A DNA stretch of 32,000 nt from Edaphobacter aggregans (GTDB lineage Bacteria > Acidobacteriota > Terriglobia > Terriglobales > Acidobacteriaceae). How positions within the stretch are numbered: the stretch's first letter is position 1; every line of letters starts with the position of its first letter. The translations under genes were made by a program, and so were the position numbers. The notes beneath the pieces were generated by a model that did not search any database, had not been told where the DNA came from, and saw nothing but the letters and a program-made list of their open reading frames with translations. The stretch is taken from NCBI RefSeq assembly GCF_003945235.1, contig NZ_RSDW01000001.1, positions 4,260,001-4,292,000 on the forward strand, read 5' to 3'. Positions 1 to 32,000 of the stretch are shown here, piece after piece.

Positions 1-669
1 AACTTGGGACACCAATTCCATTTGGCCGTGCAACTTGCTATAGAGCTGGTGCTAACGAACGAATTCGTGGCCAACAGGATCAGCCGAGACGCAAATTTCG
101 CGCAGACAATCTATGACGCGCTTTATTACCCCGTGAATCTCTGGTATACCGACGAGCGGCGGGTGGATTGCTCACAGATCGCCTTGATAGACGGGATTAG
201 TGCAATAACGGGTGAGTCCCTTAGTCTGGAGGAACCCGACCAGGATTTTCTTCATACCCAGGTGAAAGCCGTGCTGGAACTCATTGCCGACTTACCATAT
301 TTGGAGGAACGGCTTCGTGCAGCATTTCGATCGAATCGGTTGGTTGTCGCAGATGGGATTCTTGGCCGACTTCTTGACGCTATCCCGAAGGAGATTCGTC
401 TGTTGAAGGCTGTGCCGGGCGCTGAAGACGTGTATCAGTGGGATTACAATCGCTCCGGCATTCCCTATGAGGCATCTGTCATCCAGGACATTCAGGACAA
501 CAGACCGTTATGGGATGCCTACGCAACCATCGGGGCTCTGGTGAAATCGGTGGCTGAAATAGTTGCTAGGCGCTCTACTGTGGACGAGGTTCTCTCTGGC
601 CTTTCAGAGGCAGAAAGCGTTACTAAATTGTTGGCGGGCCTTTTAATACCGATCGGAGCAAACTCGTGA
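1..669 (+). CDS. hypothetical protein, 5' end outside the window
   Basis: The frame is open from nt 1 (codon aac is in frame with track ORF 4..669), so the TTG at 4 is probably not the real start. Stop TGA 667-669 overlaps the GTG start of the next ORF (GTGA), suggesting translational coupling. No family motif recognised. Confidence 0.5.
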   Translation, partial: NLGHQFHLAVQLAIELVLTNEFVANRISRDANFAQTIYDALYYPVNLWYTDERRVDCSQIALIDGISAITGESLSLEEPDQDFLHTQVKAVLELIADLPYLEERLRAAFRSNRLVVADGILGRLLDAIPKEIRLLKAVPGAEDVYQWDYNRSGIPYEASVIQDIQDNRPLWDAYATIGALVKSVAEIVARRSTVDEVLSGLSEAESVTKLLAGLLIPIGANS

Positions 670-1976
670 CGCCAACCGACCCAATACCTTTCGACCCCGA
701 GTTGCTCGAGGTATATGGAATTATTCGAAGCACTCCCGCCTGGAAGGATGTGAAAGATTCCATGGCGCGCCTGGCCCCATTGCGCCAACCAGCGGCAAAG
801 CCATACGATCAGATGGACCTGGACCGGGACAACGTATTGCGGTATGCGGGAATCCTGCGCAATTCATCTGATTCCATAGCCTATGCGATCTGCTTAGCGG
901 CACACTTAGCCCGGTTTTCCAAGACGCAGGTATTCGAACAACGCCTGAATGAGGGGTTCCAGGCGCTCTCGACAGGGCTGGACCTCCCTGCTCTGGCCGA
1001 GGCCGACACCCGGACAGAGCTGGATCGATGCCTACGCGGAGTATTTCCGAACCAGAAGATTGAGCTGCCTTCGCTGCGTGCACCCGCTCCCGCTCCCGCG
1101 CCAGATGCTCCGCAGCAACCACGCCCAACATCCGAAACCCCCGATGTGGAATCTGCTGCCGCGCCCAGTGGGGACCCAGCCGCAGATGCGTGGCGCAACG
1201 CGCTGGAGAGAGTGCTCACCCAGATTCGGGACATGGACCCGCTGAATATCGATAGCGTGATTCAGAAGGCATACGATGTCTGGCAAGCTAGACTGATGGC
1301 CTTCTTATCGACCCAGCCTGAAGTCCCGCCCGACATCGATTATTTGCGCTGTCGTGCATTGAATCTACCGCCGGGGATGATCCTGCGAGGGCGTCTCAAG
1401 AACGTTAGCCTTCGCGAATGGAACGAGGCCTTCGTCGCCGGCATGTCGGAAACCGGTGTGACTTTCCCGGTTCCCCTTTGGTTTTCACTGGCAGCGCTTG
1501 GTGCGCTGGGGTTCGACGTTCCCCGAGATCTGAGTTCGGTTAAGTCAGCGGAGGAAAACAAAGCGGCTAGCGAGTTCATCTCGAAGATCCCACAGACTAG
1601 TCCCCCAAAAGGTCTGCTCATACTCCGGGTGACCGCCGAGTCACAGACTGCAGGCTGGAACATCTCCACTAGCATGCCAACCCTGATCATCACTCCCACA
1701 GACTTCCTCCGCGAAGGCAAGGCGAACCTGCAGTCTTATTTCCAGCCGAGACTGCACGGAGTCTTGATCGAGGTGGGCCGCGACGAGCAGCCGGCTGCAG
1801 CGTTAGCTCGCGCGAATGGCGCCGCAATCAAGGAAAAGCTTCCATCAGTACGATTGGGATTCTTGATGGCTGCGCAGCCTCAGAACGCAGTCCTGCCGTC
1901 GGGCTATAATAGTTTCGCAATAATGCCTACTGACGCGATGGATGCGTATACAAAGGCGTTCATGTCTACGTCATAA
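666..1976 (+). CDS. hypothetical protein with central Ala/Pro-rich linker
   Basis: 436-aa ORF. GGAG at 655-658 lies 7 nt upstream of GTG 666. GTGA overlap with the upstream ORF. Linker APAPAPAPDAPQQPRP is encoded around 1080-1170. No catalytic or family motif recognised. Confidence 0.55.
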   Translation: MTPTDPIPFDPELLEVYGIIRSTPAWKDVKDSMARLAPLRQPAAKPYDQMDLDRDNVLRYAGILRNSSDSIAYAICLAAHLARFSKTQVFEQRLNEGFQALSTGLDLPALAEADTRTELDRCLRGVFPNQKIELPSLRAPAPAPAPDAPQQPRPTSETPDVESAAAPSGDPAADAWRNALERVLTQIRDMDPLNIDSVIQKAYDVWQARLMAFLSTQPEVPPDIDYLRCRALNLPPGMILRGRLKNVSLREWNEAFVAGMSETGVTFPVPLWFSLAALGALGFDVPRDLSSVKSAEENKAASEFISKIPQTSPPKGLLILRVTAESQTAGWNISTSMPTLIITPTDFLREGKANLQSYFQPRLHGVLIEVGRDEQPAAALARANGAAIKEKLPSVRLGFLMAAQPQNAVLPSGYNSFAIMPTDAMDAYTKAFMSTS

Positions 1977-2065
1977 AAAAGCACAGCTGTTCCCCTTTGA
2001 TGAGGATGGCGGATCCCTCTTTTTCACTTGGCATCACCTTGACACCAAAACCGCTTTCTTCCAAG

Positions 2066-2188
2066 CATAGAAAAGAGCACTGAGGAGCCGTAGTGGACGA
2101 TTGCGTGTTCCGGTACTGACACGAAGATCGAGGCTAGGCTGCCCCCGATCATCCGAGCCAGCCTTACCTTCGAGGATCTTTTTCGTTG
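2066..2188. repeat. Left arm of composite repeat module, copy A (paired with 17143..17266)
   Basis: By-eye alignment to 17143..17266 is collinear over ~123 nt with roughly three quarters of positions identical, e.g. gcactgaggag, tactgacacgaa, atcgag, ccccgat, cttcgaggat. One minus-strand frame gives a similar peptide in both copies (GKAG..RGQ.SLD.RVS.G.R.R.LRLLSAL). Confidence 0.8.
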
Positions 2189-2214
2189 CTACAACGAGTG
2201 GATGCAATCGCCGG

Positions 2215-2574
2215 TTAAACAGTGCCTCCGAGATTCGATTTTCGGAGCGGCTCGAATGACAACTGCTCCCGAACGGCCTCTGGAATGGTTAGTGAGCGAA
2301 GCAAGTTGGGAGAGATTTTTGCAACTTCCGGCGTTCCAGGACGAAGTCGGGGGAGCTTCGGTGTATTCATTCGCTGGCCGCTTCGAACCTTAGCCCAGTA
2401 CCCTCGTGCAGGAACGGGGACTTGCAGCTTGCGACGCACCTTCGCCAGCGCCACGTCGGAGACGTTGTGGCGTTTCGCGAGAATCGACATGGGCTCTTCC
2501 CATACCTCTTTATAGAGGTGCCGCGGTGAACGGCAATAGATTGCATGGAGTGACAATACAACACAAAACACCAC
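2215..2574 (-). CDS. HTH-like hypothetical protein with LY.EVW..PM....GVSDVALAK..RKL..P.P.RGYWAK motif, probably truncated or frameshifted
   Basis: The translation contains HLYKEVWEEPMSILAKRHNVSDVALAKVRRKLQVPVPARGYWAK. I recognise this as a recurrent N-terminal motif of uncharacterised bacterial proteins but cannot name the family. The real start is probably internal. The ORF stops at 2212-2214 while a second minus frame stays open to 2034 and carries the conserved repeat peptide. Confidence 0.45.
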   Translation of the reverse strand: MVFCVVLSLHAIYCRSPRHLYKEVWEEPMSILAKRHNVSDVALAKVRRKLQVPVPARGYWAKVRSGQRMNTPKLPRLRPGTPEVAKISPNLLRSLTIPEAVREQLSFEPLRKSNLGGTV

Positions 2575-2691
2575 TTCGCGCCTCGAAGGCGGAATCTGAC
2601 GAGGGACTTTGTTGTTGAATTGATCGGATTCGCATCACATTCATTATCAACGACTTACGGATGATGTATTGGCCTGCGATAAACGCTGTTT

Positions 2692-2918
2692 GGCGGGAAT
2701 TTGGCCATATGCGTAAATTCGCTGCGGAGATTCAGCCTTATGGGGGTGCGCCACTTCGGCCTTATGGGGTTTGAGAACCTGCAAGTCATTGAAACAAGAG
2801 CGGGGCAAGTTCAACCTTATGTGCAAACCCACACCCCTGTGGGTTTACGAATAAGGTTGAAGTTGGACCCCATAAGGTTGAAGTCAACACCCCATAAGGC
2901 GAAAGTTCTTATGGGGTG
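2692..2918. repeat. Iteron-like cluster A: four direct copies of TTCArCCTTATG(G/t)G(G/c) plus three inverted copies and one further direct copy
   Basis: Direct cores CC(T/A)TATG start at 2705, 2736, 2760 and 2815. Inverted copies are aataaggttgaa 2850-2862, ccccataaggttgaa 2868-2882 and ccccataaggcgaaa 2890-2904. A further direct copy gttcttatgggg lies at 2905-2916. The perfectly conserved block aagtcattgaaacaa is at 2783-2797. Collinear with 17667..17806. Confidence 0.85.
2825..2846. other. Perfect 9-bp stem / 4-nt loop hairpin directly after iteron 4 (copy A)
   Basis: aaacccaca cccc tgtgggttt; the two arms are exact reverse complements. Confidence 0.7.
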
Positions 2919-3028
2919 TGCGTTTGTCATAACACTATCTTTGGAAATCCTGCCGGGTCCTATCGTTTGGACGATGCAGTAGGCTATCGCGTGGCACGCA
3001 ATGCGTCGCCTTAGATGGACACTTATGC

Positions 3029-3319
3029 TTGTCCCTCGCTGAGAAAACCATCGACGATATGCTGACAGAACTTGGAATCAAGCATCAGAAGGAATCCCCT
3101 TATCCTGAAGGCCGATTCCGATGTGATTTTCTCGTTGGATCAACCTATATTGAATATTTCGGTTTGCGAGGAAACCCAGAATACGATGTCCGCATACAAG
3201 AAAAGCTGGATCTTTGCCAACGGCTTGGTTTGAGCCTGCTTGTCATCTATCCGGAGGACCTTGTTGATAGTGCCGTCCTCCGACATAGACTGCTAGGGAT
3301 TCAGGGAGGGGCCAATTAG
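3029..3319 (+). CDS. small stand-alone restriction-endonuclease-like (PD-(D/E)xK / Vsr-DUF559-like) protein
   Basis: 96-aa ORF. RFRCDFLVGSTYIEYFGL....K..L.....G..LLVIYPEDL resembles the D-x(n)-(I/V)E-x-x-G core of endonuclease-fold domains. TTG start with no clear SD (alternative ATG at 3059). The function call is tentative. Confidence 0.45.
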   Translation: MSLAEKTIDDMLTELGIKHQKESPYPEGRFRCDFLVGSTYIEYFGLRGNPEYDVRIQEKLDLCQRLGLSLLVIYPEDLVDSAVLRHRLLGIQGGAN

Positions 3320-3339
3320 CACTCCTCAATTTCATTCAC

Positions 3340-3519
3340 TCAACTAGACGTGAGGAAGACCGCGGTCGTCCTTAAATTCAGAAAGCGATCTTCCATAATT
3401 TCCGTCATGAACCGCAGGAGCATCCGTTCTATCCATTGAACCCAGCCTTTTAAGGAACTGGTGTCGCGAAATGGTGGCGTCCACGTCTCAGCAGACTCCC
3501 GAAGAACTCTCGATGCCAT
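3340..3519 (-). CDS. 59-aa hypothetical protein, below the track cutoff, possible last gene of the lipase cluster
   Basis: Hand translation gives MASRVLRESAETWTPPFRDTSSLKGWVQWIERMLLRFMTEIMEDRFLNLRTTAVFLTSS*. GGAGGA (rc of 3524-3529) lies 4 nt upstream of the ATG at 3519. The ORF starts 37 nt downstream of the 489-aa gene stop. An imperfect palindrome at 3353-3372 overlaps its 3' end. Confidence 0.4.
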   Translation of the reverse strand: MASRVLRESAETWTPPFRDTSSLKGWVQWIERMLLRFMTEIMEDRFLNLRTTAVFLTSS

Positions 3520-3556
3520 ACAGTCCTCCGTTGATTTGGCGATGTCTTGGCAGTGC

Positions 3557-5026
3557 TTAGTTACTTTTTGGAGGAAAGTAAACCGAGATTACGGCGCCTC
3601 TCGGCTTGAATGGCCATATGCGCGGCTTATAGGGCGTTTCGAATCGAAGTTCGATGTCGGTCCCTGGCACTCTCTTTCGCTGATTGTCGAGGACCATCTC
3701 TACTTGAGTGGTAACTCCACAACCATCTGTCTGAATCCCCGCTTTCTTCAGGGTAACCGAGGTAATCTCGAGTGCGAGTTGACAGTCGTTGCCTCCTTGC
3801 GTCGCGACGACCGTGTCCCGTCTCTTGGTGTATAGAGACTTGTCGAGGCGAAAGGGCTTCGGCTGAGAATCTAAATAGCCGCTGTAGCTCTTCATGTAGT
3901 CGGCATAACTCTTTGAGGTGCTGTTACGCGATAGTGCTACTGCCTGATTCAAAGAGATAACCGGAATCGCTGGTCCTTTTGGGTCCGCTGGATTGGGGAT
4001 GCTGCCAGGAACAGGCCCAAACGATTGGGCGATGCTGTCAACGCTTGCTTGGATTGTTGGAATAAGACGCGGTGGAATGTCCTGGCTGACTCCCTTGGGC
4101 GCAGGTGCGCCAGGCGAAGGAAGCGGTTGAGCGAGCCCATTGGCGATCTGATGAAGATACTGTTCGATCATGCCAGGCTGGCCCCACTTTACGCTGTTCG
4201 TCAGAACGGTGTAGTTCTTTTGTAGAGTTTGCAACGAGACGGATTGGTCCACTATAGTCTGGTTGATCGAGCTGATCTGTTTGGATTGTTGTTGAAATTG
4301 CACATTTAGGGTGGCGGAATCGGTTCTCAAGTCACCGAGTTGATCTCCCTGTCCGGTCACCTGTACGTCTAGGCGGCCTAAATCGGCTCCGAATACGTTC
4401 TGCACTTGGATCTGATGCGCGATGTTGTTGAGCGCGGCAGTAACTTTGTCATTGTTAGCAGGCGACTCCTCCATAGACCCCCCACCAGACACGGAGGGCA
4501 GCAAATGGACCGTAGCTCCGCCCACAAGTAGCGCGGCGAGGATAGAAGCGAGCAGCGTAGCATTACTGTGCTTTCCGCCAGCCGAAATCAAAGCATCCCG
4601 AATTTTGCCCAGGATAGCTGCAATTCTGCCTGCCTGCGAGGATCGAACTCGCATTGGTGGGATGCGCAATTCGTTGAGCGCCTCCTTCAAGATTAAGCCG
4701 AACCGTGGGTCATCGACGGCTTGTGCCCAGACCACGCGACCCGCCACGTATGGCGCAAGTGAGTCTGAATAGCCGGGGCATGAATCCTGAATCGCCTTTG
4801 TGATCTTTGCCTTGCCCATTGGCGTCTTGTACAAGTCGTCGTAGATGCTTACGAGCAACGGGTTTGAGGCGATGGTGTCCATCAGATCGTCGTCCGGTAT
4901 ACGGTCACTGGTCAATTTCTCACTGACCAACGCACGAAAATAGTCGTCCGAGGCGGCCCGGTCGGTCCACGGTCTTACTTCTGATTCCTGGATCTCAGGC
5001 ACGTCTGGCATCAGCGGCTTCCCCAT
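3557..5026 (-). CDS. membrane-anchored coiled-coil / Pro-rich protein (TolA/TonB-like layout), function unknown
   Basis: 489 aa. N-terminal ~150-aa soluble part, one hydrophobic helix (ATLLASILAALLVGGATVHLL), a Q/N/L-rich heptad-like region, a Pro-rich stretch (PLPSPGAPAPKG...PVPGSIPNPADPKGPAIPV) and a C-terminal ~130-aa domain. It overlaps the lipase stop (4995-4997) by 32 nt, or by 17 nt if the ATG at 5011 is used, which is preceded by GGGGAA. Confidence 0.7.
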   Translation of the reverse strand: MGKPLMPDVPEIQESEVRPWTDRAASDDYFRALVSEKLTSDRIPDDDLMDTIASNPLLVSIYDDLYKTPMGKAKITKAIQDSCPGYSDSLAPYVAGRVVWAQAVDDPRFGLILKEALNELRIPPMRVRSSQAGRIAAILGKIRDALISAGGKHSNATLLASILAALLVGGATVHLLPSVSGGGSMEESPANNDKVTAALNNIAHQIQVQNVFGADLGRLDVQVTGQGDQLGDLRTDSATLNVQFQQQSKQISSINQTIVDQSVSLQTLQKNYTVLTNSVKWGQPGMIEQYLHQIANGLAQPLPSPGAPAPKGVSQDIPPRLIPTIQASVDSIAQSFGPVPGSIPNPADPKGPAIPVISLNQAVALSRNSTSKSYADYMKSYSGYLDSQPKPFRLDKSLYTKRRDTVVATQGGNDCQLALEITSVTLKKAGIQTDGCGVTTQVEMVLDNQRKRVPGTDIELRFETPYKPRIWPFKPRGAVISVYFPPKSN

Positions 5027-8000
5027 GAGAGTGGTTCAAGATGATCTCTCGGACATCCTTTCGATTCTGAATCCATTCGGCGGCGGTTCCCTTCCAGCCT
5101 CGTGGCGGAGTTGCAATTGGAATAGGCTGTACTGTACCTGGCTGATCGAGATAGTTCTTTAGGCAGCTCGTTGCCGTTTCGCGACCAAGCAAGCGATAGG
5201 CCTCAAACTGCGATTCATCGAACCATTGGTTGATCGTCGTCTCGTGCGGGAACTGTGCATTATCGCGGTCGAAGCTCTTGACGATAACCGAGCTTGCGCT
5301 TGCGACGGCCGGCTTCAGGTACAAAATGGTTCCCGACGAGCCATCGTTGTACTCGATACTGCCGATCGCGTACGAAGAGCGATTAAACTTCGAGTCGCCG
5401 TAGCTGAGTAGTCCGTCCGTGGGCAACGTAATGTTCGCACCAAAGTTGATTTGACATAGTTCCATGGCGTTGACCAGGTCCTCAAAGCGATAGTGAGGGT
5501 CGCAGTCTGCATCGCATAGAATGATTACTTTGCACTTACGGCGAACCAGCTCAAACAGGCCAAGATTCTCAAAATGGCCGCCATCGGAGAGATAGATGTA
5601 CTCACTCTTATCCGTGGCCTGCGCAAACAGTTCGTCGAGCATCGGCTTGAGTCCTGTCTTAGGACCCTCATCACATCTCGTACTGCGGTTGCGCGGATTG
5701 CCGAGCCACCAACCCAAGCGAACGTTGGCCGCTGTCATCAGTGCTGCAACAGCGGGCGAGGTATGGGCTCCTTCGTTCGGGCTCTGCGCCCCTCCTGAAA
5801 TCGCCATCGCGCTGCCTAGCGTAATGCTGTTCGAACTCTCCTGCGAGTCCGTCAGGGAAAGGGCAGGAGTGCCTTTCGAGGAGCAGAAGTCAGTCTTGAT
5901 CAATCCCGATTTTGCCAAAGGATCGTTCGAATCCAGCTGCTCGTCGGGGGAAGGGTAGCGGATATACCCGCAATAAACAGGCGAGAAAATAAAATTCATT
6001 GCCCGCCGTTTCTGCAAATCCAAGTTCCCGCTCTTGGTCACATTGAGAGTGCAATTGATGATAGGAAATGGTCCGTCAAATTTGTTGGATTCTGCTCGTT
6101 GAAGCGGGTCGACCTTTTCACCCTGATCTTCTTCTTGCTTCGCATCGGCAGTCAGCGATGCCATCGTGATGGTGGGTGCGCCGGTGCCTGCGCTCGCCGC
6201 GAGGTAGCACTCAATCAGGCGAAATCGATACACGTTGTGCAGCGATAGCCGGTTGACGTCGATCATCCGGCCCAACACAACAAGAAGGGCGACGGAGACC
6301 GCCAGAAAGATGTACTCCGGGCGTAGCCATACCTTCAATTGTTGGGGGATATAGCCTTCAACAGTCGCTAACAGCAAGTGGTTCAGGCTTGACAAGAGAA
6401 TTAAGAGTCCTAAGAGGAAGACGTACGGCGCAACGCGCGCCAGGAATCCCATGAACTGGTATTGGTCCCCACTAGGTTTCACCCTAACTATCCATGGTGT
6501 GGGATTGGACTCGGACGGAGCGGGCCCCCCAGTCTTTCCACTGTATGCGCTTAGCACGCCACCCACGGTAGTGAGAATCCAGCCCAAAAGAGCCGTAGCC
6601 CCTGGGAGTTTGTAGCCCCCGCGCAGATTGTATAGGTGCGGACCGACCCGCGCCATGAACTCAGGCCACAACAGTGCGAGCGACGCGACTCCGAGCCAAC
6701 CCAGAGTAAGAATGGCGGTGTCTCCCCATATGCGATTCAGCCACTCCTGTGCAGATGATTGAAAGGGTAAAAGAGCCATGCCTGCTGATGCCATTAACAC
6801 ATATGCCAGAAGCAGCAAAAGCGGAGCGGACGCTGCCGATAACAAGAGACCCGTCTCGAAATGATCGCCCAGGTCAAAGAATCGCGCGAGGAGGAAGGAT
6901 GATGCCCAAAAGCACAGCATGCCGATAATACCTGTACATACGAGCGAGACAATGGGTCTCCACCGATCGCTCGATTGAAGCCTCTTCAGCAGGCCCGGGA
7001 ATGCCCCAACCCGGTACGTAAAAAAGACCACGCATAGAAAAGAGATGAGAAAAAATCCCCACGGAATGGCAGGGTGGTAGCCCGAAACATAGTCAAGGCG
7101 TCGGGCGAGGCCCACTCCAACTACAACCGGCCCGAATAGCAGAACAGCAAAGAAAGTAGTAAAGGCGTGCTTTGCCGCCGCTCGTCGTGAAGCCGTGGCG
7201 TCCTTTGGGTTATAGCCTAACCCTGAGGGGAAAAGCATTATGAATAGTCCCGCTCCAGCGAAGAGTCGGATGCGCCACGCTGTACTAATCCAGTGAGGAT
7301 CCTCAGGAAGTCGCCAACTATAAGACTGAAGGCGACTAGCCTGCTTATCAAGACCATCGGTAAGAGATTTGAGCATCTTCAGGGCCGACCGCGGAAGTGC
7401 CTGAGCATCATCAAGAATCGGTAGGTCAGTGACGATACTCTGCACGACTTCGTTGACAGCTTTCGATTGTCTTTCTTCCGCCGATAGTACCTCTCCACAG
7501 GGTGGAACGTGTGCGGTACCTTCGTGTAGTTGGCCACTGGCAATAGATAGAGGAAACCAGCGGCAAAGATCATTCTTCACGGATTCCAGCGTTGCTACTG
7601 CCTCTGGATTGGGTCTTCCGTTGGAGCCGAGAATCTGCTCGTATCCCTTGCTGATACTGTTTCCGACCTCATTCATTGCGCGTGTTGTCGCTTGGTCCAC
7701 CTTAAGATCCGGAATGCAATCTATATCTGATATCGACTTACAGGCCGCCAGCTCCGCCGAGGTAAGCTTGGCTTTAAGATCGGCAAGAGACGCTTTCACT
7801 ACCCATCCTTCGCCCGGGTAGTAGGGACTCTTGTCTAGAAAGGTTCGCATCTTGTCTTCCAGCACACTGCGGGGCACGTCTGGAGATTGACTCGAACCCG
7901 ATTTCTGTCTTAGCTCAAGCTCGTTTCTCAGAGCCGTCAATGCCGTCTCAACGCTCTGGTCCACATAGAGAGAGGGTTTCGTGCGGAACGCTTCGAGGTG

Positions 8001-8798
8001 ATTGATTTTTTCGAGGAGCAGTTTCTCTTCAGGCGATACTGAATCCGGTTTCATTTGTTTGCTCGATTGTGCGGAGGCCATTGCCGCTTGAAGCTCAAGC
8101 GTCTGTCGGACGACCGCTCCAAACGCATTATCGCGGTCATCATCGAAGGTTCCAGTATGCCCAATACCCTTCAATTCTTCTCCGACATCACGCCGTAGTT
8201 GTAGATTGAGGCTGTTCGCTGCCTTGCGTGCATATTCTCCTGAGGTCATCTTGAAGAGGTCTCGCGCGATATAGGGAGCAACTACCAGGATCAAGGCCAG
8301 GAGGGCGACAAAGAGAAGGTTAGGGAGCAGACGGAGCACATATGCGGCGACTGCCGTCCATACGTCGCTGCTCATCAGACCGCGCTGCGGTGTTAGATAG
8401 CTGCTGTAGCGGCGTAGATGGGTGACGGGAAGCTGATCTCGGTAACGATCTGCTGCATTACCCTGCTTATTCTCGTCGGCCAACGCTTTCGCCACATGGC
8501 CAATTCCATCCTTCCGAATCCATGAAGCAAGCCAAGAATTGATATAACTCCCACCCGATACGGAAGAGATATATCCAATCCGATGTAATAGACCGAAAGA
8601 CGCGAAAGCCTGGAGAACTCCGAGGTTAAAGGTGGCACTACGTATTCCTCCCCCTGAGAAAGCCACGCCAATCGCTCGGTCCGGCGGCGCTTGCGGGTCA
8701 CGCCGTTTACGAACGTTCTCGAACCAGGTTTGCTCTCCAGAGAGCAATATCGACTCGATGGATTTGAGATCCTGCTCCGTACCACCCCGTTCTTCCAT
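4995..8798 (-). CDS. patatin/cPLA2-like phospholipase with a very large membrane-embedded insertion
   Basis: 1267 aa. Motifs: FSGGGIRS (G49-G-G-x-R53), SVSGGS (Ser81 codon 8556-8558) and LSDGGHFENLG (Asp1072 codon 5583-5585). About 10 hydrophobic 20-30-aa segments and a ~320-aa charged helical region lie between them. GGAG lies 9 nt upstream of the ATG at 8798. Confidence 0.88.
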   Translation of the reverse strand: MEERGGTEQDLKSIESILLSGEQTWFENVRKRRDPQAPPDRAIGVAFSGGGIRSATFNLGVLQAFASFGLLHRIGYISSVSGGSYINSWLASWIRKDGIGHVAKALADENKQGNAADRYRDQLPVTHLRRYSSYLTPQRGLMSSDVWTAVAAYVLRLLPNLLFVALLALILVVAPYIARDLFKMTSGEYARKAANSLNLQLRRDVGEELKGIGHTGTFDDDRDNAFGAVVRQTLELQAAMASAQSSKQMKPDSVSPEEKLLLEKINHLEAFRTKPSLYVDQSVETALTALRNELELRQKSGSSQSPDVPRSVLEDKMRTFLDKSPYYPGEGWVVKASLADLKAKLTSAELAACKSISDIDCIPDLKVDQATTRAMNEVGNSISKGYEQILGSNGRPNPEAVATLESVKNDLCRWFPLSIASGQLHEGTAHVPPCGEVLSAEERQSKAVNEVVQSIVTDLPILDDAQALPRSALKMLKSLTDGLDKQASRLQSYSWRLPEDPHWISTAWRIRLFAGAGLFIMLFPSGLGYNPKDATASRRAAAKHAFTTFFAVLLFGPVVVGVGLARRLDYVSGYHPAIPWGFFLISFLCVVFFTYRVGAFPGLLKRLQSSDRWRPIVSLVCTGIIGMLCFWASSFLLARFFDLGDHFETGLLLSAASAPLLLLLAYVLMASAGMALLPFQSSAQEWLNRIWGDTAILTLGWLGVASLALLWPEFMARVGPHLYNLRGGYKLPGATALLGWILTTVGGVLSAYSGKTGGPAPSESNPTPWIVRVKPSGDQYQFMGFLARVAPYVFLLGLLILLSSLNHLLLATVEGYIPQQLKVWLRPEYIFLAVSVALLVVLGRMIDVNRLSLHNVYRFRLIECYLAASAGTGAPTITMASLTADAKQEEDQGEKVDPLQRAESNKFDGPFPIINCTLNVTKSGNLDLQKRRAMNFIFSPVYCGYIRYPSPDEQLDSNDPLAKSGLIKTDFCSSKGTPALSLTDSQESSNSITLGSAMAISGGAQSPNEGAHTSPAVAALMTAANVRLGWWLGNPRNRSTRCDEGPKTGLKPMLDELFAQATDKSEYIYLSDGGHFENLGLFELVRRKCKVIILCDADCDPHYRFEDLVNAMELCQINFGANITLPTDGLLSYGDSKFNRSSYAIGSIEYNDGSSGTILYLKPAVASASSVIVKSFDRDNAQFPHETTINQWFDESQFEAYRLLGRETATSCLKNYLDQPGTVQPIPIATPPRGWKGTAAEWIQNRKDVREIILNHSHGEAADARRA

Positions 8799-9177
8799 AG
8801 TTGATTACTCCGTATATTTCTGCATTCCTATTCGCCGCTGGCAGCTTCAGACATGCCTTATCGTCGTCACTGCCCTCCATGATCTTCTGGCACTTTCCAC
8901 TGCGAGGCGGGTACTCGCCGAAAGGACATAGGGCGTCCGGGGTAGCCCAGTAGGAAGCGCTCATGGAGCTACGCGGGCCCAAATGGGCTATCTTCCCACC
9001 AAGGTAAAGAATCACAGGAAACAACATGCCAATGATGACGACGGTGAAAACGAAGCCGAAAGTATGTTCCTTGGATCTGATCTGAGACTGGACGTGGGAC
9101 GATAGTTCGCCTCCTGGGATAAGAGCGCGGCCCACTTCTGCTGAGTTCCGGAAATGGGAACACCTCTCTTGTGTCAA
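8707..9177 (-). CDS. possible small single-pass membrane protein
   Basis: 156-aa ORF with a TTG start and no clear SD. One hydrophobic helix (FGFVFTVVIIGMLFPVILYLGG). The last 92 nt overlap the well-supported lipase start in another frame, so this call is uncertain. Confidence 0.3.
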   Translation of the reverse strand: MTQERCSHFRNSAEVGRALIPGGELSSHVQSQIRSKEHTFGFVFTVVIIGMLFPVILYLGGKIAHLGPRSSMSASYWATPDALCPFGEYPPRSGKCQKIMEGSDDDKACLKLPAANRNAEIYGVINYGRTGWYGAGSQIHRVDIALWRANLVRERS

Positions 9178-9226
9178 CGTAGCTCGGCGTTCACGGCAAC
9201 ACCGCTAGGCGTCACTCTTCGTTGGG

Positions 9227-10852
9227 CTATTTAGGCGCTAAGATGCTGTTTAGTGCCGACAGGTCATAACTGAAGCCAAACTGCCCTTTCCAGTCACTGT
9301 CGCTAAGCAGATCAGTTTTATTAGACCATTTAACAGCAACGGGGATAGAGGCGCCCTTACCAATGTTGAAGACCAACTTCGTCTGAGCGATACTCAACCA
9401 ACCGGGTGTACTAGTAAAGACCTGTGAGTTGGATGGAACCGAGATGTTAGTTCCGGGCACTACATTTGCTACGGTTATATTGAGGACATTGGCGGTGTAC
9501 TGATACTGTCCATAACCAGCAAGACTAAAAATCGCGCGTGGAGCACTCTTGTCTTTGCCGAAAGGGTGGTCATACTCTCCAGTGAACTGATAATCCTTAA
9601 CTTTGCCGTACTTCGCGCCTGGCGGAATTGTTGCGAACCATGAGCCGGCTACGTTGAACGTAAGCTGGTCGCCGCTCTTCTGCCACACATATGCGAAGAC
9701 GGCGGTCGCATCGTGTGTGGCTGGTTTGCCAGTAGGTGTGGAATAGGTATAGCTAAGCGTCGCGAAAGTGCCACGTGCTTGTTGAAGAATATTATCGCGA
9801 AGGGTTTTCAATTTAGCTAGGTCCGCACCAACCGCTACAATATTCTGCTCATAGTTCGGCCCCGCGTTCGACTTCAATGCTGCGACGTACACCGTCATGT
9901 ATGCAATGAAGTCGTCCACGAACTTGTCAAAATTATTTTCAGCCTCGTCCTGTTCTGCGGCATGCTGCCAGTCAGCACGTGCTGCAACGACTTTCGAATC
10001 ACCATTCACTTTGTCGGAATTTGGAAATGCCTTCTGGTAGTCCGTGTAAAGCTGGTTTGATGCGTTTGTAATTGCGGTTTGGGTATCCTTATCGCCGATT
10101 GCTTTGTTCCAAGCACTAACGAATTTCGTTGAGGTCGGGTTATACCGCCGGTTGATGGTTCTGCTCACACTGAGCGAACTGAACGACACATTATTTGATG
10201 GGATAAGAACACTGAGGATGTCAGTGGGTGTAGTAGAAGTCGCCTGGCCTGTGGTAGATGCAGCAGCCGAGCCGCTCTGGGCAACATTGAACGTGGCGGC
10301 AAGGGTGAAAGGCTGCAGTATTTTATCTGCGGTCTTGGGTCCTTGCGCTGTGGCAGCGAAATTATCACCCGAAAGATAACGGCGCAGACCATTCATGTTT
10401 GCCCTCGCCGTCAGAGTAGTACCGTTAACTGTTTGGGTGAAAGCGCCCGATTCAGCTGCTAGCGATATTAGGTCAGTCGTCGTGGGCTTTGCCCCCAGGC
10501 TGGTCGATCCACTTGCACTCGTGTTCGCTCCGGCTTGGGGAACCGCTGCCTTCGTGGAAATAACTTGTGCTACTTGGTTAGCTGCGGCTTGTAACACAGT
10601 TGCTCCGAAGGCCGCGTCGAAAAGAACACTTACAGTTGGTATTGGCTGGTTAAGAGGGTCCAAGAGGGTAGGTTCTGCGCCGCCCTTCGCAAATCTTTGG
10701 TCTTTAAACTCTTTCTGAAGTATTCCGCAAAATGAGCTGGCGATCTTTCCTTTCTGGTCGCAAGTGCTTTGTGGGGATTGAGCTGATGCCCCAGAACTTT
10801 GCAGAGATACTAATAACGCGAAAGCCAACTGCAGTCTGACGGGTAACTTCAT
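9227..10852 (-). CDS. secreted protein with beta-barrel-like C-terminal region, function unknown
   Basis: From the second Met the N-terminus is MKLPVRLQLAFALLVSLQSSGASA|QSP, a classic signal peptide with an AxA site, and GAGG lies 6 nt upstream of the ATG at 10852. The track start at 10897 is the alternative. The last ~190 aa show alternating hydrophobic strands (AIFSLAGYGQYQY, KLVFNIG, IPVAVKWSN, WKGQFGFSYDL). Confidence 0.7.
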   Translation of the reverse strand: MKLPVRLQLAFALLVSLQSSGASAQSPQSTCDQKGKIASSFCGILQKEFKDQRFAKGGAEPTLLDPLNQPIPTVSVLFDAAFGATVLQAAANQVAQVISTKAAVPQAGANTSASGSTSLGAKPTTTDLISLAAESGAFTQTVNGTTLTARANMNGLRRYLSGDNFAATAQGPKTADKILQPFTLAATFNVAQSGSAAASTTGQATSTTPTDILSVLIPSNNVSFSSLSVSRTINRRYNPTSTKFVSAWNKAIGDKDTQTAITNASNQLYTDYQKAFPNSDKVNGDSKVVAARADWQHAAEQDEAENNFDKFVDDFIAYMTVYVAALKSNAGPNYEQNIVAVGADLAKLKTLRDNILQQARGTFATLSYTYSTPTGKPATHDATAVFAYVWQKSGDQLTFNVAGSWFATIPPGAKYGKVKDYQFTGEYDHPFGKDKSAPRAIFSLAGYGQYQYTANVLNITVANVVPGTNISVPSNSQVFTSTPGWLSIAQTKLVFNIGKGASIPVAVKWSNKTDLLSDSDWKGQFGFSYDLSALNSILAPK

Positions 10853-10920
10853 AAACGACCTCACTGGAATGGGTTTAAGACCGTGGGCTGTGAGCATTTG
10901 AGCGCATGGGGTGGACGCTA

Positions 10921-11277
10921 CTAAGCGCCTAAGATGTTGGGGCTCCAGATAGCCAAACCGCCAAAAAATTCGATATCACCTTCGAGTTCAAGCGGCGGCT
11001 TACCTACCGCACTTGGCGGCTGCTGGGCAGTCGCAAATCCATCCGTAGAGTTAGGCGAAAACAGAGTAATCTGCAGAAGATTGTTGCCAGCCAGGATGGT
11101 CAGATCAAATGTTTTCCCATCAACTTTGATCGGGACTGGGATTGGTCCGTTAGCGTTCGTTCCGTATAGCACGCTGACGATGCTGATGACGGTTGTTGGA
11201 TCATCGGGGACGATTTCGATCGTCTCGACTTTCCCTGTTGTGCTTTGCAGGTCACCTGGGACTTGCTGGAGTGCCAT
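10921..11277 (-). CDS. 118-aa beta-rich hypothetical protein, first gene of the lipase cluster
   Basis: GGAGAAAG lies 6 nt upstream of the ATG at 11277. No signal peptide and no recognised motif. The plus-strand ORF 10934..11293 is its shadow. Confidence 0.55.
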   Translation of the reverse strand: MALQQVPGDLQSTTGKVETIEIVPDDPTTVISIVSVLYGTNANGPIPVPIKVDGKTFDLTILAGNNLLQITLFSPNSTDGFATAQQPPSAVGKPPLELEGDIEFFGGLAIWSPNILGA

Positions 11278-11904
11278 GGCTTTCTCCGATTGAAATTACT
11301 CTGCTTGAAAATAGGGTTGTAAGAATTTGAGACGCAATCCGGAAAAAGGGAGGAGTACTCGGTCTAATATGACGACCTAGTCCGCGTGGGCACATAAGGT
11401 GATCACAATGAGCTTCACGTTTCTCCGTAAATCCGAAGTCCCAAATCAATGGCGATGCATTTGCTGTCTGTCAAACAAGAGAACGAGGCAAACGAGGCAT
11501 TTCCTTTTGTAAAAAAAAAGAAAAAGTGTGGAACATTCCTAGTGTCTGCAAAAACTGTTCGATCACCTTCGGAGTGGGTAGCTACTGTGGTGGGGTCCAG
11601 CCGCCGTGAGTATTTATTGGTTTGCCATCCTCAACGAAAAATCGCTCGGCTACTAAGCCGACGTCCCAATAGTGCGAGCGGCAGTTCCTTCACTTGACAC
11701 CGTTGCAGTGCAAATTACGGTGCTCCTGGTTATCGACAATCCTTCATCTGCTAAGCGAAGGCCGCTTACTTGATACCGGAGAGGTGCGATGGGCCGGAGA
11801 AATCAACCGAGCTTGAGCGCTGGCAAACCTGCGTAAACCAAAAAAATTAGCCACAAATGAGGCCACTCGTCCTACAATGATTTCGTCAACCACTAAGCAA
11901 TCGA

Positions 11905-12552
11905 ATGACCACGAACCCGCTCGCTGCTGCAGAGATCGTCAAAGCATGCTTGGAGTCCGAGAATGAGACGCCGTGGACGACATTCGTTCAGTATTTCCAG
12001 CCTCTGATTGCGTCTAGTGTCTCCCGCGTTCTCCGACGCTACGGTCACGCGAACCCGTCTTTGGCCGATGACCTAATCCAAGAGACCTATCTTCGCCTTT
12101 GCAGAGATAATTGCCGAGTCCTCCGGGACTTTCAGGCGAAGCATGACGAAGCCATCTTTGGCTATATCAAGGTCATCGCCACATCAGTTGCGCTAGATCA
12201 CTTTCGCGCCCGCGCCACTCACAAGCGCCGGGGCGAAGTCGAAGACGACGGCACAAATCTCGAAGGCAGCACAGCTTCTTCCACCATTGAGCAAAGCTTG
12301 CTTCTCAAAGAACTCGATCGACGTCTGGCATCCACTGAGAATGAACGCGACCGTACGATTTTCTGGCTCTACTACCGTCAAGGTTATACCGCACGAGACA
12401 TTGCAGCGGTTCCCCAATTTAGGCTCACGCAAAAGGGTGTCGAAAGCTGTATCTACCGCCTCACACAATCTCTCCGCGATGCTGTCAGCAGTAAAGGTCC
12501 GGGTTTTACAAAAGGATTGCCGCCTCAAAATACGTTAGGAGTCATGAAATGA
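11905..12552 (+). CDS. ECF-type sigma-70 family RNA polymerase sigma factor
   Basis: 215 aa. Region 2-like DDLIQETYLRLCRD and region 4 HTH-like YRQGYTARDIAAV...LTQKGVESCIYRLTQSLR. Stop TGA 12550-12552 overlaps the next ATG (ATGA). Confidence 0.85.
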   Translation: MTTNPLAAAEIVKACLESENETPWTTFVQYFQPLIASSVSRVLRRYGHANPSLADDLIQETYLRLCRDNCRVLRDFQAKHDEAIFGYIKVIATSVALDHFRARATHKRRGEVEDDGTNLEGSTASSTIEQSLLLKELDRRLASTENERDRTIFWLYYRQGYTARDIAAVPQFRLTQKGVESCIYRLTQSLRDAVSSKGPGFTKGLPPQNTLGVMK

Positions 12553-15500
12553 GACCGCTGGAAGATCACCTCAGCCCGCAGGAGCTGGCTAGTCTTCCGG
12601 AATCACCGGAGGCTCTTGTATCTGTCGAGCAACAGGAGTCGACACGACATATCCAGCAGTGCGAAGCGTGCCACAACCTGGCGATGACTTACTGGAAGCT
12701 CCGGAGTCTCCACATAACGACTGGGGTTGTTGTCAGTAGCGACACCTGCCCTATTGAAAGCATTTGGCTCGAGTTAGCTGCGGGCTTTCGCTCTGAGCAA
12801 TCGCTGTCTCTACTGGCCCACGCAGCAAGTTGTAGCGTCTGTTCAACCCTTCTGCGAGAAGCAATGGACCTCATACAGTTTGACCAACTCGACGCATCGG
12901 GCGAAGCAGGGGAACTTATAGAAAATCTCTCCAGTGACAGGCCCGAATGGCAACATCGTATCGCCGAGCAGATGATGGTGGCCTCAGGCGCATCCCCTGC
13001 AGCAAAAGGCATCCGGGCGAAGCCCGCCACCGGCGTTCCAAGACTCAATTTTATTCATCGCCTACGCCATAGATCAGTGTGGATAACTCTGCCTGCAGCC
13101 GCTTTCGTACTCGGCGTTGTCGTCATGACTGGCGTCGCACTTTGGCGCACAATGCGCCCTTCAGAGGCCCGTTTGCTTGCGATCGCCTACAATAAGCAGC
13201 GGACAATGGTCTTGCGCATCCCGGGCGCCGATCCCGTTCCCCTTGCCTCGGGTACCCGTGGCTCCATGACGGGTCTCACCGACCCCACCGAGTTACTCGA
13301 ACTTCGGCTCCGCGCCCAAAAGCACCTCGATCAGACTCCCAACAGTTCCTATTGGCACCAGATCATGGGCGAGACTCAACTCCTCCAACAGGACGGCACT
13401 GCCGCCCGCCGCAGCTTCGAAATTGCCGAGACAACCAGTGAAAATCTTCCCGATCTCCGGCTGGACCTGGCGGCCGCCTGGTTTGAGATCGGAGATAAGA
13501 CTGGATCTGCCGAGGCCTACGCGGAAGCCGCGGAGCTTTATAGCAGGCTGCTTCGAGAAAAGCCCACAGACCCCGCACTCCTCTACTACAACCGCGCCCT
13601 TAGCTGGGAGCGTCAAAATCTAACTGAGAATGCCCTTGATGACCTTCGCGCGGCGCTACCCCTAGAGCGCTCGGCCGCCTGGCGCAAAGTGATCGAAGCG
13701 GAGATCGCCCGTCTTTCCGCGCAATCCTCCACAGTGACTACCGACGGTTACGAGATCTCACTCAACGTGGCCACGGAAAACCTTCTGCCTCATTGGAGCA
13801 ATTCCCCCGAAGCCCGAGCCAAGATCTCACAGACCGCCGCTCTCGGCCTCAGCCACCACGACCGTTGGCTATTCGACTGGATCGCCGCCAACCATTCCCC
13901 TATTAGTTTAGAAGCGGACTATCATCTCGCCGCGGCAGTTGCCTATGGTGAAGCCGGGGAAGCCGAATCATCTCTTACTGAAGCCCGCCGCGCAATTGAA
14001 CTTTACACAAGAGCCAACGAACATCCCGGGCTCCTCCGAGCCCAATTTGCCGAAATCTATGCCTTCCAACGGCTTGGGCGGGCGAAAGAATGCCTTCAAA
14101 GCATCGCAATCGTTAAGCCGAAAGCAGCTCTCAACAACTATGCATGGCTTCAATCGCAACTCTTCGTGGAACTAGGGGACTGTGAGGGACACATAGGCAA
14201 GTTTGAAGCAACTCAAGAGGATCTAGAACGCGCTCTTGCACTCAGTAAAGTCTTCGATCTACCTCTAATACGCTTGCGAGCTCTTAGCGCGGAGGCTTCG
14301 TTTCTTGACCTCCGCGGAATGACAACCTCTGCTTGGAGGCTTGATTCAATTGGACTACTACTATGCAGACAACTCGGATGTCCTCCCCTCCGGAGGTATG
14401 AGTTTATGTACAACATGGTTATGACTGCGGAGCGCCTTGAGTTGCCATTCGTCGCTGGGGATATCATGCGAACTGGAGCCCATCTCGCAGCGTTATTTCA
14501 AGACGCAACTGAGCATGCCTACGCATTGGAAACTCTGGGAACCGTTATTGGACAAGCTGGCGAGTACACGGAATCGACTCAAGCATTCACTCAGGCCCTC
14601 GCTATCGCTCGCGCTGGTAAACAAGGACCGATGTCCCCCCTTTATCAAGCCGACTGGCAAATAGATCGAGCTGAGATTCTCTCGCGCCAAGGAGCCCCCA
14701 AGGCAGCTTTGCGCCTACTCGAGCAAAATGGGCCAATTCTTCTCGCAAGTGATTATCAGCCCGCTCGCCTTCACTACCTGACCCAACTGGCGTCCGTAGA
14801 CCGGTCTCTTGGACACACAAACGAGGCGCTAACCAATAGTTGGATGGCTGTTCGCGAGGCCGAGCACTCTCTGGGCTCACTGCATACGACTACGGAACGT
14901 GAACAGTGGTCTCAGCAAAACAAAAAGGCATATGCCGAACTTGTCCGATGCTATCTCCAACTCGGAGAAGACACTGAAGCACTTCGAGCCTGGGAACGCT
15001 TTCGAAGCGCACCTTATATTTCAACGTCAACGGCAAACCTAATGAGAAGTTCGTCGAAGTCTACTTCGCCGAACACTATGGTGCTTGTTCTGGCTCGCAT
15101 TGATGACTCGTATATTGGCTGGATCGCCGTAGCTCATCCTCTCCGTGTTGTGCGAACAATATCACTCGGTGAGGGACCAAGATTACAGCAAATGGCAACG
15201 ATTTTCATTCGCCTTTGCTCTGATCCTAACTCCAATCTTAATGATGTCAAGGTCGTTGGTTCGCATCTGTATTCTTCTCTCCTCCAGCCATTAGGAATTC
15301 CACTAAACATCCCAAATCATCTTTGGATAGACGTAGATCCGAGTCTGGGAGCGATTCCCTTTTCTGCTCTCCTCCTTCCGAGTGGAGATTGGCTAGGTTC
15401 GTACTCCCAGATTAGCGTCCTACCAGCATGGTGGGTCCTTCATCCTGCAACCTCGTTTGAGGAACCCACTTTCACGTTTAACACGCACATGGTTGTTGCT

Positions 15501-16064
15501 AGCGGATTCGGTGCACATGAGTCTCTACAATCCCCGGTTGGCAGCTCAGAAGCGGCGGAGATCGCTCGGTTCTTCCCAGGAGCAACGCTGATAGACGGAC
15601 CCTCCGCCAACACTCAGGTGGTACTGCAGTCCATGAAGTCTGGCGACATCTTTCACTTTAGTGGTCATGCAACAAGTGAATCTGGTACACAACTTCTCTT
15701 GGGCTCATCAGATGGAGAGCGCCCTAACACTCTTACTGCCGGATCGATCGAATCGATCCACCTGCGCCACTGTAAGGTGGCAGTCCTTGCCGCATGCAAT
15801 ACGAACGCAGCAAATTCCGACCAAATTGAAAACTCCTCTGATCTCCGCAACGCGTTCCTTATCGCCGGAGCAAACTCAGTTGTCGCTAGTAACTGGGATG
15901 TTGACGACAAGAGCACCCATATTTTGATGATGGCCTTTTACAACCAGCTCGTTATCGGAGTTACCCCCGCTCAATCACTTCAAACCGCACAGCAGTCTTT
16001 GCGGAATGGATCAACCTGGCAACATCCCTATTACTGGGCCTCATTCGAGATCTTTACCAACTAA
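12549..16064 (+). CDS. anti-sigma (HxxxCxxC zinc motif) - TM - TPR - CHAT (caspase-like protease) fusion protein
   Basis: 1171 aa. AGGAG at 12537-12541 lies 7 nt upstream. HIQQCEAC (12648-12671) and HAASCSVC (12819-12842) both fit the ZAS HxxxCxxC pattern. TM helix VWITLPAAAFVLGVVVMTGVALW at ~13075-13146. Long helical repeat (TPR-like) region. C-terminal IFHFSGHA (His codon 15666-15668) and VAVLAACNT (Cys codon 15795-15797) match the CHAT His/Cys dyad context. Confidence 0.85.
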   Translation: MRPLEDHLSPQELASLPESPEALVSVEQQESTRHIQQCEACHNLAMTYWKLRSLHITTGVVVSSDTCPIESIWLELAAGFRSEQSLSLLAHAASCSVCSTLLREAMDLIQFDQLDASGEAGELIENLSSDRPEWQHRIAEQMMVASGASPAAKGIRAKPATGVPRLNFIHRLRHRSVWITLPAAAFVLGVVVMTGVALWRTMRPSEARLLAIAYNKQRTMVLRIPGADPVPLASGTRGSMTGLTDPTELLELRLRAQKHLDQTPNSSYWHQIMGETQLLQQDGTAARRSFEIAETTSENLPDLRLDLAAAWFEIGDKTGSAEAYAEAAELYSRLLREKPTDPALLYYNRALSWERQNLTENALDDLRAALPLERSAAWRKVIEAEIARLSAQSSTVTTDGYEISLNVATENLLPHWSNSPEARAKISQTAALGLSHHDRWLFDWIAANHSPISLEADYHLAAAVAYGEAGEAESSLTEARRAIELYTRANEHPGLLRAQFAEIYAFQRLGRAKECLQSIAIVKPKAALNNYAWLQSQLFVELGDCEGHIGKFEATQEDLERALALSKVFDLPLIRLRALSAEASFLDLRGMTTSAWRLDSIGLLLCRQLGCPPLRRYEFMYNMVMTAERLELPFVAGDIMRTGAHLAALFQDATEHAYALETLGTVIGQAGEYTESTQAFTQALAIARAGKQGPMSPLYQADWQIDRAEILSRQGAPKAALRLLEQNGPILLASDYQPARLHYLTQLASVDRSLGHTNEALTNSWMAVREAEHSLGSLHTTTEREQWSQQNKKAYAELVRCYLQLGEDTEALRAWERFRSAPYISTSTANLMRSSSKSTSPNTMVLVLARIDDSYIGWIAVAHPLRVVRTISLGEGPRLQQMATIFIRLCSDPNSNLNDVKVVGSHLYSSLLQPLGIPLNIPNHLWIDVDPSLGAIPFSALLLPSGDWLGSYSQISVLPAWWVLHPATSFEEPTFTFNTHMVVASGFGAHESLQSPVGSSEAAEIARFFPGATLIDGPSANTQVVLQSMKSGDIFHFSGHATSESGTQLLLGSSDGERPNTLTAGSIESIHLRHCKVAVLAACNTNAANSDQIENSSDLRNAFLIAGANSVVASNWDVDDKSTHILMMAFYNQLVIGVTPAQSLQTAQQSLRNGSTWQHPYYWASFEIFTN

Positions 16065-16082
16065 ATCCTATATTGGAGAACA

Positions 16083-17096
16083 ATGCACATGCATTACTCG
16101 CGTCGCTCAATTTTGCGCAAAGCTGCCCTTGTATCAGCCGCCGGTGTAGCCTACACTAATCCGCTTATTCTCCTTGCCCAGAGTCCGGCAAAACGAGCAG
16201 CATCTACTCCCCCTCCTCCGTTTCAACCAGGAATTCGTATTTTCTTTTCGGGGTCTTGGCTCTTCTGTTCAGAGAATAATAACCCGGGCTGGATGAGAGC
16301 GATCGCTCAGGACATGCCGCGAGTTCCACATACCTTTGCCTATGGTGTGTGGACGCCTGGTTGGAATGACGCAACCACAAAGTCACTACACTCGAACTCA
16401 AATCCAAGTGGTGGCCAACCGGGCATCATTCCACATAAGGTCAAGGTGTCCGTGGGCTCCAAGCCTTTCGGGTCAAGCTTTACTACTGTCAATGACCTGT
16501 TTGCTTATACTGCCTGCACAGACCCTTTTACATACCTGCCAAGCAAAGATATAAAGTACTCCGTTGACTTCAACGCACGTAATCTTCGGGTCATCTCTGT
16601 TCCTATTCCATCAAGTATCATTCCGGCTGCCTTCCTCAGATCCGCATCGATTAGGAACCCTCAAAAGCTTCTTTATACGTTGCCTCAAGGGTGCGTGTTG
16701 TCCCAGTCTGGAGTCGCGACAACGCATATCTTTGACTACCCTGCAGCAACTTCCCTGACCCTCACGCTAAACACTGGTACCGCCGACACTGCGAGCCAGC
16801 AGGATCATTATCACTTTCACACAACTGCGATCTCAGACACACCGTTCGACCACGCTCCGATGATGTTCGATAATCTGCTGGGCCTCATTAGAGGCTTCGA
16901 CCAGAACAACCTAGGATTGCTCAACCCCAATCCAGAATCTATTGACATAGGAGACAACGTCCCAGCGAGTGTTTCGGGGGACGAATTGGAGATTACCTCT
17001 GCTGGTGCCTCAGCTACCAAACCCAAGGAAGTTACCTATTCGACTCACGCAAGACTCGCTACCTGCGCGGGGGGAGCCCTCGCGCTGGGCGATTGA
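16083..17096 (+). CDS. Tat-signal exported protein, function unknown
   Basis: 337 aa. The N-terminus MHMHYSRRSILRKAALVSAAGVAY fits the twin-arginine S-R-R-x-(F/I)-L-K pattern. GGAG at 16075-16078. Starts 18 nt after the CHAT gene stop. Confidence 0.7.
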   Translation: MHMHYSRRSILRKAALVSAAGVAYTNPLILLAQSPAKRAASTPPPPFQPGIRIFFSGSWLFCSENNNPGWMRAIAQDMPRVPHTFAYGVWTPGWNDATTKSLHSNSNPSGGQPGIIPHKVKVSVGSKPFGSSFTTVNDLFAYTACTDPFTYLPSKDIKYSVDFNARNLRVISVPIPSSIIPAAFLRSASIRNPQKLLYTLPQGCVLSQSGVATTHIFDYPAATSLTLTLNTGTADTASQQDHYHFHTTAISDTPFDHAPMMFDNLLGLIRGFDQNNLGLLNPNPESIDIGDNVPASVSGDELEITSAGASATKPKEVTYSTHARLATCAGGALALGD

Positions 17097-17142
17097 TGCT
17101 GAGGGCATCGGGCATTGATTCCCTAACGGCGTTCTTCAAAGG

Positions 17143-17266
17143 CGTAGAAAGCGCACTGAGGAGTCGGAGTGCCCGATCGCGAACTCCGATACTGACACGA
17201 ATATCGAGACTAAGCTGTCCCCGATAATTCCAGCCAGCTTTGCCCTTCGAGGATATTTTTTAGTTG
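17143..17266. repeat. Left arm of composite repeat module, copy B (paired with 2066..2188)
   Basis: See 2066..2188: collinear, roughly three quarters identical by eye, with one small indel near gaagg(g)(c)aa(a)gctgg. Confidence 0.8.
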
Positions 17267-17269
17267 TCA

Positions 17270-17710
17270 TCAGATCTTCCGGATCTCCTGTGCTTTTTGT
17301 TCAGACGTTAGCTTAGAGCGGATCTTTGCCGAACTGATCTTGTTCCTCCCGTTCCCTAAACGGTAGAAGTAGTTCGCACGGTTGCAAAGCCTCGCCGCCG
17401 CATCGTACCGAGGGAGAGCAATTGGCAGTCGCTTCCTCATTTGAGACGGTTCTGCGTTACTAATCGTGCTAGTAGCACGGTTCCAGCAAATGTCTGCGTC
17501 TAGCTCCTTCAAAAAGGAAGTCCCAATTTCCTTCAGCTTTAACCGTGGGAGTCGACACCCTTCGTTGGAGAGGTGCTGCCTGCTCCGTCGACTGGAAACG
17601 AGCTTTCGAGAGTCTCCCGAGAACAGGCTTTGTATGTCGTAAGCGCGACGAACTTTGTCTCGGTTTGGCGAAAGTTCAGCCTTATGTGTAAATTCACGGC
17701 GGAACTTCAA
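17270..17710 (-). CDS. doubtful ORF in the variable centre of repeat module B
   Basis: 146-aa ORF. Its first ~15 codons are encoded by the iteron cluster, so any real start would be internal. Basic, low-complexity composition. It ends ...AKIRSKLTSEQKAQEIRKI. No similarity seen to the ORF at the same place in module A. Confidence 0.25.
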   Translation of the reverse strand: MKFRREFTHKAELSPNRDKVRRAYDIQSLFSGDSRKLVSSRRSRQHLSNEGCRLPRLKLKEIGTSFLKELDADICWNRATSTISNAEPSQMRKRLPIALPRYDAAARLCNRANYFYRLGNGRNKISSAKIRSKLTSEQKAQEIRKI

Positions 17711-17806
17711 GCTTATGGGGATGTTCCAGTTCAGCCTTATGGGGTATCAGATGCCGTAAGTCATTGAAACAAATCCGGCTGAAATTCCGCCTTATGCGTA
17801 AACTCA
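17667..17806. repeat. Iteron-like cluster B: four direct copies of TTCArCCTTATG(G/t)G
   Basis: Cores (C/G)CTTATG start at 17680, 17711, 17735 and 17790, the same 31/24/55-nt spacing as cluster A. The identical 15-nt block aagtcattgaaacaa is at 17758-17772, 23 nt after core 3 as in A. Confidence 0.85.
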
Positions 17807-17808
17807 CA

Positions 17809-17836
17809 AAGGGTCGGAGCTTAGGCTTCGACCCTT
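17809..17836. other. 12-bp stem (one G-T wobble) / 4-nt loop hairpin after iteron 4 (copy B)
   Basis: aagggtcggagc ttag gcttcgaccctt. It sits at a position analogous to the hairpin in module A but has an unrelated sequence. Confidence 0.65.
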
Positions 17837-17884
17837 AGCATTTGGAATCTAGGTCCACAAGAGAAATAAGGAGCGGTGGTTCCA

Positions 17885-19187
17885 ATGGCAATTCAAAGAC
17901 TAAGCGATTTCTTCGGAGTAAGTGATTCGGCCTTGGCGCAACAAGGTGTGATAAACGCAGCGATCAGCGTGGACAATCGATTTTTTATTGAGCCGCGTCT
18001 GTTGTTTCATACCAAAAATTCCTTTTTTCGTTGATGCAGCAGCCAAAATAGAGAGTTATTTTCAACGCGTCATCTCGCTACTCAACGCTTCTAAAAGAGA
18101 AGGCGACATCGCTTGGATCGCTGCGTGCAAGTTGCTCCAATTTGGCGAACCGCAAGGATTTGCGCTCGGGTATGGTGTGCATAAGCCTAATGGGCGCGGT
18201 GTGGGGCCTACTCTCGCAGCAGGCCTCGCATCTAGAGCTCAGCAAATATTAAAGCTTGGAGTTGATGATCCTTTGATATTCGAGGTAATAGAACTGTTTA
18301 CCGATGGTATTGGACCGGATCTTATCAGTGATACCCAAGCGAGTATCCTGGAGGAAAATTTCCTCGCATACAGCCAGGACATAGCTAACAAACTGAAAAT
18401 CACAAATCGAGTGACCCGAATTATTCAAGATCGCTCGTACTCTATACCCGCTGGCCCTAATGGGCGAGGAATAATTTTATTGCCCGCAGAGTTCCTGACC
18501 CCCCTTCCCATCGAAATGCCTTGGGAATCAATAGAATATGCGACGGCATTGGATGATTCGGTTCGTAAACAGCTCAGCGAACTGTTTGCATTAGCTGCAA
18601 AAAGGCCGAAGAAATCTGAGGTTGCGAACATAATTTTTCCACATCGGGATGTTCTAGAACGTCTGCTGAAATCGTTTAGAGAGAGCGTAGGAGCAAAATA
18701 CGACTTCGAAAACGATCCAATGGGCGTTTTAAGATGGTTCGAGGTAGCTCTGAATGCCGTTCAAGCTAATCCTGAAAAGATAGGTCTAGAACGTCGGGAT
18801 GCAGCTGGACTAGTCGATGTCGTGAATAAGATAACGCTAAAGTTCAAACAGAATGTTGAGCAAAATGGACTCTGGAAAGAGTTTTATCGTGAAGACCTTC
18901 GCCCAAAACATGAACGCTTTGGACACCTTGTTTTTTATGCAATTGCGGATGCCTACTGTGATGCAAATAACCTCGACATAAGCAGAGAAAGCAATGGAGG
19001 TAATGGTCCCGTTGACTTCAAACTTAGCCAAGGAGCTGATTTTAAATATTTAGTAGAAATGAAGTTATCGACGAATCCAAAATTACTAGATGGTTATACG
19101 GTGCAGCTTGATGCATATGCGGCTAGTGAAAAGGCAGAGAAGAAATCACTGGTTGTCATTAAACTTAATGGAAAGGGACGCAATTAG
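17885..19187 (+). pseudogene. RecB/Cas4-type PD-(D/E)xK nuclease-domain protein, interrupted by a +1 frameshift in a homopolymer region
   Basis: ATG 17885 (AAGGAG 17868-17873) opens a 49-codon frame, MAIQRLSDFFGVSDSALAQQGVINAAISVDNRFFIEPRLLFHTKNSFFR*, with its stop at 18032-18034. The 399-aa track ORF (17988..19187) is open in the +1 frame across the overlap. Total length is 1303 nt (3n+1). Removing one base in A5 (18014-18018) or T6 (18023-18028) fuses the frames. The C-terminus has D (19014-19016), E-M-K (19056-19064) and Q-L-D-A-Y (19104-19118). Confidence 0.65.
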
Positions 19188-19474
19188 AGGAGCTATTGAG
19201 CCTAAATAGAAAGCTCAAAGCTTCCAATGAGAGCTGCCCTGAACTCATCGTTGTTGACGCAACGACTCAACAATCAGCTAGTAAACGCCGAAGAGATCGG
19301 CCTGCGACATTGGGTTGAGTATAGGGAGCGGTGGCCCACATCTAACGAGCCACAAAATCGGGTGCCCCATCTTCGCGCGGTTTTATCGTGCCAAGGTGGA
19401 TTCATTCGAGCAAAGCTCGAACCGCCTTGCTTAAGGGCACGGCTTCAGCCGTGTCGCAACAGTAACGAGAGATA

Positions 19475-19497
19475 AGCGGCTTCAGCCGCTGAGGTAC
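19475..19497. repeat. Left copy of the perfect 23-bp inverted repeat flanking the RAYT gene
   Basis: agcggcttcagccgctgaggtac is the exact reverse complement of 19939..19961. It contains the hairpin agcggc ttca gccgct. Confidence 0.9.
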
Positions 19498-19513
19498 GTT
19501 TTACAATCGCCGA

Positions 19514-19954
19514 ATGGCGATCCCGAGCCGCACCGCCAGACCCGGCACCTACTTCATCACCACAGCCACTCACAACCGCCGCCGACTCTTTCAGGTCGAG
19601 CGCAACGCCGCCCTCCTCCTCGAAACCATCGACCATTACCGCACCAGCTATCTCCTGCACGCCTACGTCGTCATGCCCGACCATCTGCACCTACTCATCA
19701 CCCCAACCGACATCACTCTCGAGCGAACCATGCAGCTCATCAAGGGCGGCTACTCCCACCGCCTCGCCTCCAAACTCCCCGTCTGGCAGCGAGGCTTTAC
19801 CGACCACCGCATCCGCGACGACGCCGACTACAACGTCCGCCGCAACTACCTTCATCAAAACCCGGTCCCGCCCGCCTCTGCGAAAGCACCGAATCCTACC
19901 CATTCTCTTCAGCCAATCCAAAAGTTGCGGCTCGACGAGTACCTCAGCGGCTGA
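19514..19954 (+). CDS. REP-associated tyrosine transposase (RAYT, IS200/IS605 TnpA-like Y1 HUH enzyme), C-terminus probably frameshifted
   Basis: 146 aa. HUH motif in VVMPDHLHLLITP. Catalytic Tyr context RRNYLHQNPV. The expected continuation (ARLCESTESYPFSSA) is found in the -1 frame from ~19870. Confidence 0.8.
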   Translation: MAIPSRTARPGTYFITTATHNRRRLFQVERNAALLLETIDHYRTSYLLHAYVVMPDHLHLLITPTDITLERTMQLIKGGYSHRLASKLPVWQRGFTDHRIRDDADYNVRRNYLHQNPVPPASAKAPNPTHSLQPIQKLRLDEYLSG

Positions 19955-19961
19955 AGCCGCT
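19939..19961. repeat. Right copy of the perfect 23-bp inverted repeat flanking the RAYT gene
   Basis: gtacctcagcggctgaagccgct. The annotated RAYT stop codon TGA (19952-19954) is the hairpin loop. Confidence 0.9.
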
Positions 19962-20045
19962 CACTTCCCATCCCAGCGGCACGGCTAAAGCCGTGCCCGT
20001 AACACAACAAGAAGGCCGGGTGCTCATCTTCGCGCTAAGGTGGGT

Positions 20046-20414
20046 TTATTCGAGCGAAGCTCGAACCGCGTTGCCCAAACGCAATTCAGCCACTAGCTGC
20101 TTGAGTTTTGCGTTCTCCTGTTCAAGCTCGTACAGCCTCTGCATCCGCTCCTCGATCTTGGTGCGGTAAGTCTCGCCGCGATCTTGCGAAGCATCGACTT
20201 GCTTGGAGTTGCGCGAGCGCATTCCAAGCATCCGTGCGTGAACATTGGGACGGTATCCGAGCCTGGCCGCAGCCTCTTGAACACGCTCCCTCGTGGCCAG
20301 CTTCATGGCCTCCACGCCCGGCGCATTATTAAGCACGATCGAGATAGTCGCCGACGACAGGCCAAGATGCTCAGAAAGAGTCTTGAGCGTTACGGGTTTA
20401 GCGGTGTCCGTCAT
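20046..20414 (-). CDS. LacI-family HTH DNA-binding domain protein lacking the sugar-binding domain, with a C-terminal coiled coil
   Basis: From Met39 of the track ORF the sequence is MTDTAKPVTLKTLSEHLGLSSATISIVLNNAPG...ATRERVQEAAARLGYRPNVHARML, a typical LacI/PurR N-terminal HTH plus hinge. It is followed by EERMQRLYELEQENAKLKQLVAELRL. The start could also be the ATG at 20432. The last codons are encoded by REP element X'. Confidence 0.7.
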   Translation of the reverse strand: MTDTAKPVTLKTLSEHLGLSSATISIVLNNAPGVEAMKLATRERVQEAAARLGYRPNVHARMLGMRSRNSKQVDASQDRGETYRTKIEERMQRLYELEQENAKLKQLVAELRLGNAVRASLE

Positions 20415-20474
20415 TCCATTAGACCAGTCCATCCAACAGACAGTACCGATACGGTACCCATGGATTAATCGACA

Positions 20475-20490
20475 AGACAAACGTTTGTCT
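20475..20490. promoter_or_regulatory. Candidate LacI-type operator: perfect 16-bp palindrome AGACAAACGTTTGTCT
   Basis: Perfect palindrome with a central CG, 61 nt upstream of the ATG at 20414. It fits the general LacI/PurR-family operator shape (..AAACGTTT..). It is flanked by a second inverted pair, aatcga/tcgatt. Confidence 0.5.
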
Positions 20491-20599
20491 AAATCGATTG
20501 AATTCAATATAAGTACTGTCGTTTCCATGTGTCAAGAGAGGGAATCGGAAGGTATCTATTTCAGTGACGAATGGGGCGGGTGGCCCATATCTGAGCCGG

Positions 20600-21022
20600 T
20601 CAAGGCACCTGAGACGGCTTAGGCGTATAAGGCAACAAGTCCAGCGAGCGATCCTGAACCTCATCCACAAGATCGCCCCACCTCGCTGCCGTCACCCTCT
20701 TGATCTCCACCCACTCGGGGTCCGCAAGAAACCTCTTCCATGCCGCGTTTTGGGTGTCGCGATCCTTCCAGCGCAACAGATAGACAAAATCCTTATGCCC
20801 TGCCTCTCCGCTCTCGCTCGTGAACACGATGTCGAAGCCATACCGCCGCATAATCGGCATGCACTGCTCGCTGAAGCGTTTGTGGAAGTGCTGCTCATTT
20901 CCGGCATGCAGCTTGTAGATCCGCAACTGATACACCGGCCTCTGCCCTAATGCCGCCGCATAACCGAAGAAATACAAACCCATCAGAAACAAGGTCCTCA
21001 AACCCACGGACTCCTCCTTCAA
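20600..21022 (-). CDS. NIPSNAP family protein with N-terminal signal-like segment
   Basis: YQLRIYKLHAGNEQHFHKRF....MPIMRRYGFDIV......G..DFVYLLRWKDRDTQNAAWKRFLADPEW matches my recollection of the NIPSNAP pattern. Confidence 0.75.
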   Translation of the reverse strand: MKEESVGLRTLFLMGLYFFGYAAALGQRPVYQLRIYKLHAGNEQHFHKRFSEQCMPIMRRYGFDIVFTSESGEAGHKDFVYLLRWKDRDTQNAAWKRFLADPEWVEIKRVTAARWGDLVDEVQDRSLDLLPYTPKPSQVP

Positions 21023-21031
21023 TGCGAGCGG

Positions 21032-21328
21032 CTAAACCCCCTCAGCAATCCGAAGATCCCTCTCCACACCACCCGAGGCAAGCACGGCCAGCGCCTTCTT
21101 ATAATCCTCACTCTCATACGCAGCCAAAGCGATCTCGTAGCTCTCGAACTCTACCACCACTGTCATCAGCTTCAACCCAGCCTCGTGAGCCGTAACCGCA
21201 CTCCCCGGCGGCACCAGGGTATGCCCGCCAAACGGACCCAGCGCCGCTCGCGCCAGTGCAACATAACTCTTCATTGTTGCCTCATCGCCGACCGTCCGGT
21301 ACGCAACTACCCAGTAACCCTTCTTCAT
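21032..21328 (-). CDS. DUF1330 domain protein
   Basis: From the internal Met the sequence is MKKGYWVVAYRTVGDEATMKSYVALARAALGPFGGHTLV...VVVEFESYEIALAAYESEDYKKAL...RDLRIAEGV. GGAGAGAGGAA precedes the ATG at 21328. The track's longer 5' extension is unsupported. Confidence 0.75.
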   Translation of the reverse strand: MKKGYWVVAYRTVGDEATMKSYVALARAALGPFGGHTLVPPGSAVTAHEAGLKLMTVVVEFESYEIALAAYESEDYKKALAVLASGGVERDLRIAEGV

Positions 21329-21487
21329 ATCGTTCCTCTCTCCGATCCGTTGAACCTTGGATATGACGAACGATAGCAGACTCATTCTCTCTGTCCGCAC
21401 CAAGCCCCCAGTCCTGCCCATATAAAACGGACAGAGATCAAATCCAACCGGCGAACAGTCAGGCCCCAAAGTACGCAGAGGGCGTAC

Positions 21488-22267
21488 CTACCGCTCCCGT
21501 TTTCCGAGATGGTAGCTAATACCGATTCTCGTGGCTAGCTCATCCATTCCCGGATTGCTTGCCGCTAAGTAGCCATTCGAAACATGAAAAAATACGAACG
21601 GATCTATGCGCAGGTCGACCCGTTCCGACATTCTGAACAGAAAGCCGGCGTCAACCTGAACGTTGAAGTTGGTGTAGCTCGCTTTTGGCGAAAACGCTTT
21701 TTGGGCAAAGACTGCTGCCCCTAGCTTGCCGGTCATGTAGGGCCTGACGGCCTTATTGTTCCGCCACAGAAAGCGAAAGCCGAACGGGGAAATCGCAAAC
21801 CCAGGCACCAGCTCCTGGTTGGGGCTTTTGGCATTCCCCCAAAAATCGGAGACGGCGGGTTGGCTGAGAATGACAATAGGAATAACCTCCACCACATAGT
21901 CGACCTGGGATTTCAGCAAATGACCCCAGCTATGACGGTCGTACTCCACCCCTACCGTCCAGGCTTTGCAACGTACAGTAGCGCTAAATACTCTATAGTC
22001 GCCATCCGGAATCATCGTCGTCACGGAGATCTCACTCTCCACAGGCTGCTTGATAGGGGGCGGCTTCGTTATCAAAACATCCGATTCCGCCGGGATGGTT
22101 GTCTCCCGCGAGCTATTCACCACACTTTCCTGGGATAGCGCAGTTTGCGGGGCAAGAAGGCAGAGCGCAGCCAAAATGGCAACGTAATTAACGCCAAAGC
22201 TGCAGTCGAAGCGACGATCACTCCGTCGCAGGATGAAGGAAGACCCGAGGAATCGATGAGTAGTCAA
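21488..22267 (-). CDS. acyloxyacyl hydrolase / lipid A deacylase (PagL-like) outer-membrane protein
   Basis: Signal-like segment VAILAALCLLAPQTALSQ. C-terminal FFHVSNGYLAASNPGMDELATRIGISYHL carries the H-x-S-N-G motif characteristic of the PagL family. The exact start is uncertain. Confidence 0.65.
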   Translation of the reverse strand: MTTHRFLGSSFILRRSDRRFDCSFGVNYVAILAALCLLAPQTALSQESVVNSSRETTIPAESDVLITKPPPIKQPVESEISVTTMIPDGDYRVFSATVRCKAWTVGVEYDRHSWGHLLKSQVDYVVEVIPIVILSQPAVSDFWGNAKSPNQELVPGFAISPFGFRFLWRNNKAVRPYMTGKLGAAVFAQKAFSPKASYTNFNVQVDAGFLFRMSERVDLRIDPFVFFHVSNGYLAASNPGMDELATRIGISYHLGKRER

Positions 22268-22675
22268 TAGACCTCCACAACAGCTGGCCTGGAAGAGAGA
22301 GCTTCAGCTACTAAGAGAGAAATGACCCGGGTGCGACCCAACCTTACACGGACTTCAACACGGGGCGCACATTTTTGTTTGCAGGTGGATGGTCAAGATT
22401 TATCACGTCACTCATTTGGTGACCCGTCCTCGAACGAACCGCCATCGGCCTCAAACAACCCATCAGGGTGTATCCATCCCACGACTGCTCAGGCAGTCTC
22501 AAGCCGATCCACTTCCGAGGAATCACCATGGAATCGAATTACATGTCACCTGCCAACGGCAGGGTCCATTTAGGGCTGTCAAGCTTCAATCCCCGCAAAC
22601 CACTAAAAACAAGCAGCTTGTCCCTGCGTAACAATTGCAGCCAGCCTGCTAGAATTAAGACAGGAACCAAGACAA

Positions 22676-22706
22676 AAGCCCCGGCCACTCGGGGCTTCTT
22701 TTATTT
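22676..22706 (+). terminator. Rho-independent terminator-like hairpin with no annotated gene upstream
   Basis: aagccccg gccact cggggctt followed by cttttattt. The reverse strand also ends in a T-run (ttttgtctt), so it could act in both directions. Confidence 0.55.
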
Positions 22707-23002
22707 AGCTCATAACCCAAGCAGAAACAGAACTTTGCGCCCAACGACCTGAAAGGTGCAGCGAGGTCCAGGTCTAACCCATGAATCATGAATACTTTGG
22801 GACCATAAAGTCACCCAGGGAGGATACTCGATGCCACCCCAAACATCGATTGCTCAGCGCAGCGTCCTCATCATCCATTCACGCTGACGTAACGGGGGTA
22901 TTCTTACTCCCGTACGACATTCTCTGTTCACCCAGTGCCCAACTCCTGCTAACATCGCATCTCCCGGCGAAATAGTTCGCCGCTTAATTCAGGAGCATTA
23001 AA

Positions 23003-23206
23003 ATGGCAACCGGAACTGTGAAATGGTTTAACGACGCAAAAGGCTTTGGCTTCATCACCCCGGAAGACGGTGGCGAGGACCTGTTCGCTCATTACTCAGC
23101 AATCAACTCCAGCGGTTTCAAGTCTCTTCAGGAAGGCCAGCGTGTCAGCTTTGATGTCACGACCGGCCCCAAGGGCAAGCAGGCCGCCAACATCCAGCCT
23201 CTCTAA
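23003..23206 (+). CDS. cspA: cold-shock protein (CspA family)
   Basis: [34 protein letters not shown]... with RNP1 (KGFGFI) and an RNP2-like (DLFAHY) motif. AGGAG at 22991-22995 lies 7 nt upstream of the ATG. Confidence 0.95.
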
Positions 23207-23256
23207 ATTCCTGTAGTCCTGCATCACTCCAAACCAGGGACCACAAAATCACGCAG

Positions 23257-23300
23257 GCAGAGCCACCCATAGCACCATTGTGGGATAGGCTCTGCTTGTT
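23257..23300 (+). terminator. Probable cspA terminator hairpin
   Basis: gcagagcc (23257-23264) pairs with ggctctgc (23288-23295), with an inner ccca/tggg pairing, followed by ttgtt. Confidence 0.5.
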
Positions 23301-23370
23301 CCACTTGGTAGTCTCACTACGATTCGCCGAGGCCAGTGACCGTCACATCACTCGCCTCAACTCGATAGCG

Positions 23371-23631
23371 ATGGCTACAAACCGCCCAGGAATGCGCCCA
23401 CCCCATTACCCCGCCTGCAAGCGCTGCAACTCTTTGCGCACGACACGCGCCAACCGCAAGACCTTTTTCCAAAGAGCAATTCTTCGTCTCAATCTCCATC
23501 CCTGGAAGTGCCTCGATTGCTCCTTCCGCTTCCTCTCGAAGAGCCGGGGTCCTCGTAAACCAGGCGAATCAAGATCGAGCCGCTCAGCCGACCATCCCGG
23601 ACTCTCCATCCAAGAGACCATGACAAGCTAA
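23371..23631 (+). CDS. possible small zinc-ribbon protein
   Basis: From the internal ATG at 23371 the sequence is MATNRPGMRPPHYPACKRCNSLR...HPWKCLDCSFRF, with two CxxC pairs. The track start at 23278 lies inside the cspA terminator hairpin. No SD. The tail is basic and low-complexity. Confidence 0.35.
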   Translation: MATNRPGMRPPHYPACKRCNSLRTTRANRKTFFQRAILRLNLHPWKCLDCSFRFLSKSRGPRKPGESRSSRSADHPGLSIQETMTS

Positions 23632-23794
23632 ACCACAGCGTCAGTATCGGCTCTAGTCCTCAGCCGGACCCCTGAGCAAATCCCCGCGCCAATCACGGAG
23701 ATTTGCCATTGATCAATCTAACTGAGATGAAGAGACTCGCCGCGAGATACTTCAAAGAGGGATATCCCCTTCGGAATCAAGCTATCATCAACCC

Positions 23795-24376
23795 ATGACT
23801 GCAGAAGACCTTGCAAAAAACATCAAAGTCCTCATCTTCGACGTCGATGGCGTCCTTACCGACGGCCAGATCTTCGTCATCCCCGGCCCAGACGGGAAGG
23901 GAATCGAGTCCAAAGGCTTCGCCGCCCACGACGGCCTCGGCATCACGCTCGGTCGCCTCGGAGGCCTGCGAATCGGCATCATCACCAAGCGCAACTCGCA
24001 GACCGTAGCCATCCGTGCCCGCGACCTCAAGCTCGAGTTCGTTTACCAGGGCCAGGCCCACAAGATGAACGCCATCCGCGACATCCTCGCAAAAACCGGC
24101 TACACCATCGACCAGCTCGCCTACGTAGGCGACGACATCATCGACCTCCCCGTCATGCGCCAGTGCGGCCTCTCTATCGCCACCGCCAACGCCCGCCAGC
24201 AGGTCAAGGACGCCGCTCACTACATCACCCCAAACCCCGGCGGGCAGGGAGCAGGACGCGACGCCATCGACTTCATCCTTACCGCCCAGGGAACGCTGGC
24301 ACAAGTCATCGAGCAGTACCTCGACGAAGACAACGTAGCCGCCGAAACCGCCGATGTAGGCGTGGGCAATATGTAG
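23795..24376 (+). CDS. kdsC: 3-deoxy-D-manno-octulosonate 8-phosphate phosphatase (HAD-IIIA, KdsC)
   Basis: IKVLIFDVDGVLTDGQIF...DGLGI..L...G...GIIT.R.S..V..RA..L........K.........G......AYVGDD.IDLPVM...G.S.A..NA, a typical KdsC pattern including the DxDG nucleophile motif and GDD. Confidence 0.9.
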   Translation: MTAEDLAKNIKVLIFDVDGVLTDGQIFVIPGPDGKGIESKGFAAHDGLGITLGRLGGLRIGIITKRNSQTVAIRARDLKLEFVYQGQAHKMNAIRDILAKTGYTIDQLAYVGDDIIDLPVMRQCGLSIATANARQQVKDAAHYITPNPGGQGAGRDAIDFILTAQGTLAQVIEQYLDEDNVAAETADVGVGNM

Positions 24377-24425
24377 GGTGGCACTCTTCGAGCTGTCGCC
24401 CTTGGTTCTCGAATAAACTAGCCGC

Positions 24426-24974
24426 ATGGCGTTGCAATTCACCACGTCGTACCTCGAGGATTCTCTGTCGCTGTTTCGGCAATACAAAAAACTTGCCGAA
24501 CGCGCGATGGAACAGGTTGCGGAAGAACAACTCTTTGCCGTGCTGGATGAGGAAGCAAATTCGATTGCGATCATCGTGAAGCACATGTCGGGGAATATGC
24601 GGTCCCGCTGGACCGATTTACTGACAGCAGATGGAGAGAAGCCGAACCGTGATCGTGACAGTGAATTTGTAGATCCGCCCACGACCCGCAAGGCGCTGCT
24701 GGACGTGTGGGAGGACGGCTGGACAAGTATGTTCCGGGCACTGGAGCCGCTGTCGGATGCGGACCTCGCGCGGACAGTGACCATCCGAGGTGAAGCGCAC
24801 TCGGTCATGCAGGCCATCAACCGCCAACTGGCACATTACCCGCATCATGTGGGACAGATCGTCCTGCTGGCGAAGCACTTCGCGCATGGCAGGTGGCAAT
24901 CGCTGAGTGTTGCGCGGAACTGCTCCGCAGACTTTAATCGAAGAGTCGCGGCGGGAGAGCTTAGCCAGAGATAA
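24426..24974 (+). CDS. DUF1572 (DinB-like fold) family protein
   Basis: YLEDSLSLFRQYKKLAERAMEQV..EQLF.....EANSIAIIVKHMSGNMRSRWTDLLTADGEKPNRDRDSEF matches my recollection of DUF1572 proteins. Confidence 0.75.
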   Translation: MALQFTTSYLEDSLSLFRQYKKLAERAMEQVAEEQLFAVLDEEANSIAIIVKHMSGNMRSRWTDLLTADGEKPNRDRDSEFVDPPTTRKALLDVWEDGWTSMFRALEPLSDADLARTVTIRGEAHSVMQAINRQLAHYPHHVGQIVLLAKHFAHGRWQSLSVARNCSADFNRRVAAGELSQR

Positions 24975-25049
24975 ACCAGAGTCGGGCGACCTGCCGACTC
25001 GCTAAACCGTGGCGAACAAAGCACGAAGAAATCCGCGCTACAATACACC

Positions 25050-28000
25050 ATGCCCGCGGTCGCCGAAACCCTCGAGATTCCCACCTCGCTCGCCTGGGCG
25101 CATCCCGTAACCGCTGAGTGGTTCCTCAACAAATTCGGCTCCCCAACTGAGCCGCAAGAACAAGGCTGGCCCAGCATCCTCGCCGGAGACGCAACGCTAA
25201 TCTCCGCGCCAACCGGAAGCGGAAAAACCCTAGCAGCCTTCCTCGTCTGCATCGACAAGCTCCTCCGCGCCGCCATCGAAGGACGACTCGCGCCCGCGAC
25301 GCAAGTCGTCTACGTCAGCCCGCTCAAAGCGCTCTCGAACGACGTACAGAAAAACCTCGATCAACCCCTCCGCGAGATCCAGCAGCTAGCCCTCGAACGC
25401 GGCTATCTCTCCACCGAGATCCGCACCGCAGTCCGCACAGGCGACACTCTCCCCAAAGAGCGCGCTGCCATGCTCCGCAATCCACCTCACATCCTCGTCA
25501 CCACACCCGAGTCGCTCTACATCCTGCTCACCGCCGGAAAATCCCGCGAGCACCTCCGCCGAGTCCAGACCGTCATCGTAGACGAGATCCACGCCGTAGC
25601 CGACGACAAGCGCGGAGCACATCTCGCGCTCTCACTCGAACGTCTCGATGCTCTAGTCTGCGGCGAAAACCGCCTCTCACCTGGAGCCTTCCTCACCGGC
25701 CTCGCGCAGCCGCCGCAACGCATCGGCCTCTCCGCCACGCAGAACCCCATCGAACTCGTAGCCAGCTTCCTCACCGGAGTCCACGAACATCGCAAGCCCG
25801 CAACCATCATCCAGGTCGGCCAGCGACGCGAACTCGATCTCGCTATCGAAGTTCCCAGCGACGAGCTCAGCTCCGTCCTCACCACCAACATGTGGACTGA
25901 GATCTTCGACAAGCTCGCCGCCCACGCCCAGAGCCATCGCTCCATACTGGTCTTCGTAAACACGCGCCGCCTCGTCGAAAAGATAGCCTTCGCCCTCGCC
26001 GAGCGCCTCGGTCCAGAGAACGTTGCGGCCCACCACGGCTCGCTCTCCCGCACCCTCCGCCTCGACGCCGAGCAGCGCCTCAAACGCGGCGAGATCAAGA
26101 TCCTCGTCGCCACAGCGTCACTGGAACTCGGAATCGACATAGGCGACATCGACCTCGTCTGCCAGATCGCCACCACCCGCGCAGTCGCCGTAGCCATGCA
26201 GCGCATCGGCCGTGCAGGCCACTGGCGCGGAGCCATCCCCAAAGGCCGCTTCTTCGCCACCACGCGCGACGACCTCATGGAGCAAGCCGCTCTCATCCGC
26301 AAGATGCGCTCCGGCGAACTAGATCAACTTGAGATCCCCCCGCAACCCACCGACGTTCTCATGCAGCAGATCGTCGCCGCCTGCGGTGCCGAGCCATGGG
26401 AAGAAGACACTCTCTTCAACACCCTCCGCCGCGCCCATCCTTATCGCGACCTCACTCGCGAGCACTTCGACGAACTCCTCGAACTCCTCAGCAACGGCAT
26501 CGAGTCCAGCCGCGGCCGCTATGGCTCCTACCTGCTCCGCGACCGCATCCACCACCAACTCCACCCCCGTCGCGGCGCGCGCATGATCGCCATCTCCAAC
26601 GGCGGAGCCATCCCCGACACCAACCTCTTCGCCGTCATCCTCCAACCCGAAGGCGTGCAGATTGCCACACTCGACGAGCACTTCGCTGTCGACTCCTCAC
26701 CCGGCGACGTCATACTCCTCGGCAACGCGAGCTGGCGCATTCAGCGCATCGAAGCCATCGGTCGCGTCCTCGTCGAAGACGCCCACGGAGCCCCGCCCAG
26801 CCTCCCCTTCTGGGAAGGCGAAGCCCCACAGCGCACCGCAGTCCTCTCCACCGGAGTAGCCGAGCTCCGTGAGCAAATCTCCGCCCTCACCCCAAACGTC
26901 ACGCCTGGCTACATCTCGCCCGCGGACCCCGAAGTAGCATCCGCCACCGCATGGCTGATGGAACACTGCGGCCTCTGCCCCAGCGGAGCCCAACAACTCA
27001 TCGCCTACATCGTCACCGGCCGAGCCGTCCTCGGCGCCGTACCCTCAAAGACCACCATCATCGCCGAGCGCTTCTTCGACGAAGGCGGCGGTATGCAACT
27101 CATCCTCCACGCACCCTTCGGCGGCCGCATCAACAAGGCTTGGGGACTCGCGCTACGCAAGCGCTTCTGCCGCGGCTTCAATTTCGAGTTGCAGGCCGCC
27201 GCCACCGACAATGGCATCAACATCTCCCTTGCCGAGCAGCACAGCTTCCCGCTCGCCGACGTCTTCCAATTCCTCAGCGAATACACCGCCAAAGACCTCC
27301 TCGAGCAAGCCGCCCTCGCCTCACCCATCTTCAAGAACCGCTGGCGCTGGGCCGCCGGACGCAGCCTCCAACTCCTCCGCTTCTCCAAAGGCAAGCGCAT
27401 CGCCCCGCAAATCCAGCGTACCCGCTCCGAAGACCTCCTCGCCAGCGTCTTCCCTCAAGCCGCAGCCTGCTTCGAGACCATCGAAGGCGACATCCAAATA
27501 CCCAACCACCCGCTCGTCAACGAGGTCATGAAAGACGTCCTCGGCGAAGCCATGGACCTCGAAGGCCTCATCGAAGTCCTACGCGCCATCAAGGACGGTG
27601 CCATCCGCTGCCTCGCCGTCGATACGCCCGTCCCTTCGCAGTTCGCCCACGAGCTACTCAACGCCAACCCATACGCCTTCCTCGACGAAGCCGGCCTCGA
27701 AGAACGCCGCGCCCGCGCAGTCTCCCTCAGCCGCACCCTTCCCGCAAGCGTCCTCGAAGAAGCAGGCCGTCTCGATCAATCCGCCATCGACGAAATCCGC
27801 CGCGAGTGCTGGCCCGACATCCGCGACGAGCACGAACTACACGACCTGCTCCACGCGCTCGTCGCACTCCCGATCGATTTCTTCATCGAAAATCCAGAAG
27901 CCCGCCACTGGCCCACACTCTACGACCGCCTCATCACCAAAGGCCGCGCCCAAACCATCGACTGCAACGGCGTCATCTGCTGGACCTCCACCGAACGCAC

Positions 28001-29483
28001 CTCACATGTAGCCGCGCTTTGGTTGTCGCAAGAAAACGCAACCAATACAGTTACAAAAGAACAAGCCCTAAAACAATGCGTCCAAGGCTGGACCCAACTC
28101 CTCGGCCCCACCACCGCCAACACCTTCGCCCAACGCCTCTCCCTCGACCCAAGCGAAGTTTTCCAATCCTTCCTCGCCATGGAGATGCAAGGTCTCCTCA
28201 TGCGTGGCATCTTCGAACATCCAAAGCCATCACACGACCACGACATCGAGTGGTGCGAACGCCGTATCCTCCAGCGCATTCACCGCCGCACGCTCCACAC
28301 CCTGCGCAAGCAGATCGAGCCCGTCACCCCAGCCGTCTACATGCGATGGCTCCTCGGCTGGCAGCACCTTGCCCCACAGACGCAACTCACCGGCGAAGAA
28401 GGCGTGCTCGAAGCGCTCCACCAACTCGAAGGCTTCGAAGCCCCAGCCATTGAATGGGAGCGTACCCTCCTGCCCGCCCGCGTAGCCAACTACGATCCCC
28501 GCTGGCTCGATGCGCTCTGCCTCTCGGGAGCCGTCGGATGGGGCCGCATCTCGCCCCACCCTGCATGGTCAGCAGGCGATGGTGCCGCGCCGCGCCGCGT
28601 CATCCCAACCAACGCCGCCCCCATCACCTTCTACGTCCGCGAATCTGCCGACTGGCTACCCCACGCACTCACCCAGCAGCGCGTCGAAGAGGTCCACCTG
28701 CAACAGGCCCTGAGTCCCGAAGCCCTGCAACTCCGCTCGCTCCTTCAACAACGTGGGGCCTGCTTCTCGAACGACATCCAGCGCATCCTCAACCTCTCAA
28801 AACCCCAGACGCAACACGCTCTCTGGGAACTCGCCACCGCAGGCCTGGCATCGGCCGACGGCTTCGACCAACTCCGCGCCATGATGGACCCCCGCCGCAA
28901 ATCCACCACCACGGAAACCGTTGGTAAGCGATCGACGCGCAGCACAGCCGGACGCTGGTCGCTCCTCACAGAAGAGCTCCACGCCGCACCGACCGTAATC
29001 GAACAAGCACGCCGCACCGATCAGGCACTCGAATCCTTCGCCCGCATGCTCCTTGCCCGCTACGGCGTCCTCTTCCGTGACCTCCTCACCCGCGAGTCCA
29101 ACAGCCCCAAATGGCGCGACTTGCTCGGCATCCTTCGCCGTCTCGAGGCTCGCGGCGAAATCCGCGGCGGCCGCTTCGTCTCTGGCTTCGGCGGAGAGCA
29201 GTTCGCCCTTCCGGAAGCAGTTGACTCTCTCCGCGCGGCCCGCACTCGCCAGTGCTCCGCAACCATTACCGTCGCCGCCGCCGATCCGACGAGTCTGGCT
29301 GGAATCATCGTGCCCGGCGAACGTGTCCCCTCGACCCCCGGAAAGCAGGTCGTCTACCGCAACGGCAGCCTGCTTCCCGAAGAGGACAGCGCGTTGCCTC
29401 AGGATCGGAAACCAGAAGCATCACCTGAACTGATCCCCGCGCAGATCGTCACATCCCCACCGGCCGTTCTACCATTGTTCTGA
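25050..29483 (+). CDS. lhr: ATP-dependent helicase Lhr (large DEAD/DEAH-box helicase)
   Basis: 1477 aa. Walker A ISAPTGSGKT, DEAH-type box VIVDEIH, then SAT and helicase C motifs (LELGIDIG, QRIGRAGH) and the long Lhr-type C-terminal extension. Confidence 0.92.
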   Translation: MPAVAETLEIPTSLAWAHPVTAEWFLNKFGSPTEPQEQGWPSILAGDATLISAPTGSGKTLAAFLVCIDKLLRAAIEGRLAPATQVVYVSPLKALSNDVQKNLDQPLREIQQLALERGYLSTEIRTAVRTGDTLPKERAAMLRNPPHILVTTPESLYILLTAGKSREHLRRVQTVIVDEIHAVADDKRGAHLALSLERLDALVCGENRLSPGAFLTGLAQPPQRIGLSATQNPIELVASFLTGVHEHRKPATIIQVGQRRELDLAIEVPSDELSSVLTTNMWTEIFDKLAAHAQSHRSILVFVNTRRLVEKIAFALAERLGPENVAAHHGSLSRTLRLDAEQRLKRGEIKILVATASLELGIDIGDIDLVCQIATTRAVAVAMQRIGRAGHWRGAIPKGRFFATTRDDLMEQAALIRKMRSGELDQLEIPPQPTDVLMQQIVAACGAEPWEEDTLFNTLRRAHPYRDLTREHFDELLELLSNGIESSRGRYGSYLLRDRIHHQLHPRRGARMIAISNGGAIPDTNLFAVILQPEGVQIATLDEHFAVDSSPGDVILLGNASWRIQRIEAIGRVLVEDAHGAPPSLPFWEGEAPQRTAVLSTGVAELREQISALTPNVTPGYISPADPEVASATAWLMEHCGLCPSGAQQLIAYIVTGRAVLGAVPSKTTIIAERFFDEGGGMQLILHAPFGGRINKAWGLALRKRFCRGFNFELQAAATDNGINISLAEQHSFPLADVFQFLSEYTAKDLLEQAALASPIFKNRWRWAAGRSLQLLRFSKGKRIAPQIQRTRSEDLLASVFPQAAACFETIEGDIQIPNHPLVNEVMKDVLGEAMDLEGLIEVLRAIKDGAIRCLAVDTPVPSQFAHELLNANPYAFLDEAGLEERRARAVSLSRTLPASVLEEAGRLDQSAIDEIRRECWPDIRDEHELHDLLHALVALPIDFFIENPEARHWPTLYDRLITKGRAQTIDCNGVICWTSTERTSHVAALWLSQENATNTVTKEQALKQCVQGWTQLLGPTTANTFAQRLSLDPSEVFQSFLAMEMQGLLMRGIFEHPKPSHDHDIEWCERRILQRIHRRTLHTLRKQIEPVTPAVYMRWLLGWQHLAPQTQLTGEEGVLEALHQLEGFEAPAIEWERTLLPARVANYDPRWLDALCLSGAVGWGRISPHPAWSAGDGAAPRRVIPTNAAPITFYVRESADWLPHALTQQRVEEVHLQQALSPEALQLRSLLQQRGACFSNDIQRILNLSKPQTQHALWELATAGLASADGFDQLRAMMDPRRKSTTTETVGKRSTRSTAGRWSLLTEELHAAPTVIEQARRTDQALESFARMLLARYGVLFRDLLTRESNSPKWRDLLGILRRLEARGEIRGGRFVSGFGGEQFALPEAVDSLRAARTRQCSATITVAAADPTSLAGIIVPGERVPSTPGKQVVYRNGSLLPEEDSALPQDRKPEASPELIPAQIVTSPPAVLPLF

Positions 29484-29485
29484 CG

Positions 29486-29653
29486 ATGCCGGAATCACCC
29501 AATCCCGCACCACAACCACCGCCGGAAGACCCCACCGAACTCGCGGACGAAGATTTCTACTACGAAGGTCCATACCTCGTCTTCACGGCAGCCTACCATC
29601 TCAAGCGAGGCTACTGTTGCAACTCAAACTGCCGTCACTGTCCCTACCGCTAA
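29486..29653 (+). CDS. 55-aa cysteine-rich protein (RGYCC..NCRHCPY type, recalled as DUF5522-like), below the track cutoff
   Basis: Hand translation gives MPESPNPAPQPPPEDPTELADEDFYYEGPYLVFTAAYHLKRGYCCNSNCRHCPYR*. The ATG lies 2 nt after the lhr stop (29481-29483). Confidence 0.6.
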   Translation: MPESPNPAPQPPPEDPTELADEDFYYEGPYLVFTAAYHLKRGYCCNSNCRHCPYR

Positions 29654-29658
29654 GCCTC

Positions 29659-30567
29659 TTACTCATGCACCGGTGGAGGTAACGGCGGAGGAGGCACACC
29701 CGAGGCCTGCGCGAGATGATTACCGCGTAGCGCCTTGGCGTTAGTCACGATCAGCAGTATGCGTGGATCCTTGCGATACTGTCCCAGCAGGGAATCCCCG
29801 CCCATCTCCGTCAGGATGTCGAATCCGCCCTCGCTTGCCATCGTTAGATAGCGCAGCATGTCTTCTTCATCTCCGCGCTGAGCATAAAGACGAGCCAGCT
29901 CATAGCAGAAGCGTGCGTGGTCTTCCGGAGACAGCATCCGGGTTGTCACGCCGGCTGTTCCGTGATGCTGCAGCATTCCCGGGTCTAACTTGAGCGCGAT
30001 ATCGTATTCCTTTCGGGCGCTTTCAAACTCCTTCTTATCGAAGTAAGCCGTCCCCAGGTTGGAGTGGAACGTCGCCGATGTTTTGTCCAGTTTGATCGCG
30101 CGGCTGTAGTCGGAGATAGCTGCGTTGTACCGGCCTTCCATGTACTCCAGAGCGCCAAGATTGTTCCAGCCCTCAGGGTTCTTTTTCTTGATCTTCACCA
30201 CACGCTGAAAGTATGCTCGTGCTTGTGCCGGATGCCGTAGCTCCAGCTCCGCCACGCCCATTTTGTTCAGCAGTTGCGGCGCATCCCCGCCACGCTGCAG
30301 TGCGTAGCCGTAGTACACGATCGCATCTTCGGGGAAACGTCTTGCCCGTAACACATCGGCGGCCATCTCCAGTTGTGCGGCGGTAGCCGTTGTTGGATCA
30401 GGCAGATGTGCCTGAATCGAAAGCCATTGCGGATCCTTATGAGCTTCCTGGAGGATTACATCTCGATTGAGGGTATCCTTCTGCGTATTCTGCGCACTCG
30501 CTAGCGCATTTACGGTCAGCAAACTGAAGAGGATAAGGACGAGAGAAGAGCGGTAATACGTGCCCAT
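29659..30567 (-). CDS. secreted TPR-repeat protein
   Basis: Signal peptide MGTYYRSSLVLILFSLLTVNALASA|Q. Several 34-aa TPR-like units (A..YF.RV..I....PEGWNNLGALEY..GRY..AI.DY..AI.LD). Convergent with the lhr operon, with 5 nt between the stops. Confidence 0.8.
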   Translation of the reverse strand: MGTYYRSSLVLILFSLLTVNALASAQNTQKDTLNRDVILQEAHKDPQWLSIQAHLPDPTTATAAQLEMAADVLRARRFPEDAIVYYGYALQRGGDAPQLLNKMGVAELELRHPAQARAYFQRVVKIKKKNPEGWNNLGALEYMEGRYNAAISDYSRAIKLDKTSATFHSNLGTAYFDKKEFESARKEYDIALKLDPGMLQHHGTAGVTTRMLSPEDHARFCYELARLYAQRGDEEDMLRYLTMASEGGFDILTEMGGDSLLGQYRKDPRILLIVTNAKALRGNHLAQASGVPPPPLPPPVHE

Positions 30568-30628
30568 GGTATACCTCCACGAGGTACGCCCACATCATCG
30601 GCCTGAATCGAGTCCCTGTCAATAGGCA

Positions 30629-32000
30629 CTATTGCACCGGTGCACCCGCCGTCGCAGCCGATGCCGTGACCGGAGCTGCCGCCGGAGCTTGGATCATGAG
30701 CGCCATCCGCGGAAAGCTGAAACTCCCCCCCGCGTCATCGATGACATTTACCTGGACCACATACGTCCCCGGTTTCAGCTGAGTGAGCGGCACGTCGAAC
30801 TGAAACGCCACCGCCCCGCGCTCGGGGATGTTGACAGCATTGGCCTCCACGAGGGGAGTCTCGTATACCTTCACCCCGCCGCTCAGGAACTCGATGCTGG
30901 TCAACACTCGGACCGCTCCCGCAGGACGCCGCGTCAAACCCGGTGAATCCGCAGGCGCAGGTCCTTCCGTCTTTTGCCTCGATGGGTCATAGACCTCATA
31001 CAGGAAGTAAAGATGCTGGTCCTGGCGAAAGACATGAGGCACATTAGGAATCCACTCCACACCATCCCGCACCAACGGACTGATCGCCTTCTTTGCAGTA
31101 TTTGGCGCCCGTTGGCTCGACAGCACAATCGAACTCAACTTCAGTGGAGCCTTCTTCATATCCGGAACCTGCAGGTCGGTTTCGAAGCTTCCCATCCGCC
31201 CCGTCTCGTTCTCCCGCACCACAAACTTCAGGTGATACCGTCCCGGAGCCAGCGTGAATCCGCTGGAATACTGAATATTCTTGCGCTGCACCTGTTGCGC
31301 CGCATCGAGCGCCAGCTTCACCGTGTCGCGAACATTGCCGACAACGATCCCCTGAGCATTCTTCACCTGCCCGATGATGTCGATGTTTGCCTTGCTCTTA
31401 TCGCCATTCTTGACGAACGGAATCTGCGACCCCGGCACAATCAGCGATACCGGCACGAAGAACTTGTTGTCATCCATCCGGAAGTAGAGCGCCTGCAGAT
31501 ACACCGCAACATCAGTAGCCGGCAGATCGCTCCGCAACTGCTCCGTCAGCTGTATCTCACGATCCTCTGTCTTCGAGTGCTGAAAATCCGCCGGAGCATA
31601 GTATCCCGGCCGATAATCCATCTTCGCGTCGGTGCGATTCAGCTTCACTGTCAGATGACGGTAGCTCCCATCCCGCGCCGTATTCGTCGAGCGGAACCCG
31701 ATGATGTAGTAAGCCTCCGTATCATGTTGGATCTGCTGAAACGCCGGAGCAAAATCGTTCGAATCGAAGAACGCCTTGCCGCCCGTATCGCTCGACAAGT
31801 TCGCCAGCACCTCCTGCGATCCAAAGTTCGCGTCCAGATTGGCCTGCATCGCTCCGCCGTTATAGGCTGCCGTGCCGCGCAGGCTTCCTGTGGAGGCGTT
31901 GCCCACCGGAGGCAAAGCCTCCAGCCCGCGCGAATCCACGCTATAAATCGCCATATTCGCCTTTACGGCAGCATTCGTCGCTGCGCGTATGCTCGCCTGA
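30629..32000 (-). CDS. VWFA-related (acidobacterial-type) domain protein, N-terminus outside the window
   Basis: The frame stays open from the ATG at 31954 to the window edge (..QASIRAATNAAVKANMAIYSVDSRGL). IYSVDSRGL....GGKAFFDSNDFAPAFQQIQHDTEAYYIIGFRSTN...DGSYRHLTVKLNR resembles the VWFA-related acidobacterial family (recalled as TIGR03436). Confidence 0.75.
   Translation of the reverse strand, partial: QASIRAATNAAVKANMAIYSVDSRGLEALPPVGNASTGSLRGTAAYNGGAMQANLDANFGSQEVLANLSSDTGGKAFFDSNDFAPAFQQIQHDTEAYYIIGFRSTNTARDGSYRHLTVKLNRTDAKMDYRPGYYAPADFQHSKTEDREIQLTEQLRSDLPATDVAVYLQALYFRMDDNKFFVPVSLIVPGSQIPFVKNGDKSKANIDIIGQVKNAQGIVVGNVRDTVKLALDAAQQVQRKNIQYSSGFTLAPGRYHLKFVVRENETGRMGSFETDLQVPDMKKAPLKLSSIVLSSQRAPNTAKKAISPLVRDGVEWIPNVPHVFRQDQHLYFLYEVYDPSRQKTEGPAPADSPGLTRRPAGAVRVLTSIEFLSGGVKVYETPLVEANAVNIPERGAVAFQFDVPLTQLKPGTYVVQVNVIDDAGGSFSFPRMALMIQAPAAAPVTASAATAGAPVQ

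Follow-up and report, generated by a model that had tools for sequence, protein, structure and literature searches.

Features of the locus

The window analysed here, a 32,000-nucleotide stretch of Edaphobacter aggregans DNA, carries two composite repeat modules, A and B, each consisting of a left arm, a centre and a right arm. Two architectures are distinguished among the related ends discussed below, namely compact ends, with repeats 18, 39-40 and 61 nt from the terminus, and spaced ends, with repeats 18, 73, 96-97 and 127-128 nt from it. The features, with positions counted from the first nucleotide of the window, are as follows.

1..2833, plus strand: putative element E1 (partial), running off the window start; spaced terminus ...AAACCCACA at 2833, from the external-only profile and the terminal pattern
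4-669 and 666-1976, plus strand: E1 operon, function unknown
2049..2183, no strand assigned: left arm A, a noncoding conserved block starting 73 nt past the operon stop codon
2215..2490, minus strand: centre ORF A, an uncharacterised small protein of 91 aa that starts MSIL...
2686..2833, plus strand: right arm A, spaced four-repeat end of E1, its terminal CACA ending at 2833
2834..2837, no strand assigned: 4-nt spacer CCCC, read from the sequence, separating the abutted ends of E1 and E2
2838..2912, minus strand: compact end of E2 with three repeats, oriented opposite to the right arms and beginning 5'-TGTGGGTTTACGAATAAGGTTGAAG
2838..17808, plus strand: putative element E2, 14,971 bp, with asymmetric inverted TGT...ACA termini
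3029-3319: E2 cargo, 96-aa PD-(D/E)xK-like ORF
3557-11277, minus strand: E2 cargo, operon with a patatin-like lipase
11905-17096, plus strand: E2 cargo, ECF sigma / CHAT / 337-aa operon
17125..17260, no strand assigned: left arm B, starting 29 nt past the stop codon of the 337-aa gene
17270..17710, minus strand: centre ORF B, up to 146 aa, start uncertain, overlapping the right arm
17662..17808, plus strand: right arm B, spaced four-repeat end of E2, its terminal CACA ending at 17808
17809..17836, plus strand: perfect 12-bp hairpin directly outside the E2 terminus

The ORFs of the E1 operon gave zero matches in Pfam, NCBIfam or PADLOC, and family searches returned no match for centre ORF A or centre ORF B. 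A hypothetical protein of Edaphobacter aggregans matches centre ORF A at 100% identity, and this ORF has just four homologues, all weak, among 5.8 billion proteins. GC content is 0.50-0.55 across the E2 island versus a higher 0.60-0.66 at 24-30 kb.

Conserved arms, unrelated centres and fixed repeat spacing

The earlier note had described two modules with paired arms around a centre that differs completely between the copies, and a blastn comparison of module A against the window recovers this arrangement. The left arms (2049-2183 versus 17125-17260) share 80.3% identity over 137 nt (E 8.5e-28), the right arms (2688-2833 versus 17663-17808) share 75.3% identity over 146 nt (E 5.4e-24), and the centres between them gave no match. 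Both arm pairs are thus confirmed as far above chance. The modules begin 29-73 nt beyond the stops of the plus-strand operons at 1976 and 17096, as had been reported, and the minus-strand ORF noticed in each centre is present in both, although the two ORFs show no significant similarity to each other (BLASTP E 0.16).

The right arms are terminal regions of ~147 bp, each holding four ~20-bp direct repeats at fixed positions (consensus ACTTCAGCCTTATGnGGTA) and ending in ...AAACYCACA-3', in agreement with the four iteron-like repeats of the earlier note. In module A, repeat cores of the form CTTATG(B)G start at 2706 (degenerate, CATATG), 2737, 2761 and 2816; those of module B start at 17681, 17712, 17736 and 17791, so that the core-to-core spacing is 31, 24 and 55 nt in both. 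Whereas 3.6 occurrences of the motif YTTATGBG would be expected in the window, there are 12, of which 10 fall inside the module or end regions. A TTGAAA motif is conserved between repeats 3 and 4.

Three points required revision. Right arm B stops at 17808 and not at 17806, and module A, drawn earlier as 2034-2918, takes in a second, inverted end at 2838-2912, which had not been split off from the right arm. The nuclease-like genes that were said to follow each module (3029-3319 and 17988-19187) are mutually unrelated, one lying within the 15-kb element and the other outside it.

The modules as probable ends of two neighbouring elements

Profiles built from foreign copies alone identify three ends in the window. 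Right arm A matches the profile of 19 foreign spaced ends over its full length (nhmmer, E 4.9e-28), with repeats 18, 73 and 97 (and, degenerate, 128) nt from the terminus, which are the family positions; right arm B matches the same external profile at E 2.8e-32, with repeats 128, 97, 73 and 18 nt from its terminus. The inverted block at 2838-2912 matches the profile of 19 foreign compact ends (nhmmer, E 5e-21) and is 86% identical to nrdJ-adjacent ends of Tunturiibacter, Granulicella and an Acidobacteriaceae MAG; the compact block of the partner end, with three of the same repeats, starts 5'-TGTGGGTTTAC. Beyond 2686-2833, 17662-17808 and the inverted 2838-2912, the external end profiles found no match in the window. 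The three termini read ...CCCACA at 2833, TGTGGG at 2838 and ...CTCACA at 17808, and a 28-nt inverted repeat (2806-2833 / 2838-2865) was found at the first junction independently of the terminal pattern search.

The inverted compact end at 2838-2912 and right arm B therefore delimit one putative mobile unit, E2, at 2838-17808. At the level of sequence comparison, these ends show module A to close the upstream neighbour E1 and not to form the left boundary of the 15-kb segment. The earlier proposal that the modules mark the boundaries of a mobile segment was accordingly right in kind but not in geometry, each right arm being the same spaced distal end of a different element. We consider it moderately probable that the modules are the distal end regions of two related mobile islands inserted in tandem, head to tail.

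A family of related ends in soil Acidobacteria

In all, 76 distinct related ends were found, in Acidobacteriaceae genomes and in soil or peat metagenomes. The terminal pattern gave 12 hits in species-representative genomes, 10 of them in Acidobacteriaceae, and 70 loci in metagenomes; all 76 ends finish in CACA, but the search pattern demanded CACA. Across genera, the terminal ~25 nt and the repeat spacing are constant while everything in between varies, and spaced ends contain about 150-200 nt of conserved noncoding sequence. Many ends, 26 of them "unclassified", have just one or two recognisable repeats (L007 has one). The earlier note had named as a refutation a ubiquitous dispersed motif with no bearing on segment boundaries, and this applies by half, since the right-arm motif is indeed widespread but always sits at an element boundary.

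The two kinds of end occupy different positions. Fourteen of the 76 ends, all compact or unclassified, lie 23-31 nt past the stop codon of nrdJ, a ribonucleotide reductase gene, versus none of the 28 spaced ends at that distance, and the C-terminus encoded by nrdJ at these ends (...CGSTSGCS*) is maintained through synonymous changes. What faces a spaced end is either a hairpin or the next element's compact end. Nine of the 28 abut an inverted terminus across a spacer of 1-7 nt (4 nt in the window), and the outer flanks of 20 non-abutted spaced ends fold at -12.7 kcal/mol versus -9.3 kcal/mol for random 45-mers (p 0.006). The hairpin outside E2 (dG -21.9 kcal/mol, z -6.4) probably represents the target gene's terminator in a displaced position.

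No two copies of the family carry the same cargo, which near the ends is diverse and often defensive, with type I R-M, patatin, AIPR/Z1/Dcm, BrxL, SMODS, PLD and HipA represented. Ordinary metabolic genes are found beside some ends.

Target-site duplications gave a mixed picture. The flanks of E2 (ACCCC versus AAGGG) do not match and hence hold no target-site duplication; one complete foreign element (L041:2328-9036) is flanked by GCAAG and GCATG, a four-in-five match as expected for a 5-bp duplication. A 5-bp duplication with some positional wobble would fit the junction spacers, which range over 1-7 nt and in several cases measure 5 nt.

Search for mobility genes

Pfam searches of all large ORFs in the window found no transposase domain, and no integrase was present there. 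Nor did Pfam detect any domain of the rve, Mu-transposase, TnsA, AAA or TniQ families recurring among the ORFs of related loci, of which more than 150 were searched, one survey of these loci covering the best 25 of 109 families, outside which a single occurrence could lie. Queries with Tn7 TnsA-E gave nothing significant among 2,529 ORFs of the window and the related loci (phmmer), and TnsA/B/C/TniQ/tnsD or any other recurrent recombinase was absent from the window and about 470 kb of related loci. Tyrosine integrases were found in two related loci only, at L073:7805-8740 and at L048:3060-3716; the L048 gene lies about 260 nt inward from a spaced end. Since neither E1, E2 nor the related loci encode such transposition proteins, the machinery would act in trans or be of an unrecognised type.

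The left arm

The left arm appears to be a noncoding block in its own right, specific to the lineage and placed where cargo meets end module. It has no reading frame open in both copies and was rejected as a known structured RNA family, Rfam covariance models giving no match at gathering thresholds and chance-level hits only at E up to 1. Folding the pair together gave three to four compensatory pairs (RNAalifold), and a putative terminator hairpin, missed by the terminator scan, is good in copy A and weak in copy B. At a guess, the block could serve as a structured transcript end or insulator for the incoming cargo operon.

For the left arm only, one could also think of an intergenic repeat dispersed in this genome, either REP/MITE-like or a common terminator module, of which the block would be a copy that lies near both ends by chance and is no part of a transposon; we regard this as doubtful. 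Such an origin would agree with its absence from all 83 related loci and from the metagenome pattern scan, with its terminator-like position directly behind operon stop codons, and with the identities, since left arms that are 80% alike, next to right arms that are 75% identical to each other versus 76-78% to foreign ends, fit a host-specific sequence. However, just two copies occur in 32 kb, a third convincing copy is absent from the window (30297-30333 being a 37-nt chance-level match, E 0.34), and each copy sits 400-500 nt inward of a spaced end, from which a minus-strand ORF separates it.

Alternative explanations for the ends

The absence of a transposase from all ORFs searched, the missing target duplication at E2, the many ends reduced to one or two recognisable repeats and the metabolic genes adjoining some ends would also suit non-transposing fossils of an old Tn7-like invasion, with homologous recombination through nrdJ and the conserved ends reshuffling the arrays and passing them from strain to strain, and the modules being scars. 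Remnant Tn7-like insertions behind nrdB are reported in Acinetobacter (PMC11014353) and lend this a precedent. We nevertheless regard it as unlikely, because the constancy of the terminal ~25 nt and of the repeat spacing across genera is hard to explain without selection on end function, and the conserved noncoding sequence of the spaced ends likewise argues against it.

An integrase origin, in which the ends are att sites of tyrosine (or serine) recombinase islands, the repeats arm-type sites and the abutted ends attP-like hybrids arising by tandem integration at the nrdJ 3' end, is decidedly improbable. In its favour, insertion targets the 3' end of a conserved gene, accretion in tandem is typical of such islands, two related loci carry tyrosine integrases, and E2 lacks a flanking target duplication. 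Against this, the window and the remaining related loci have no integrase, the two junctions of an element share no direct-repeat core, most loci have no core-like half site in the nrdJ-side flanks, and the termini are inverted and always TGT/ACA. Tyrosine and serine recombinases, moreover, have a fixed overlap region of 6-8 bp, whereas the spacer of abutted termini varies from 1 to 7 nt. The integrase gene beside one att site and the direct-repeat core at both junctions that mark tyrosine-recombinase islands were not seen in the window, and the junction sequences are inverted.

If the modules were duplicated regulatory regions, the repeats would be operators or iterons bound by a regulator, perhaps the small centre ORF product, that controls the downstream plus-strand gene or a replication origin. 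This is very improbable despite the helical-scale spacing of the direct repeats, the divergent small ORF and the conserved TTGAAA. Across many genera the repeat blocks have neighbours that are unrelated, and in every case they finish in CACA at a junction; the centre ORFs are mutually unrelated and do not recur at other loci; the genes downstream bear no relation to each other, one of them lying across an element boundary; and neither a sigma-70-like promoter nor a Rep gene was found. The suggestion of duplicated regulatory units in the earlier note is thus unsupported. An iteron-regulated replication origin was rejected as well, since neither module has a Rep-like domain nearby and many chromosomal loci carry the repeats at element junctions.

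Comparison with known mobile elements

Tn7-family elements have TGT/ACA termini with TnsB-binding repeats (PMC11014353), insert just outside conserved genes including nrdB and nrdD (PMC11014353; bioRxiv 10.1101/2025.07.27.667033) and carry large, variable cargo with many defence genes (PMC8649781). Mini-elements with Tn7 ends alone transpose once the proteins are supplied, and target immunity has been described, by which a resident element blocks a second insertion nearby (PMC11014353).

Judged by its sequence, the architecture of the present family resembles that of Tn7. Shared with Tn7 and Tn7-like elements (Tn6022, Tn6230 and the CRISPR-associated Tn6677) are the inverted 5'-TGT...ACA-3' termini, the ~20-bp direct repeats arranged as one compact and one spaced end, the compact end beside the target gene, the large, variable, defence-rich cargo and the orientation-specific insertion outside the 3' end of a conserved gene (about 25-30 nt in Tn7-like elements, 23-31 nt from nrdJ here). 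The right end of Tn6677 (TGTTGATAC..., with repeats of CACCCATAAATTGATA) has a similar layout to the present ends. The differences are that tnsA, tnsB, tnsC, tniQ and tnsD are missing from the window and the ~470 kb of related loci, that elements often stand head to tail with spacers of 1-7 nt, at odds with target immunity (E1|E2 in the window itself), that nrdJ is not among the targets named in the cited Tn7-family literature, and that, where a 5-bp duplication would be expected, the flanks differ at E2 and agree at four of five bases in one foreign element.

Other systems share fewer of these traits. Members of the Tn5053/Tn402 family, like phage Mu, are DDE elements whose TG...CA termini and several transposase-binding repeats per end recall the ends described here; they differ in carrying tniA/tniB or MuA/MuB and in targeting res sites or random sites, not the downstream side of one gene. 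Integrase-driven tandem islands at one att site have in common with this family the insertion at a conserved gene's 3' end, tandem arrays and diverse defence cargo, but possess direct-repeat cores and an integrase beside att, whereas the present ends are inverted, a core repeat was not seen and integrases are sporadic. Trans-mobilised derivatives of the mini-Tn7 or MITE-like type have intact ends and lack transposition genes, as do the present copies; unlike these derivatives, every sampled copy here has no gene for transposition, measures 7-15 kb or more and has unique cargo, and the copies are not short deletion derivatives of one master element.

A model for array formation

We propose that a DDE transposase of the Tn7/Mu type would bind the repeats, which are predicted transposase-binding sites, pair the unlike ends and cut at the CA-3' termini. 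A target selector may read the nrdJ 3' end and thereby place the element between stop codon and terminator in a single orientation, and further insertions would shift older elements outward to produce head-to-tail arrays, with the transposition proteins supplied in trans or of an unrecognised type. The window begins inside E1, and its array would be located behind nrdJ. Cassette exchange, put forward in the earlier note, may describe how tandem arrays come to hold cargo that is different each time. The islands would then represent a family common in soil Acidobacteria that, while lacking a recognisable transposase, combines Tn7-like ends with varied accessory and defence cargo.

Paired arms around unrelated centres

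Comparison of module A (2034-2918) with the whole window returned two significant direct matches, both to module B (17143-17836), and no other of weight: the left arms (2049-2183 against 17125-17260) are 80.3% identical over 137 nt (E 8.5e-28), and the right arms (2688-2833 against 17663-17808) are 75.3% identical over 146 nt (E 5.4e-24). From one module to the other, the 400-500 nt that separate the arms show no alignment, and the minus-strand ORFs of the centres (A, 2215-2490; B, 17270-17710) share no significant similarity (BLASTP E 0.16). Each right arm holds four copies of a motif with the core CTTATG(B)G, at gaps of 31, 24 and 55 nt that are the same in both, and the window contains 12 instances of YTTATGBG where 3.6 would be expected, 10 of them inside these repeat regions. 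The self-comparison suggested in the earlier note thus bears out what had been described there by eye, namely a two-arm direct repeat with a differing centre and, in each right arm, four iteron-like repeats, now with identical spacing between modules.

The right arms are termini of a mobile-element family

Both right arms stop at a common sequence, ...AAACCCACA at 2833 and ...AAACTCACA at 17808, and from 2838, four bases past the former, an inverted copy of this terminal sequence (TGTGGGTTTACGAATAAGGTTGAAG) begins, followed by two more inverted repeats. DDE transposons of the Tn7/Mu type end in repeated ~20-bp sites in direct orientation that run up to a TGT/ACA terminus. A search with TTCNNCCTTATNNGNAAACYCACA, a degenerate pattern covering the terminal 24 nt, gave 12 matches in a one-genome-per-species set of bacteria and archaea, 10 of them in Acidobacteriaceae (Granulicella, Edaphobacter, Tunturiibacter and MAGs), and 70 metagenome loci from soil, peat and bog; the ends had no match in the plasmid collection. 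Two fixed architectures were recognized, a compact end with three repeats starting 18, 39-40 and 61 nt off the terminus and a spaced end with four starting 18, 73, 96-97 and 127-128 nt off it. The right arms are of the spaced type and 2838-2912 is compact, and profile HMMs of the ends, trained on foreign copies exclusively, recovered these three sites and no other in the window:

Element ends in the window and their E-values with the foreign-copy profile HMMs
2686-2833, spaced end, right arm A, E 4.9e-28
17662-17808, spaced end, right arm B, E 2.8e-32
2838-2912, minus strand, compact end, E 5e-21

We are highly confident that the right arms represent the termini of a mobile-element family.

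Geometry and cargo of the two elements

As the repeats mark the inner side of an end, 2838-17808 constitutes one element, E2, of 14,971 bp, whose ends are inverted and unlike (compact at 2838, spaced at 17808). Module A forms the far end of a separate element, E1, whose body extends beyond the window start; it is the head-to-tail arrangement of E1 and E2 that places the modules in direct orientation. The earlier proposal of a mobile segment boundary was therefore right in kind and wrong in geometry, the segment being bounded at 2838 and 17808 by the inverted ends; the modules do not bracket one segment in the sense meant, since module A closes E1 and not E2.

Cargo of E2
ORF of 96 aa, PD-(D/E)xK-like
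Minus-strand operon, including a 1,267-aa patatin-like protein
Plus-strand operon, ECF-sigma / CHAT / 337-aa protein

GC content is 0.50-0.55 over 1-19 kb against 0.60-0.66 near the Lhr helicase gene (25-29.5 kb). The flanks of E2 differ (ACCCC against AAGGG), without target duplication; in the corresponding comparison for one complete foreign element, the flanks agree at 4/5. The sole cargo homologue found among the related loci (L-numbers, each with its own coordinates) is a 1,095-aa patatin-like protein, L034:1821-5105, 32-38% identical to window 4995-8798 and likewise within an array of these elements.

Just beyond E2 lies a 399-aa gene (17988-19187) with a GC content of 0.45, far under its surroundings, which matches phage family phrog_30194 of unknown function (E 5e-74); foreign DNA may therefore lie to the right of the element as well. 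Farther right is a gene for an IS200-like Y1 transposase (19514-19954, PF01797), flanked by nested hairpin-forming inverted repeats (19431-19457 / 19976-20002), of which the inner pair (19475-19497 / 19939-19961) is 100% complementary, and by a 54-nt direct repeat (19386-19439 / 20030-20083, 81%). The region 19386-20083 has the appearance of a REP-associated tyrosine transposase accompanied by its REP sequences. A 160-aa minus-strand ORF (20046-20528) has only a LacI-type HTH and a coiled-coil tail and, lacking a sugar-binding domain, may be a truncated regulator.

The left arm and the centre ORFs

The left arm lies 400-500 nt inward of the spaced end and begins 73 nt (copy A) or 29 nt (copy B) past the stop codon of a cargo operon, the two operons being unrelated. 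A coding function was ruled out, no frame being open in both copies; the sole shared frame has ~4 synonymous against ~11 non-synonymous codon differences by hand count, and a 44-aa ORF in the arm retrieved nothing in a protein-database search. The arm had no match in Rfam, and scans for tRNA, tmRNA or Rfam RNAs found nothing in the window or either module. Further copies were absent from 83 related loci (blastn), from the metagenome pattern scan (0) and from plasmids (blastn), and the single viral-scan match was at chance level within a DUF5131-like gene. The conserved internal blocks seen at other loci bear no relation to the arm; one of them resembles, by eye, a transposase-gene fragment.

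Folding the two copies together predicts two hairpins that show 3-4 compensatory changes. The 3' hairpin, which would end in a U-run and have the outer stem AAGAUC/GAUCUU in copy A and AAUAUC/GAUAUU in copy B, is strong in copy A only, and the intrinsic-terminator scan did not call the arm. Right arms A and B are mutually no closer than to foreign ends, yet the left arms are 80% alike, and the left arm may thus be an element specific to the host or lineage; as judged from two copies only, terminator or insulator, small RNA, recombination site and dispersed repeat are all candidates. The centre ORFs encode orphan small proteins; that of centre ORF A is on record as a protein of Edaphobacter aggregans, and its homologues occur in unrelated contexts without these ends.

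Association with nrdJ and tandem junctions

Of the 76 distinct ends, 14 are situated 3' of nrdJ, which encodes a class II ribonucleotide reductase, at 23-31 nt (mostly 26-28) from its stop codon, an adjacency known from related loci, the window itself beginning within E1. All 14 are compact or unclassified, spaced ends accounting for 0/28, and the nrdJ C-terminus ...CGSTSGCS* is kept via synonymous changes at these loci. Nine of 28 spaced ends face another element's compact end across a spacer of 1-7 nt (CCCC in the window), and the remainder face unique sequence, frequently with a hairpin at its start. The outer 45-mers of these non-abutted spaced ends fold at -12.7 against -9.3 kcal/mol for random windows (p 0.006), and a perfect 12-bp hairpin lies directly past 17808 (dG -21.9, z -6.4). 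Most simply, elements would insert in a single orientation behind the nrdJ stop codon and ahead of the nrdJ terminator, and repeated insertion would give arrays. The genes adjacent to the ends are unlike at every locus and frequently concern defence (type I R-M, patatin, AIPR/Z1/Dcm, BrxL, SMODS, PLD and HipA-like genes being examples).

At two loci (L056:11797-11868, L065:1852-1923), compact-type termini are paired in the same orientation 48 nt apart, and the compact end there appears duplicated or nested. Short terminus-like fragments located after the nrdJ stop codon and before the element, two copies of TGTGGGTT at L004:832-862 and AACCCACA plus a 2-nt spacer at L007:5411-5436, may be footprints left by earlier insertions.

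Islands behind compact ends

A ~450-580-aa protein family (cluster 2, ~500 aa), abundant in Acidobacteriaceae with >220 homologues, is encoded immediately inside the compact end, reading outward, at nine loci.

Members of the ~500-aa family
L017:327-1961
L061:9464-11062
L065:273-1796
L073:4269-5528
L087:10001-11734
L089:10001-11602

The family has no match in Pfam, PHROG or PDB, and its C-terminus resembles DUF3631 by eye. A short tandem motif, GAGGTTATGGAGGTTATGGAGG, lies near the stop codon of the gene, just within compact ends (L003, L006, L007, L087:11733-11760, L089:11605-11635). Upstream of the gene, a conserved four-gene operon (L087:1323-4054, L089:5604-8314) includes a putative Rad52-like annealase and a putative Cas4-like nuclease with four C-terminal cysteines, as read from their sequences; Pfam assigns the latter to PDDEXK_1. 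These two islands also hold PIN/Phd toxin-antitoxin pairs and an AbiEii gene, and contain no integrase, transposase or other recombinase. Their Rad52-like, PDDEXK_1, toxin-antitoxin and ~500-aa genes have no counterpart in the window. An Lhr helicase gene lies at L089:18049-21602 on a Terracidiphilus contig, ~6 kb downstream of an island with a decayed compact end, and at 25050-29483 in the window, ~7 kb downstream of E2, which may reflect a common neighbourhood or coincidence.

Relation to Tn7 and implications

The family shares with Tn7-like elements TGT...ACA termini, asymmetric ends with multiple repeats, a compact end adjoining a conserved gene at a constant short distance beyond the coding sequence, and cargo rich in defence genes, and differs in its frequent tandem insertion, opposite to Tn7 target immunity. 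The ribonucleotide reductase genes nrdB and nrdD are already known Tn7-family targets (10.1101/2025.07.27.667033; PMC11014353; PMC8649781). By Pfam, the window has no domain of the rve, Mu-transposase, TnsA, TnsC-type AAA or TniQ families, and the matches listed for >150 ORFs of related loci include no recurrent one; phmmer with TnsA-E of the Tn7 element of plasmid R721 against 2,529 ORFs found nothing significant, and tyrosine integrases occur at two related loci only. Because the anatomy is Tn7-like but the defining proteins are missing, these elements are filed as working like a Tn7-type element and not as a proven member, and we place moderate confidence in a DDE/Tn7-like mechanism. Either a transposase acts in trans, or it has escaped recognition, or it has been lost, in which case the ends would be fossils. 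In all, this looks like a variant of Tn7-type elements not described before, which lacks a transposase, forms tandem arrays and targets nrdJ in Acidobacteriaceae.

A more specific proposal, speculative and rather unlikely in its entirety, is an Acidobacteriaceae cassette-accretion system with Tn7-type ends and no element-encoded transposition genes. Large defence or accessory cassettes, each with one compact and one spaced end, would enter serially between nrdJ and its terminator, ignoring target immunity, by machinery acting in trans that might be host-encoded, belong to a rare master element or represent a yet-unrecognised protein type; the left arm would be a lineage-specific cis element (RNA or protein-binding site) insulating or regulating the end.

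The end profiles provide a simple tool to delimit accessory islands in the annotation of Acidobacteriaceae genomes. If the elements are active, nrdJ would be a new target site for Tn7-type elements, and cargo-only units stacking in tandem would represent a new Tn7-type lifestyle and a hotspot of defence islands within a major phylum of soil bacteria. This raises the questions of what protein binds the ends in recognition and by what means target immunity is circumvented, and both bear on defence-island assembly and on engineered site-specific DNA insertion.

Follow-up and report, generated by a model that had tools for sequence, protein, structure and literature searches.

The stretch of Edaphobacter aggregans DNA analyzed here, 32,000 nucleotides in full length and hereafter called the window, carries two arrays, A and B, of a short motif repeated at fixed distances, which raises the question of what kind of protein such phased sites serve and why the same layout occurs twice. 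The original prediction took 2692–2918 for a phased multi-site protein-binding array and named an operator, recombinase arm sites, replication iterons and a partition site as candidates. The general idea stands, the operator, iteron and partition-site candidates do not, and the arm sites came closest, with the difference that the recombinase would be a DDE transposase rather than an integrase. The 15-mers are very probably binding sites of TnsB, the DDE transposase of the Tn7 family, in the subterminal ends of two tandem Tn7-like transposons, X1 and X2. TnsB is preferred to an integrase because the ends are 28-bp terminal inverted repeats (TIRs) bounded by TG...CA, because one and the same motif is used at terminal and internal positions, and because a tnsABC-tniQ operon accompanies such ends in two related loci (L062 and L085).

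Two arrays with the same phasing

The motif cores lie where they had been reported, starting at 2705, 2736, 2760 and 2815 in array A and at 17680, 17711, 17735 and 17790 in array B, with the same 31/24/55-nt spacing in both, and the 15-mer aagtcattgaaacaa is indeed identical at 2783–2797 and 17758–17772. The proposed core form, CC(T/A)TATG, does not fit the second core of array B, which reads GCTTATG. Both arrays sit in 146-nt blocks (2688–2833 and 17663–17808) that show 75% identity in an ungapped alignment; the figure is 100% for the 15-mer, 76% across the sites and 65% across the spacers, and the divergence of the spacers, as originally described, is therefore only moderate. When TTCARCCTTATGGGG was searched with up to three mismatches, 10 matches were obtained in the window against 1.22 expected (sd 1.06), a number reached in none of 100 shuffles, and all 10 fall within arrays A and B. 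Stronger evidence that the phasing is conserved comes from unrelated genomes, in which the spacers differ and the core-to-terminus distances are kept.

The region of array A as the probable abutment of two transposon ends

Three features had been missed. Array A ends as ...CCCACA, beyond which come cccc and TGTGGG..., the left-hand sequence finishing as ...AAACCCACA (2833) and the right-hand one beginning, after the cccc, as TGTGGGTTT (2838), within an inverted repeat of 28 nt (2806–2833 and 2838–2865, 86% complementary). In addition, the inverted copies that had been counted with array A (2847–2861, 2868–2882 and 2890–2904, together with a direct copy at 2907–2916, all of which are present) form a separate array, repeat family D9, with a spacing of its own of 21–22 nt. 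What had been regarded as a single array between two genes is instead the place where two different transposon ends abut, namely the left end (LE) of X1, whose body extends off the left edge of the window, and the right end (RE) of X2 (Table 1). Array B, the left end of X2, whose terminus is the third feature, finishes with ...ACTCACA at 17808, and the similarity between A and B breaks off exactly at this ...CACA terminus, the last shared letters being ACA.

The three ends in the window all have inverted TG(T)...(A)CA termini separated by about 8 bp from the first site, as expected of Tn7-like ends. At 2826–2833 (reverse complement), ahead of L1 of X1, and at 2838–2845 these 8 bp read TGTGGGTT, as they do in at least 12 related ends; 17801–17808 (reverse complement) reads TGTGAGTT. 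The layout is asymmetric, with the sites of each end in one orientation, spaced in the left ends and abutting in the right end. The cores of the X1 left end lie 13, 68, 92 and 123 nt from the terminus, matching other left ends of the family. Profiles built from seven left ends and eight right ends, the window's own ends included, matched the left end of X1 at E 2e-37, that of X2 at E 1.8e-40 and the right end of X2 at E 1.6e-26, each of these ends being itself among the sequences of its profile.

Table 1. Features assigned to the two elements in the window. TnsB sites and IHF-like blocks are putative.
Feature	Position	Strand	Description
X1 left end (LE)	2688..2833	-	Four TnsB-type sites and IHF-like block; terminus ...AAACCCACA at 2833
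X1 LE site L4	2698..2715	-	Innermost, terminal-type, TACGCATATGGCCAAATT; core degenerated to CATATG
X1 LE site L3	2729..2746	-	CCCCCATAAGGCTGAATC
X1 LE site L2	2753..2770	-	ACCCCATAAGGCCGAAGT
X1 LE conserved 15-mer	2783..2797	-	IHF-like, in the 55-nt gap between L1 and L2
X1 LE site L1	2808..2825	-	Terminal site, TGCACATAAGGTTGAACT read from outside to inside
Spacer cccc	2834..2837		4 nt from X1 LE terminus to X2 RE terminus; tandem-insertion junction
Element X2	2838..17808	+	14,971 bp, bounded by inverted RE and LE
X2 right end (RE)	2838..2935	+	Begins TGTGGGTTTACGAATAAGG; three abutting sites and inner inverted half-site
X2 RE site R1	2846..2863	+	TACGAATAAGGTTGAAGT; core C changed to A
X2 RE site R2	2867..2884	+	ACCCCATAAGGTTGAAGT
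X2 RE site R3	2889..2906	+	ACCCCATAAGGCGAAAGT
Palindrome	2887..2919		R3 and inverted half-site, ACACCCCATAAGG...TCTTATGGGGTGT
X2 left end	17663..17808	-	Terminus ...AAACTCACA at 17808
X2 LE site L4	17673..17690		
X2 LE site L3	17704..17721		
X2 LE site L2	17728..17745		
X2 LE IHF-like block	17758..17772		
X2 LE site L1	17783..17800		

Related ends lie next to nrdJ

The ends belong to a family found across genomes (related loci are given as L numbers), with a TIR of 28 bp, the terminal sequence TGTGGGTTTACGCATAAGG, and CATAAG cores whose positions are 13/34/56 in the right ends and 13/68/92/123 in the left ones. The right-end spacing occurs in all eight unrearranged right ends, and the right end at the decayed tandem junction of L024 has its cores at 37/59/81. 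All four left-end cores, at about 13/68/92/123, are found in four of the seven left ends, with one core undetected in each of the others (L024, L064 and L065). Over its first 95 nt, the X2 right end shares 87–89% identity with those of L078/L085 and L018 (87% for L085), and right-end similarity fades about 110–125 nt from the terminus.

At six loci (L013, L017, L026, L027, L062 and L078/L085), which are all the right ends with enough flanking sequence, the right end begins 26–30 bp after the stop codon of nrdJ, the gene of a class II ribonucleotide reductase, whose protein there ends in ...GSCYRCxxCGSTSGCS*. The orientation is the same in all six and the spacers between nrdJ and the right end are not conserved in sequence; insertion at these related loci is thus site- and orientation-specific, with the right end nearest the gene. 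No nrdJ lies in the window; if the pattern holds, it would be found to the left of X1. The tandem arrangement also recurs: L024 has a second LE–RE junction, and L070 is likewise a head-to-tail array, its elements having near-identical TnsB sites. A complete left end of Granulicella aggregans stands 95 nt past a TetR gene and looks like a solo end, which counts against a Tn7-like assignment. The TetR has thousands of close homologues, and it appears chromosomal because the DUF4267-TetR gene pair also occurs, free of any array, in L083, the only other locus from this phylum that was looked at. Viral contigs were also scanned, with a single match that is unrelated.

These loci also bear on the proposal that the repeats serve as iterons, as a partition site or as an operator for the product of the divergent HTH ORF at 2215–2574, controlling the flanking genes. 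The repeats are phased, intergenic and adjacent to a small ORF with an HTH-like N-terminus, which speaks for such sites, but the arrays are chromosomal and homologous arrays mark insertion boundaries next to nrdJ elsewhere. Domain searches of the window turned up no Rep, ParA or ParB, and the end sequences had no match among 72,556 plasmids. The ORF, which matched no known family, had been put forward as the binder and is not likely to be so, as it has no counterpart beside array B, where the corresponding position is occupied by unrelated sequence, or beside any other left end (L004, L010, L024 and L064). The proposal was rejected on these counts and is given next to no credence.

An IHF-like block and a palindrome within the ends

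The reverse complement of the 15-mer, TTGTTTCAATGACTT, holds TTTCAATGACTTG, which equals the consensus WATCARNNNNTTR of IHF with one mismatch (T for A at position 2 of TTTCAATGACTTG/A); the letters TTTCAATGACTT also lie within the block at 2783–2797. TTTCAATGACTTA recurs in L010 and in L080, two loci of identical sequence, and L024 and L004 have weaker forms of it. The block occupies the L1–L2 gap, the position at which VchCAST and 20 type I-F CASTs have an IHF site (PMC10201428). On this resemblance, we regard the 15-mer as a putative site to which IHF may bind.

The right end carries a palindrome formed by R3 and the inner inverted half-site; of six aligned right ends, five have it. Its fold is a hairpin of 13 bp (-21.5 kcal/mol, z -3.8, with homologues at z -4.3 to -7.8), and in L013 a two-sided change, AGAC/GTCT against ACAC/GTGT in the window, keeps the pairing. 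The palindrome could serve as an extra or paired TnsB site, or as a hairpin that stops transcription coming from outside.

Related ends travel with tnsABC-tniQ

TnsB, TnsC and TniQ, which a Tn7-like element is expected to encode, are encoded in L062 and L085. The order in L062 is nrdJ, 29 nt, right end, 2.9 kb, and then tnsA-tnsB-tnsC-tniQ pointing inward; in L085 it is nrdJ, right end, 14.7 kb of defence cargo, and tnsA-tnsB-tnsC-tniQ. The Pfam matches in L085 are Tn7_TnsA-like_N (29.4 bits), rve_3 with Mu-transpos_C, TniB (90 bits) and TniQ (67 bits). Compared with the TnsB chains of solved structure, the L085 TnsB is closest to that of PseCAST (E 2.9e-74), followed by Tn6677 (8.9e-66), ShCAST (3.4e-24) and Tn7 (1.3e-14). 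The family carries two TniQ proteins, one of about 640 residues with an HTH domain and a second of about 300 residues. Neither X2 nor the part of X1 in the window has a Pfam match to tnsA, tnsB, tnsC or tniQ, and tblastn of the L085 Tns proteins gave nothing better than E 0.2. Because no tns gene lies in the window or in X2, we infer the binding protein from the relatives only; in turn, the arrays are filed as Tn7-like ends and X2 as non-autonomous because the tns genes that are absent here are present in relatives with the same right end.

No contig was found with both a left-end array and tns genes, and left and right ends are linked through their shared terminal repeat and site motif, through X2 itself and through the L024 junction. 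More distant TnsB relatives (L089, L091 and L092) have no CCCCATAAGG array within 10 kb, and the TnsB homologues P0247, P0260, P0245 and P0243 all belong to tnsABC-tniQ operons with no CCCCATAAGG array within reach. L026 has no tns gene within 7.4 kb. A tns operon 14.7 kb from the right end, as in L085, or none near it, as in L026, is unusual for Tn7-like elements and counts against the assignment, as does the lack of arrays on contigs with tns genes and near the more distant TnsB relatives.

The same loci weigh on a second alternative, in which a tyrosine or serine integrase would use the repeats as arm- and core-type sites, the region of array A being an attP-like P-core-P' junction of two tandem islands and that of array B an attR. 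The topology would be the same, with arrays flanking a short inverted core, half-sites at the borders and attachment at the 3' end of a conserved gene, and IHF-like sites between arm and core are classical in lambda-type att sites. However, the termini are inverted rather than direct repeats; the identity of A and B ends at CACA, so that no overlap region is shared; the junction spacer varies, measuring 4 nt in the window and about 13 in L024; one motif serves for 'core' and 'arm' sites alike; and the same ends travel with tnsABC-tniQ. No domain of an integrase turned up in X2 or in the 21 kb of L085 covered. The missing integrase, the halt of identity at the terminus and the likeness of terminal and inner sites led us to reject an att site, which we consider extremely unlikely.

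A third alternative assigns the ends to a replicative relative lacking TnsA, of the Mu or Tn5053/Tn402 (TniABQ) type, instead of a cut-and-paste element with TnsA and TnsB. Phage Mu has TG/CA ends, a left end in which the terminal site L1 is parted by a host-factor-bent gap from the inner sites L2 and L3, and a right end with three contiguous sites (R1–R3). The present family resembles it in the TG/CA ends, the gapped left end, the contiguous right-end sites and the Mu-transpos_C domain of its TnsB, the TnsA-like_N match is weak (29.4 bits against a cut-off of 26.5), and a solo end such as that of Granulicella would arise more easily through replicative, intramolecular events. Against this, an ORF of about 300 aa, TnsA-like, directly precedes tnsB in L062, L085, L089 and L092, the closest solved TnsB relatives come from TnsA-containing I-F3 CASTs, and no resolvase adjoins the tni-type genes. 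The family also differs from Mu in its cargo, which is free of phage genes, in its site-specific rather than near-random insertion, and in its partners, which are TnsA, TniB and TniQ rather than MuB. A replicative relative lacking TnsA is therefore very unlikely.

A model for the two elements

By accepted practice, the boundaries of Tn7-like elements are recognized by arrays of TnsB sites, and such elements typically carry defence genes (PMC8649781). In the model that we favor, TnsB-binding ends bound each element, which reads 5'-TGTGGGTTTAC...GTAAACCCACA-3'. In the right end, three abutting sites lie 21–22 bp apart, with an inner inverted half-site; the left end has a terminal site, a 55-bp gap with a putative IHF-type bending site, and three further sites in steps of 24 and 31 bp. 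In analogy to Tn7 and the type I-F3 CASTs, TnsB protomers would line up along the sites and IHF would fold the left end, joining L1 and L2, and the asymmetry of the ends would set the orientation. TnsA, TnsB and TnsC would excise the element at its TG/CA termini, and insertion would take place where a long protein of the TniQ/TnsD type has marked the target, in this family 26–30 bp downstream of the nrdJ stop codon with the right end nearest nrdJ. The segment 2692–2918 would be the place where the left end of a newer X1 meets the right end of an older X2, with 17663–17808 as the left end of X2. What the analysis shows is the anatomy of the sequence, its recurrence across genomes, the nearness to nrdJ and the company of tnsABC-tniQ; binding by TnsB and IHF, this order of insertion and any present activity of the copies we infer.

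Comparison with known systems

In VchCAST (Tn6677), a type I-F3 CAST, each end carries three sites in an asymmetric arrangement, and the terminal TG, located about 8 bp before the first of them, is essential; L1 and L2 flank an IHF site, and the right end encloses a palindrome (PMC10201428). The asymmetric sites, terminal TG, IHF position and right-end palindrome all have counterparts here, and the family TnsB is closest to the PseCAST and Tn6677 proteins among solved structures. Unlike a CAST, the family shows no cas genes or CRISPR array in the loci examined, which are only partly visible, and no cas domain was found in the window or in the gene tables of L085, L089 and L092, which cover parts of the elements; an identity with type I-F3 CASTs was discarded accordingly. 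Targeting instead seems protein-based, through the two TniQ proteins. The family left end has four sites against three in CASTs, the site sequences differ, and the palindrome includes a TnsB site and lies about 50–80 bp from the terminus, compared with 97–107 bp in CASTs.

The second point of reference is Tn7 itself. Tn7 begins with TGTGGG, has spaced TnsB sites in the left end and abutting ones in the right end, and inserts in a site- and orientation-specific manner; its insertion point lies some tens of bp beyond the stop codon of an essential gene, the right end being the one closer to that gene, and related elements pile up in its att site. The family shares the TGT...ACA termini, the contrast of spaced left and abutting right sites, and insertion past the stop codon of a gene with the right end nearest to it. 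It differs from Tn7 in its target, nrdJ as opposed to glmS (the attTn7 of the TnsABCD pathway), in a tns operon that can be 3–15 kb away from the right end, on the far side of cargo, in a 5-bp duplication that is not demonstrable here, and in a TnsB that is only distantly related (E 1e-14).

Other Tn7-like elements target nrdB in Acinetobacter and nrdD in Agathobacter, Fusibacillus and archaea (bioRxiv 10.1101/2025.07.27.667033). The use of a ribonucleotide reductase gene as a safe attachment site is common to these and to the present family, which in contrast uses the class II gene nrdJ and occurs in Acidobacteriota. No description of a Tn7 att site at nrdJ was found in the literature searched, and an att site 26–30 bp past the nrdJ stop codon is undescribed within the literature and collections covered. 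The feature is of a well-known kind, and the ends most likely represent a little-studied acidobacterial family of Tn7-like elements homing to nrdJ, a lineage that combines ends of I-F3 CAST-like architecture, including the putative IHF site, with two TniQ genes. The result can help to delimit islands in soil metagenomes and offers a source of new homing transposases, and it leaves the understanding of the Tn7-family mechanism unchanged.

X2 and its cargo

The repeat array allows a precise annotation, with X1 ending at 2833 and X2 spanning 2838–17808, and the likeness of the two 'modules' is explained by element boundaries. The first ORF past the X2 right end (3029–3319) is just the C-terminal PD-(D/E)xK part of a family of about 290 residues and matches PADLOC PDC-S69 over profile positions 191–271 of 289. 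X2 is probably a non-autonomous deletion derivative, since it is without transposition genes and starts with a truncated gene, and it could be mobile only with TnsABC and TniQ supplied in trans. A target-site duplication was looked for around X2 and none was found, the left flank being (A)CCCC and the right flank AAGGG. On its left, X2 is flanked by the X1 junction, and it may have arisen by recombination or deletion.

Several large ORFs of X2 have no family in Pfam, NCBIfam or PADLOC, and on this ground it may be asked whether X2 is autonomous, with one of its unannotated ORFs (489, 556, 337 or 1267 aa) encoding a new transposase that binds the sites. This is barely conceivable: these ORFs are not common to X1 or to any other family member, in L085 an ordinary tnsABC-tniQ operon goes with ends that share 87% identity with the X2 right end, and the truncated first gene suggests an internal deletion. 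The 436-aa and 337-aa ORFs that adjoin the two left ends on their inner side are unrelated to each other.

Classical Tn7 target immunity does not predict tandem elements with near-identical sites, and this counts against the Tn7-like assignment. A doubtful possibility is that X2 is a 15-kb cargo-only Tn7-like element that has kept both ends and is moved in trans by the TnsABC-TniQ of a neighbor such as X1, in which case the family would lack effective target immunity. If so, head-to-tail arrays such as those of the window, L024 and L070 would build multi-element islands of defence and other cargo by repeated homing.

A second conserved block, D2, is shared by 2049–2183 and 17125–17260. It is absent from all other loci, has no meaningful match in Rfam and folds with a z of only -0.9 to -1.6. 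According to Pfam, X2 contains genes for a patatin-like protein of 1267 residues and for an ECF sigma factor with a CHAT/TPR protein of 1171 residues, which the element boundaries mark as transposon cargo.

Candidate transposon ends in the window

The two repeat arrays of the window, A (~2692–2918) and B (~17663–17808), are very probably TnsB-binding sites of Tn7-like transposon ends. The original prediction described the repeats correctly, the core starts (Table), the 31/24/55 spacing found in A and B alike and the 15-mer aagtcattgaaacaa identical in both arrays included. With up to three mismatches, TTCARCCTTATGGGG has 10 matches in the 32-kb window versus 1.22 expected, a number reached in 0 of 100 shuffles, and the two arrays hold all 10. 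The core form CC(T/A)TATG is valid for the cores generally, but not for core 2 of B, which is GCTTATG, and the ‘inverted copies’ of A form an array of their own, three 18-mers in steps of 21 and 22 nt. The 146-nt blocks 2688–2833 and 17663–17808 align without gaps at 75% identity (100% in the 15-mer, 76% in the sites and 65% in the spacers).

A search for repeats identified a 28-nt inverted repeat (2806–2833 and 2838–2865) with arms 4 nt apart, the junction reading ...CCTTATGTGCAAACCCACA cccc TGTGGGTTTACGAATAAGG..., and in the alignment the A/B similarity vanishes right after ...CACA, at 2833 and 17808. Ends with TG...CA at the tips, an inverted repeat there and several transposase sites further in are the anatomy of a DDE transposon, and A is therefore read as two abutting ends: element X1 ends at 2833, and element X2 spans 2838–17808. 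Profiles of the left (LE) and right (RE) ends found exactly three ends, at 2833 (−), 2838 (+) and 17808 (−); the training set included all three, so that the result adds only the absence of further ends in the window. The general idea of a protein-binding array is retained; the specific functions first proposed for it are wrong. An integrase att site is a disfavoured reading of the repeats, as is an iteron, partition or operator array; the HTH ORF 2215–2574, considered as array binder and rejected, lacks a counterpart next to array B and next to every other LE, which argues against an operator of this ORF.

Table. Positions of sequence features in the window and in related loci
Feature	Position	Description
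Cores, array A	2705, 2736, 2760, 2815	core starts
Cores, array B	17680, 17711, 17735, 17790	core starts
Invariant 15-mer	2783–2797; 17758–17772	arrays A and B
First ORF after X2 RE	3029–3319	96 aa, truncated, adjoins RE; ‘nuclease-like gene’ of the original prediction
X2 cargo	4995–8798	1267-aa protein, N-terminal patatin-like domain just under Pfam cut-off
X2 cargo	11905–16064	ECF sigma factor gene overlapping start of 1171-aa TPR-CHAT protease-like gene
Consecutive TniQ-domain genes	L089 13013–15837	related locus
Consecutive TniQ-domain genes	L092 11481–14353	related locus
Consecutive TniQ-domain genes		one JGI contig
Inverted repeats around Y1 ORF	19431–19457/19976–20002; 19475–19497/19939–19961	nested; the latter 100% complementary
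Direct repeat around Y1 ORF	19386/20030	54 nt

Related ends in other genomes

When one genome per species was scanned with the pattern, Granulicella aggregans proved to have the same four-site array (spacing 31/24/56, terminus ...CCAACA). Scanning of metagenomes gave 75 loci, reduced by a motif and terminal-sequence filter to more than a dozen true relatives, which share TGTGGGTTTACGCATAAGGYTGAAGTTG at the terminus and display two end types. The LE type has CATAAG cores ~13, 68, 92 and 123 nt from the terminus. Among seven LEs examined, all four cores are present in both window LEs and in loci L004 and L010 (L080 is L010 in reverse complement), and one core went undetected in each of L024, L064 and L065. 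In the RE type the cores stand at 13, 34 and 56 and an inverted half-site comes next, with eight unrearranged examples (the window, L013, L017, L018, L026, L027, L062 and L078); over 95 nt, the RE of X2 shares 87% identity with that of L085, the extended L078 contig.

A second LE–RE junction, with ~13 nt between the ends, occurs in L024, where the decayed junction has RE cores at 37/59/81; a truncated IS66-family transposase ORF (305–1291) lies just inside the LE of its left-hand element. In L070 (85–160), ...GGTAAACCCACA is joined directly to TTTACGCATAAGG..., and therefore an LE-type terminus abuts an RE without its own TGTGGG; this is another rearranged tandem junction. L004 (Granulicella aggregans NZ_JACHIP010000001.1) has a complete four-site LE at 933–1080, with a TetR gene 95 nt upstream of it and neither RE nor cargo in view at the locus; it looks like a solo end or the breakpoint of a rearrangement. 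The DUF4267–TetR pair also occurs without the array in L083, the only further acidobacterial locus consulted.

Insertion site and transposition genes

In all six loci with enough flank (L013, L017, L026, L027, L062 and L078/L085), the RE lies 26–30 bp past the stop codon of a class II ribonucleotide reductase gene, nrdJ (Pfam Ribonuc_red_lgC, Ribonuc_red_2_N and TSCPD; protein end ...GSCYRCxxCGSTSGCS*), in constant orientation relative to the gene and with unrelated spacer sequences. Tn7 likewise homes just past the end of a gene, glmS, with its RE nearest that gene. Published att sites of Tn7-like elements include nrdB and nrdD (bioRxiv 10.1101/2025.07.27.667033); the literature searched makes no mention of nrdJ as one. 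Should the family rule apply here, nrdJ would be found to the left of X1, and X1 would be the later insertion of the two.

No transposition genes were seen adjoining the first-examined ends. L085, reached by walking the L078 contig via its MzaB-like ATPase, has the order nrdJ, RE, 14.7 kb of cargo, then tnsA, tnsB, tnsC and tniQ pointing away from the RE. The cargo encodes Dcm, Vsr, Z1, DUF4420, AIPR, the MzaB-like ATPase, a sigma factor and others, the Z1, DUF4420, AIPR and ATPase set resembling the MZA defence system. Pfam assigns Tn7_TnsA-like_N (29.4 bits), rve_3 and Mu-transpos_C (TnsB), TniB (90 bits) and TniQ (67 bits), and TnsB matches solved TnsB chains of PseCAST (2.9e-74), Tn6677 (8.9e-66), ShCAST (3.4e-24) and Tn7 (1.3e-14). 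By tblastn, L062 has the nrdJ stop at 607, the RE at 637 and tnsA/tnsB/tnsC/tniQ from 3514 onward on the inward strand, which is the canonical compact layout. With tnsA present in both loci, a TnsA-less replicative element is disfavoured. Among the 705 members of the TnsB family at E ≤ 1e-80 are proteins from Edaphobacter, Terracidiphilus and Acidobacteriaceae; operons of this family often contain two tniQ genes, one encoding ~630–660 aa that faintly match an HTH/MerR type, the other ~300 aa, an arrangement that suggests two targeting pathways. In L089, an Acidobacteriaceae Tn7-like element, three tandem copies of a ~162-nt unit (8610–9044; 65–83% identity) lie directly upstream of, and run into, the tnsA start.

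Proposed function of the ends

By analogy with Tn7 and type I-F3 CAST elements, we infer a scheme in which TnsB protomers would occupy the 18–20-bp sites and IHF would fold the LE. The terminal TG precedes the first site by 8 bp, the same distance at which VchCAST requires it (PMC10201428). The invariant 15-mer sits in the 55-bp gap between LE sites L1 and L2 (numbered from the terminus inward), and its reverse complement contains TTTCAATGACTTR, one mismatch from the IHF consensus WATCARNNNNTTR. In VchCAST and 20 other type I-F CASTs an IHF site occupies this very position, and without IHF the integration of VchCAST drops ~20-fold (PMC10201428); a cryo-EM complex has been reported (bioRxiv 10.64898/2026.07.09.737429). 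On balance, we slightly favour reading the 15-mer as a bending site of IHF or HU type.

The RE palindrome (2887–2919) consists of site R3 and the inverted half-site. It is found in five of six aligned REs, L026 having a degenerate copy only, and folds into a 13-bp hairpin (z −3.8 to −7.8 in the window and homologues) whose pairing is kept by a two-sided change, ACAC/GTGT in the window versus AGAC/GTCT in L013. VchCAST also has an RE palindrome, which affects orientation (PMC10201428). The palindrome might serve TnsB as a paired site or, as a hairpin, stop read-through from nrdJ; in L013 a T-rich tail follows it, and the window copy does not pass a terminator scan.

State of X1 and X2

X1 continues beyond the window. 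X2 (2838–17808) contains no tns genes or remnants, and its flanks form no target-site duplication; a novel transposase inside X2 is disfavoured. The ends have substitutions in the R1 core (AATAAG), the X1 L4 core (CATATG) and the X2 terminus (TGTGAG). The ORF adjoining the RE matches only the C-terminal PD-(D/E)xK part of PDC-S69 (profile positions 191–271 of 289; ~290-aa family) and HEAT_CxxC_PDDEXK (PADLOC). X2 is probably a deletion or recombination derivative, movable only in trans, if at all. The 1267-aa, ECF sigma factor and 1171-aa cargo proteins have no PADLOC defence family match. TnsB-site arrays already serve to delimit Tn7-like elements (PMC8649781), and the novelty is confined to four points: nrdJ as an att site, the lineage within Acidobacteriota, the position of cargo between RE and tns genes, and a 15-kb tandem-array member devoid of a transposase.

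Outside the left end of X2, the region with the lowest GC of the window (17885–19187; 45%) has no family match. An ATG-started frame at 17885 runs for ~50 codons and terminates within a T run, and a 399-aa TTG-started ORF (17988–19187) carries on in a different frame; a frameshifted gene or an error in sequencing may account for this. Just beyond, 19386–20083 holds an IS200-like Y1 transposase ORF (19514–19954; Pfam Y1_Tnp, 1e-07) bracketed by inverted and direct repeats (Table), and looks like a REP-associated (RAYT-type) or IS200-type unit. A second block conserved between X1 and X2 (2049–2183 and 17125–17260; ~80% identity, small indels) lies 450–600 bp inside each LE, directly behind the final plus-strand ORF. 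It occurs in no other family locus, has no Rfam match and gives weak fold z-scores (−0.9 to −1.6); its two minus-strand reading frames look conserved.

Follow-up and report, generated by a model that had tools for sequence, protein, structure and literature searches.

Organization of the locus

The window, a 32-kb stretch of Edaphobacter aggregans DNA, carries six ORFs of interest, all on the minus strand and arranged in the order 118 aa, 541 aa, 156 aa, 1267 aa (a lipase), 489 aa and 59 aa (Table 1). The original prediction had listed these six ORFs as closely packed or overlapping, and each was recovered at its position. Following the ORF order, the intergenic distances are 68 or 23 nt, 49 nt, a 92-nt overlap of the 156-aa ORF with the lipase start, a 32-nt overlap and 37 nt. 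The claimed ribosome-binding sites are likewise present, with GGAG at the 118-aa ORF and GGAGGA at the 59-aa ORF, and searches with Pfam, NCBIfam and PADLOC agreed that no family other than that of the lipase is recognizable.

Of the six, only four have homologues that speak for a real gene (118, 541 and 489 aa, and the lipase), and these four genes form two separately conserved pairs: lipase plus 489 aa, and 118 aa plus 541 aa. The other two ORFs are without such support and are probably not genes. The 156-aa ORF is located in the 428 nt separating the 541-aa gene from the lipase and contains a candidate promoter motif (P2). No homologue was found in any locus fetched, its exact sequence is absent from the protein collection, and the locus tags EDE15_3562 (489 aa) and EDE15_3564 (541 aa) leave room for a single gene, which must be the lipase. 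The 59-aa ORF is a singleton cluster that is annotated in the GenBank record only and has no WP_ accession, and the closest relative (L001) has no similar ORF behind the partner gene. Taken as a whole, the observations behind the original prediction are partly confirmed.

Table 1. Features of the locus, with positions given in the window.
Feature	Position	Strand	Description
59-aa ORF	3340..3519	-	Doubtful gene
489-aa gene	3557..5026	-	Lipase partner; a family member lies downstream of the lipase at every informative locus
1267-aa gene	4995..8798	-	Predicted patatin/cPLA2-like membrane-integrated phospholipase (Pfam, motif conservation, hydropathy, profile match)
156-aa ORF	8707..9177	-	TTG start; probably not a gene
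P2	9049..9072	-	Candidate ECF-type promoter, AAGGA-N15-CGTT; lipase start codon 251 nt downstream
541-aa gene	9227..10852	-	Secreted beta-rich protein with helical bundle; Terriglobia-specific family
118-aa gene	10921..11277	-	Small beta-rich protein, no signal peptide; conserved partner preceding 541-family genes
P1	11482..11506	-	Candidate ECF-type promoter, AAGGA-N16-CGTT; 118-aa start codon 205 nt downstream
215-aa gene	11905..12552	+	ECF sigma factor, divergent from the cluster; Pfam Sigma70_r2 and Sigma70_ECF
Third motif	12512..12536	+	AAGGA-N16-CGTT in the 3' end of the sigma coding sequence; the start codon of the anti-sigma gene follows 13 nt further on
1171-aa gene	12549..16064	+	Anti-sigma factor, DdvA-like architecture; Pfam CHAT (4.4e-39) and TPR
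337-aa gene	16083..17096	+	Protein with Tat-like signal (SRRSIL); travels with sigma/anti-sigma

Two separately conserved gene pairs

The lipase is 100% identical to the NCBI entry "patatin-like phospholipase [Edaphobacter aggregans]" and has more than 1367 homologue matches. Pfam Patatin scores 26.9 bits and is confined to the N-terminal part, and PLA2_B scores 12.9 bits, below its cut-off of 23. The N-terminal catalytic half (residues ~40-145) exhibits GGGxR at 49-53 and the nucleophile S81 (SVSGG), the C-terminal half (~850-1210) the motif D1072-G-G, and G49-G51, R53, S81, D1072 and G1073 are invariant in 23 homologues. Between the two halves lie about ten hydrophobic segments, as judged by crude hydropathy, and a clade-specific insert (185-509), in keeping with the earlier description of a membrane enzyme, here multi-pass. 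Against solved structures, the family profile best matched cPLA2-delta (E = 0.0023) over ~85 residues. The eukaryotic cPLA2 enzymes (PLA2_B) share the GGGxR oxyanion loop, the small-x-S-G-G/S elbow, the distant D-G-G and a large insertion between the halves. Unlike them, the lipase has no C2 domain and its insertion appears to be a transmembrane bundle instead of a cap. Phospholipase activity and the membrane topology are predicted from these sequence features.

The 489-aa protein consists of a conserved helical N-terminal domain (10-125), one transmembrane segment (158-176), a long helix (193-282), a disordered, proline-rich linker and a C-terminal beta domain (403-483), in which C415 and C436 are invariant in the family alignments. 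This layout agrees with the transmembrane, coiled-coil and proline-rich character first assigned to it. The adaptor-like role gained no support: neither an adaptor nor an MCE, HlyD or OEP domain was found. In the AlphaFold2 (AF2) model, the N- and C-terminal domains reach pLDDT values of ~84-94, and the search for related folds gave no significant match. The deposited record starts the protein 5 residues later, and consequently the overlap with the lipase would be 17 nt instead of 32 nt. With only ~20 representatives among 1.84 billion proteins, the family is rare. Its members are located directly downstream of a lipase gene in L001, L002, L047 and L129-L137; the pairing is kept in all 11 further loci with DNA on the relevant side, at partner identities of 25-74%, and the two genes usually overlap or touch. 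The 489-aa protein is an obligate lipase partner, always co-encoded.

Several of these loci carry genes of defence or mobility close to the pair. ZacA/ZacB (Azaca) adjoin it in L047, and nearby genes include those for Old, a type III methyltransferase and ResIII in L130, AbiU in L131, MzaB/MzaC, a DNA methylase and Vsr in L134, NACHT-HEAT in L135, the conjugation proteins VirB4/VirB3/TrbC together with an integrase in L136, and a Tle1-like lipase in L137. Known defence systems are absent from the flanks of the window itself, where the sole PADLOC match is weak and concerns a 96-aa fragment. These associations suggest a mobile two-gene cassette of defence islands; because none of the six ORF products is covered by a PADLOC model, it is the genomic association that points to a role in defence. 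Of the 12 loci carrying the lipase pair, 10 lack the 541-aa family and two have it, and a sigma factor of the kind described below was seen in two of the 12 in the DNA examined.

The family of the 541-aa protein comprises 120 homologue clusters, none of which carries a Pfam domain. An alternative start at 10897 would extend the protein to 556 aa. As originally predicted, it has a signal peptide; a cysteine pair and the C-terminal strand are conserved. The AF2 model (pLDDT 67) contains 12 strands and a helical bundle (242-359). As to the beta-barrel proposed for the C-terminal part, the beta-rich parts of this model drew only outer-membrane barrels in a Foldseek search, and these dominate the PDB list and align over ~190 columns, none of them significantly: there was no PDB match at E ≤ 0.001, and the one match in BFVD is marginal and uninformative. 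Barrel proteins usually possess an aromatic C-terminal end, and that of the 541-aa protein is not aromatic. The protein is possibly located in the outer membrane. In at least 24 of the 44 loci, the 541-family gene is immediately preceded by a 118-family gene, and the pair is confined to Terriglobia, in most loci in a housekeeping context with conserved synteny. Neither the lipase nor the 489-aa gene occurs in any of the 44 genome loci with a 541-family gene. The 118-aa and 541-aa genes are an otherwise independent envelope gene pair of Terriglobia.

The proposal of one conserved apparatus was not upheld, since neither a six- nor a four-gene unit is conserved. The set as a whole largely fails to co-occur; within each of the two pairs, the genes do co-occur. 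The order small ORF/541 family/lipase/489 family is repeated in a single distant locus, L130, and elsewhere the pairs are found apart.

The sigma/anti-sigma genes and a promoter-like motif

On the opposite strand, a divergent sigma/anti-sigma gene pair adjoins the cluster, which the original prediction had missed. The two genes overlap by 4 nt. The anti-sigma factor exhibits a zinc-binding motif (H34xxxC38xxC41), a transmembrane segment (174-202), TPR repeats and a caspase-like CHAT domain (903-1167) with the catalytic dyad of GH at 1039-1040 and C1083. The zinc-binding domain is probably cytoplasmic and the TPR-CHAT domain periplasmic. Homologues of the sigma factor adjoin the 541-family pair in L015 (72% identity), where the lipase is absent and the 337-aa family gene is conserved after the CHAT gene, another membrane patatin alone in L067 (43% identity), and the full layout in L130 (36% identity).

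L130 is a distant metagenomic contig with the order sigma, anti-sigma, small ORF, 541-family gene, lipase and partner, embedded in unrelated flanks. The 541-family assignment is supported by hhalign (probability 98.7%, E = 2e-16). The proteins shared with the window are 25-38% identical and encoded in the same order and orientation, and the other window proteins tested gave no match. Its anti-sigma factor is a zinc-binding, single-pass protein without a fused CHAT domain, and the protease there is encoded by a separate C11 peptidase gene. The sigma/anti-sigma pair is the best lead to what connects the genes.

The motif AAGGA-N15/16-CGTT occurs three times in the window, against 0.44 copies expected, with all three correctly oriented and situated at 9.0-12.5 kb. 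In L015 and L130, the intergenic regions of the sigma targets each contain a counterpart of P1 with identical spacing and orientation, and L067 has an AAGGG variant. Sites comparable to P2 precede the lipase by 330 nt in L001 and by 117 nt in L131/L132; in L130, the stretch separating the 541-like gene from the lipase contains no motif. The position of the third copy is likewise occupied in L015, L130 and L067, and this copy could be an anti-sigma promoter or reflect a coding constraint on a conserved C-terminal sigma peptide. In all four sigma loci (the window, L015, L130 and L067) a motif is directed at the target operon. Across 747 kb of 541-family loci there are nine copies, three of them within the sole locus carrying this sigma factor. 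The pattern was recognized post hoc, and the motif is a candidate promoter. Probably, the neighboring sigma factor, presumed to sense stress, switches both pairs on together.

In Myxococcus xanthus, the ECF sigma factor DdvS and the transmembrane TPR-CHAT anti-sigma factor DdvA control an island of CBASS and type III-B CRISPR genes, and DdvA-like proteins have been reported only in Myxococcota and one Comamonas (PMC11506125). The window resembles this system in the succession of an ECF sigma gene and an anti-sigma gene encoding an N-terminal HxxxCxxC zinc domain, one transmembrane segment and a TPR-CHAT His/Cys dyad, and in the patatin-type phospholipase among the adjoining genes, the effector class there being CapV-like. 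It differs in that the host is an acidobacterium, the targets are neither CBASS nor CRISPR, and L130 has the C11 peptidase gene in place of the CHAT fusion; moreover, the sigma and anti-sigma factors showed no similarity at E ≤ 0.01 to solved structures, among which we assume the DdvA/DdvS entry to be included. ECF54-type sigma factors also have CHAT, subtilase or carboxypeptidase genes nearby, and no anti-sigma factor is ascribed to the group (PMC8999054). By that description, the linkage of an ECF sigma factor to a CHAT protease is shared, whereas the CHAT protein here itself bears a ZAS motif and a transmembrane segment.

Interpretation of the locus

The original interpretation, which is partly supported as a whole, was a trans-envelope complex of the 541-aa protein (outer membrane), the 489-aa protein (periplasm-spanning) and the lipase (inner membrane), acting in lipid trafficking, remodelling or vesiculation. 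The predicted locations fit, as they would for MacAB-TolC, Lpt or Mla/MCE with their inner-membrane, periplasm-spanning and barrel parts, and the gene order in L130 and the barrels in the Foldseek lists speak in its favor. However, the defining domains of such systems (HlyD/BSH, MCE, OEP, POTRA) were not found in the cluster proteins with Pfam and NCBIfam, and the putative barrel has neither a significant structural match nor an aromatic end. PlpD-type autotransporters join a patatin domain to a barrel, whereas the genes for the putative barrel and for the lipase follow separate lines of inheritance here, each pair mostly without the other and the 541 pair mostly in housekeeping synteny, and in the window a spacer with its own promoter-like motif parts them. 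Such a complex is the least probable of the readings weighed here. The independence of the pairs would suit two unrelated pairs and a sigma/anti-sigma module brought together by chance, without functional connection, in a variable low-GC island: each pair alone is far commoner than both together, the lipase pair is clearly mobile, an IS200 transposase gene adjoins, and the GC content of the region is below that of the nearby Lhr gene. Against this stand the conserved order and orientation in L130 despite low identity, the recurrence of the sigma factor beside each pair (counting the 541 pair in L015 and the other membrane patatin in L067 as such), and a motif of fixed spacing that is aimed at the targets in four sigma loci and occurs at background frequency elsewhere. 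Chance is an unlikely explanation, ranking second among the alternatives.

The strongest of the alternatives, although also improbable, is a housekeeping regulon in which the sigma factor senses damage, the lipase and its partner recycle or remodel phospholipids and the 541-aa protein reinforces the outer envelope, with no part in suicide or phage defence. Control of envelope-stress regulons is a classic role of ECF sigma factors (PMC8999054), the 541 pair is housekeeping in context in most Terriglobia, and a PagL-like lipid A deacylase is encoded 10 kb away. The lipase pair, however, is patchy and rare, occurs on a conjugative element, and has Azaca, Mza, AbiU, Old and restriction genes for neighbors; its surroundings and rarity follow the pattern of accessory conflict genes and not of housekeeping lipid metabolism. 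A toxin kept by addiction instead of defence, with the lipase directed at self or competitors and the 489-aa protein as its immunity protein or antitoxin, would account for the strict coupling and frequent overlap of two fast-evolving genes, their presence on mobile elements and the Tle1-like gene in L137. Yet a lipase carrying ~10 membrane segments is no exported effector, secretion-system marker domains were not found with Pfam, NCBIfam or PADLOC, and the partner, with its predicted cytoplasmic domain, stalk and periplasmic domain, resembles a sensor or regulator more than a simple inhibitor. We consider a toxin pair doubtful, less plausible than chance and more so than the trans-envelope complex.

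The preferred reading, held with slightly better than even confidence, is a composite locus in which a DdvS/DdvA-like sensor governs two effector operons, with the lipase and its partner as a self-directed membrane effector. CapV, the patatin-type effector of CBASS, is thought to kill by degrading the membrane of its own cell and is a soluble protein of ~350 aa activated by cyclic nucleotides. Both CapV and this lipase family are Ser-Asp lipases of defence islands. Unlike CapV, the lipases of this family measure ~900-1400 aa, a multi-pass membrane insert interrupts their catalytic domain, and a bitopic membrane protein is the constant partner. A cyclase is lacking here, and the PADLOC CapV models do not match the window's lipase.

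In the composite-locus model, the sensor layer would consist of the ECF sigma factor and the single-pass anti-sigma factor with its zinc-binding and TPR-CHAT domains, and the target layer of two units on the opposite strand, 118 plus 541 and lipase plus 489, each preceded by a motif. An envelope or phage-derived signal would lead to loss of the anti-sigma factor, and the freed sigma factor would transcribe both units. The 118-541 pair may have been recruited under the same sigma factor in a few genomes. The effector layer would be the patatin/cPLA2-like phospholipase in the inner membrane together with its bitopic partner, whose N-terminal domain would be cytoplasmic and whose coiled-coil stalk and disulfide-type C-terminal domain would be periplasmic, and which would gate or restrain the lipase. 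Once released, the lipase would hydrolyse membrane phospholipids of its own cell, with an abortive-infection-type or membrane-remodelling outcome. The lipase and its partner are, in this respect, a candidate new defence cassette.

Gene content of the cluster

The six minus-strand ORFs around the lipase lie at the positions, and have the spacings and ribosome-binding sites, that had been ascribed to them, and scans of the six proteins with Pfam, NCBIfam and PADLOC yielded only one borderline patatin match. The descriptive part of the original prediction, which had recognized no family besides the lipase, is therefore correct. Weak matches to HpiC1, SlyX, SlaB, GajA and RT_UG37 in these scans were dismissed as noise, and Rfam and tRNA scans of the window returned no matches. 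As for the ORFs being genes, four have homologues, whereas the 156-aa and 59-aa ORFs are doubtful. The former uses a TTG start and shares 92 nt with the beginning of the lipase gene. None of the fetched loci contains a homologue, the protein collection lacks it, and it falls between consecutive locus tags (EDE15_3562 denotes the 489-aa gene, EDE15_3564 the 541-aa gene). The latter is a singleton annotated in GenBank only, and in the closest relative, L001, the partner gene has no similar ORF behind it. Both are probably non-genes. With the 156-aa ORF discounted, a 428-nt spacer separates the 541-aa gene from the lipase gene.

Several features of the surrounding DNA are included in the table. 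The 96-aa ORF just outside the cluster is probably the remnant of a defence-candidate gene; the NACHT/HEAT protein found beside the lipase pair in locus L135 matches the same PADLOC model. The GC content is ~0.50-0.55 in the cluster and rises to 0.62-0.66 in the Lhr helicase gene.

Positions of features in the window, in related loci (L numbers) and in the partner protein
Sequence	Feature	Position	Strand	Remark
Window	96-aa ORF	3029-3319	plus	PADLOC candidates, C-terminal part: PDC-S69, 1.2e-6; HEAT_CxxC_PD-DExK, 1.8e-4
Window	59-aa ORF	3340-3519	minus	
Window	489-aa partner	3557-5026	minus	
Window	Lipase (1267 aa)	4995-8798	minus	
Window	156-aa ORF	8707-9177	minus	
Window	Motif copy	9049-9072	minus	251 nt upstream of lipase start codon, within 156-aa ORF
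Window	541-aa protein	9227-10852	minus	
Window	118-aa protein	10921-11277	minus	
Window	Motif copy P1	11482-11506	minus	205 nt upstream of 118-aa start codon
Window	Long T-rich run ctttttcttttttttt	11515-11535	minus	Immediately upstream of P1, in sigma-target intergenic region
Window	ECF sigma factor	11905-12552		From domain scan
Window	Motif copy	12512-12536	plus	Sigma gene 3' end, 13 nt upstream of anti-sigma start codon
Window	Anti-sigma factor	12549-16064	plus	
Window	337-aa protein	16083-17096	plus	
Window	IS200-type Y1 transposase gene	19514-19954		
Window	LacI HTH fragment	20046-20528	minus	
Window	PagL-like lipid A 3-O-deacylase	21488-22267	minus	
Window	NIPSNAP and DUF1330 proteins	within 19514-22267		
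Window	Lhr helicase gene	25050-29483		
L002	C-terminus of another patatin	3-863		Directly upstream of lipase; membrane patatins in tandem
L015	Sigma-3'-end motif	7281	minus	
L020	Two ~215-aa ORFs	4031-4672, 4980-5651	plus	Match p489 (partner) profile, 1e-24 to 1e-28
L067	Sigma-3'-end motif	1146	minus	
L130	Short anti-sigma, then C11 peptidase gene	1-1450	minus	Anti-sigma with two HxxxCxxC motifs and TM; peptidase clostripain-type
L130	Sigma-3'-end motif	1492	minus	
L136	Patatin, partner, second patatin	1895-9695		924, 477 and 1171 aa; T4SS genes and integrase adjoin
L137	SH3_3 protein and T6SS Tle1-like lipase-domain protein	13305-15412	plus	Downstream of distant lipase and partner
Partner	N-terminal domain	residues 10-125		Conserved, helical; pLDDT 84-94
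Partner	Single TM segment	residues 158-176		Positive charges on N-side
Partner	Long helix	residues 193-282		
Partner	Small beta domain	residues 403-483		pLDDT ~84

The membrane-embedded lipase and its partner

The lipase is 100% identical to an NCBI Edaphobacter aggregans chromosome entry and has more than 1367 homologous matches, most of them 900-1400 aa long. In an alignment of 23 homologues, the oxyanion loop G49-G50-G51-I-R53 (GGGxR), S81, D1072 and G1073 are invariant and G1074 is at least 90% conserved; GGGxR, S81 and D1072-G1073 are the counterparts of the oxyanion loop, the nucleophile and the catalytic aspartate of patatin/cPLA2 enzymes. The elbow reads S-V-S-G-G, with Ser replacing the first Gly of G-x-S-x-G, which we take to resemble the G-x-S-G-S form of cPLA2. 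S81 and D1072 are ~990 residues apart, and hydropathy places about ten hydrophobic segments between the two halves (146-184, plus nine within 510-851), while an insert at 185-509 is limited to the window protein and its two closest relatives. The Patatin model PF01734, precomputed in many homologues, aligns with residues 46-122 only (26.9 bits, below the gathering cut-off of 27.7), PF01735 (cPLA2/lysophospholipase) gives no significant match (E = 0.038, 12.9 bits versus a cut-off of 23), and the sole solved structure matched by the family profile in the PDB is cPLA2-delta (E = 0.0023, ~85 residues). On the basis of the invariant motifs, the hydrophobic segments and the cPLA2-delta match, the lipase is predicted to be a patatin/cPLA2-like hydrolase in which a multi-pass membrane domain interrupts the catalytic domain. 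Because it is without a signal peptide, a cytoplasmic location of its N-terminal half is the likelier reading.

The 489-aa partner belongs to a small family, with two matches in a word-indexed search and ~20 representatives in an exhaustive HMMER search of 1.84 billion proteins. In all members with upstream DNA, the gene directly upstream encodes a lipase of this clade, and the two genes overlap by up to 20 nt or are separated by up to 30 nt. The pairing is found in 11 further loci with zero exceptions: L001 (74% identity), L002 (46%), L047, L129, L130, L131/L132, L133-L136 and L137, the last being recognized by exhaustive jackhmmer only (3e-40). Searches of 80 wider membrane-patatin loci (31-40% identity) with the p489 HMM and exhaustive jackhmmer revealed no partner except in L079, where one weak match lies on the opposite strand; the partner is therefore clade-specific. 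The family alignment and an AF2 model delimit an N-terminal domain with the motifs YFRGLVSxKLG and DPRFDLVLK, the TM segment, the long helix, a disordered, Pro-rich linker and the beta domain, which carries the invariant residues C415 and C436. This invariant Cys pair beyond the TM segment suggests that the C-terminal domain is extracytoplasmic and disulfide-bonded. Foldseek with the 489-aa model returned nothing informative and no PDB match at E <= 0.001.

A strong PADLOC-recognized defence system lies within ~5 kb of the lipase pair in four of the eight loci with usable flanks, and in one of the eight the pair resides on a conjugative element. Among the genes flanking the pair are Azaca ZacA/ZacB (L047), Old with a type III methyltransferase and ResIII (L130), AbiU (L131), MzaB/MzaC with a DNA methylase and Vsr (L134), a NACHT-HEAT protein (L135), and VirB4/VirB3/TrbC with an integrase and a second membrane patatin (L136). 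The pair bears the signature of an accessory, mobile conflict cassette. A search of 2.9 million viral contigs yielded no p489 relative and one distant patatin, by which measure the cassette is not carried by phages. Given its defence-island and mobile-element contexts, we consider a role in abortive infection or conflict more likely than one in housekeeping lipid turnover. None of the PADLOC-DB v2.0.0 models matched the six window proteins better than E = 0.02. In CBASS a cGAS/DncV-like cyclase is located next to a patatin effector, whereas no such domain was found among the scanned window ORFs or in the Pfam tables of the related loci. Literature searches revealed no description of this lipase and partner, and a membrane-split patatin with an obligate bitopic partner can be regarded as a candidate for a novel defence cassette.

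The second pair and the inheritance of the cluster

Homologues of the 541-aa protein form 120 clusters, all of them unannotated, and those with organism names derive from Acidobacteriota (Sulfotelmatobacter, Angelobacter, Acidobacteriaceae). A genome scan identified 44 loci, all labelled Acidobacteriota (Terriglobia, Acidobacteriaceae, Angelobacter, Sulfotelmatobacter and similar); at least 24 of these carry a 118-family ORF directly upstream of the 541-family gene, and sequence inspection indicated mostly housekeeping synteny (acyl-CoA dehydrogenase, GlpX, ATP-grasp and RelA/SpoT types). In the Angelobacter MAG locus L020, the two p489-like ORFs are located 4-5 kb upstream of the 541-family gene, with no lipase on that DNA.

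The signal peptide proposed for the 541-aa protein is supported by inspection: its N-terminus, MKLPVRLQLAFALLVSLQSSGASA/Q, is Sec-type and conserved across the family alignment. The family also has a conserved pair of Cys residues close to the start of the mature protein, a PTTTDLISLAAESGAFT motif and a C-terminal region in which conservation is high. The proposed beta-barrel fared less clearly. The AF2 model (pLDDT 67) exhibits 12 beta-strands, besides N-terminal helices and a confident helical bundle at 242-359, and the Foldseek lists contain mostly outer-membrane barrels aligned over ~190 columns; however, no match is significant (best PDB match E 0.024, TM ~0.2; none at E <= 0.001), and no aromatic C-terminal beta-signal was found in the family, whose members end in ...GQFG(F/I/L)SYDLSAL-x8-10 with a non-aromatic tail. 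A BFVD search, for this model only, gave one marginal match (TM ~0.1). An outer-membrane barrel is thus no more than a possibility.

In several Angelobacter-type loci (L008-L012, L016), sequence inspection revealed same-strand genes of HlyD/MacA-like adaptor, ABC ATPase and MacB/FtsX-permease types after the 118-aa/541-aa pair, which could represent lineage synteny or hint at an efflux-related role of the 541 family. A link to an efflux pump was considered and set aside, since MacB-like genes turn up repeatedly there, in differing positions and on differing strands.

The cluster had been read as one envelope-spanning apparatus. Neighbourhood analysis argues against a conserved unit of six or four genes: lipase and partner are both absent from all 44 541-family loci, a 541-family gene is present in 2 of the 12 loci carrying the lipase pair, and in most loci by far each pair is inherited without the other. 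What stands of this interpretation is a set of membrane or envelope proteins, plausibly co-regulated and with one distant locus of the same layout.

The sigma/anti-sigma pair and a promoter-like motif

The anti-sigma gene begins inside the end of the ECF sigma gene. Its product carries a zinc-binding anti-sigma (ZAS) motif, H34-IQQ-C38-EA-C41, common to the homologues in L015, L067 and L130, a single hydrophobic segment (174-202), TPR matches and a CHAT domain (903-1167, E = 4.4e-39) with GH 1039-1040 and C1083 as the His/Cys dyad. The RefSeq protein at this locus (WP_185827227.1) comprises 791 aa and the GenBank protein (RSL18011.1) 1171 aa; the zinc-binding motif, the TM segment and the overlap with the sigma stop codon are confined to the longer CHAT protein, and the anti-sigma nature is thereby hidden in the RefSeq call. 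Next comes the gene of a 337-aa protein that has a Tat-like signal (SRRSIL) but matches no known domain; its homologue in L015 (35% identity) occupies the same position.

With its ZAS motif, single TM segment, TPR-CHAT region and adjacent sigma gene, the pair resembles DdvS/DdvA of Myxococcus, an ECF sigma/anti-sigma pair of solved architecture in which the sigma factor controls a CBASS and CRISPR defence island and CHAT self-cleavage of DdvA is proposed to start regulated proteolysis (PMC11506125). DdvA-like proteins have been reported in Myxococcota and one Comamonas only (PMC11506125), and links between ECF sigma and CHAT genes have been noted for the ECF54 group (PMC8999054). Neither the anti-sigma (E <= 0.01) nor the sigma protein (E <= 0.001) matched any PDB sequence, among which a DdvA/DdvS entry is presumed; consequently, the likeness is one of design rather than demonstrated homology. 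By this analogy, the window would contain a candidate for a novel DdvS/DdvA-style sensor in Acidobacteriota with a candidate promoter.

The sigma family recurs beside each pair separately. In the Edaphobacter MAG locus L015, the sigma (72%), CHAT and 337-aa homologues lie opposite a membrane protein and a 118-aa/541-aa pair, and in L067 the strand opposite a sigma homologue (43%) and an anti-sigma N-terminus encodes a secreted 458-aa protein and a membrane patatin, whose genes share 4 nt. The 121-kb contig L130 has the same layout as the window: a C11 peptidase, a 334-aa ZAS and TM protein and an ECF sigma factor on one strand, and a 110-aa ORF, a 585-aa 541-family protein (HMM E = 2.9e-20; hhalign probability 98.7%), the lipase (38% identical) and the partner (~25%) on the other. 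The 110-aa ORF gave an hhalign probability of 29% (E = 6e-4) against the 118-aa family, and the other window proteins that were compared had no match in L130. The C11 peptidase in place of the fused CHAT domain looks like a swap of caspase-fold proteases.

Among gapped words common to sigma-adjacent intergenic regions, the motif AAGGA-N16-CGTT was found post hoc; with N15 or N16 it occurs three times in the window versus 0.44 expected, always within 9.0-12.5 kb. In each of the other sigma loci, too, a copy is directed towards the first target gene: in L015 one copy precedes the membrane protein and another the 118-like gene, in L130 one lies 127 nt before the 110-aa ORF, and in L067 an AAGGG variant lies 70 nt before the 458-aa gene. 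The background is low: 747 kb of 541-family loci contain nine copies, three of them in L015, the only one of these loci with this sigma factor. In ~1 Mb of patatin loci, 24 were observed versus ~15 expected, the lipase of L001 being preceded by one at 330 nt and that of L131/L132 by one at 117 nt; the L130 spacer between the 541-like gene and the lipase holds none. The classical ECF pattern AAC-N14-19-[C/G]GT gave no consistent sites, sigma-70 promoter and terminator scans were not above chance, and no terminator was found between the 541-aa and lipase genes. AAGGA-N16-CGTT is a good candidate for the promoter of this sigma factor, and the window would then contain two units under its control.

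AAGGA/G-N16-CGTT is also located at the sigma 3' end, shortly before the anti-sigma start, in each of the four sigma loci. There it coincides with a weakly conserved C-terminal peptide of the sigma factor, [KE]-G-hydrophobic-x-P-x3-L, and may be either an internal promoter or a coding constraint.

Proposed mechanism and alternative explanations

In the proposed mechanism, all functional statements of which are inferential, a periplasmic or envelope signal would inactivate the TPR-CHAT anti-sigma factor, and the freed sigma factor would transcribe the 118/541 and lipase/partner units. The distribution of the motif bears on this putative release and on the putative control of the neighbouring genes by the sigma factor. 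The partner would restrain or activate the membrane-embedded lipase, its cytoplasmic domain contacting the catalytic halves and its stalk and Cys-Cys domain extending into the periplasm, and the lipase would then cleave phospholipids of its own cell. The 118/541 pair may be an envelope component co-opted into the sigma regulon.

Mere chance could have placed these genes side by side, as the independent inheritance of the two pairs might suggest, but the layout of L130, the sigma factor beside each pair separately and the shared DNA motif argue against it. A physical trans-envelope complex would accommodate the predicted membrane and envelope proteins, although their separation in most loci speaks against a conserved one. 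Alternatively, the sigma factor might govern a non-suicidal envelope-stress regulon, or the lipase and the partner might form a toxin/immunity pair, in keeping with their strict coupling. The most far-reaching reading joins the sigma factor, the ZAS-TM-TPR-CHAT anti-sigma factor and both pairs into one signal-to-effector envelope immune module with two-tier control. A periplasmic caspase-like sensor would free the sigma factor for transcriptional arming, and the periplasmic Cys-Cys domain of the partner would sense the attack and unleash an inner-membrane suicide lipase. We regard this reading as tentative and rather unlikely; if true, the lipase and partner would constitute a previously undescribed anti-phage defence system, and the locus would be the first DdvS/DdvA-type regulated defence module outside Myxococcota.

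The gene order of one genome need not imply a six-part machine, and the earlier idea is corrected in this respect. If the mechanism proposed here holds, the lipase would represent a new architecture of defence-associated phospholipase: it would reside permanently in the very membrane that it is to destroy, a transmembrane bundle would divide its catalytic domain, and it would depend on a rare, fast-evolving bitopic partner. One would then have to ask what keeps such an enzyme inactive. Sensors composed of a sigma factor and a caspase-like anti-sigma factor, characterized so far for one Myxococcus defence island only, would be in wider use for the control of effector operons and equipped with swappable proteases (CHAT or C11). 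In Acidobacteriota, for which very few regulatory circuits have been characterized, AAGGA-N16-CGTT would provide a testable promoter motif that joins otherwise unannotated genes into a regulon.

Follow-up and report, generated by a model that had tools for sequence, protein, structure and literature searches.

A lipase gene in a 32,000-nucleotide stretch of the Edaphobacter aggregans genome (contig NZ_RSDW01000001.1, positions 4,260,001 to 4,292,000; hereafter the window) encodes a protein in which the two halves of a patatin/cPLA2-type catalytic region lie on either side of a polytopic membrane module. The architecture is conserved, the two halves co-evolve and the model of the protein matches the cPLA2 fold. 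We consider it probable (roughly 0.6) that the protein is an integral inner-membrane Ser-Asp acyl hydrolase with a ten-helix module between sequence blocks II and III, facing the cytoplasm and deacylating a membrane glycerolipid.

For all characterised patatin/cPLA2 enzymes, the main mechanistic issue is interfacial activation: the way in which a soluble enzyme gains access to a substrate in the membrane. The family described here appears to embody a different solution: a split catalytic fold with a ten-helix module of no known fold at the position of the cPLA2 cap. Studying it would establish a new kind of integral-membrane enzyme, whether lipid-remodelling or membrane-destroying, would add a new membrane-protein fold, and would show, in a natural case, a catalytic domain that reassembles across an insertion of roughly 600-1000 residues.

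Catalytic motifs and their conservation

The gene (4995..8798, minus strand, as are all features of the lipase below) appears in the open reading frame list with an ATG start and 1267 codons' worth of protein, which matches the deposited protein P0001 (NCBI: 'patatin-like phospholipase [Edaphobacter aggregans]', on a 6.15-Mb contig) at 100% identity from end to end. A preliminary description of this DNA had placed the motifs GGGIR, SVSGG and SDGGHFENLG at residues 49-53, 79-83 and 1071-1080, and this is exactly where they lie. The first, G49-G-G-I-R53 (8640..8654), is a cPLA2-type GGGxR oxyanion/phosphate-binding loop and corresponds to block I. The second, S79-V-S81-G-G (8550..8564), is the nucleophile elbow of block II, in which Ser81 (TCG at 8556-8558) directly follows a strand of the AF2 model (aa 74-80). 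The third, S-D1072-G-G-H-F-E-N-L-G (5559..5588), is the catalytic Asp motif of block IV and again comes directly after a predicted strand (aa 1067-1071), with Asp1072 encoded by GAT at 5583-5585.

Both dyad residues are invariant in alignments of 101 and 140 homologues (101/101 and 140/140). Across a larger set of 307 sequences, Ser81 is found in 306, and Asp1072 and Arg53 in all 307; the three glycines and the arginine of block I are likewise invariant in the alignments of 101, 140 and 307 sequences. The first glycine of the canonical GxSxG elbow is Ser or Thr family-wide. Between blocks II and IV lies A997-M-A-I-S-G-G-A-Q-S-P-N-E-G1010 (5769..5810), where S1001, G1002, A1004, P1007 and G1010 are invariant in alignment A1 (S962/G963/A965/P968/G971 in model numbering); its core, AISGGAQSP (999-1007), is equated with patatin block III by motif resemblance alone. 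With block III read in this way, all four patatin blocks appear to be present and in order, and the motifs are conserved far beyond chance.

The dyad residues had been described as about 990 residues apart. This is true of the window lipase itself, but it does not extend to the family: in the alignments of 101 and 307 sequences the median spacing is about 685-688 residues, with a range of 478-999, so that the extreme separation is peculiar to this lineage.

Two distant halves of one predicted fold

The N-terminal half of the catalytic domain (N-half; aa 43-143, 8370..8672) was delimited from its Pfam Patatin match, its cPLA2 and VipD matches and the AF2 model, and comprises strand 1, the oxyanion loop, strand 2, the nucleophile elbow, helices and a conserved RxYSxYLTP motif. 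Around the GGGxR and nucleophile motifs its sequence aligns to cPLA2 delta, cPLA2 alpha and VipD. The Patatin profile (PF01734), which most homologues of the lipase carry, scores 30.5 bits against the N-half alone and 26.9 bits against the full-length protein (cut-off 27.7), the N-half match covering only profile positions 2-70 of 191. The C-terminal half (C-half; aa 849-1225, 5124..6254), placed by the Foldseek match of the model and by its invariant positions, begins with a conserved helix after TM10, DVNRLSLHNVYRFRLIECYLAAS. It has no Pfam match and no patatin or cPLA2 profile match at the sequence level; homologue alignments reveal many invariant positions in it.

The AF2 model has pLDDT values of 83-96 in the N-half, 80-94 in the membrane block and 70-97 in the C-half, with a pTM of 0.73. 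Its closest PDB folds by Foldseek are human cPLA2 alpha and delta (1cjy, 5iz5), with E values of 6e-5 to 9e-4 and a probability of 1.0. Its output gives a count of 413-425 aligned columns but not which residues they cover; an alignment of that size cannot span the insert of about 700 residues and comes close to the length of the C-half (about 395 residues), and on this column count we place the cPLA2 match on the predicted C-half.

Co-evolution points in the same direction. Among the 30 strongest DCA pairs 9 link the N-half with the C-half, and among the 100 strongest 19 do so, with a maximum score of 3.35; when the N-half is permuted, such pairs fall to 0 of 30 and 0-1 of 100, with maxima of 1.16-1.50. 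Several of the pairs are mutually coherent (74-1093 with 77-1090; 64-1209 with 67-1206; 88-998; 44-1084). Note that AF2 and DCA are in part fed by the same information and that the permutation control removes phylogenetic relatedness as well. Because the dyad is conserved, the cPLA2 matches are found and the halves co-evolve strongly, we suggest that N-half and C-half form one catalytic domain, with both dyad residues predicted to sit in a single alpha/beta fold. The earlier proposals that the motifs constitute a patatin dyad, that the two halves pack together and that a patatin/cPLA2-type lipase fold assembles across a polytopic membrane module are thus borne out by the N-half profile score and invariant dyad, by the fold match, and by the couplings.

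One might instead suspect an artefact, either two genes joined as a chimera or fusion, or chance motifs without a lipase fold, given that the full-length Patatin score falls slightly below the Pfam cut-off and that the C-half lacks a profile match. However, a 1275-residue homologue from an independent metagenome (P0002) is fully colinear with the lipase at 71% identity, and homologues that are colinear over their whole length come from thousands of independent genomes and metagenomes. The reading frame is real, and the colinearity of P0002 leads us to reject an assembly chimera; together with the invariance of the dyad, the cPLA2-like fold of the model and the co-evolution of the halves, colinearity leaves the artefact with next to no probability, and we regard it as already refuted.

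Membrane module and topology

Ser81 and Asp1072 are separated by ten hydrophobic helices. Hydropathy places one segment at aa 146-184 and nine more between aa 507 and 851 (nt about 6255-7280), in agreement with the roughly nine further segments that had been noted at nt ~6200-7260. The first segment had been taken for a hydrophobic hairpin (aa ~145-178), a view that we abandon: hydropathy, AF2 and DCA suggest an interfacial amphipathic helix (aa 144-156, with conserved D145 and W147) followed by a single helix, TM1 (aa 157-180; together 8259..8369), and AF2 models one continuous helix across aa 144-211. The same conclusion follows from parity, since halves that meet on one side of the membrane demand an even number of passes (1 + 9 = 10). 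TM2-TM10 form a block (aa 507-848, 6255..7280; hydropathy and AF2) which, modelled alone, reaches a mean pLDDT of 82.4 and a pTM of 0.74. Searched against the PDB, this block matches no known fold (best E 0.44), and neither it nor the C-half is covered by a Pfam or NCBIfam model. Its conserved loops include E685-W-L-N-R-I-W-G-D693 between TM6 and TM7 (6720..6746) and GKTGG between TM8 and TM9, both predicted to be cytoplasmic. In the juxtamembrane region, DCA couples aa 144-149 with 681-696 and 856, and aa 88 with 753.

On which side does the active site lie? Over 101 sequences, the lysine-plus-arginine sum is 18.75 in the loops on the catalytic (cis) side compared with 4.3 in those on the opposite (trans) side. 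The lipase has no signal peptide and no hydrophobic segment ahead of the N-half, as is the case in 233 of 240 family members; across relatives, the N-half begins anywhere from 40 to more than 600 residues from the N-terminus. Given this positive-inside pattern and the missing signal peptide, we think that the catalytic domain probably faces the cytoplasm. The opposite orientation would put it in the periplasm, where its substrates would be the inner membrane's outer leaflet or lipids of the periplasm or the outer membrane, and would accommodate the domains of usually extracytoplasmic location that some members carry on the predicted cytoplasmic side (PG_binding_1, S8/S53 peptidase and, in the TM2-3 loop, DUF1080 lectin-like domains). 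Set against the charge distribution and the general lack of a signal peptide or membrane segment before the N-half, such an inversion seems very unlikely.

A large family with variable accessories

The family comprises at least 11,154 clusters (50% identity, E<=1e-30) and spans Acidobacteriota, Bacteroidota, Pseudomonadota, Verrucomicrobiota, Planctomycetota and Nitrospirota, where its members carry only the generic label 'patatin-like phospholipase'. The full-text literature that was searched holds no description of a membrane-split lipase architecture, so that a design common to thousands of uncharacterised bacterial proteins has apparently gone undescribed so far. Accessory domains at the N-terminus, at the C-terminus and in loops are highly variable across the family. 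One member has a glycerophosphodiesterase (GDPD) domain fused at its C-terminus, as would suit deacylation with subsequent cleavage of the diester; in one subfamily the gene keeps its place in a conserved core-genome region near dnaA-dnaN, consistent with a housekeeping role in lipid metabolism. Within the wider family, no neighbour is conserved over 80 genome loci, and no relatives were found in phage genomes.

One such accessory distinguishes the Edaphobacter lineage. A charged helical region of about 320 residues had been described between the motifs, and it is indeed present, as a 326-residue insert in the TM1-TM2 loop (aa 181-506, 7281..8258; alignment and AF2), predicted to be periplasmic. 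It is not, however, part of the family core: as a lineage-specific loop insert it occurs in only 3 of 307 sequences (the window lipase, P0002 and P0003). The insert is modelled as all-helical with low to moderate pLDDT, contains four cysteines, carries a net charge of -7 and has no Pfam match and no PDB sequence match.

Partner gene and neighbourhood

Directly downstream, a gene for a single-pass protein of 484-489 residues (3557..5026, minus strand) overlaps the lipase stop codon, and its homologues occupy the same place in five loci (L001, L002, L003, L087, L089). The partner is translationally coupled to the lipase. From N- to C-terminus it has a conserved domain, one TM helix (about aa 157-178), a coiled coil and a second domain containing two invariant cysteines; Pfam, NCBIfam, PADLOC and the PDB give it no identity, and it is kept only in the clade of the window lipase. 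Transcribed divergently from the lipase, and recognised by Pfam, are an ECF sigma factor (11905-12552, plus strand) and a TPR-CHAT protease (12549-16064, plus strand). The sigma factor is 36% identical (E 2.6e-46) to one beside the lipase-partner pair in L087, and the CHAT protein resembles, at its N-terminus, a 334-residue protein of that same locus (E 5e-8); both genes (11905..16064) are possibly associated with the lipase operon.

These surroundings bear on whether the enzyme serves lipid housekeeping or conflict. It might be the same enzyme, normally silent, within an abortive-infection-like or envelope-stress module that destroys the cell's own inner membrane once a signal arrives through the periplasmic insert and/or the partner, or once the ECF sigma factor switches the gene on. 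Within the clade, neighbourhoods are variable and include NACHT-HEAT, OLD-TOPRIM/AAA_15, Peptidase_C11, TPR-CHAT and Tle1-like lipase genes as well as a T4SS with integrase, which hints at conflict or stress over housekeeping, keeping in mind that the sample consists of seven loci only. A coupled partner conserved solely in this clade, the sigma factor beside the operon both here and in L087, and the variability of accessory domains fit the same idea, and there are precedents for such patatin effectors, CapV in CBASS (PMC12480259) being one. Against it, one weak candidate aside, PADLOC has no relevant match for the lipase, the partner or their neighbours; the missing phage relatives, the lack of a conserved neighbour in the wider family and the core-genome synteny of one subfamily near dnaA speak against it as well. 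We consider a conflict role possible, though clearly the less probable option.

Proposed mechanism

For topology, substrate, hydrolytic chemistry and regulation we infer the following. The N-half, with the GGGxR loop and Ser81, and the C-half, with block III and Asp1072, would meet at one face of the membrane, most probably the cytoplasmic one; the membrane module fills the position in the chain that the cap and lid occupy in cPLA2, between Ser and Asp. A collar between bilayer and active site may be built from four conserved juxtamembrane elements: the interfacial helix (aa 144-156), an EWxxR loop joining TM6 to TM7, a GKSxxTG-type loop joining TM8 to TM9, and the helix that follows TM10. A glycerolipid of the cytoplasmic leaflet could then reach the dyad laterally, the enzyme staying in the membrane, and be deacylated by PLA, PLB or lysophospholipase-type chemistry. 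In the Edaphobacter lineage, the periplasmic helical domain and the coupled single-pass partner would be likely regulators. The suggestion, made at the outset, of a membrane-substrate-coupled or gated phospholipase is reasonable as a hypothesis.

The acyl chain need not end up on water. Patatin/cPLA2 proteins include transacylases or N-acyltransferases (cPLA2 epsilon, cPLA2 gamma, PNPLA1, PNPLA3), FabD acyl transferases have the same fold, and an active site that seems bound up with a large, conserved hydrophobic module and its juxtamembrane collar might lie in a water-shielded chamber, formed with the membrane module, in which an acyl chain moves from one membrane lipid to another acceptor. 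No sequence feature separates hydrolysis from transfer; we found no acceptor-binding feature and no acyl-carrier partner, and the sole GDPD fusion fits hydrolytic breakdown better, so that we judge a membrane-embedded transacylase or acyltransferase unlikely.

A more speculative extension of the hydrolase reading, which we consider rather unlikely, is that the ten helices act as a hitherto unrecognised transducer, coupling periplasmic events sensed by the insert and the coiled-coil partner to an opening of the cytoplasm-facing active site towards the cell's own inner membrane. If this were true, a single polypeptide would serve as sensor, transducer and executioner against envelope stress, phage or competitor attack, and thousands of bacteria would use the same membrane module with other sensor add-ons.

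Comparison with known systems

Human cPLA2 alpha (1CJY) and delta (5IZ5) are the closest known counterparts, providing the best sequence match of the N-half and the best fold match of the model, and share with the lipase the GGGxR loop, the Ser-Asp dyad and a large insertion between Ser and Asp. In cPLA2 a soluble cap and its lid make up this insertion, membrane binding being left to a separate C2 domain, whereas the lipase family has a ten-helix membrane module there and the lipase no C2 domain. The family also differs in its [S/T]-V-S-G-G elbow and in its dyad spacing of 478-999 residues, compared with 321 in cPLA2 (S228, D549). We reject membership in the cPLA2/PLA2_B family proper: Pfam PLA2_B (PF01735) scores 12.9 bits against the full-length protein and 18.4 against the N-half, below its cut-off of 23, C2 is missing and membrane helices take the place of the cap.

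Soluble bacterial and plant patatins (Pat17, ExoU, VipD, CapV, RssA/YchK) appear to share the four blocks in the same order, and Pfam Patatin matches the N-half of the lipase; weak VipD sequence matches and weak VipD and ExoU fold matches to the lipase were also found. Their dyad residues are about 120-215 residues apart. They are compact domains, activated by cofactors or second messengers, and unlike the lipase they are not known to have membrane helices inside the fold. A CapV-type CBASS effector or other known defence patatin was rejected on the lack of a relevant PADLOC match and of a cyclase within the window.

A patatin domain attached to a membrane-embedded part is also found in type Vd autotransporters (PlpD/FplA; for PlpD, PMC11116518) and in NTE/PNPLA6. 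There, an intact patatin domain has its membrane part appended, as POTRA plus a 16-strand outer-membrane beta-barrel or as an N-terminal TM helix, whereas in the lipase an alpha-helical membrane module interrupts the catalytic fold. With no signal peptide, no POTRA/Omp85 match and an alpha-helical membrane part, the lipase is not a type Vd autotransporter.

PlaF of Pseudomonas aeruginosa, an alpha/beta-hydrolase with a single TM helix, and OMPLA/PldA, an outer-membrane beta-barrel, have unrelated folds and no known homology to the lipase, but they share the concept proposed for it: a lipase held in the membrane, whose substrate arrives by lateral diffusion and which remodels glycerophospholipids.

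A patatin/cPLA2-type lipase interrupted by membrane helices

The minus-strand ORF at 4995-8798 starts with ATG and encodes 1267 aa; its product is identical (100%, full length) to the NCBI entry 'patatin-like phospholipase [Edaphobacter aggregans]'. The preliminary description had read this ORF and three motifs from the sequence, and all of them stand: the oxyanion loop GGGIR at aa 49-53, the nucleophile motif SVSGG at aa 79-83 (Ser81 codon TCG, 8556-8558) and the Asp motif SDGGHFENLG at aa 1071-1080 (Asp1072 codon GAT, 5583-5585). A fourth patatin-like block on the same strand, AMAISGGAQSPNEG, lies between the motifs on the C-terminal side (aa 997-1010). By the Kyte-Doolittle scale there is one long hydrophobic stretch (aa 146-184), and nine further hydrophobic segments fall between aa 507 and 851, the number that had been noted from the sequence. 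The region in between (aa 181-506) had been described as charged and helical; it is indeed charged by sequence and all-helical in the AF2 prediction. The 'hairpin' at aa ~145-178 has to be redrawn: since AF2 makes aa 144-211 one continuous helix, this part is an interfacial helix followed by a single membrane pass.

Sequence matches to the N-half (aa 43-143) and the fold of the model support the assignment to the patatin/cPLA2 group. Pfam Patatin matches aa 46-122 only, scoring 26.9 bits with the whole protein and 30.5 bits with the N-terminal 144 aa alone (cut-off 27.7), and PLA2_B scores below threshold. Searched against PDB sequences, both the protein itself and a family profile built from 101 sequences match cPLA2 delta, cPLA2 alpha and VipD, in alignments that sit exactly around the GGGxR and nucleophile motifs of these enzymes. 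The C-terminal 390 aa have no sequence-level match to any profile, patatin and cPLA2 included, either in Pfam at E<=10 or with the family profile against PDB sequences. The AF2 model, built from 101 homologues and covering aa 40-1239, reaches a mean pLDDT of 77.5 and a pTM of 0.73; pLDDT is 83-96 in the N-half, 80-94 in the membrane block and 70-97 in the C-half (aa 849-1225), and is low only in the helical insert (aa 181-506). Its top fold match in the PDB is human cPLA2 alpha (1cjy; E 6e-5, probability 1.0, 413 aligned columns), with cPLA2 delta (5iz5) also among the best and VipD and ExoU far behind. In the model, strand aa 74-80 immediately precedes Ser81 and strand aa 1067-1071 immediately precedes Asp1072, the same arrangement as in the patatin/cPLA2 fold, where the dyad residues come right after strands.

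Evidence that the two halves form one catalytic domain

The preliminary description had supposed that the lipase fold assembles across the membrane module. We applied mean-field DCA to 307 aligned family members (effective number 256), using the N-half and C-half columns plus selected loops. Pairs joining the N-half to the C-half make up nine of the top 30 and 19 of the top 100, with a maximum score of 3.35. When the rows of the N-half are permuted among sequences, a control that strips phylogenetic signal too, such pairs drop to 0 of 30 and 0-1 of 100 and the maximum to 1.16-1.50. The N-half/C-half pairs are geometrically coherent: strand pairs with strand (74-1093, 77-1090), helix with helix (64-1209, 67-1206), the helix after the nucleophile with the block III helix (88-998), and strand 1 with residue 1084 (44-1084). 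AF2, which draws on the same kind of information as DCA, gives a pLDDT of 95 around Ser81, and across the aligned homologues Ser, Asp and the loop Arg hardly vary, if at all. This conservation, the model confidence near the nucleophile and the couplings, set against their permuted control, all agree; they indicate that the two halves reunite as one catalytic domain, as had been supposed. Our analysis shows a cPLA2-like Ser-Asp catalytic domain into which a ten-helix membrane module is inserted, between blocks II and III, and whose halves co-evolve.

The membrane module and its predicted topology

Modelled alone, the membrane block (aa 500-880) reaches a pLDDT of 82.4 and a pTM of 0.74. A Foldseek search with the TM block had been proposed; run on this model against the PDB, it found nothing credible: E was 0.44 at best, and probability and TM-score did not exceed 0.38 and 0.27. 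No Pfam family matched the block. A claudin-like identity of the block (6252-7283) was considered and rejected. With the family profile, the block gives a highly biased match to MP20 of the lens (PDB 9cbv) at E 1.1e-4, and Pfam Claudin_3 matches weakly (E 0.045); the claudin/PMP22-like proteins matched in this weak manner are four-helix proteins. Since Foldseek finds no such match with the model, we judge these similarities to be probably compositional.

Conserved positions of the block cluster in predicted cytoplasmic loops, as an E-W-x-x-R motif between TM6 and TM7 and a GKSxxTG-type motif between TM8 and TM9. In the DCA, couplings link the interfacial helix (aa 144-149) both to the TM6-7 loop (aa 681-696) and to the helix after TM10 (aa 856), and residue 88, beside the nucleophile, to residue 753 of the TM8-9 loop. 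We infer that a conserved juxtamembrane collar, made up of aa 144-156, 685-693, 746-757 and 847-869, connects the bilayer with the active site. The cap/lid of cPLA2 lies between Ser and Asp in the chain, and the putative collar holds the same chain position.

Our topology model has ten helices, TM1 at aa 157-180 and TM2-TM10 inside aa 507-848; an even number of membrane passes is needed for the halves to meet. Lys+Arg, as summed loop means averaged over 101 sequences, come to 18.75 on the catalytic side versus 4.3 on the opposite side. The window protein has no signal peptide, and 233 of 240 database-called relatives have no hydrophobic segment ahead of the N-half, the few exceptions bearing an extra N-terminal multi-helix module. 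In P0216, P0170, P0159 and P0167 this module takes up the N-terminal 240-290 aa, with about 5-6 hydrophobic helices, and is joined to the lipase N-half by a linker of ~100-230 aa. The best reading is N-in/C-in, which would place the catalytic domain in the cytoplasm and the helical insert, as the TM1-TM2 loop, in the periplasm. There is tension with this topology, however: PG_binding_1, S8/S53 peptidase and DUF1080 lectin-like domains are usually extracytoplasmic, yet in some members they lie on the catalytic, predicted cytoplasmic side.

As to where these domains are found, PG_binding_1/2 domains and an S8/S53 peptidase stand at N-termini without signal peptides (P0058, P0067, P0119), and in P0161, P0192 and P0258 the TM2-TM3 loop holds inserted DUF1080/3-keto-disaccharide-hydrolase lectin-like domains (aa ~250-440). 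The DUF1080 insertions were also considered as support for a periplasmic TM1-TM2 loop and rejected as such, being located in the TM2-TM3 loop on the catalytic side.

Spread and variation of the family

A word-indexed search returned at least 1367 matches, the best 120 of which all have E < 1e-107 and lengths of 859-1596 aa. A count of homologues with the same insertion had been suggested in the preliminary description. Querying 1.84 billion cluster representatives with a profile produced 27,739 matches at E<=1e-3, of which 18,517 had E<=1e-10 and 11,154 had E<=1e-30. Species-representative genomes hold at least 583 confirmed relatives, which, among the matches listed, come from Acidobacteriota, Bacteroidota, Alpha-, Beta- and Gammaproteobacteria, Verrucomicrobiota, Planctomycetota, Nitrospirota and Chlorobi. 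Relatives also occur on 42 plasmid or megaplasmid records, and none was found in phage records. Spacing between Ser and Asp ranges from 478 to 999 aa (median 685-688), with 7-13 hydrophobic segments in between (mode 9-10). The split lipase architecture is no one-off; it belongs to an intact and very widespread family.

Only three of 307 sequences have the 326-aa helical region: the window protein and the two relatives nearest to it, P0002 and P0003. Elsewhere in the family the TM1-TM2 loop has a median length of 18-21 aa. The helical region matches nothing in Pfam or in PDB sequences. A Rhizobium-type subfamily of ~837 aa, on Rhizobium and Phyllobacterium megaplasmids (L085 2675-5188, L086 2693-5212), has the same split design with a shorter, different membrane insert of ~6-7 hydrophobic segments and a Ser-Asp distance of ~520 aa; tblastn with the window protein detects its C-half alone. 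About a quarter of the members (77/307) carry a conserved C-terminal extension of at least 150 aa, which is absent from the window protein. In P0047, P0066, P0067, P0110, P0113 and P0119 it is ~300 aa long; it has the motif W-Y-P-P-S...H-P-D-N-R-G-W-M-N-L-F and ends in an R-x-x-G-x-x/A-like stretch reminiscent of GNAT acetyltransferases, and Pfam gave no match to it.

Partner gene and genomic neighbourhoods

The start of a partner gene (3557-5026, minus strand) overlaps the stop codon of the lipase. Its product, of 484-489 aa, combines a conserved N-terminal domain with a single membrane helix, a coiled coil and a C-terminal domain in which two Cys are invariant. In five further loci of this clade (L001, L002, L003, L087, L089), a homologue sits right downstream of the lipase gene. 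In the wider family the partner is absent, and neighbour clustering over 80 genome loci gave no conserved partner or operon. Two large-database searches with the partner protein returned only itself and one orthologue; plasmids gave no matches and the PDB coiled-coil noise only.

Neighbourhoods in the window's clade are variable and rich in conflict-type genes. On the plus strand of the window, an ECF sigma factor gene (11905-12552) overlaps the start of the gene for a TPR-CHAT (caspase-like) protein of 1171 aa (12549-16064); next comes a 337-aa ORF without family match (all within 11905-17096). L087 has Peptidase_C11, an ECF sigma factor and an OLD-type nuclease, L089 NACHT-HEAT, L088 a Tle1-like lipase, and L003 T4SS genes, an integrase and a second family paralogue. 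The ECF sigma factors of the window and L087 are 36% identical (E 2.6e-46), and the CHAT protein resembles, in its N-terminal region, a protein of 334 aa which, with the ECF sigma factor and Peptidase_C11, forms a trio next to the lipase-partner pair of L087 (46-3173). Upstream of the window lipase, both on the minus strand, are a Ser/Thr/Ala-rich protein of 556 aa whose N-terminus resembles a signal peptide (9227-10897) and a 118-aa ORF (10921-11277). The C-terminal 160 aa of the former weakly match a 585-aa protein upstream of the L087 lipase (E 6.7e-6); the gene is not conserved in L001, the contig of the closest homologue.

These island-like contexts favour one candidate role, that of a membrane-destroying effector triggered by stress or attack, and PADLOC was negative for known defence systems. 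The other candidate, steady-state lipid remodelling, is favoured by one large subfamily in which the lipase gene belongs to a conserved core-genome block with ZapA, OmpA, a TonB-like receptor, YmdB, DnaA and DnaN; other family members have ordinary metabolic contexts. The evidence on role is divided: synteny of one subfamily in the core genome points one way, the island-like surroundings of the window's clade the other.

Several further observations concern these loci. In L003 (6180-9695, plus strand, and 9620-12669) a 1171-aa lipase paralogue directly follows the lipase-partner pair, and because VirB4, VirB3 and TrbC conjugation genes and a phage-type integrase adjoin it, carriage of these family genes on an integrative conjugative element is suggested. 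G+C in the window rises from ~0.45-0.59 in the first 24 kb, which include the lipase, to 0.62-0.66 across an Lhr-type helicase gene (25050-29483), where GC skew is strongly negative; the rise at ~24000-29500 may mark an island boundary. The window contains no tRNA genes, and promoter/terminator scans added no information. It encodes a second lipid-deacylating enzyme, a PagL-like lipid A 3-O-deacylase domain protein (21488-22267, minus strand; Pfam E 4e-8), unlinked to the lipase as far as tested. A 399-aa ORF (17988-19187, plus strand) weakly matches the PADLOC candidate family PDC-M36A (E 1.7e-4), and a 160-aa ORF (20046-20528, minus strand) has a LacI-type HTH (E 3.6e-8) and is too short for a full LacI regulator.

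Proposed mechanism and relation to known lipases

In the mechanism we propose, the predicted catalytic domain would face the cytoplasm, and a membrane glycerolipid, the probable substrate, would move laterally through the collar to the dyad and there be deacylated; transacylation is the alternative chemistry. One member, P0248, has a C-terminal glycerophosphodiesterase (GDPD) domain (aa 1398-1629), a fusion consistent with deacylation first and diester cleavage second. Activity in the window's lineage may be modulated by the predicted periplasmic insert and by the partner.

The window protein is already deposited, under a generic name. No model in Pfam, NCBIfam or PADLOC spans the membrane block or the C-half, and the full-text literature searched holds no description of a patatin/cPLA2 fold interrupted by membrane helices. 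Lipid enzymologists and membrane-protein structural biologists should find the split lipase family of real interest. PlpD and NTE, known patatins with a membrane attachment, are end-to-end fusions; here the membrane module is inserted within the fold.

Follow-up and report, generated by a model that had tools for sequence, protein, structure and literature searches.

The three genes described here lie on the forward strand of a 32,000-nucleotide stretch of DNA (the window) from Edaphobacter aggregans, a soil acidobacterium, and encode an ECF sigma factor, a putative transmembrane anti-sigma factor and a predicted exported partner protein (Table 1). All three open reading frames and both junctions reported in a first-pass annotation, made from the sequence alone, were present: the sigma stop codon and anti-sigma start codon overlap as ATGA (12549-12552), and an 18-nt gap with a GGAG Shine-Dalgarno sequence inside it separates the anti-sigma gene from the partner gene. 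The same annotation had remarked on the absence of CRISPR components, and the window indeed contained no CRISPR-like repeats, cas genes or PADLOC matches; CBASS or other defence genes were not found nearby, and the flanking genes at distant loci of the family were housekeeping genes. Homologues (E about 1e-8 to 1e-26) of a divergently placed 556-aa protein in the window are Sec-signal proteins located a few genes downstream of the module elsewhere (L001, L002, L003 and L035), which makes it an occasional neighbour whose membership in the system is uncertain.

Table 1. Features of the locus, numbered from the first nucleotide of the window
Feature	Position	Strand	Basis
Secreted 556-aa protein, divergently placed, possibly associated	9227..10897	-	homology to neighbours of the module elsewhere
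Conserved -10-like box TACAAT	11873..11878	+	lies 32 nt before the sigma start codon
Gene for a 215-aa ECF sigma factor with a DdvS-like role	11905..12552	+	profile matches, family synteny
Putative transmembrane anti-sigma factor with predicted periplasmic TPR-CHAT region, DdvA-like (1171 aa)	12549..16064	+	homologues, DdvA match
N-terminal accessory zinc-motif segment A (H7 ... H34-x3-C38-x2-C41)	12567..12671	+	homologue alignment, model register
Core zinc anti-sigma motif B (C67 ... H91-x3-C95-x2-C98), CHCC type	12747..12842	+	invariant ligands
Conserved cytoplasmic helix between zinc motifs and TM segment	12927..12983	+	invariant columns, model helix
Single TM helix (residues about 179-202)	13083..13154	+	hydrophobicity, model helix 180-202
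Juxtamembrane segment, predicted periplasmic (LLAxAYxxQRxxxLRIPG ... RG)	13161..13268	+	invariant residues
Helical scaffold and TPR superhelix (residues about 247-831)	13287..15041	+	weak TPR profiles, AlphaFold2 model
CHAT caspase-like domain, dyad H1040 (15666-15668) / C1083 (15795-15797)	15066..16061	+	PF12770, invariant residues
Exported partner protein gene (337 aa)	16083..17096	+	Tat-like motif, family synteny

Domain architecture of the three gene products

The sigma factor matched TIGR02937 (sigma70-ECF; 6e-13) and Sigma70_r2 (2.9e-6) above their curated cut-offs, as the first reading of the gene had led us to expect, and also Sigma70_ECF (1e-4). Its family profile matched AlgU and RpoE structures and, as far as sequence can tell, the protein is of a generic RpoE/AlgU-like type. 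A TAnAAT box occurred in 35 of the 43 upstream regions of the family (shuffled sequences: mean 6.6, maximum 14). Apart from two outliers, it lies 19 to 35 nt before the sigma start. The exact element at this locus, TCCTACAATG, is located at 11870-11879, and the box may act as a promoter. The GTAA-n16-CGT promoter motif of the DdvS/DdvA system was not present here, and no ECF-type promoter or regulon was identified.

Both HxxxCxxC motifs first noted in the 1171-aa protein were recovered, HIQQCEAC from residue 34 and HAASCSVC from residue 91. The motif B ligands C67, H91, C95 and C98 were invariant in 23/23 homologues and resemble the DdvA ligands (C6, H28, C32, C35; PMC11506125) in type and spacing; the profile match of segment B to the DdvA NMR structure 8rlz was weak and not significant (E=1). 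About 20 of the 23 homologues in the alignment had segment A, one with Ser in place of C38, and it was truly missing from a Silvibacterium protein; by locus, 29 possessed the tandem zinc motif and 14 were without motif A. The two segments aligned in register (hhalign E=3e-4, probability 39%) and the helix register of segment A in the model is ZASD-like. Pfam zf-HC2 and RskA profiles, from which the first-pass annotation had anticipated a hit, gave no match on the N-terminal region even at E<=10. Assignment as an anti-sigma factor was made because the C-x23-H-x3-C-x2-C pattern is invariant, the model register agrees, zf-HC2 scored in two relatives (L042, 1.5e-6; L053, 4.9e-9) and the sigma gene directly upstream is conserved; the N-terminal domain would be the part that binds sigma. 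Closer to the membrane, L127, W134 and A139 are invariant in a helix modelled at residues 132-145.

The single transmembrane helix proposed earlier was supported by the hydrophobicity profile, in which residues 179-199 form the one strong segment and the highest window (Kyte-Doolittle 2.17), together with the helix of the model. Net flank charges of +4 on the N side and +1 on the C side favour an N-in orientation, which would place the N-terminus inside and the TPR-CHAT region in the periplasm. The juxtamembrane segment that follows has eight invariant residues (L209, L210, A211, Y214, R218, L222, R223 and R237) and may serve in dimerisation or as a site of cleavage. Helical repeats between membrane and CHAT domain, also part of the initial description, were upheld by the AlphaFold2 model, where they run unbroken through residues 247-831 (about 585 aa and about 30 consecutive helices, pLDDT around 90); their naming as TPR fared less well, as TPR profiles gave weak matches only. 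The CHAT domain itself was confirmed by PF12770 (4.4e-39, residues 903-1167), with a weak Peptidase_C50 match over the Cys region. The two proposed catalytic motifs were located as described, HFSGH at residues 1036-1040 (CAT codon for H1040) and LAACNT at residues 1080-1085 (TGC codon for C1083). H1036, H1040 and C1083 were invariant, and the dyad was kept in 23/23 homologues down to 24% identity.

The 337-aa protein carries the Tat-like motif SRRSILRK at residues 6-13 together with a hydrophobic region, the predicted Tat signal covering about 16083-16181, and twin-arginine motifs were kept in homologues. Pfam, NCBIfam and PADLOC searches of this protein returned no matches and its AlphaFold2 model had no usable fold (pLDDT 35).

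The family in Acidobacteriota and its relation to DdvA

Full-length homologues of the anti-sigma factor numbered about 36 at 39-57% identity, and there were further ones at 24-27%. The Acidobacteriota family comprised 43 surveyed loci and 801 cluster representatives, while DdvA-like proteins had been reported before from Myxococcota and one Comamonas only, indicating that the family is far more widespread and varied than reported. The suggestion that ECF sigma genes neighbour such fusions was substantiated, as 41 of 43 loci have a sigma homologue directly 5' of the anti-sigma gene, and sigma identity (72% down to 35%) declines in parallel with anti-sigma identity. CHAT proteins without the N-terminal module had no adjoining sigma gene. 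Partner homologues sit 3' of the anti-sigma gene across the family with Tat or lipoprotein signals, and the partner subgroups are homologous to one another (hhalign probability 96.4% and 86%). Export signals were assigned by eye in about 31 of 43 loci (14 Tat, 16 lipoprotein, 1 Sec); about 7/43 partners had no signal peptide, a poor fit to a strictly periplasmic partner. The exported neighbour is a conserved third gene of the family, which agrees with its original description as a candidate partner or substrate.

In a two-protein variant (L087-L090), the sigma gene and a short ZASD-TM anti-sigma gene adjoin the gene for a membrane-anchored TPR-CHAT protein without a ZASD, which is followed by the partner gene. 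The dyad and surrounding motifs are kept in the separate CHAT proteins, and the juxtamembrane segment occurs in both membrane proteins, as would be predicted if the protease acts on the anti-sigma factor in trans.

The best natural PDB match of the family profile was DdvA of Myxococcus xanthus (8rot_B, E=2.7e-18; CHAT-only profile, E=2e-9), which was also the top Foldseek match (8rot_A, E=3e-16, TM 0.62 over about 1000 columns) in comparison to Csx29 (TM 0.35-0.42) and separases (0.23-0.32). The Foldseek alignment paired the region of residues 247-831 with the DdvA scaffold-TPR region. The dyad proved to align with catalytic positions, H1040 with DdvA H862 and the VLAAC cysteine C1083 with that of DdvA, C907 by spacing. 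Identity to DdvA is about 15% and a single-sequence phmmer search does not retrieve it, so that the whole architecture may have a shared ancestry or may have arisen by independent fusion of similar domains. The architecture is not new, and the locus is best described as a distant relative of DdvS/DdvA (NAR 2018; Sci Adv 2024, by cryo-EM; PMC6061681, PMC11506125; PDB 8ROT, 8RW5, 8RLZ). The idea that an anti-sigma factor fused to an extracytoplasmic TPR-CHAT region gates or reports on sigma release fits our evidence; it is also in essence the published working model of DdvA/DdvS (PMC11506125), and the novelty implied in the first-pass annotation did not stand for a system known since 2018 and solved in 2024.

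Possible routes of sigma release

DdvA binds DdvS via its ZASD, RseP degrades DdvA once the TPR-CHAT domain is removed, and the CHAT active site of one protomer is turned towards the linker of the other (PMC11506125). Considering the observed gene order, domain architecture, zinc-ligand and dyad conservation, three-gene linkage and fold relationship to DdvA, we give a probability slightly above even (about 0.55) to the locus being an acidobacterial relative of DdvS/DdvA in which CHAT cuts the anti-sigma factor in trans to free sigma. The proteolytic steps, every one of which we infer, would proceed from an ECF sigma factor held at the inner membrane face by the zinc-binding N-terminal domain, with the bulky periplasmic scaffold-TPR-CHAT region blocking intramembrane cleavage in the resting state. 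A periplasmic signal, probably involving the exported partner, would switch on the caspase-like site, and active CHAT would make the site-1 cut in trans, in the juxtamembrane region of an adjacent anti-sigma molecule. Removal of the anti-sigma factor would then be completed by an RseP-type site-2 protease together with cytoplasmic proteases, and the freed sigma factor would transcribe its regulon.

A tentative alternative, plausible though distinctly the less probable, is that CHAT acts on the 337-aa partner instead of the anti-sigma factor, with sigma release following indirectly; the partner could be a substrate reporting periplasmic state or a securin-like inhibitor or pseudosubstrate. Only the sigma gene is a better conserved neighbour than the partner gene, the usual Tat or lipoprotein signal of the partner would bring it into the compartment of the TPR-CHAT region, and in the two-protein variant its gene comes after the CHAT gene and not after the anti-sigma gene. 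Separase, which is structurally related, has the pseudosubstrate securin as its regulator (PMC11506125), and the M. xanthus operon has a protein of undefined function directly after ddvA. Against this reading, no fold could be predicted for the partner, and some partners have no signal peptide. Cleavage of the partner is also compatible with self-cleavage in trans, as both could be steps of one pathway. It is rather unlikely that CHAT is a non-catalytic sensor or steric plug, where TPR-CHAT merely binds a signal and shields the anti-sigma factor from RseP, and regulated intramembrane proteolysis is initiated by a separate DegS- or Prc-like site-1 protease or by a purely conformational signal. 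Ligand binding is a typical function of TPR arrays, and genes for other cysteine peptidases recur in the vicinity of these loci, of the Peptidase_C11 type in L089 and of the C25 type in M. xanthus. For DdvA itself proteolysis was not demonstrated, the active site was described as incomplete and in resting geometry, and dyad mutants were wild type-like in unstimulated cells (PMC11506125). Against this, the His-Cys dyad and its motifs are invariant down to 24% identity, also in the separate CHAT proteins, which is hard to explain without catalysis.

The two zinc-type motifs, the second of them invariant, could alternatively reflect a mainly cytoplasmic release of sigma by an RsrA/RslA-like redox or zinc switch with TPR-CHAT unrelated or modulatory, and zinc-ligand mutations in DdvA lead to weaker DdvS binding and an active regulon, ROS having been proposed as a second input (PMC11506125). 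We consider this very unlikely, since zinc has a purely structural role in many membrane-bound anti-sigma factors of the ZAS type, 14 loci do without motif A, and the strict linkage to TPR-CHAT and partner and the two-protein variant would be left unexplained. Descent of the locus from the type III-E craspase module (RpoE, Csx29, substrates), as a degenerate or CRISPR-independent offshoot, has scarcely any likelihood; an echo of that module had framed the first-pass annotation. Both systems pair an ECF-type sigma factor with a TPR-CHAT protease, and Csx29 structures were significant Foldseek matches (E about 1e-9 to 1e-11). That framing failed on the far better fold match to DdvA, the membrane anchor and predicted location of the protease outside the cytoplasm, the generic AlgU/RpoE-like sigma factor, and surroundings free of CRISPR features in the window and of housekeeping type at distant loci.

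Comparison with known systems

The craspase module (Csx29, RpoE, Csx30/Csx31) resembles this locus in coupling a TPR-CHAT caspase-like protease of related fold to ECF-type sigma control. Csx29 is soluble, cytoplasmic and bound to Cas7-11/gRAMP; target RNA activates it, and its substrate, Csx30, is a distinct anti-sigma-like protein. The protease here, in contrast, is fused to the anti-sigma factor, membrane-anchored and predicted to be periplasmic, with no accompanying cas genes or CRISPR array. Class I zinc anti-sigma factors (RsiW, RslA, RseA/MucA type) share the single-pass topology, the cytoplasmic N-terminal H/C-x(23-26)-H-x3-C-x2-C motif, the upstream sigma gene and an extracytoplasmic domain expected to block the site-2 protease; they differ from the 1171-aa protein in that its extracytoplasmic domain, of about 970 aa, is predicted to be a protease in its own right, its zinc motif is in tandem and Pfam zf-HC2 is silent on it. 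Separase (Peptidase C50) likewise has a helical/TPR scaffold followed by a caspase-like domain and gave significant Foldseek matches, but it is a eukaryotic cytoplasmic/nuclear enzyme with low global TM, and a securin-like role for the partner would be only an analogy. ECF54 sigma genes adjoin CHAT, subtilase and carboxypeptidase proteins and proteolytic control has been proposed for them (PMC8999054). The likeness is one of gene context. ECF54 has been described without an anti-sigma factor (PMC8999054), whereas the CHAT domain here belongs to a putative one.

DdvS/DdvA is the closest of these systems, having the sigma gene immediately upstream in the same operon, an N-terminal CHCC zinc motif, a single TM helix, a large periplasmic scaffold-TPR-CHAT region of the same overall fold (here predicted) and nearly equal dyad spacing (43 residues here, 45 in DdvA). 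The M. xanthus operon also has one gene of undefined function after the anti-sigma gene, a likeness of position. The cytoplasmic part here is about 178 aa with two HxxxCxxC motifs and an extra conserved helix, in comparison to about 70 aa and one motif in DdvA, and this locus is without CBASS or CRISPR neighbours. What our analysis adds to the DdvS/DdvA system is a range extending into the phylum Acidobacteriota, a tandem zinc motif in most members, a third gene encoding a conserved Tat or lipoprotein partner, and the two-protein variant.

Organisation and annotation of the module

The ECF sigma, anti-sigma and partner genes of the window constitute a divergent acidobacterial form of an already characterised type of system, DdvS/DdvA of Myxococcus xanthus, which was described in 2018 (PMC6061681) and for which cryo-EM and NMR structures were reported in 2024 (PMC11506125). 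DdvA, encoded after the ECF sigma factor DdvS, is an anti-sigma factor that spans the membrane; its zinc anti-sigma domain is cytoplasmic and its TPR-CHAT region periplasmic (PMC6061681, PMC11506125). The first-pass annotation had proposed that sigma release is tied to a caspase-like protease, a functional idea that proved sound, but the novelty it attached to this kind of system does not hold given the structurally characterised DdvS/DdvA pair. The three open reading frames and the ATGA overlap that it reported were recovered at the same positions, as were both zinc motifs, the single transmembrane helix, the CHAT domain with its HFSGH and LAACNT motifs, and the Tat-type signal (Table). Profile checks agreed with its sigma factor assignment, whereas the zf-HC2/RskA profile match it predicted for the N-terminal region was missing even at E<=10. 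TPR profile matches on the 1171-aa protein were weak.

Table. Features of the window and of variant loci (L-numbers denote loci in other surveyed genomes)
Feature	Location	Strand	Details
ECF sigma gene	11905-12552	+	215 aa; TIGR02937 6e-13, Sigma70_r2 and Sigma70_ECF above cut-offs
Anti-sigma gene	12549-16064	+	1171 aa; ATGA overlap with sigma gene
Partner gene	16083-17096	+	337 aa; 18 nt after anti-sigma gene, GGAG Shine-Dalgarno ahead
HIQQCEAC	residue 34 of 1171-aa protein		segment A, H34-x3-C38-x2-C41
HAASCSVC	residue 91 of 1171-aa protein		segment B
Hydrophobic segment	residues 179-199 of 1171-aa protein		sole strong one
CHAT domain	residues 903-1167 of 1171-aa protein		PF12770, 4.4e-39
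HFSGH	residues 1036-1040 of 1171-aa protein		H1040 is the His codon named by the first-pass annotation
LAACNT	residues 1080-1085 of 1171-aa protein		C1083 is the Cys codon it named
TAnAAT box	11873-11878		equivalents in 34 other loci; often TTGTAAAAT or GTAGAAT
Patatin-like gene and overlapping 489-aa gene	3557-8798	-	1267 aa, with N-terminal patatin-like phospholipase domain, and 489 aa
556-aa protein gene	9227-10897	-	Sec signal; divergent pair with next gene
118-aa protein gene	10921-11277	-
399-aa protein gene	17988-19187	+	lowest-GC stretch of the window (0.45)
IS200-like Y1 transposase gene	19514-19954	+	after 399-aa gene
LacI-type ORF	20046-20528	-	160 aa; helix-turn-helix only (residues 56-95)
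High-GC stretch	24000-30000		GC 0.60-0.66
Lhr-type large helicase gene	25050-29483		1477 aa; strongly negative GC skew
Signal-less genes after anti-sigma	L005 10531-11277; L025 10517-11479; L027 10594-11481
Signal-less genes after anti-sigma	L036 1077-1952; L038 8880-9815; L039 4982-5773
Signal-less genes after anti-sigma	L045 10462-11409; L053 8587-9465; L059 3799-4596
Two-protein loci	L087 1925-8093; L088 3799-8933; L089 744-7038; L090 229-3355

The closest database entry for the anti-sigma factor is a 791-aa Edaphobacter aggregans 'CHAT domain-containing protein' that matches the C-terminal 68% of the ORF with 100% identity. The public record accordingly starts at V381 (equivalent to position 13689) and leaves out the zinc motifs, the transmembrane helix and the juxtamembrane domain. 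All 1171 residues are spanned by approximately 36 Acidobacteriota homologues with 39-57% identity and by a second tier with 24-27%, so the long ORF is the real gene. This exposes an annotation problem in which a public start at residue 381 conceals the anti-sigma part of the protein.

Within the N-terminal region, the segment B residues C67, H91, C95 and C98 are invariant family columns (C-x23-H-x3-C-x2-C), and in the AlphaFold2 model C67 precedes a helix, H91 ends the next, C95 lies in a loop and C98 starts a third helix, the same register as that described for DdvA. Of 23 aligned homologues, about 20 have segment A, and across the surveyed family the tandem motif was found in 29 loci and a single motif in 14; a Silvibacterium protein whose ORF abuts the sigma gene truly lacks segment A. 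The two segments can be aligned to each other in register (hhalign E=3e-4, probability 39%) and agree in helix register in the model; a tandem anti-sigma-like domain is plausible, although this falls short of proof. The N-terminal family profile searched against the PDB returned RsiW and the DdvA N-terminal domain as its top two matches at only E=0.37 and E=1, values that are suggestive only. A conserved helix (L127, W134, A139) follows the zinc motifs, and the model places the transmembrane helix at residues 180-202 with flanking charges of +4 on the N side and +1 on the C side. The TPR-CHAT region is predicted to be periplasmic on two grounds, the positive-inside rule and the requirement that the putative zinc anti-sigma domain can reach the sigma factor.

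Upstream of the sigma gene, a TAnAAT box was located 19-35 nt before the start in 35 of 43 regions, whereas shuffled sequences averaged 6.6 with at most 14, and one subclade also has an upstream AATCTTTTCAC-like block. The box suggests that the operon may be transcribed in a housekeeping manner. Unlike DdvS, whose dependent promoters, including that of its own operon, have the motif GTAA-n16-CGT, the family carries this motif in 0/43 upstream regions, and GAAC...CGT was likewise absent from them; promoter specificity is a feature of DdvS itself and not necessarily of the family. No real -35/-10 motif emerged when the regions ahead of 43-44 sigma genes were searched for a bipartite ECF-type promoter; the top k-mer pair (CGCGC...TGAC) was the conserved 3' end of an upstream gene in one subclade. 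No regulon can be proposed, since the -10-like element is not repeated elsewhere in the window.

Several features of the surrounding DNA were also recorded. PADLOC, Rfam and repeat scans of the window were all negative, with neither cas genes nor CRISPR-like repeats, in agreement with the earlier reading that cas genes and a CRISPR array are absent. The divergently transcribed 556-aa protein has a conserved C-terminal W-G-x-Q-F-G-h-S-Y motif, and members of its family lie a few genes downstream of the module in four loci (L001, L002, L003, L035), always after a small protein; the family is a possible target of the sigma factor. The 118-aa protein has no detectable relatives, and no relationship was detected between it and the small proteins preceding the 556-aa family elsewhere. 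The patatin-like domain (E=7e-6) falls just under the Pfam cut-off, and its gene overlaps by 32 nt that of a 489-aa protein lacking a family match, forming a two-gene unit upstream of the module that PADLOC did not match. The 399-aa protein gave weak matches to defence models (EruA C-terminus, E=0.03; PADLOC PDC-M36A, E=2e-4), and the LacI-type ORF beside the transposase has no sugar-binding domain and may be a gene fragment. Outside the high-GC stretch, the GC content of the remaining window is about 0.50-0.55. The close loci L001-L003 have neighbours of mobile or defence type (GmrSD_N, FRG, Hen1/PNKP, integrases, HNH, RtcB).

Gene linkage and the exported partner

Our locus survey took one genome per species and comprised 80 loci plus five from encoding contigs; the family set was defined as the 43 loci encoding a protein that matched the window anti-sigma factor at E<1e-33. 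A homologue of the window sigma factor lies directly upstream in 41 of these, the remaining two ending at contig ends, and sigma identity drops from 72% to 35% in step with that of the anti-sigma factor. Most of the CHAT proteins that matched the C-terminal domain only were TPR-CHAT proteins secreted by means of a signal peptide and not accompanied by a sigma factor, indicating that sigma linkage is specific to proteins with the N-terminal module. Four loci from Myxococcales, Comamonadaceae and Thermomonas (L050, L057, L060, L068) were rejected as DdvA-like candidates, because their TPR-CHAT proteins have signal peptides and are secreted, and a sigma factor is missing from these loci.

All full-length relatives belong to the Acidobacteriota (Terriglobia, Bryobacteraceae, Pyrinomonadaceae, Ca. 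Angelobacter, Ca. Acidiferrales and Vicinamibacterales). When the first 300 residues were used as the query of an exhaustive search, 801 cluster representatives were retrieved at E<=1e-3, the number falling to 375 at E<=1e-10. DdvA is the only TPR-CHAT anti-sigma factor characterised so far, and its authors, using BLASTP with >50% coverage, gave the range of DdvA-like proteins as Myxococcota and one Comamonas (PMC11506125), a search that the acidobacterial family would have escaped because its identity to DdvA is only about 15%. The family is much larger than the literature states, and it includes informative split forms.

The gene following the anti-sigma gene nearly always encodes a protein of 290-350 aa (43 loci). 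In the window this partner begins MHMHYSRRSILRKAALVSAAG, a twin-arginine signal in which YSRRSILRK followed by AALVSAAGVA fits an S/T-R-R-x-F-L-K-like motif and hydrophobic region. Close homologues and a second subgroup keep the arginine pair, and lipoprotein signals (for example LATLFLIACQQ) take its place in others; inspected by eye, the 43 partners comprised 14 with twin-arginine signals, 16 with lipoprotein signals, one with a Sec signal, seven with none and five that were unclear. A similar first strand follows the signal in all partners (IRIFFSGSWLF, VFVVFEGPWAF, LQILLEGAFAV), and profile comparisons by hhalign linked the window-like group to the second Tat group (96.4%, E=1e-9) and to the lipoprotein group (86%, E=5e-6), and the lipoprotein group to the Tat group (96.9%), which supports homology among the subgroups. 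Few residues are invariant, namely G57, H83, P174, P176, Y219 and a Cys some 10 residues before the C-terminal end. The partner matched nothing in Pfam, NCBIfam or PADLOC, an AlphaFold2 model from eight sequences gave no confident fold (pLDDT 35), and its profile obtained only two matches in a collection of 5.8 billion proteins.

A minority of loci have, behind the anti-sigma gene, a gene that opens with the conserved first strand without a recognisable signal, and these ORFs cannot be extended upstream. The signal-less group resembles the partner family only weakly (64% by hhalign across about 50 columns), and its products are either not exported or only weakly related to that family.

Two-protein variants and mechanistic readings

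Matches to the N-terminal module included a recurrent class of 385-400 aa that represents complete short anti-sigma factors, with both zinc motifs, the conserved helix, the transmembrane helix, the juxtamembrane segment and a few TPR-like helices, and with an end that corresponds to about residue 390 of the window protein. The V381 start point of the public record falls where these stand-alone forms end. In each of the four contexts analysed (L087-L090) the short anti-sigma gene follows a window-related sigma gene (E=1e-48 to 1e-52) and adjoins a gene for a membrane-anchored protein that lacks the zinc domain, matches window residues about 193-1169 and contains the juxtamembrane segment, the TPR superhelix and CHAT with its dyad. 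Where the contig permits, a lipoprotein of the partner family follows the CHAT gene (L087, E=1e-7; L088, 3e-5). In L089, a Peptidase_C11 (clostripain-like) gene lies directly after the short anti-sigma gene. The fused window protein and the two-protein pair represent two arrangements of the same components. The juxtamembrane domain is kept in both membrane proteins of the pair, as expected if the protease acts on the anti-sigma factor in trans within a membrane-proximal dimer. This comparative evidence, which is not proof, points to possible trans action on the anti-sigma factor, as proposed for the DdvA homodimer. In the DdvA dimer each active site faces the linker of the other protomer (PMC11506125), an arrangement with which the shared juxtamembrane domain of the variant would be consistent.

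The best-supported reading for the window module is the DdvA model, in which the cytoplasmic zinc domain would sequester the sigma factor, the periplasmic TPR-CHAT region would block RseP, and a signal would induce a site-1 cut, after which intramembrane proteolysis would set in. Experiments on DdvA have shown that it binds its sigma factor and that the truncated protein is lost in an RseP-dependent way, while the signal and the proposed self-cleavage are unproven (PMC11506125). For the window module, the analysis establishes architecture, conservation and gene linkage; we infer both the proteolytic step and the signal. The main rival holds that the partner, and not the anti-sigma factor, is the substrate or inhibitor of the protease, and this reading and the DdvA model may be parts of one pathway. 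A CHAT domain without catalytic activity is unlikely because H1040 and C1083 are invariant in the aligned homologues, and a purely cytoplasmic redox switch would leave the gene linkage unexplained. The framing of the first-pass annotation, which cast the module as an echo of the type III-E pairing of RpoE with TPR-CHAT, is not supported, as the sigma factor is of a generic AlgU/RpoE-like kind and the protease resembles DdvA more closely than Csx29.

A broader proposal extends the DdvA model to a large unrecognised acidobacterial family in which a sigma factor is combined with a tandem-zinc anti-sigma factor bearing a periplasmic TPR-CHAT region and with a dedicated exported partner acting as a sensed ligand or securin-like inhibitor of the caspase-like protease, with the split variants revealing CHAT as a site-1 protease in trans; this full combination is tentative, and we give it roughly three chances in ten. 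If true, the DdvA-like design would be common in soil Acidobacteria, usually away from defence islands, and would represent a general envelope-signalling device and not a phage-defence speciality. The partner, as a candidate signal, substrate or inhibitor, would offer a new handle on the mechanism, the invariant juxtamembrane segment would be a candidate cleavage or dimerisation site, and the split variants would allow a direct test of trans cleavage by mixing components.

Comparison with DdvA and type III-E systems

Family profiles were needed for structural comparison, since single-sequence phmmer searches of the PDB with the fusion protein and the sigma factor gave nothing useful. A profile of 23 full-length homologues identified DdvA (8rot_B, 991 aa) as the top natural PDB protein (E=2.7e-18), and a CHAT-only profile also ranked it first (E=2e-9). 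The AlphaFold2 model of the anti-sigma factor (pTM 0.74, pLDDT about 90 over the periplasmic part) returned 8rot_A (E=3e-16, TM 0.62, over about 1000 columns) and 8rw5 (E=7e-16, TM 0.61), with TM values normalised to DdvA, as its top Foldseek matches in the PDB, in comparison to TM values of 0.35-0.42 for craspase Csx29 and 0.23-0.32 for separases.

The cytoplasmic part is about 178 aa in the window protein versus about 70 in DdvA, whose zinc centre is a single CHCC set (C6, H28, C32, C35; PMC11506125), and a second motif, H7...H34-x3-C38-x2-C41, precedes the invariant one. The juxtamembrane segment LLAxAYxxQRxxxLRIPG...RG is highly conserved, whereas the equivalent DdvA region is described as a flexible linker. 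Two loci of more distant relatives, from Vicinamibacterales, have a compact DdvA-like layout, with a sigma-like gene overlapping the start of a zf-HC2-TM-TPR-CHAT gene (zf-HC2 at 1.5e-6 in L042 and 4.9e-9 in L053). Unlike the M. xanthus system, the window module has no flanking defence genes, and distant family loci lie amid housekeeping genes; an adjacent CBASS or CRISPR-Cas island is not strictly defining, since only a subset of DdvA-like pairs adjoin defence systems according to the DdvA authors (PMC11506125).

Unlike type III-E loci, the window has no adjacent gRAMP/Cas7-11 gene or CRISPR array, and Csx29-type proteins are soluble cytoplasmic TPR-CHAT proteins of ~650-750 aa, whereas the window protein, at 1171 aa, includes both an N-terminal anti-sigma region and a transmembrane helix. 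As in DdvS/DdvA, the ECF sigma gene is directly upstream and co-oriented, and the predicted model has the periplasmic scaffold-TPR-CHAT fold of DdvA. The positions of the proposed catalytic dyad were borne out by profile alignment, in which H1040 pairs with the catalytic H862 of DdvA and C1083 with the Cys of its VLAAC motif (C907), with a His-Cys spacing of 43 residues versus 45 in DdvA and a Cys-to-C-terminus length of 88 versus 84.
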